Assembly: GCA_964244895.1 (NCBI GenBank)
Contig: CAXTKV010000105.1
Location: 1 to 17,824 of the forward strand
Direction of reading: 5' to 3'
DNA: 17,824 nt
Source: an uncultured Deinococcales bacterium
Lineage (GTDB): Bacteria > Deinococcota > Deinococci > Deinococcales > JAAFIG01
Part shown: piece by piece, positions 1-17,824 of the stretch
Numbering within the stretch: position 1 is the first letter of the stretch
How the letters are laid out: each line of letters opens with the position of its first letter
Notes under the pieces: generated by a model
Seen by the model: only the letters and a program-made list of their open reading frames with translations
Databases searched by the model: none
What the model was told of the DNA's origin: nothing
Position numbers and translations under genes: made by a program

Positions 1-18
1 CTGAACCCTTCGCATCAT
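1..18 (-). CDS. Possible 5' end (MMRRVQ...) of a gene running off the left edge
   Basis: Minus-strand ATG at 18 is preceded by the SD-like GGGGTGAGG and a TAGACT -10-like hexamer (54-49). Only 6 codons are visible. Confidence 0.35.
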
Positions 19-143
19 GGCCTCACCCCTTTGAATGGCTTTCACGAAAGTCTAGGAGTTTGATCGGCGCAGTGTGATGCAAGTTCGTGACGCTAAAAGA
101 TGCGCTCTCGAACGGCCATCTCGAGCCTCGAGATCGCAAGAAC

Positions 144-183
144 ACCGTCCAGCACGCATTCCCCGATTTGCGTGCTGGACGGT
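144..183. repeat. Paired intergenic box, 25-bp spacing
   Basis: ACCGTCCAGCACGCA (144-158) and TGCGTGCTGGACGGT (169-183) form a perfect 15-bp inverted repeat. Confidence 0.95.
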
Positions 184-318
184 ATCTTTTGAATGCGCCG
201 AACGATATTCTCAACGATGCGATGCCGGAGCACCGCATCAAAAGGCGCGCTGCGCGGTCTCCTCGAGCCATCCGCCATTTGTCGGACGCAGCGCGCGAAA
301 CGCTGTATCGTCCGGGGC

Positions 319-867
319 GTGAAGCGGATCGCGATCATCGGTTCGGGTGGCGCGGGCAAGACCACGCTGGGCCGGACTTTAAGCGAGCGTCTCGGGATTC
401 CCGTCATCCATCTGGACGCGCATTTCTGGACGCCGGGCTGGGTGCCCACACCGCGCGAGGACTGGGTTCAAGCCGAACGCGAGTTGATGCAGCCGGAGGC
501 GTGGATCGTGGATGGGAACTTTTTTCGCACGATGGACGCGAGATTGGCGCTCGCGGACACGGTGATCTTTCTGGATTTGCCGCGCCTGACGTGCCTGGCT
601 CGGGTCTTGAAGCGCCGCGTGCGGTACCACGGGCGATCCAGGCCCGACATGGCGGCGGGCTGTCCAGAAAAAATTGATCTCGAGTTCCTGCGCTGGATCT
701 GGGATTACCCGCGCACCAAGCGCCCCGCGATGCTCGAGAAACTGGCCTCGGTGCGGGCGTCAGGCAGGCGTGCGGTTCACTTGCGATCGGCAAGCGAGGT
801 CGCGCGGTTTCTCGAGGCGGTCAACCGATCAGTTGGCCTTCGCGCTCACGGACGGCGTACAGCCTGA
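319..867 (+). CDS. Adenylate-kinase-like P-loop protein, DNA topology modulation protein (FlaR) family, 182 aa
   Basis: N-terminal P-loop KRIAIIGSGGAGKTT plus IHLD..FW, WIVDGNF and CPEKIDLEFLRWIWDYP motifs. GTG at 319 lies 7 nt after TATCGT (-10-like). The upstream ORF extension looks non-coding. Confidence 0.85.
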   Translation: MKRIAIIGSGGAGKTTLGRTLSERLGIPVIHLDAHFWTPGWVPTPREDWVQAERELMQPEAWIVDGNFFRTMDARLALADTVIFLDLPRLTCLARVLKRRVRYHGRSRPDMAAGCPEKIDLEFLRWIWDYPRTKRPAMLEKLASVRASGRRAVHLRSASEVARFLEAVNRSVGLRAHGRRTA

Positions 868-956
868 ACGCGCGGTTCGAAGCGGCCTTCGTGCATTTCG
901 ACGCGTGCCCGATCGGCCCGACCATGGAAGCGACCCTCAAAGACCATATTCGCGGC

Positions 957-1376
957 TCAGAATCGCAAATCCCACAGCACGCCGAGCGCCTGCGCCAGTT
1001 CCCAGTTTCGGACGATCACCACGTCGGTCTTGAAGGTGCTGTAGGCCATGATCGAAACGCCCGCCTGCGCCAACGCGCCCGTCAATTTGGCCATCACACC
1101 GACGGTTTCCAGCGGGAAATCTTGCGCCAATCGAATGGCTCGGTAGCCGTGCTGCGCGGTCGCCTCGGGGTGTTCGGACGCGACCTGCTGCCAGCGTTCG
1201 ATCTCGATGATCACGGTGATCTCGACGGGATCGTGAATCACGACGGTCAGGTCGCCACCTTCGGGCAAGCGCAAGCTCGAGCCGGACGGGATGCTGACCA
1301 GGGCGTACTCGCCCTCGAAGACTTGAAGGATGTCGGTGCCGCGCGTGAATTGGCTCGAGACTGGCTTGTGTTCCAC
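957..1376 (-). CDS. ACT-domain protein (ACT_7/CASTOR-like), 139 aa
   Basis: C-terminal VGVMAKLTGALAQAGVSIMAYSTFKTDVVIV is typical of this family. Confidence 0.8.
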   Translation of the reverse strand: MEHKPVSSQFTRGTDILQVFEGEYALVSIPSGSSLRLPEGGDLTVVIHDPVEITVIIEIERWQQVASEHPEATAQHGYRAIRLAQDFPLETVGVMAKLTGALAQAGVSIMAYSTFKTDVVIVRNWELAQALGVLWDLRF

Positions 1377-1447
1377 AAAGACCCCACTTGAAGATTAACG
1401 CATGCGTTACCGCGCTCGGGTTCAAGGTTCGGGCGCGAAAGAAAAAC

Positions 1448-1497
1448 ATCGTCCAGCACAGTGTTTTCCCGTCTCGAGAATTCGCGTCCGGGACGGT
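1448..1497. repeat. Paired intergenic box, 35-bp spacing
   Basis: ATCGTCCAGCACAGT (1448-1462) and CGCGTCCGGGACGGT (1483-1497). CTCGAG lies in the spacer and the pair abuts a stop codon. Confidence 0.8.
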
Positions 1498-1869
1498 CTA
1501 TCGGTGCGAGAGATTGAAGAACACGAAGCCCAATGCGGCGGCGGCGCTCCAGGCGTTCCCCAGCACCATGCCCCACGGTTGATTCGGTGGATCTCTCAGG
1601 ATGCGCCACATGAAGCCGCCCTCGATCAGGCCCCTGGTGTAGAAAATGCCCGCGCCGACGAACACGACCAGGTATTCCAGGACGTACCGCAGGTTTCCGG
1701 TCGCCAGGCCGACCAGGACGGTGATCAACCACAGCAAGCCGACGGCGTTCAGGGCCGCGAAAAAACCGGGCGGCAGTTGGGTTTTCTGAGCGAAGACGAT
1801 GAAAGCCCAGATGGCCAGCCCGGCCAGTGAGATCATCAATAACAGGGTCAGGATTCCGACGAGGTTCAT
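1498..1869 (-). CDS. Small integral membrane protein (about 4 TM), hypothetical, 123 aa
   Basis: Four hydrophobic stretches. TACAAT (1881-1876) lies 6 nt before the ATG. Confidence 0.75.
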   Translation of the reverse strand: MNLVGILTLLLMISLAGLAIWAFIVFAQKTQLPPGFFAALNAVGLLWLITVLVGLATGNLRYVLEYLVVFVGAGIFYTRGLIEGGFMWRILRDPPNQPWGMVLGNAWSAAAALGFVFFNLSHR

Positions 1870-1951
1870 GGGCGCATTGTATCGGCGTCGCGCGCGGTCT
1901 CGGAGGGACGGCTGCCTCGGGTCGCGTGGATGGAGCGTGATTCTGAGGAAG

Positions 1952-2001
1952 GTCGTCCAGGACTGGATTCTTGATTCGCAAAAAAGAGCTTCCAGGACGG
2001 T
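1952..2001. repeat. Paired intergenic box, 35-bp spacing
   Basis: GTCGTCCAGGACTGG (1952-1966) and AGCTTCCAGGACGGT (1987-2001), followed by GTTCTCGAG. Confidence 0.75.
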
Positions 2002-2122
2002 GTTCTCGAGGCGTTTTCTCGGGTTGACGAAAGGCCACCACGGTTCATTACTCGAGCCGAAGTGCGCCGTGTGATTGGAAGGTCATGGCGAGCCCTGAAT
2101 CACCGCCTCAGAGATCGAAAAC

Positions 2123-2137
2123 ACCGTGCTGTACGTA
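2123..2137. repeat. Single variant intergenic box upstream of the gyrB promoter
   Basis: gaaaac-ACCGTGCTGTACGTA-ttttc. Its first 13 nt are the exact reverse complement of the variant arm at 4548-4560. Confidence 0.7.
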
Positions 2138-2147
2138 TTTTCTTGCC

Positions 2148-2176
2148 TTGCATTCCTCGTGTGCAGGGTGTAGAAT
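2148..2176 (+). promoter_or_regulatory. Sigma-70-type promoter of gyrB
   Basis: TTGCAT (2148-2153), 17-bp spacer, TAGAAT (2171-2176). Confidence 0.7.
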
Positions 2177-2198
2177 CCATTGAAGTCGGGACGAGCAA

Positions 2199-2215
2199 TT
2201 ACGCTCGGGACAGAA
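2199..2215. promoter_or_regulatory. RDRM (radiation/desiccation response motif, DdrO operator)
   Basis: 17-bp TTACGCTCGGGACAGAA fits TTMYG-N7-CRKAA. It lies just downstream of the gyrB promoter, and gyrB is an established member of the Deinococcus RDR regulon. Confidence 0.75.
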
Positions 2216-2253
2216 TAACTTCCCCGCATTCGAGTCTCGAAGCTGCACCCTGA

Positions 2254-4314
<2,061 letters not shown>

Positions 4315-4331
4315 AATCGTCGATTCTTCAG

Positions 4332-4357
4332 AACCCCGCCGCACGGCGGGGTTTTTT
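4332..4357 (+). terminator. Intrinsic terminator of gyrB
   Basis: AACCCCGCC-GCAC-GGCGGGGTT hairpin running into a T6 tract. Confidence 0.9.
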
Positions 4358-4377
4358 CTTGCCCGAGATACAAAAGC

Positions 4378-4427
4378 ACCGTTCACCACGATATTCTCGA
4401 GAATTTAGAAACACCGTCTGGGACGAT
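4378..4427. repeat. Paired intergenic box, 35-bp spacing (degenerate)
   Basis: ACCGTTCACCACGAT (4378-4392) and ACCGTCTGGGACGAT (4413-4427), with TTCTCGAGAA in the spacer. Confidence 0.7.
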
Positions 4428-4520
4428 CTCCTGATGGGTATCGCCGTAGAGCAAACCCCGTGTTCACCCTCGAGATTCAGCTTGAATCACCGGGACTCGT
4501 CACGCTCGAAAACCAGGAAC

Positions 4521-4560
4521 ACCGTCCAGCACGCATTCCAGACAGCGCGTACAGCACGGT
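4521..4560. repeat. Paired intergenic box, 25-bp spacing
   Basis: ACCGTCCAGCACGCA (4521-4535) and CGCGTACAGCACGGT (4546-4560). Confidence 0.9.
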
Positions 4561-4596
4561 GTCCTTATGAATGATCGGCTATGTCATCTGGCGGAC

Positions 4597-4624
4597 TTGA
4601 CGCTTTCCTGACGCGCGCTAGACT
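4597..4624 (+). promoter_or_regulatory. Promoter of ssrA
   Basis: TTGACG (4597-4602), 16-bp spacer, TAGACT (4619-4624), 25 nt before the mature 5' end. Confidence 0.7.
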
Positions 4625-4649
4625 CTAAAAGCCACAGACGTGGCCCTGC

Positions 4650-5004
<355 letters not shown>

Positions 5005-5008
5005 CGAC

Positions 5009-5050
5009 AGAACGCCCCGAGATCAATGCTCGGGGCGTTCTCGTTGATTT
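5009..5050 (+). terminator. Hairpin/terminator downstream of ssrA
   Basis: 13-bp perfect stem AGAACGCCCCGAG / CTCGGGGCGTTCT followed by CGTTGATTT. Confidence 0.75.
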
Positions 5051-5150
5051 CAGGGCGTTTCTCGAGAATTCGGTCGAGCTGAGTCTCGAAATTGGAGAGT
5101 GCGCTGGCATCTCCTACCAAGGCAGGGGGACATAAACATAAATCGAGAAC

Positions 5151-5190
5151 ACCGTCCAGCAAGCGTTTTTAAATCTGCGTCCTGGACGGT
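5151..5190. repeat. Paired intergenic box, 25-bp spacing
   Basis: gagaac-ACCGTCCAGCAAGCG ... TGCGTCCTGGACGGT-attctc. The right flank abuts the bshC stop codon. Confidence 0.9.
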
Positions 5191-5196
5191 ATTCTC

Positions 5197-6771
5197 TTAA
5201 ATTTCCAGGATGTGCGAGCCGTGGTGATCGAGGGCCAGCAGACGTTCCAGCGTGTACGGGCCGTATTTCATCAGGAAGGACAGGAAGTTTTCGCTGCGCT
5301 CCTGGGGCGTGCCGTGCGGTTTGAGGTGCAGGTTCAGGCGCTCGAACTGGCGGTCGGCGGTGTCTTCCAGGCGCACCAGGCTGGCGGCGACCTTGCGTTC
5401 CAGGCGGGCGACGTGACCCAGCACGCTCGAACGCGAGCGTTCGAGCGCACCATCCAGGCTCGGATCGAGCGGGTCGAGGTTTCCGGCCAGGCGTTCAAAC
5501 GCCAGTTCCAGGTCGACCAATCCAGCCCTGAACGATTCCGCCGCGCCGGATCGTTGCAGCAGCGTGCGTTCCAGGCTGCCGCGCGGGTCGTTGACGAAGG
5601 CGGTGGAATCCAGATCGTAGCGCACCAGGATGCGGCGCGTGGGCGGCTCGAGCCAGGTGACGCTCATTCGGGGCCACAGGAGGGGTTGCGGCACGTTGTG
5701 CAGCGCGTACACGCCGGAAAGCTCGAGCTGGTAGGCCAGTTCGGACGGACCCAAGATGCTGACGGCGGAGGGAAAGACGGCATCCGCCAGCGTGGGGCGC
5801 AGACCGGCGGCGGGCGTCAGGCGGGACGGATCGGCGTCCAGGATCGCCTCGAGCTCAGCCGCAGAATAGGTGCGTTCGGCGTGAAAGCCGTGATCATCGA
5901 AGCGCAGCAGGCGGCGCTCGCCGTCTTGACCTTCCAGGAACAGGTTGGTGCTGCCATCGGGTCGGCGCAGTTGAGGCGCGAAGCCCAGCGCCTCGAGCCG
6001 GATGGCGGCCTGCTCGATGGCTCGCGTGCCCGCCAGAGGGTCGCGCAATTCCTGGCGGATGAACGGCGCGAACAAGGGCGCGAATTCTGGCGTTAATGGG
6101 TCAACCACGACCAGCCCATGAGATCCGAGCAAACCGGACACGATCCGCGCGAACCACTCGGCGTAGTTGCCGGATGCGCGCGCAGCGGATTCAACCATTT
6201 CCAGCACGGGTTTCTTGAACTCTTCGGGTGCGGCAAAATCTTGGAGTTCGTCCAGACATCGTTCCAGCCACGCGTCCTGAATGGTGATCCGACCGACCGG
6301 TCGGTTCTGGGGTAGCTCGAGCGCAATCGCGTGTTCGCGCTCCTCCAAGTCCAGCAACCGCGCGCTGGCGACCTCGGCGGCGTCGTGATCCTGACTGGCG
6401 ACCCAGAACACGGGAATCACCGGGCGGTCATCGCGGTCAGCCTGACGCGCCAACAGGATCGTGTTGACGGCCTTCGAGATCGTGTACGCGGGGCCAGTCA
6501 GCAAACCCGCCTGTTGACCCGTGATGATCACCCTGGAGGCCGGGTGCACCAGCCGTTTGGCGTTCTCGAGCGCTCTCTTCGGCGCGTCGATCCTTTTCAG
6601 GTACGCCACTGCCGCCGCCCCAAGCGACACCCGATCGGCTGGGTGCGCGCCTTCGATCGCCGCGTCCAGATCGCCCGCCGGGACGCGGTGAAAATCGCTC
6701 AAACGTCCATCTTTGTACGCCTCGAGCCACGACGGTGACGCGCTGGGTGTCTGGGCAGTCTCGAGCGGCAT
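5197..6771 (-). CDS. bshC: Bacillithiol biosynthesis cysteine-adding enzyme BshC, about 524 aa
   Basis: IITGQQAGLLTGPAYTISKA, PVFWVASQDHD..EV, GPSELAYQ, PRMS and PQER motifs. The ATG at 6771 was chosen because TAGAAT (6785-6780) lies just upstream. Confidence 0.92.
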   Translation of the reverse strand: MPLETAQTPSASPSWLEAYKDGRLSDFHRVPAGDLDAAIEGAHPADRVSLGAAAVAYLKRIDAPKRALENAKRLVHPASRVIITGQQAGLLTGPAYTISKAVNTILLARQADRDDRPVIPVFWVASQDHDAAEVASARLLDLEEREHAIALELPQNRPVGRITIQDAWLERCLDELQDFAAPEEFKKPVLEMVESAARASGNYAEWFARIVSGLLGSHGLVVVDPLTPEFAPLFAPFIRQELRDPLAGTRAIEQAAIRLEALGFAPQLRRPDGSTNLFLEGQDGERRLLRFDDHGFHAERTYSAAELEAILDADPSRLTPAAGLRPTLADAVFPSAVSILGPSELAYQLELSGVYALHNVPQPLLWPRMSVTWLEPPTRRILVRYDLDSTAFVNDPRGSLERTLLQRSGAAESFRAGLVDLELAFERLAGNLDPLDPSLDGALERSRSSVLGHVARLERKVAASLVRLEDTADRQFERLNLHLKPHGTPQERSENFLSFLMKYGPYTLERLLALDHHGSHILEI

Positions 6772-6835
6772 ATCGGCGCATTCTAGGGTCGCAAAGTGCA
6801 GGCCGGGTGTCTTGCACGCGACGGATGGAGGGTCG

Positions 6836-6955
6836 TGGGGAGTCAAAAGTCAGGGGTCACAAGCAAAAGCTGAAGTCGAGCCCGTGGGCGCTCGAGATTT
6901 GAGCGATGTTATTTTGGCGGGGTTCCCTCTGACTCCCGACCTCTGACCAACCCCA
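6836..6955. repeat. Inverted heptamer tandem repeats
   Basis: GGAGTCA-AAAGTCA-GGGGTCA (6839-6859) faces TGACTCC-CGACCTC-TGACCAA (6930-6950), closed by TGGGG/CCCCA. Confidence 0.6.
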
Positions 6956-6961
6956 ATAAAT

Positions 6962-6976
6962 ACCGTCCTGGACGAC
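6962..6976. repeat. Single intergenic box
   Basis: aaat-ACCGTCCTGGACGAC-actt. No clear partner box. Confidence 0.7.
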
Positions 6977-7016
6977 ACTTCTCGGCACCAAAAACCGAGT
7001 CGCGTCGCGGGCTGCG

Positions 7017-7025
7017 TGTTAGAAT
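7017..7025 (+). promoter_or_regulatory. Extended -10 promoter of the phosphatase-glycosyltransferase operon
   Basis: TGtTAGAAT about 40 nt upstream of the ATG at 7067. Confidence 0.55.
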
Positions 7026-7066
7026 TTGCGCGATTGCGGCTCAGCACCGCAGGGTGGAGCCAGAAG

Positions 7067-7867
7067 ATGCGATTGAAACTCGAACTGTTGCCGCGCGGCC
7101 CTTACCCAGACGTGGTTCTGGTGGTGGACGTACTGCGCGCCACCACGACCGCACCTTTACTGTTTGAACGCGGGCTCGAGACGCTGTTCGTCACGCCGTC
7201 CATGCGCTCCGCGCGGTCTTACGCCAGTCGACACGAGCTCTTGCTGATCGGCGAACGCGATGGGCTGCCGCCGGAGGGATTCAATTACGGCGCGTCACCC
7301 GCCGATCTTTCAACCGTGGATTTTCACGGCAAGAGCGCCGTGCTGACCACCCAGAACGGCCCGAGCGCCCTGAGGGTCGTCAAGGGCGCGAGGCACGTGT
7401 TGTTGGCCTCTTTTTACAACGCGCGGGCCGTCTGCGATGCCGCGCTGGAACTGGCCGTGCGCGATGGGTTGGAAGAAATCGCGATCGTCTGCGCGGGGCA
7501 GGCGGACGCGGAATCGCTCGATGACACGCTGACGGCGGGCTTCCTGGCGCGTCGGATCGAACGGGCCTACCAGACGCGTTTCGGTGAGAATTTAGAGCTT
7601 CTGGACGCGGCCAGGATGTCCATCGCGCTCCTGAAGGCTTTCCCCGACCCGCAAGAGGGGCTGTTGCAGTCCACGGCGGGCGGCATCCTGGCGCGGCTCG
7701 GGCTGCACGAGGACATCGCGTTTGCATCGCTGGTCTCGCAGACGGACATGGTTCCGGCGCTGCGGGAAGTCACGGCCTGGGAACCCGAACCGCTGTACCG
7801 CTTCGAGGCGTTGCCACTCGAGCCCCAGAATTGGGAGCCCCAGAACCTGGAGGCCGGAACGCCGTGA
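7067..7867 (+). CDS. comB: 2-phosphosulfolactate phosphatase (ComB) family protein, 266 aa
   Basis: VVDVLRATTT, GERDG...GFNYGASP, TTQNG, LASFYNA and CAG...SLDD motifs. GGAG SD lies 7 nt before the ATG. Confidence 0.85.
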   Translation: MRLKLELLPRGPYPDVVLVVDVLRATTTAPLLFERGLETLFVTPSMRSARSYASRHELLLIGERDGLPPEGFNYGASPADLSTVDFHGKSAVLTTQNGPSALRVVKGARHVLLASFYNARAVCDAALELAVRDGLEEIAIVCAGQADAESLDDTLTAGFLARRIERAYQTRFGENLELLDAARMSIALLKAFPDPQEGLLQSTAGGILARLGLHEDIAFASLVSQTDMVPALREVTAWEPEPLYRFEALPLEPQNWEPQNLEAGTP

Positions 7868-8601
7868 CCAGCGCACCATCCAGCGTGAAGGCGCAACCGG
7901 AGCGGGTCTCGCTGTTGGGTTTGCCGCTCGACATGGTCGATCTGGACGGCGCCATTCAAGTGCTGCGCGGCTGGTTGCGCGAGCCTGCCGCCAGAACCGT
8001 GATCACGCTCAACCCGGAAATCGTGGTGCAATCCGAAACCGACGCGCCGCTCTGCGAGGCGATCCGGGGCGCAGACCTGGTGACCGCCGACGGTGTCGGG
8101 ATCGTCTGGGCCGTCAAGCAGCGCCTGAAACGAGATGCGCCCGGACGCGCCACGGGCGTGGATCTGGCCATCAAACTGATGGAGCTCGAGGGGCCGAACC
8201 TGCGCGTGTACTTCCTGGGCGCGAAACCCGGCGTGGCCGAACGCGCCGCCCAAAAAAGCCTCGAACGTTTCGGGATCGTGATCGCTGGGGCTCGAGACGG
8301 GTATTTCGAGCCCGACCAGATGGATGCCGTGGTCAACGCCGTGCGCGAATCGAAAGCCGACCTGCTTTTGACCGCGCTGGGCGCTGGACGCCAGGAGACG
8401 TTCAACCAGAAGCACCGCCCCGCCCGCGTGTCCATCGGCGTGGGCGGCACGCTGGACGTGCTGGCGGGCGAGGTCGAACGCGCACCGGAATGGACGACCC
8501 GGCTGGGCATCGAATGGGTCTGGCGCATCACGACCATGCGCCGCTGGAACCGCGCCCGGCGTCTGGTCGAATTCGTGGGCCGGACGTTGCGCGCGAAGTA
8601 A
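7864..8601 (+). CDS. WecB/TagA/CpsF family glycosyltransferase, 245 aa
   Basis: TLNPE, ADLVTADGVG, GRATGVDL, YFLGAKPGV, DGYF, GVGGTLDVLAG and RAPEW...LGIEW motifs. GTGA start/stop overlap with the upstream gene. Confidence 0.92.
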   Translation: MTSAPSSVKAQPERVSLLGLPLDMVDLDGAIQVLRGWLREPAARTVITLNPEIVVQSETDAPLCEAIRGADLVTADGVGIVWAVKQRLKRDAPGRATGVDLAIKLMELEGPNLRVYFLGAKPGVAERAAQKSLERFGIVIAGARDGYFEPDQMDAVVNAVRESKADLLLTALGAGRQETFNQKHRPARVSIGVGGTLDVLAGEVERAPEWTTRLGIEWVWRITTMRRWNRARRLVEFVGRTLRAK

Positions 8602-8623
8602 CATACCCTGCAATCTCGAGAAC

Positions 8624-8663
8624 ACCGTCCAGCACGCATACTTAAAAACGCGTCCTGGACGGT
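8624..8663. repeat. Paired intergenic box, 25-bp spacing
   Basis: ctcgagaac-ACCGTCCAGCACGCA ... CGCGTCCTGGACGGT-gttct. Confidence 0.95.
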
Positions 8664-8743
8664 GTTCTTTGTTCCTTTTGAACTTCTCGCCCATGCCCGA
8701 GGCTCCCCTCGAGACTCGAAATACCTGTACCCTCACGCCCTTT

Positions 8744-8771
8744 GCTTGCGGCTCACGGCTCGTGGCTTGCA
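8744..8771. repeat. Degenerate heptamer tandem repeat (4 units)
   Basis: GCTTGCG GCTCACG GCTCGTG GCTTGCA. Confidence 0.6.
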
Positions 8772-8835
8772 GCCATCCACCCCATTTGTATCCACCCTTG
8801 ATGCGAACTTCACCCCTTCAGGGTAAAACCGATTC

Positions 8836-10665
8836 ATGCGCGAGCAGTTGACAAAAACAGTTCTGCAACGTCTGACATGGGCGATTCTGCTGATCTCGAG
8901 CCTGAGTTCCGTCGGCTTCGCGCAAGACCCGAAGGTCGGGCTGATCGTGGCGGGCGGCGTGGCGCGGGGTTTTTCTTATCTGGGCGTGATGCAGGAACTG
9001 GTCAGGAACGGCGTGCCGATCGACGCGCTGGTCGGTACGTCGGCGGGTGCGCTGGTCGGGGGCTTGTACGCGAGCGGCTATTCGCTGGAGACCACCGAAC
9101 GCATCCTGAGTGAAATGAGCCAGCATCAGAGCGAGCTGATTCGCGTGTCCTTCCCACCGTTGAAGGGCCTGCTGGACCTGGGCGGTTTCGAGGTCACGTA
9201 CCGCGCGCTGGTCGGTGGCGTCAGGCTCGAGGACACGAGCCCGCGTTTCGCGGTGATGGCCACCAGGTTGCAACCCGGCCCCGGCGTGGCGCTCGAGCGG
9301 GGGGATCTGGCGGCGGCGGTGCGCGCCTCGATCAGTTTGCCGTTCGTGTTTCCGGCGGCGCTGTTCGAGGGCAATTACTACGTCGATGGCGGTCTTCGCA
9401 ACCCGCTGCCGGTCGATGTGGCCAGAAAAATGGGCGCAGACGTGGTGCTTTCCGTGCGTTCGGCCTCGGAATTGCCCACCCAGGCGCAGTCGTTGTCCGA
9501 CAGCCTGACGCTGACGCTGTACGCCCTGACGGCGCGCGCGGATCAGGAAAAACCGGACGCGTCCGTGCGCGTGCCGCTCGAGGACGCGCTGTTTTTTGAT
9601 TTCGGCGCGGCTCCCAGGTTGATAGAGCGCGGTCGGCAGGCGGCCAGGGTGGAAATGCCGAAACTGCTGGAAGAATTGCGCGCACGCGGCGTGCGACTGA
9701 CGGACGGCACCGATCCGAACGCGTCGAATCCCGTCAACGCCGAATGGCAATCCCGGCTCGAGCGCGGCCTGAACGAATCGCGCGCCCTGCCGGGACCGTT
9801 CACGCTCGCACCCCAGATCGAGGTCGGCCCCTCGAGTTACGCCTTCGGAACGCGCCCGAACGCGCCGGATGCGTTCATTGGCCTGGGGTTGGGCGCTTAT
9901 GTCGGCGGCGGGCCGCTCGGCGGGTTTTCGGTGGCGGGCGGGTACGTGGAACTGTTCGATCAACCCGGCGGTAGCGGCTACCTGAGCGCCGATTACGATT
10001 TCCGGGGCGGCTGGCGCGCCTACGGCACCTTCGACCCATCGCGCAGACCTTCCGGCGCATCCTGGGCGCTGGGCGTGGCGCAACAGGGACTGGGCTACGG
10101 CGCGCACCTGGAGGCGGACGCGCTGGCGCTCGGGCTGGGCGGGAACCTGCGCCTGAACGGGGACGGCACGCGAACAACGCTGAATCTCGAGGCGCGCTTC
10201 GGTTACGCGCCGTCCTTGCGGCTCGAGGGCAGCGCGGCGCTCGAGTGGAGCCTGCCGATGGACGGCCAGACTGGATCGTGGGTGCTGCGCGCTCGGGCGC
10301 TCGGCGGATTGACCACGGGCGGTGCGCAGGGCTTCAGCCTGGGCGCTTCCAGTTTGCTGCGGGCCTACCCGAACGGTTTTGCGGTCGCGCCGCAGGTCGC
10401 CATCGGCAACCTGGAATTCGCGTACCGTTTCGACGTTCCCAACTTGGTCGGGTTGGCCAGCGCCACGCCCGAATTCCGGGCTTTTCTGGACGCGGGGCTG
10501 GGCCTGGACATCAATGCTGGGCGCTCGAGCTTGCTGTGGGATGTCGGGCTGGGCGTGAGCTTGCCGGGGCGCTGGTTCGGCTTCGTGCCGTTCGCGTTCG
10601 GTCTGGACGTGGCGGTGGGCGGTGCGGGCTGGCGCATCAACCTGTTCACGGGCGTACCGTTCTGA
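8836..10665 (+). CDS. Secreted patatin-like phospholipase fused to a C-terminal Omp85-like beta-barrel (PlpD/type Vd-like), 609 aa
   Basis: Signal peptide (..VGFA/QD), then AGGVARG, GTSAG and DGG patatin motifs. The C-terminal half has amphipathic strands with LRAY, FLDAG and a terminal Phe. Confidence 0.85.
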   Translation: MREQLTKTVLQRLTWAILLISSLSSVGFAQDPKVGLIVAGGVARGFSYLGVMQELVRNGVPIDALVGTSAGALVGGLYASGYSLETTERILSEMSQHQSELIRVSFPPLKGLLDLGGFEVTYRALVGGVRLEDTSPRFAVMATRLQPGPGVALERGDLAAAVRASISLPFVFPAALFEGNYYVDGGLRNPLPVDVARKMGADVVLSVRSASELPTQAQSLSDSLTLTLYALTARADQEKPDASVRVPLEDALFFDFGAAPRLIERGRQAARVEMPKLLEELRARGVRLTDGTDPNASNPVNAEWQSRLERGLNESRALPGPFTLAPQIEVGPSSYAFGTRPNAPDAFIGLGLGAYVGGGPLGGFSVAGGYVELFDQPGGSGYLSADYDFRGGWRAYGTFDPSRRPSGASWALGVAQQGLGYGAHLEADALALGLGGNLRLNGDGTRTTLNLEARFGYAPSLRLEGSAALEWSLPMDGQTGSWVLRARALGGLTTGGAQGFSLGASSLLRAYPNGFAVAPQVAIGNLEFAYRFDVPNLVGLASATPEFRAFLDAGLGLDINAGRSSLLWDVGLGVSLPGRWFGFVPFAFGLDVAVGGAGWRINLFTGVPF

Positions 10666-10692
10666 ACGCCAGTTCAGGCTTAGGCCACAAAG

Positions 10693-10742
10693 ACCGTCCC
10701 AGACGGTGTTTTGCCTGATTCAACGGCACCGTCCAGCACGCA
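10693..10742. repeat. Paired intergenic box, 35-bp spacing
   Basis: ACCGTCCCAGACGGT (10693-10707, a perfect 6-3-6 dyad) and ACCGTCCAGCACGCA (10728-10742). Confidence 0.85.
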
Positions 10743-10772
10743 CCACTGGTCACCTTGCCGTAGACTGAAGGC

Positions 10773-11318
10773 GTGCCAGAGATCGCTGAACTCTTCCCGA
10801 AAAGCTTTCTGGAACGCCAGGGCGCGACCCTGGAAGGCGTGCAGTCGCGCATCGAACGGGCCAGCGCGTTGCTGGACACCAGGCTCGAGGCCGTGCCAGA
10901 AAGCGCATTTTACGCCCCGACCGCTCCCGACAAATGGAGCCCCGCCGAAATCGCGGATCACGTCATCAGGGTCAACCGCCTGATCGCGCAAGCCCTCCGG
11001 ATCGGATTGCGGCGCACCACCGACCCTGGCCTGGTGATTCTGCGAATGCCGCGCGGACACGTCACCCCGGAAGGCAACACCATCGCGCCAACCGGGACGG
11101 AACCCGCACCGGGACGCGACAGGCGCGCCCTGAACACCGAACTCGAGGCGGGATTCGCGGACATTTCGCTGCTCGCGCACGATCTGGACACCGCCGACGC
11201 GCTGAACATCACCTGCGTCGATCAGTCCTTCTTCGGAGAGATGAACGCGCGCGAATGCCTGCAATTGATCGCCTGGCACACCGCGCACCACGCCCGGCAA
11301 CTGCCCGAGGCTGAATGA
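10773..11318 (+). CDS. DinB/YfiT family protein, 181 aa
   Basis: KWSPAEIADHV and WHTAHHARQL supply the His triad; FFGEM motif. TAGACT lies 6 nt before the GTG. Confidence 0.88.
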   Translation: MPEIAELFPKSFLERQGATLEGVQSRIERASALLDTRLEAVPESAFYAPTAPDKWSPAEIADHVIRVNRLIAQALRIGLRRTTDPGLVILRMPRGHVTPEGNTIAPTGTEPAPGRDRRALNTELEAGFADISLLAHDLDTADALNITCVDQSFFGEMNARECLQLIAWHTAHHARQLPEAE

Positions 11319-11439
11319 GCGCTTGTGACCAGGCTTTCACTGGACGGGCACACGAACCGGATAACATGACCGCAATTGCAGGCTCAGATCCTTGCCAGAA
11401 GATTCAAACGGGTGAATTCCGACGCACCGTACTCAAGAC

Positions 11440-11487
11440 CGCTCGAGCCAGCAGTGCAGCAGACGCTCGAGCCAGCAATGCAGCAGA
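11440..11487. repeat. 24-bp tandem duplication
   Basis: CGCTCGAGCCAGCAGTGCAGCAGA / CGCTCGAGCCAGCAATGCAGCAGA, one mismatch. Confidence 0.9.
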
Positions 11488-11502
11488 ACGGAGGGGGTTC
11501 CG

Positions 11503-12705
11503 TTGACCACCATTCCAGCGCCAAACATTCAACCCGAGACGCACCCTGAAACACCCCAGGAGTCATCTCGTGCATCCGCGCGCGGGTTGTGGCTGATCTC
11601 GCCTTTTTACGATCTCTCGTTCATCATTTTCTCGAGCGCACTGCTGTTCCTGCCCCACCTGGGCGCTTACCTGGCCAGCCAATCCGGTGCGGGATCATCG
11701 GACAGCAGCAACTGGTTGAACGCCAACGTGATCGTGGATTTGTTCGTGACGGCCTTCATCGGTGGGCCGCATTTGTTTGCGACCTACACCATGACCTTCA
11801 TGGAACCCCGTTTCCGCGAGCGCTACAAGCGTTACACCTGGGGCGCGCTGTTGATGCCCGTGATCGTGCTGTCGCTCGCGATTTTCAACCTGACGCTCTT
11901 GGTCACGATCTTTTTCTTCTGGGCCAGCGTTCACGTCATCCACCAGGCCGCGTACATCGCGGATTCGTACAGGTTTAAAGATCCGCGTTTCAACCAGACG
12001 GCTTTCGTCTTCTGGAAACGGGCCTCCAGGGTCATCGATTACGGCTTGCTGATGACCAGCCTCTACCCGATTGCGACCTTCAAATTCACCGACACGCCCT
12101 TGATCATCGGCGGGCAGAACTTCTCGAGCGACGGCTTCCAGACGGGCGGACGAGCTTTGTTGTTCCCGGAATTCTTAAAAACCGAATGGCTGGCGTACCT
12201 GGCGACCGCCGGGTTCGTGTTCTTCCTGGCGCTCTTTATTTTCAAGACCATTTGGGAGGCGCGGGTCGGGTTGTTCCACGGCCCCAAAACCCTGCACATG
12301 AGCCTGGCCGCCGCGCTGTTCTTCATCACGCCCGTGCTGCCCAACCTGGACGTGGCTTTTCAGGGCTTGAACGTCTGGCATTCGTTTCAGTACCTGGCGG
12401 TCGTGCTGTACCTGAACCGCGTGCGCTCCGAACGCGGTCTGATCGGGTCGGCGTTCGTGGCGAACGTCTCGAGGTCGGGACGGAGCCTGTACTGGCTGTG
12501 CTTTCTGTTCACGTTGGGCGCGGCGGTGGCGTACTTGCTGGTGCGCGGGGCGCTGTTGGTGTTCAACGTCTGGCCCGGCGATCTGATGCAGCAGCACTAC
12601 TTTTCCTTTTATACGGTCGTGCTTTCCGCGCTGTTGATTCACTATTACTTCGATCACTTCCTGTTCTTGCAGGTCGATGACGTGATCACGCCCAAGTGGA
12701 CTTGA
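11503..12705 (+). CDS. Polytopic membrane protein with four His motifs, function unknown, 400 aa
   Basis: About 9-10 hydrophobic segments with GPHLFATY, WASVHVIHQ, WHSFQY and IHYYFDH. GGAGGGGG lies before the TTG start. Confidence 0.85.
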   Translation: MTTIPAPNIQPETHPETPQESSRASARGLWLISPFYDLSFIIFSSALLFLPHLGAYLASQSGAGSSDSSNWLNANVIVDLFVTAFIGGPHLFATYTMTFMEPRFRERYKRYTWGALLMPVIVLSLAIFNLTLLVTIFFFWASVHVIHQAAYIADSYRFKDPRFNQTAFVFWKRASRVIDYGLLMTSLYPIATFKFTDTPLIIGGQNFSSDGFQTGGRALLFPEFLKTEWLAYLATAGFVFFLALFIFKTIWEARVGLFHGPKTLHMSLAAALFFITPVLPNLDVAFQGLNVWHSFQYLAVVLYLNRVRSERGLIGSAFVANVSRSGRSLYWLCFLFTLGAAVAYLLVRGALLVFNVWPGDLMQQHYFSFYTVVLSALLIHYYFDHFLFLQVDDVITPKWT

Positions 12706-12723
12706 AGCTCGGACAGTAAGGAC

Positions 12724-12764
12724 ACCATCACGGACGCATTCTCGAGAACGTCGTCTAGTACGGT
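12724..12764. repeat. Paired intergenic box, 26-bp spacing (degenerate)
   Basis: ACCATCACGGACGCA-ttctcgagaac-GTCGTCTAGTACGGT-gttctcgag. Confidence 0.7.
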
Positions 12765-12946
12765 GTTCTCGAGTTTATTTGGGCATGAAATTTGATGCTC
12801 GAGCGCCTCGTTCAGGGCATCCCATCTCGAGCGGCGAACGATGCGCGCACCTGCTCGAACCATTGAATGTTCACCAATCCTTGAGCCAGGTGACAACTCA
12901 CATCTCCAGTGGGTAATCTTGGGCTCACGGCAAAGCACTCAATCAC

Positions 12947-13885
12947 ATGAAACCTTCGATCACCGCACGTTCAATTCTGCTGGGCGCGAGCCTGATCGCC
13001 AGCGTCGGCTTCGCGGCGTGGTCTTACGTCAACCTGTCCAATCAGCGCGACGCGTTGCAATCGCGCAGCTTGCGGCTCGAGACGAAACTGGCCGCCAGCA
13101 GCGCGCGCGTCACCGCACTCGAGGCGGAGCAAGTCCAAACCCAGGGCAAACTGGCGCAGGCCACGGGTCAGATCAAACAGTTCAACGCGCAAGCCAAAGC
13201 CATCCAGGGCAAGGTCGCGGAACTTCAGGCGCAGGTCGCTCGGGTCAACGCGAATGGGGCGGGCGTGCAGCGCACCTCGGGCCGGATTGTGAGCGCATCC
13301 AGCGACCCGATCAGTTCATTGAGCAACCTCTTCGCCCAACTTTCCAGCACCGATCGGCGCGTCAAGGACGTGATCGGAAGCCTGGAAAAAGCTGCCGATC
13401 AGGAAGCTCGCATCCCGAGCGGTCGCCCCGTGGATGGGCCGATCACCAGCACCTTCGGCTTTCGTTTCGGCCCGAAAACCGGCAAGCTCGAGCGGCACAC
13501 CGGCTGGGACATCGCCGCGCCCGAGGGCACGCCCGCGCAGGTCACGGCTTCCGGCACGGTCATCGAGGCGGGCTGGTCGGACGTGGGTTACGGCCTGCAC
13601 GTGGTGGTGGATCACGGCAACGGATTGAAAACGCTCTACGGGCATCTTTCCCAGATCGATGTTGCCGTTGGTGACGAGCTCGTGCTGGGCAGCGCGGTCG
13701 GGCTGGTCGGTTCGACCGGGAATTCTACGGGGCCGCACCTGCACTACGAGGTTCGGCTGGAAGACGTGGCGGTCGATCCCGGCCCGTTCCTGGATCGCAC
13801 CCGACCCGCGATTCCGCTCCTGCCGACGCCGAACGCCGCGCCTCTGGGGACTGGCCTGCCACCCTCGAGACCGCTCAGTCCCTGA
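12947..13885 (+). CDS. M23 family metallopeptidase with N-terminal anchor and coiled coil, 312 aa
   Basis: HTGWD (HxxxD), TLYGHL and GSTGNSTGPHLHYEV motifs. Hydrophobic N-terminus followed by a heptad-rich stalk. Confidence 0.92.
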   Translation: MKPSITARSILLGASLIASVGFAAWSYVNLSNQRDALQSRSLRLETKLAASSARVTALEAEQVQTQGKLAQATGQIKQFNAQAKAIQGKVAELQAQVARVNANGAGVQRTSGRIVSASSDPISSLSNLFAQLSSTDRRVKDVIGSLEKAADQEARIPSGRPVDGPITSTFGFRFGPKTGKLERHTGWDIAAPEGTPAQVTASGTVIEAGWSDVGYGLHVVVDHGNGLKTLYGHLSQIDVAVGDELVLGSAVGLVGSTGNSTGPHLHYEVRLEDVAVDPGPFLDRTRPAIPLLPTPNAAPLGTGLPPSRPLSP

Positions 13886-13903
13886 AGACTCAGTCCCTGA
13901 AGA
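13874..13903. repeat. Perfect 15-bp tandem duplication spanning the M23 stop codon
   Basis: CTCAGTCCCTGAAGA twice. Confidence 0.9.
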
Positions 13904-13910
13904 AAGGAAG

Positions 13911-13950
13911 ACCGTCCAGCACGCATGTCTCAAGACGCGTGCTGGACGGT
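13911..13950. repeat. Paired intergenic box, 25-bp spacing
   Basis: ACCGTCCAGCACGC-N12-GCGTGCTGGACGGT between convergent genes. Confidence 0.95.
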
Positions 13951-13990
13951 GTTTTCGCGTTTCATCTCGAGCATTCGGGCGGAGCCGACC

Positions 13991-14389
13991 TCACTTCTTG
14001 GTCAATGTGAAGGTTCCCGGCGTGCTGCCCGTGCCCCCGCCCGTCCACGAACCGCTCAGGGTCGTGGCCGTGAGGTTGGCCGTCATGTTGATCGCCGTGC
14101 CGGAACCCGTCGGGGTCAGCACGATGCTCGCGGAGGCGTTGGTGCGCGTACCGCTGATGGTCGCGAGCGGCGTACCGCAGGACGCGAACGTGGTGTCCGT
14201 GCACTGGTAGGCCGACCCGCCCAGCGCGCCGCTCGCATCGGTGATGGTCAGACGCGTGTTGAAAGCGTTCGAGGCTCCGGTCGTGAACGTACCCTCCCAG
14301 GTTCCGTTGGCGCTGGTTCCGGCGGGTGTGGATGAGCAGGCGGCGAAGATCGTGGTGAGCGCGAGCACCAGCATTATTTTTCGGAGCAT
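13991..14389 (-). CDS. Small Thr/Gly/Ser-rich lipoprotein, 132 aa
   Basis: MLRKIMLVLALTTIFAA-C lipobox with AAGGGG SD. Beta-strand-like segments GTWEG, LSGSW and GTFTLTK. Confidence 0.85.
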   Translation of the reverse strand: MLRKIMLVLALTTIFAACSSTPAGTSANGTWEGTFTTGASNAFNTRLTITDASGALGGSAYQCTDTTFASCGTPLATISGTRTNASASIVLTPTGSGTAINMTANLTATTLSGSWTGGGTGSTPGTFTLTKK

Positions 14390-14575
14390 CTTGACCCCTT
14401 CGGTTGCTATCGAGAACCTGAACGATCGGCTTTGAGCCGGCGTCCAGTGTAAACGCAACCCGAATTTCACCGACCAAGAGATGGGTGAACCGAAACCCGG
14501 ATCGGGGCGTACCTGTGTCGGCCTCGAGACCGGAGCAGCGCACCGGTGCGCGTTAGGCTCGAGCCAGGAGGCATC

Positions 14576-15598
14576 ATGCACGTATTTGACACGGTGATCA
14601 TCGGTGGCGGCCCGGCGGGACTGGCCGCCGCCTTGCACCTCGCGTTTCACGGGCGGGACGCGCTGGTGCTGGATCGGCGCACGGGGCCGTTGTGGTTCAC
14701 GCTGACGCCGCTGTGGAACGTGCCGGGCTTCGTCGGGCAATCCGGCGTGGCCATCCAGAAAGCCATGCAGCAAGAAGCCATCCGGGCGGGCGCGAAAGTG
14801 CAGTCCGGCAGCGTCACGCGGATTTCCGGTTCTGTGGGCGAGTTCGTGCTGGAAACTGAAAAAGGCGAGACGCACCACGCCAAAACCGTGCTGCTGGCCA
14901 CCGGGGTGGCGCGGCATCACCCGCTGGTGAACGGCGAATATGAACCGTGGTTGAAGTACGCCGCCAAGGGCAACACGTACTACTGCCCGGACTGCGAAGC
15001 GCCCGAACTGACCGGCAAGGATCTGGTCGTGATCGGCGTGGGCGGCGCGAACAGCGCGGTCGCGGAAGCGATCCCGCTGGTGGAGTTCGCGGCCCGCACG
15101 CGTTTGCTGCTGACGGGCGGCGCGGAGTTCAAACCCGAATGGGAAAAAAAACGCCGCGCGTTGGGGCTCGAGGTGATTCGCGGTTCGATCCAAAGCGTGG
15201 ACGGCTCGAAAGGCATCGTGCGGGCCGTGATCCTGGAAGACGGCACGCGCGTCGAAGCGGAGGCCTGGTACGTCTCCAGCCCGAAAGAGCCGCGCAACGA
15301 CCTGGCCAGACAACTGGGGCTCGAGATCGGGCCGAAAGGCCACATCCTGACCCTGCCGCGCGGTCAGGCGCGGCTGGCCGGGCGAGCTGACGATGCGTGG
15401 CTGGAGGGCGTCTGGGCGGCGGGCGACGTGCAACCGCAGACGCAGCAGGTCAGCATCGCGGCGGGCGCGGGCAACCGGGCCGCCGTGATGATCGATCAGT
15501 TCCTTCAGAAGCGCGAACCGCGCAGCCTGGGCCTGGTTCCCGGCGCACGGTTCGAGCCGCCGATCAAACGCGAGGCCAAAACACCGTCCAGCACGTGA
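14576..15598 (+). CDS. Thioredoxin-reductase-like NAD(P)/FAD-dependent oxidoreductase, 340 aa
   Basis: IIGGGPAG, LLATG, CPDC redox motif, GVWAAGDV and QQVSIAAGAG. AGGAGG lies before the ATG at 14576. Confidence 0.9.
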   Translation: MHVFDTVIIGGGPAGLAAALHLAFHGRDALVLDRRTGPLWFTLTPLWNVPGFVGQSGVAIQKAMQQEAIRAGAKVQSGSVTRISGSVGEFVLETEKGETHHAKTVLLATGVARHHPLVNGEYEPWLKYAAKGNTYYCPDCEAPELTGKDLVVIGVGGANSAVAEAIPLVEFAARTRLLLTGGAEFKPEWEKKRRALGLEVIRGSIQSVDGSKGIVRAVILEDGTRVEAEAWYVSSPKEPRNDLARQLGLEIGPKGHILTLPRGQARLAGRADDAWLEGVWAAGDVQPQTQQVSIAAGAGNRAAVMIDQFLQKREPRSLGLVPGARFEPPIKREAKTPSST

Positions 15599-15632
15599 AT
15601 CCTCGCGCCTCAGGAAGACCGTTCTGGACGGT
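15583..15632. repeat. Paired intergenic box, 35-bp spacing
   Basis: ACCGTCCAGCACGTG (15583-15597, overlapping the last codons and stop of the upstream gene) and gaag-ACCGTTCTGGACGGT-cttc (15618-15632). Confidence 0.9.
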
Positions 15633-15660
15633 CTTCTTTGCGCACCCGTAGAATCCGCGC

Positions 15661-16305
15661 ATGACCAGATTCATCTACCGCAAACCGCCAGGTGGTCTCC
15701 CCTACGCCCTGCACGTGCCCGAAGGTGCGCCGCCCGAAGGCGGCTGGCCGTTGATCGTATTCCTGCACGGTTCCGGCGAGCGCGGCAGCGACGGTCGGAA
15801 ACAAACCACCGTCGGCATCGGCGCGGCGATCCTGGAAAAGCCCGGACGCTGGCCTGCGGTGGTGCTGATGCCGCAATGCCCGGATGGTCTGGCCTGGAAG
15901 GGCACGATGCTCGAGATCGTGTACGGACTGATGGTGCAGACCGAGCGCGAGTTCGAGACGAATCCCGAACGCACCGTTCTGACCGGCCTGTCCCTGGGCG
16001 GTCAGGGCGCGTGGAACATGGCCTGCGCTTACCCGGATCGTTTCGCCGCCATCGCGCCGATCTGCGGCGCTGCCGACCCGTTCGAGGTCTCCAGGCTGCG
16101 CGGCGCGCGCATCTGGAACGTTCACGGCGATGCCGATTCCGTCGTGCCCGTCGAGTGCTCTCGGGTGCTGGAAATCATGCTCAGGAAAACCGGTCACCGA
16201 TCAATCAAGTTCACGGAATATCCGGGCGTGGATCACAACTGCTGGGATCTGGCGTACCGCGACCCGAAGTTCGTGCGTTGGGTTTTCTCGAGCCACAAGA
16301 AGTAG
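15661..16305 (+). CDS. Alpha/beta-fold serine hydrolase (phospholipase/carboxylesterase or peptidase S9-like), 214 aa
   Basis: FLHGSGERG, GLSLGG nucleophile elbow, HGDADSVVP and DHNCW. TAGAAT lies 6 nt before the ATG. Confidence 0.88.
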   Translation: MTRFIYRKPPGGLPYALHVPEGAPPEGGWPLIVFLHGSGERGSDGRKQTTVGIGAAILEKPGRWPAVVLMPQCPDGLAWKGTMLEIVYGLMVQTEREFETNPERTVLTGLSLGGQGAWNMACAYPDRFAAIAPICGAADPFEVSRLRGARIWNVHGDADSVVPVECSRVLEIMLRKTGHRSIKFTEYPGVDHNCWDLAYRDPKFVRWVFSSHKK

Positions 16306-16310
16306 AGAAG

Positions 16311-16350
16311 ACCGTCCAGCACGCGAGTATGAAAACGCGTGCTGGACGGT
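16311..16350. repeat. Paired intergenic box, 25-bp spacing
   Basis: ACCGTCCAGCACGC-N12-GCGTGCTGGACGGT. With its flanks it fills the whole 51-nt gap between convergent stop codons. Confidence 0.95.
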
Positions 16351-16356
16351 GTTTTC

Positions 16357-16797
16357 TCAATCCTCGAGTTTTTCCGGCTCGAGACCCATGCCCACCGCGA
16401 TCCGCTCGAAATCCTCGCGCGTCATCTCCAGATGGCCGCGATGGAACGGGTAACCCCAGCGTTTCACGTCCGTGATGAACGACAGGTGCTCGAGCAGGGG
16501 CTTAATAGGCGCGTCGTGGACGATCTTTTGAAAGTTCACGTCACGGCGGAAGGGCTTGAAGTCCGGCCCCATGTCACCGATGTACACATCTTTGGGTTCG
16601 ATCCGTCCAATCGCGGTGAAGGCTTGCACGGGCTCGCCGCCGTCCAATGCCGTGCGGGGCGAGTAGTACGCGATCCAGTCGCCGGGTTTCATGCTTTCCA
16701 GCGCGGCTTTCTTGCCGTGCCCGAGTTGCGCGAAACCGCCAAGAACGCCGTTCATGACGTGGTTTTTTGAGGCCACGCCGATCCAGTATCGGGTCAT
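16357..16797 (-). CDS. EVE domain protein, 146 aa
   Basis: YWIGVASKNHV, GFAQLGHGKKA, MKPGDWIAYYSP, QAFTAIG, PFRRDV and WGYPFHRG motifs. Confidence 0.9.
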   Translation of the reverse strand: MTRYWIGVASKNHVMNGVLGGFAQLGHGKKAALESMKPGDWIAYYSPRTALDGGEPVQAFTAIGRIEPKDVYIGDMGPDFKPFRRDVNFQKIVHDAPIKPLLEHLSFITDVKRWGYPFHRGHLEMTREDFERIAVGMGLEPEKLED

Positions 16798-16798
16798 G

Positions 16799-17281
16799 TC
16801 ATTTCCTTTCGAGCAAGCGCCTGAGGGTTTGAGTGAACTCGCGCGAGGGATTTAACACTCGCGCTCGACGCGCATCGTTTGTCTCGAGCGAGGCGAAGAA
16901 GTCCGCGTCCACGGCCTCGACGACCGCGATGGCCTGGGACACGAGTTCGGTTCCGGCGTCCGTGGCGCGCAACCACCGCGCTCGAGCATCGGCGGGGTTG
17001 ATGCGGCGTTCGATCAATCCGCGTTCCTCCAAGGCGCGCACGATCTGCGAGGTCATCATCGCGTCCGTCCCGGCGCGCTGAGCGAGTTCCGACTGCGTGA
17101 CGGTGTCCACGGATTTGTTCATCCAGGCCAGCACCGCCAGGATCACGAATTGGGCATGGGTCAGACCGTGCGGTTGCAGGGCAGCCCGGATCGCGCGTTG
17201 CCAGGCATTGGTGACGCGCCAGAGCAGGAATCCGGGGCTGTCCTCCGGGGTGGCAAATTCAGATTCGAGCGGGTTGGGCAT
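16799..17281 (-). CDS. MarR family transcriptional regulator, about 160 aa
   Basis: SPGFLLW..TNAWQR, LTHAQFVIL, TQSELA, MTSQIVRALE.RGLIER and DARA motifs. The start at 17281 is inferred from the family N-terminus. Confidence 0.9.
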   Translation of the reverse strand: MPNPLESEFATPEDSPGFLLWRVTNAWQRAIRAALQPHGLTHAQFVILAVLAWMNKSVDTVTQSELAQRAGTDAMMTSQIVRALEERGLIERRINPADARARWLRATDAGTELVSQAIAVVEAVDADFFASLETNDARRARVLNPSREFTQTLRRLLERK

Positions 17282-17726
17282 GAAAAGGATCGTACCCGTT
17301 CGGGTGCTGGGGGCTTTCGGCCAACCGCGCGAGGGCGTGTACAGCTTCCGGCAAACCGCGTTCGATGTTTGCCCCAATCGTGTCTGCGAGGCGTTCCCAG
17401 GCCTCGCCCACGATGCTAGCGCGGTGCGTGATGCGGGTGCCTTCTGGGGTGATTTCCAGCGTGTGAACGAAGCGGACGGTCGCGCCGGGCAGAGGTGTTT
17501 CGCTCGTGAAGAGCATCAAGGCTTCAACTTCGGTGAGCGCGAAAGGCAGGGCTGTGGGCGAACCTTCGATGATCATTGTGCCGCGAGCACCGACCTCGAA
17601 TGCGCCCTCGAGCCTGGAGGATTCCAGGGCGTGATCCCATCGCGGCCAGGTTTCGACGTTGGCGTAGAGCTTCCAGATGGCTTCAATCGTGGCGCTCGAG
17701 ATCGTGCTGGCTTCGGTGTTCCACAT
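17259..17726 (-). CDS. SRPBCC/polyketide cyclase family protein, 155 aa
   Basis: IWKLYANVETWPRWD, LEGAFEVG and GTRITH motifs. AAAGGAGA SD. Confidence 0.88.
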   Translation of the reverse strand: MWNTEASTISSATIEAIWKLYANVETWPRWDHALESSRLEGAFEVGARGTMIIEGSPTALPFALTEVEALMLFTSETPLPGATVRFVHTLEITPEGTRITHRASIVGEAWERLADTIGANIERGLPEAVHALARLAESPQHPNGYDPFHAQPARI

Positions 17727-17751
17727 GGTGTCTCCTTTGGTTTGCTCGTTA

Positions 17752-17781
17752 ATAGTATGTGCGCTTAGTATATTGAATCAA
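17752..17781 (-). promoter_or_regulatory. Promoter of the SRPBCC-MarR-EVE operon with an overlapping dyad (candidate MarR operator)
   Basis: TTGATT-18 bp-TACTAT on the minus strand. The imperfect palindrome ATAGTATGTG|CGCTTAGTAT (17752-17771, 7/10 pairs) covers the -10. Confidence 0.55.
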
Positions 17782-17824
17782 TACGCCACCTGACGTATCG
17801 CTTCCCCTATCAGCCGATCCCAGG

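Follow-up and report, generated by a model that had tools for sequence, protein, structure and literature searches.

A densely paired palindromic box in a Deinococcales genome as a candidate site of a DNA-bending protein

Short palindromes lie between the genes of a 17,824-nucleotide stretch of DNA from an uncultured Deinococcales bacterium (the window), most of them in pairs. This raises the question of whether the box is read as DNA by a protein or acts as an RNA hairpin or a mobile repeat. The core of the original prediction, a candidate double-stranded DNA site that a dimeric protein reads and whose pairs are helically phased, survived all the tests run, which covered quantised spacing, arm complementarity and G-U pairing; no RAYT was found in the 91% complete assembly.

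Box pairs in the window and the source genome

All 26 boxes proposed for the window were found where they had been placed, with zero to four mismatches to ACCGTC-N3-GACGGT, and the start-to-start spacings of their pairs were reproduced (Table 1). A refined position weight matrix (PWM) recovered 25 of the 26 at 10 bits or more and added four weak matches within genes of the window (1708, 6196, 16510 and 16747). The remaining box, at 12724, fell below threshold; in related contigs the consensus lies at 12727.

Table 1. Boxes and neighboring features of the window
Feature	Coordinates	Strand	Remarks
Box pair, 25 bp (144/169)	144..183	.	22.8/20.7 bits; strong halves outside
Box pair, 35 bp (1448/1483)	1448..1497	.	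24.5/18.2 bits
Box pair, 35 bp (1952/1987)	1952..2001	.	12.7/21.7 bits
Single ancestral box	2123..2137	.	Exactly 10 bp 5' of gyrB -35; family-conserved
Predicted gyrB promoter	2148..2176	+	From sequence and alignment with 7 relatives; -35 TTGCAT (2148-2153), 17 bp, -10 TAGAAT (2171-2176)
RDRM (DdrO operator) of gyrB	2199..2215	.	Motif apart from box; YGT-N5-ACR core geometry common to both
gyrB	2311..4314	+	Pfam PF00204/PF00986
Canonical intrinsic terminator 3' of gyrB	4330..4362	+	Fold -19.5 kcal/mol, z -4.4, U tail
Box pair, 35 bp (4378/4413)	4378..4427	.	RNA fold no better than shuffles, z +0.65
Box pair, 25 bp (4521/4546)	4521..4560	.	Upstream of tmRNA
tmRNA	4650..5004	+	Own terminator 5009-5041; box pair on either side
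Box pair, 25 bp (5151/5176)	5151..5190	.	
Single box	6962..6976	.	21.0 bits
Box pair, 25 bp (8624/8649)	8624..8663	.	
Box pair, 35 bp (10693/10728)	10693..10742	.	RNA fold no better than shuffles, z -0.94
Box pair, 26 bp (12724/12750)	12724..12764	.	First box weak
Box pair, 25 bp (13911/13936)	13911..13950	.	
Box pair, 35 bp (15583/15618)	15583..15632	.	First box overlaps last codons of an oxidoreductase gene
Box pair, 25 bp (16311/16336)	16311..16350	.	

Across the source genome, whose assembly is 91% complete, a seed PWM gave 5,621 matches at 10 bits or more, compared with 108-311 for five column-shuffled PWMs. The refined PWM gave 5,664 boxes, and 3,852 of them have a neighbor within 50 bp. 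Adjacent boxes showed the sharp genome-wide peaks that had been predicted, at 25.1 and 35.2 bp, which for a helix of 10.5 bp per turn are phases of 0.39 and 0.36 turn; a further peak suggested at 45 bp is absent (two pairs at 45 bp, one at 46). The counts are 803 pairs at 25 bp, 138 at 26, 39 at 34, 570 at 35 and 209 at 36, with minor classes at 30/31 bp (40/18) and 41/42 bp (27/18). Only five adjacent boxes genome-wide lie less than 23 bp apart, a near-total exclusion, and 48 triples occur, one of them 25+25. Beside 657 strong single boxes we found hidden weak partners at 25 bp (99) and 35 bp (56) and about none at 15-23 bp. As expected from the window, the spacers themselves differ (691 of 803 distinct at 25 bp, 568 of 570 at 35 bp).

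The description of the box as a 15-bp quasi-palindrome held for its dyad but not for its size, as informative sequence extends to about +/-16, or 33 bp. The consensus is symmetric, AA-N3-YGT-N5-ACR-N3-TT, with near-invariant CGT/ACG half-sites one turn apart and A/T flanks; in 25-bp pairs the inner half-sites are weak. Major-groove readout by a helix-turn-helix would also fit the strict CGT core, whose variants are of the transition type.

Using our own gene caller (4,530 genes), 3,663 of the 3,852 paired boxes (95%) are intergenic, and boxes are about 50 times as dense outside genes as inside. Pairs had been described as lying between convergent, tandem and divergent genes; their placement is actually biased to gene 3' ends, with boxes in 104 of 136 convergent gaps of 60-100 bp and in 2 of 24 divergent ones. 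No orientation bias was seen. Within coding sequence, boxes of at least 18 bits numbered 99, against 11-20 in synonymous shuffles, and pairs there fall in protein linkers. The box-poor contigs of the source genome carry RepA, conjugation or prophage-like genes. Several tRNAs have a perfect single palindromic box 8-10 nt downstream. The family also has an excess of CTCGAG (HIP1-like), phased with the box at 13.5 bp.

The motif at origins, gyrB and mobile loci

Across Deinococcota the box is an ancient motif of sparse occurrence, and its roughly 50-fold paired expansion is confined to the source lineage. Among 26 anchored chromosomal origins, the oriC gap between the first DnaA boxes, beside the unwinding element, measures 34 bp in 21 and 35 bp in three, and the best motif match is at offset 11 in 16 and at offsets 10-12 in 23, in all five sampled families. 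These sites are often degenerate (8 of 26 score at least 7 bits), and in 3 of 26 the best match lies elsewhere. A PWM built from origin sites of 37 relatives gives the same 25/35 peaks in the source genome; the relatives are not independent, and since their sites were located with the source-genome PWM, the correlation between the two matrices (r=0.91) is partly circular. According to the available text of PMC10325909, IHF occupies the R1-R5M gap of E. coli oriC and HU the box1-box2 gap of the T. maritima origin.

Plasmid origins gave a similar picture. Of 25 RepA origins, 20 have their best match between the AT-rich tract and the first iteron at empirical p<=0.1 and 15 at p<=0.05, leaving 5 of 25 with no match in the gap at p<=0.1. 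In D. radiodurans MP1, an out-of-sample case, the top match of 5,927 positions (177,420-177,434) falls in this gap, just outside the published cisMP element; near repA of pTT27 no match of at least 10 bits was found. The source genome's own box-poor plasmid contig retains a box in its RepA-origin gap. Chromosomal and plasmid origins share a site in the IHF slot, a position that the original prediction had not noticed. The D. radiodurans origin literature that we searched makes no mention of IHF; a conserved site nonetheless occupies this slot.

At gyrB, a box stands exactly 10 bp 5' of the -35 in 14 of 14 resolved family loci. It is absent from two Deinococcus-type gyrB promoters, and genome-wide we found no enrichment of -35 elements 10 bp from boxes. 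The exact 14-mer of the box is at background level in Deinococcus-type genomes. The motif also occurs at mobile loci, which we give as case examples rather than as a phylum-wide count: a DDE-transposase IS with two boxes near its end, separated by 52 bp, boxes among the arm-type repeats adjoining a tyrosine integrase (two such loci are one element), and a box within a terminal-inverted-repeat element (MITE) in three genomes of another family. IHF sites are placed in Correia elements and BIMEs in the part of PMC3184786 available.

An ancient site that is found throughout the phylum where origins elsewhere have IHF narrows the candidate readers to an architectural DNA bender. HU/IHF-family proteins are present in 121 of 121 and 19 of 19 genomes; mIHF was not found. 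All HUs examined carry the arm tip GV[KR]PG(T), and IHF and other HUs carry GRNP. Two HUs of the source genome rank 10 and 32 in codon adaptation among its 4,530 genes. Its HUs resemble those of relatives, so nothing in them explains the expansion.

Candidate readers and competing explanations

We consider it probable that the box is the site of the phylum's DNA-bending protein, a putative HU-family dimer, and that the pairs, which make up most of the roughly 5,600 copies, would hold two dimers at fixed helical phase past gene ends. By analogy of position with IHF, HU and Hbb, the protein would bind and bend the box, its arms kinking two pyrimidine-purine steps 9 bp apart while its body clamps the A/T flanks. 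Two dimers would bind a pair cooperatively, which would explain the weak inner half-sites of 25-bp pairs and the limit of two to a unit. Such two-bend units, about one per 2.7 kb and richest between convergent genes, could pin loop or plectoneme tips and buffer supercoils made by transcription. Copies would have accumulated in place wherever sequence is free, rather than by transposition, with template-switch inversion as a possible seed.

Could the pairs instead be selfish repeats of the REP/REPIN or MITE kind, which a transposase absent from the assembly has spread and which act as RNA hairpins that end or protect transcripts? We judge this improbable, and it is already largely refuted. The bias to 3' ends and convergent gaps would suit such repeats, good folds are seen for many 25-bp pairs (z -7 to -8), 9 of 36 perfect single palindromes have a U tail on the sense strand against 0 on the antisense strand, several tRNAs have such a box 8-10 nt downstream, and the assembly is 91% complete. 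However, the arms show no G-U bias (G-U versus A-C mismatches on the sense strand, 305/318 and 217/234), the RNA folding of 35-bp pairs is no better than that of arm-swapped controls, and canonical terminators lie 5' of the pair in 38 of 42 cases, as does the gyrB terminator with the 4378/4413 pair. The original view that the box is not a plain REP hairpin stands. Complementarity between the arms does not exceed independent expectation in the 35-bp class; in the 25-bp class a modest excess is seen (centre position 0.54 vs 0.40; MFE -25.2 vs -23.5). The box is no terminator in pairs, where U tails number 17 vs 11 of 346 and 21 vs 14 of 266, but a minority of single palindromic boxes are terminator-like. 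Neither is there an excess of 2-9 bp target-site duplications; flanks are similar in only 152 of 1,831 pairs, due to other repeat families; and the 2,304 distinct 15-mers with nearly all distinct spacers argue against clonal copies. No Y1 transposase was found (0 matches to PF01797 in the 91% complete genome, which also holds GTAG REPs). GTAG and CGTC REP families have an unpaired tag, then a 6-13 bp stem with a short loop, and a CCA tail for CGTC (PMC3733652); the box lacks this layout, its CGTC lying within the internal dyad. Conserved single sites in origins would also be left unexplained. True GTAG REPs coexist separately in the source genome (132 loose matches).

A protein of another kind, a dimeric helix-turn-helix or winged-helix global regulator binding pairwise like phage CI, is an unlikely but more serious candidate; it would act at origins and gyrB, and the expansion would be a roadblock or a nucleoid lattice. 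The half-sites one turn apart with A/T flanks, a core geometry equal to that of the XRE-family DdrO operator and the fixed position upstream of a -35 all fit it. So does published work on HU: in the portions available, T. thermophilus HU is said to bind dsDNA without specificity (PMC5613972), and D. radiodurans HU is reported without sequence preference and as binding pre-bent pUC19 loops that it was judged unlikely to introduce (bioRxiv 10.64898/2026.08.18.745388). Against a regulator, the loci at which the box occurs (the gaps in origins, att sites, ends of IS and the inside of MITEs) are those that IHF uses, the information spans 33 bp, and inspection by eye of 89 small, basic, codon-adapted proteins gave the HUs and no obvious phylum-wide helix-turn-helix candidate. 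We see very little chance that the site is real at origins but that its thousands of copies arose neutrally and without function, from a biased drive of repair, conversion or DNA uptake (HIP1-/DUS-like), with pairs from template switching. Copies do fill any free sequence, protein linkers included, recently acquired contigs are box-poor, the CTCGAG excess is box-phased, and the small arm-arm excess would fit. A single-site drive nevertheless fails to explain two sharp spacings one turn apart or the gap below 23 bp, and weak hidden partners at the same distances and the higher density outside genes also speak against it. Expanded RDRM operators of the DdrO repressor have next to no likelihood. 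The source genome has DdrO with an adjacent IrrE-like peptidase, and the YGT-N5-ACR core is common to both motifs; yet TT..AA ends are present in only 2 of the 5,664 boxes, the genome has an ordinary RDRM set besides (42 pattern matches), gyrB carries both motifs in different places (tabulated RDRM sites, PMC8533742, served for comparison), and with the query used DdrO was not found in genomes with an oriC box (0 of 11 in family f5; G166). We rejected the box as a DdrO operator on its ends and on its presence where DdrO was not found.

For the bending-protein explanation, a bolder form is possible but doubtful: Deinococcota HU, or an unrecognised partner, may recognise a symmetric site by its sequence and bend it as IHF does, and a single lineage may have built ~1,900 phased two-dimer units, one per 2-3 kb at gene ends, into a chromatin-like repeat. 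If true, the repeat would be programmed by sequence, with a positioned "two-bend particle" comparable to a nucleosome-positioning code. Two questions become testable: which factor takes the part of IHF in Deinococcus and Thermus, and whether a bacterium can encode nucleoid folding in thousands of phased sites. The source genome amounts to a natural selection experiment in which more than 5,000 sites define the protein's preference, footprint and cooperative geometry, and other dense families of intergenic palindromes that have been classed as REPs may likewise be protein sites that were amplified.

Comparison with known systems

The box shares with matS, parS, SlmA and Noc sites, DUS/USS and HIP1 the character of a chromosome-wide repeated DNA signal, as compared by description rather than alignment. 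Sites of MatP, ParB, SlmA and Noc number in the tens and are not paired at fixed distances. DUS/USS and HIP1 occur in coding DNA about as often as its share of the genome predicts; paired boxes, in contrast, are 95% intergenic, and the excess of boxes in coding sequence is only 3-6 fold over shuffles. The boxes resemble REPs, REPINs and BIMEs in being intergenic palindromes that number hundreds to thousands, frequently form dimers and lie close to gene 3' ends, but they lack the tag-plus-stem, clonal spacers and G-U bias, and each is an internal dyad whose profile resembles a binding site. The RDRM of DdrO, a 17-bp palindrome with TT..AA ends that marks DNA-repair promoters and co-occurs with DdrO, shares the core geometry and the gyrB location; it differs in having TT/AA flush with the core (AA/TT lie 3 bp further out in the box), in numbering a few dozen copies and in overlapping the -10 or start.

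Borrelia Hbb offers a precedent: as described in the available text of PMC2811001, this HU/IHF homolog has a specific site in the dnaA-dnaN origin interval and upstream of a -35, whereas the source genome provides sites and a candidate reader. The sequences differ, and that text reports no genome-wide paired expansion. Closest in position are the E. coli IHF sites, which lie in the same slot in oriC and iteron origins and at integrase, IS and MITE loci, with ~33-35 bp of informative sequence and A/T flanks. The E. coli IHF consensus is asymmetric. The box does not match it, being symmetric, and no IHF alpha/beta pair is evident. Where IHF sites are single and lie between REPs, the source genome carries thousands of stand-alone phased pairs.

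Phased pairs of boxes in the genome

All 26 copies of the 15-bp quasi-palindrome (ideal ACCGTC-N3-GACGGT, hereafter the box) first noted from the sequence of the window alone were found in place and with the spacings claimed for them. A position weight matrix (PWM) built from these copies gave 5,621 matches of at least 10 bits in the assembly that holds the window (G000; 5.12 Mb in 328 contigs, longest 66 kb, 91% complete), as opposed to 108-311 for five column-shuffled PWMs. The window is contig C105 of this assembly; homologs of RepA known from named plasmids of Deinococcus and Thermus, together with an HU resembling 5eka, assign it to Deinococcota. Iteration of the PWM yielded the motif AAcACCGTcCWGgACGGTgTT, whose information runs out about 16 bp to either side of the centre, and 5,664 boxes, of which 3,852 are paired. 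Sharp peaks at 25 and 35 bp had been predicted for the distances between boxes and were observed, with weighted means of 25.13 bp (n=973) and 35.23 bp (n=835) from start to start. Minor classes were found at 30.22 bp (n=65) and 41.29 bp (n=62). At 10.5 bp per turn both main classes have the same helical phase (0.39 and 0.36). Only five pairs in G000 are less than 23 bp apart. Triples are rare, and of the 48 present one is spaced 25+25. Weak partners of 657 strong intergenic single boxes were detected at 25 bp (99), 26 bp (30), 35 bp (56) and 36 bp (17), and almost none at 15-23 bp. Most 25-bp pairs have their strong halves outward (strong-weak|weak-strong in 498 of 803), and the layout of half-site strength is mixed in the minor spacing classes.

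By our own gene caller (4,530 genes in G000), 3,663 of the 3,852 paired boxes fall between genes, 46 straddle a gene boundary and 143 are inside coding sequence. Unit density is maximal 1-25 bp past stop codons. Gaps of 100-200 bp hold a unit in 160 of 187 cases where the genes are convergent, in 534 of 751 where they are tandem and in 63 of 142 where they are divergent. Within confident genes there are 99 boxes of at least 18 bits, against 11-20 in four synonymous shuffles; many of the coding pairs, as judged by eye, lie in low-complexity linkers. Such linker pairs translate to short recurrent peptides (examples in the table). Among the box-poor contigs, a scan of 47 selected proteins showed plasmid RepA on C15, conjugation genes on C190, an XRE/peptidase pair on C173 and accessory catabolic genes on C5.

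Coordinates of individual features (C-numbers are contigs of G000)
Feature	Sequence	Position	Remark
Single box	window	2123..2137	upstream of gyrB
gyrB	window	2311..4314 (+)	
RDRM match	window	2199-2215	
GTAG-type REP	window	4444-4470 region	
Membrane protein, 400 aa	window	11503-12705	His-rich motifs, no Pfam match at E<=0.001
GTAG-type REP	C85	3580-3640	
DdrO gene	C77	2266-2655	adjoining M78 peptidase
Coding-linker pair	C106	4446	
Coding-linker pair	C101	14210	
Coding-linker pair	C220	4328	
Two box-like sites	viral contig L201 (201,951 bp)	1450-1560	upstream of a consensus promoter; large phage
Top box match	D. radiodurans megaplasmid MP1	177,420-177,434	in the tract-to-iteron gap

DNA site, RNA hairpin or mobile repeat

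The pairs behave as DNA, and neither as RNA nor as a mobile repeat. Arm-arm covariation, predicted to be weak in a DNA site, equals the independent expectation in the 35-bp class; for the 25-bp class the prediction was borne out only in part, with complementarity modestly above expectation at four positions. In units at most 40 bp from a stop codon, G-U and A-C mismatches are equally frequent on the sense strand (305 vs 318, n=287; 217 vs 234, n=195). Folding energies of 300 real pairs compared with arm-swapped pairs were -25.2 vs -23.5 in the 25-bp class and -23.3 vs -24.0 in the 35-bp class. Of 42 tandem gaps with both a canonical terminator and a pair, 38 have the terminator ahead of the pair. 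In G000 canonical terminators are not depleted in box-bearing tandem gaps, the units have no orientation bias relative to transcription, and U tails are not enriched 3' of pairs. As for a mobile repeat, we found no target-site duplication around boxes in G000, flank similarity was seen in just 152 of 1,831 intergenic pairs, by way of other repeats, and the RAYT/Y1 transposase gene that the original note proposed looking for did not turn up (none in the 91% complete assembly; Y1 is present in one of three other genomes checked, an uninformative count). The equal mismatch counts, the failure of the 35-bp class to fold better than arm-swapped pairs, and the lack of duplications uphold the earlier preference for a DNA site over an RNA hairpin or REP.

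U tails are enriched behind perfect single palindromes (9 of 36) and several tRNA genes of G000 terminate in one of these boxes, which makes it likely that a minority of boxes double as terminators. The boxes at tRNA ends suggest a dual role as DNA site and terminator. Many tRNA terminators across the phylum use the box as hairpin (G000 and loci L042, L045, L050, L051, L055, L070, L073 and L075 from other genomes).

The layout described for the GTAG and CGTC REP families in the main text of PMC3733652 is unlike that of the boxes, and this main text makes no mention of Deinococcus or Thermus. Separate GTAG-type REPs occur in G000 (132 loose regex matches), as do 7-mer tandem repeats in intergenic DNA. 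Rfam matched only the tmRNA in the window.

An old single site and its expansion in one lineage

The site itself is old in the phylum. Upstream of gyrB, the distance from the box to the -35 element that follows it is exactly 10 bp in all 14 family loci resolved by regex (20 fetched; window included) and 9 bp in one genome of family f5; two further loci gave no resolved distance, and two Deinococcus-type genomes lack the box. A role as general activator found no support, as -35 hexamers are not overrepresented at 10 bp from the boxes of G000.

In oriC, the dnaA-dnaN interval, trinucleotide repeats are followed by two DnaA boxes, a gap and more DnaA boxes. Anchoring succeeded for 26 of 31 origin loci. 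Of these, 21 have a gap of 34 bp and 3 a gap of 35 bp; 16 have their best motif match at offset 11, and 23 have it at offsets 10-12. These matches are often degenerate, with at least 7 bits in 8 of 26, and several Deinococcus-type origins read YGC-N5-GCR (YGT-N5-ACR in the box). Regular DnaA-box arrays follow the 34-bp gap, a layout strikingly fixed across the Deinococcota oriC loci L113-L141 and L287. The corresponding gap is bound by IHF in E. coli and by HU in T. maritima (PMC10325909).

Upstream of repA on the box-poor plasmid contig of G000, an AT-rich tract is followed by the box and nine iterons. In 25 of 29 RepA loci (three without iterons, including that of plasmid pTT27, and one too short were left out), the highest-scoring site between tract and iterons had an empirical p<=0.1 in 20 and <=0.05 in 15, although kinship among loci inflates any such test; it reached at least 8 bits in 12. 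When MP1 was scanned as a fresh prediction, the top match of 5,927 positions fell in this gap, outside the cisMP element as given in the relevant passages of PMC7671480.

The expansion is specific to one lineage. G000 has 624 copies of the commonest 14-mer. Of 363 other genomes of the phylum, 362 have no more than 4 copies each and one (G032) has 16; the latter copies are unpaired and have near-identical flanks, and were therefore taken as one repeated element unrelated to the box family and rejected as a second expansion. The pair pattern had 1,427 matches in G000 (control 3); 18 relatives from the family had 0-23 each (controls 2-14). Samples of 120-400 kb from five relatives contain strong intergenic sites at 0-0.07 per kb, vs 2.9 in a sample of G000, and their single sites were only slightly above shuffled PWMs. 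The strict pair pattern had no match in collections of genome contigs or metagenome contigs, and the single-box pattern matched one viral contig. Sequencing-run contigs over box loci were about 92% alike (run X1) or 85-90% alike (run X3), with further box copies that have other spacers at the joints of the related contigs. These contigs reveal related populations, with 3,009 differences in all. Loci L004-L006 (genus g4 of f1, the family of G000) carry three boxes about 33-35 bp apart upstream of gyrB, possibly an ancestral form of the 35-bp class.

CTCGAG occurs 21,883 times in G000 (4.27 per kb), a genome depleted in most other palindromes of 6 bp, and shows phasing at 13.5 bp relative to the centres of boxes. 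Its excess is common to f1 (2.6-7.8 per kb; L001-L020, L202-L281) vs 0.11 per kb in a Deinococcus-type genome.

We propose that each box would be bent by one dimer and that a second dimer would bind cooperatively 2.4 or 3.4 turns off; at 25 bp the overlapping flanks would weaken the inner halves, and the unit would be complete at two dimers. About 1,900 units, richest at convergent transcripts, would hold bends and the tips of loops in place and take up supercoils, consistent with the position of the ancestral site at the gyrB promoter. The copies likely arose in place, and a local template-switch inversion would account for their inverted arrangement as well as for the slight excess of arm complementarity. 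For the expansion, the chief alternative is neutral drive, which leaves the phasing of the pairs unexplained.

Candidate reader and comparison with known systems

The box is probably a site in the IHF role, and HU may well be the protein that reads it. HU/IHF family proteins were found in 121 of 121 and 19 of 19 genomes. G000 has three HUs (codon-adaptation ranks 10, 32 and 866 of 4,530 genes); the arm tip is GV[KR]PG(T) in every HU of the phylum printed and GRNP in IHF, and comparison with phages gave nothing relevant. In the box, two pyrimidine-purine steps lie 9 bp apart, the distance that also separates the kinks made by HU and IHF. The Borrelia homolog Hbb is able to bind one site in the dnaA-dnaN origin (PMC2811001). 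Against HU, the D. radiodurans protein stabilised pre-existing pUC19 loops, with no sequence preference reported in the pertinent passages (bioRxiv 10.64898/2026.08.18.745388), T. thermophilus HU was termed non-specific on dsDNA (PMC5613972), and the HUs of G000 itself are unremarkable.

DdrO was excluded as the reader because the set of RDRMs, the operator of this repressor (PMC8533742), is intact and separate, RDRM ends falling in 2 of the 5,664 boxes. G000 has 42 RDRM pattern matches, several of them upstream of ruvB, uvrA/B/C/D, recG, gyrA and gyrB (genes recognised by eye). In one query DdrO was found in none of 11 f5 genomes nor in G166, all of which have the box in their origins. The same query found DdrO in families f3 and f4, and G000 itself has an intact-looking RDRM regulon in an uncultured family. 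The CRP-family protein DdrI was rejected, its site being TGTGA-N6-TCACA (PMC11253593), and mIHF was not found.

In case examples, boxes also occur at mobile elements. One DDE-transposase IS has two boxes 52 bp apart near the element end; two copies of one tyrosine integrase element have boxes among the adjoining arm-type repeats, and a third integrase locus has only a tRNA-terminator box. A repeat bounded by TAGCAG...CTGCTA with an internal box is present in 26-86 copies in three f5 genomes (G256, G257, G258). This element is MITE-like and 130-200 bp long (L071, L076, L085-L112), and the family parallels the Correia elements of Neisseria. BIMEs and Correia elements hold IHF sites (PMC3184786). 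Taken together, the places that the box occupies are those at which IHF acts.

The open-access papers searched hold no description of the motif, of a symmetric origin site found throughout Deinococcota or of an expansion into thousands of phased pairs, and two D. radiodurans origin papers do not mention IHF. A site of the IHF/Hbb type is of a kind already known.
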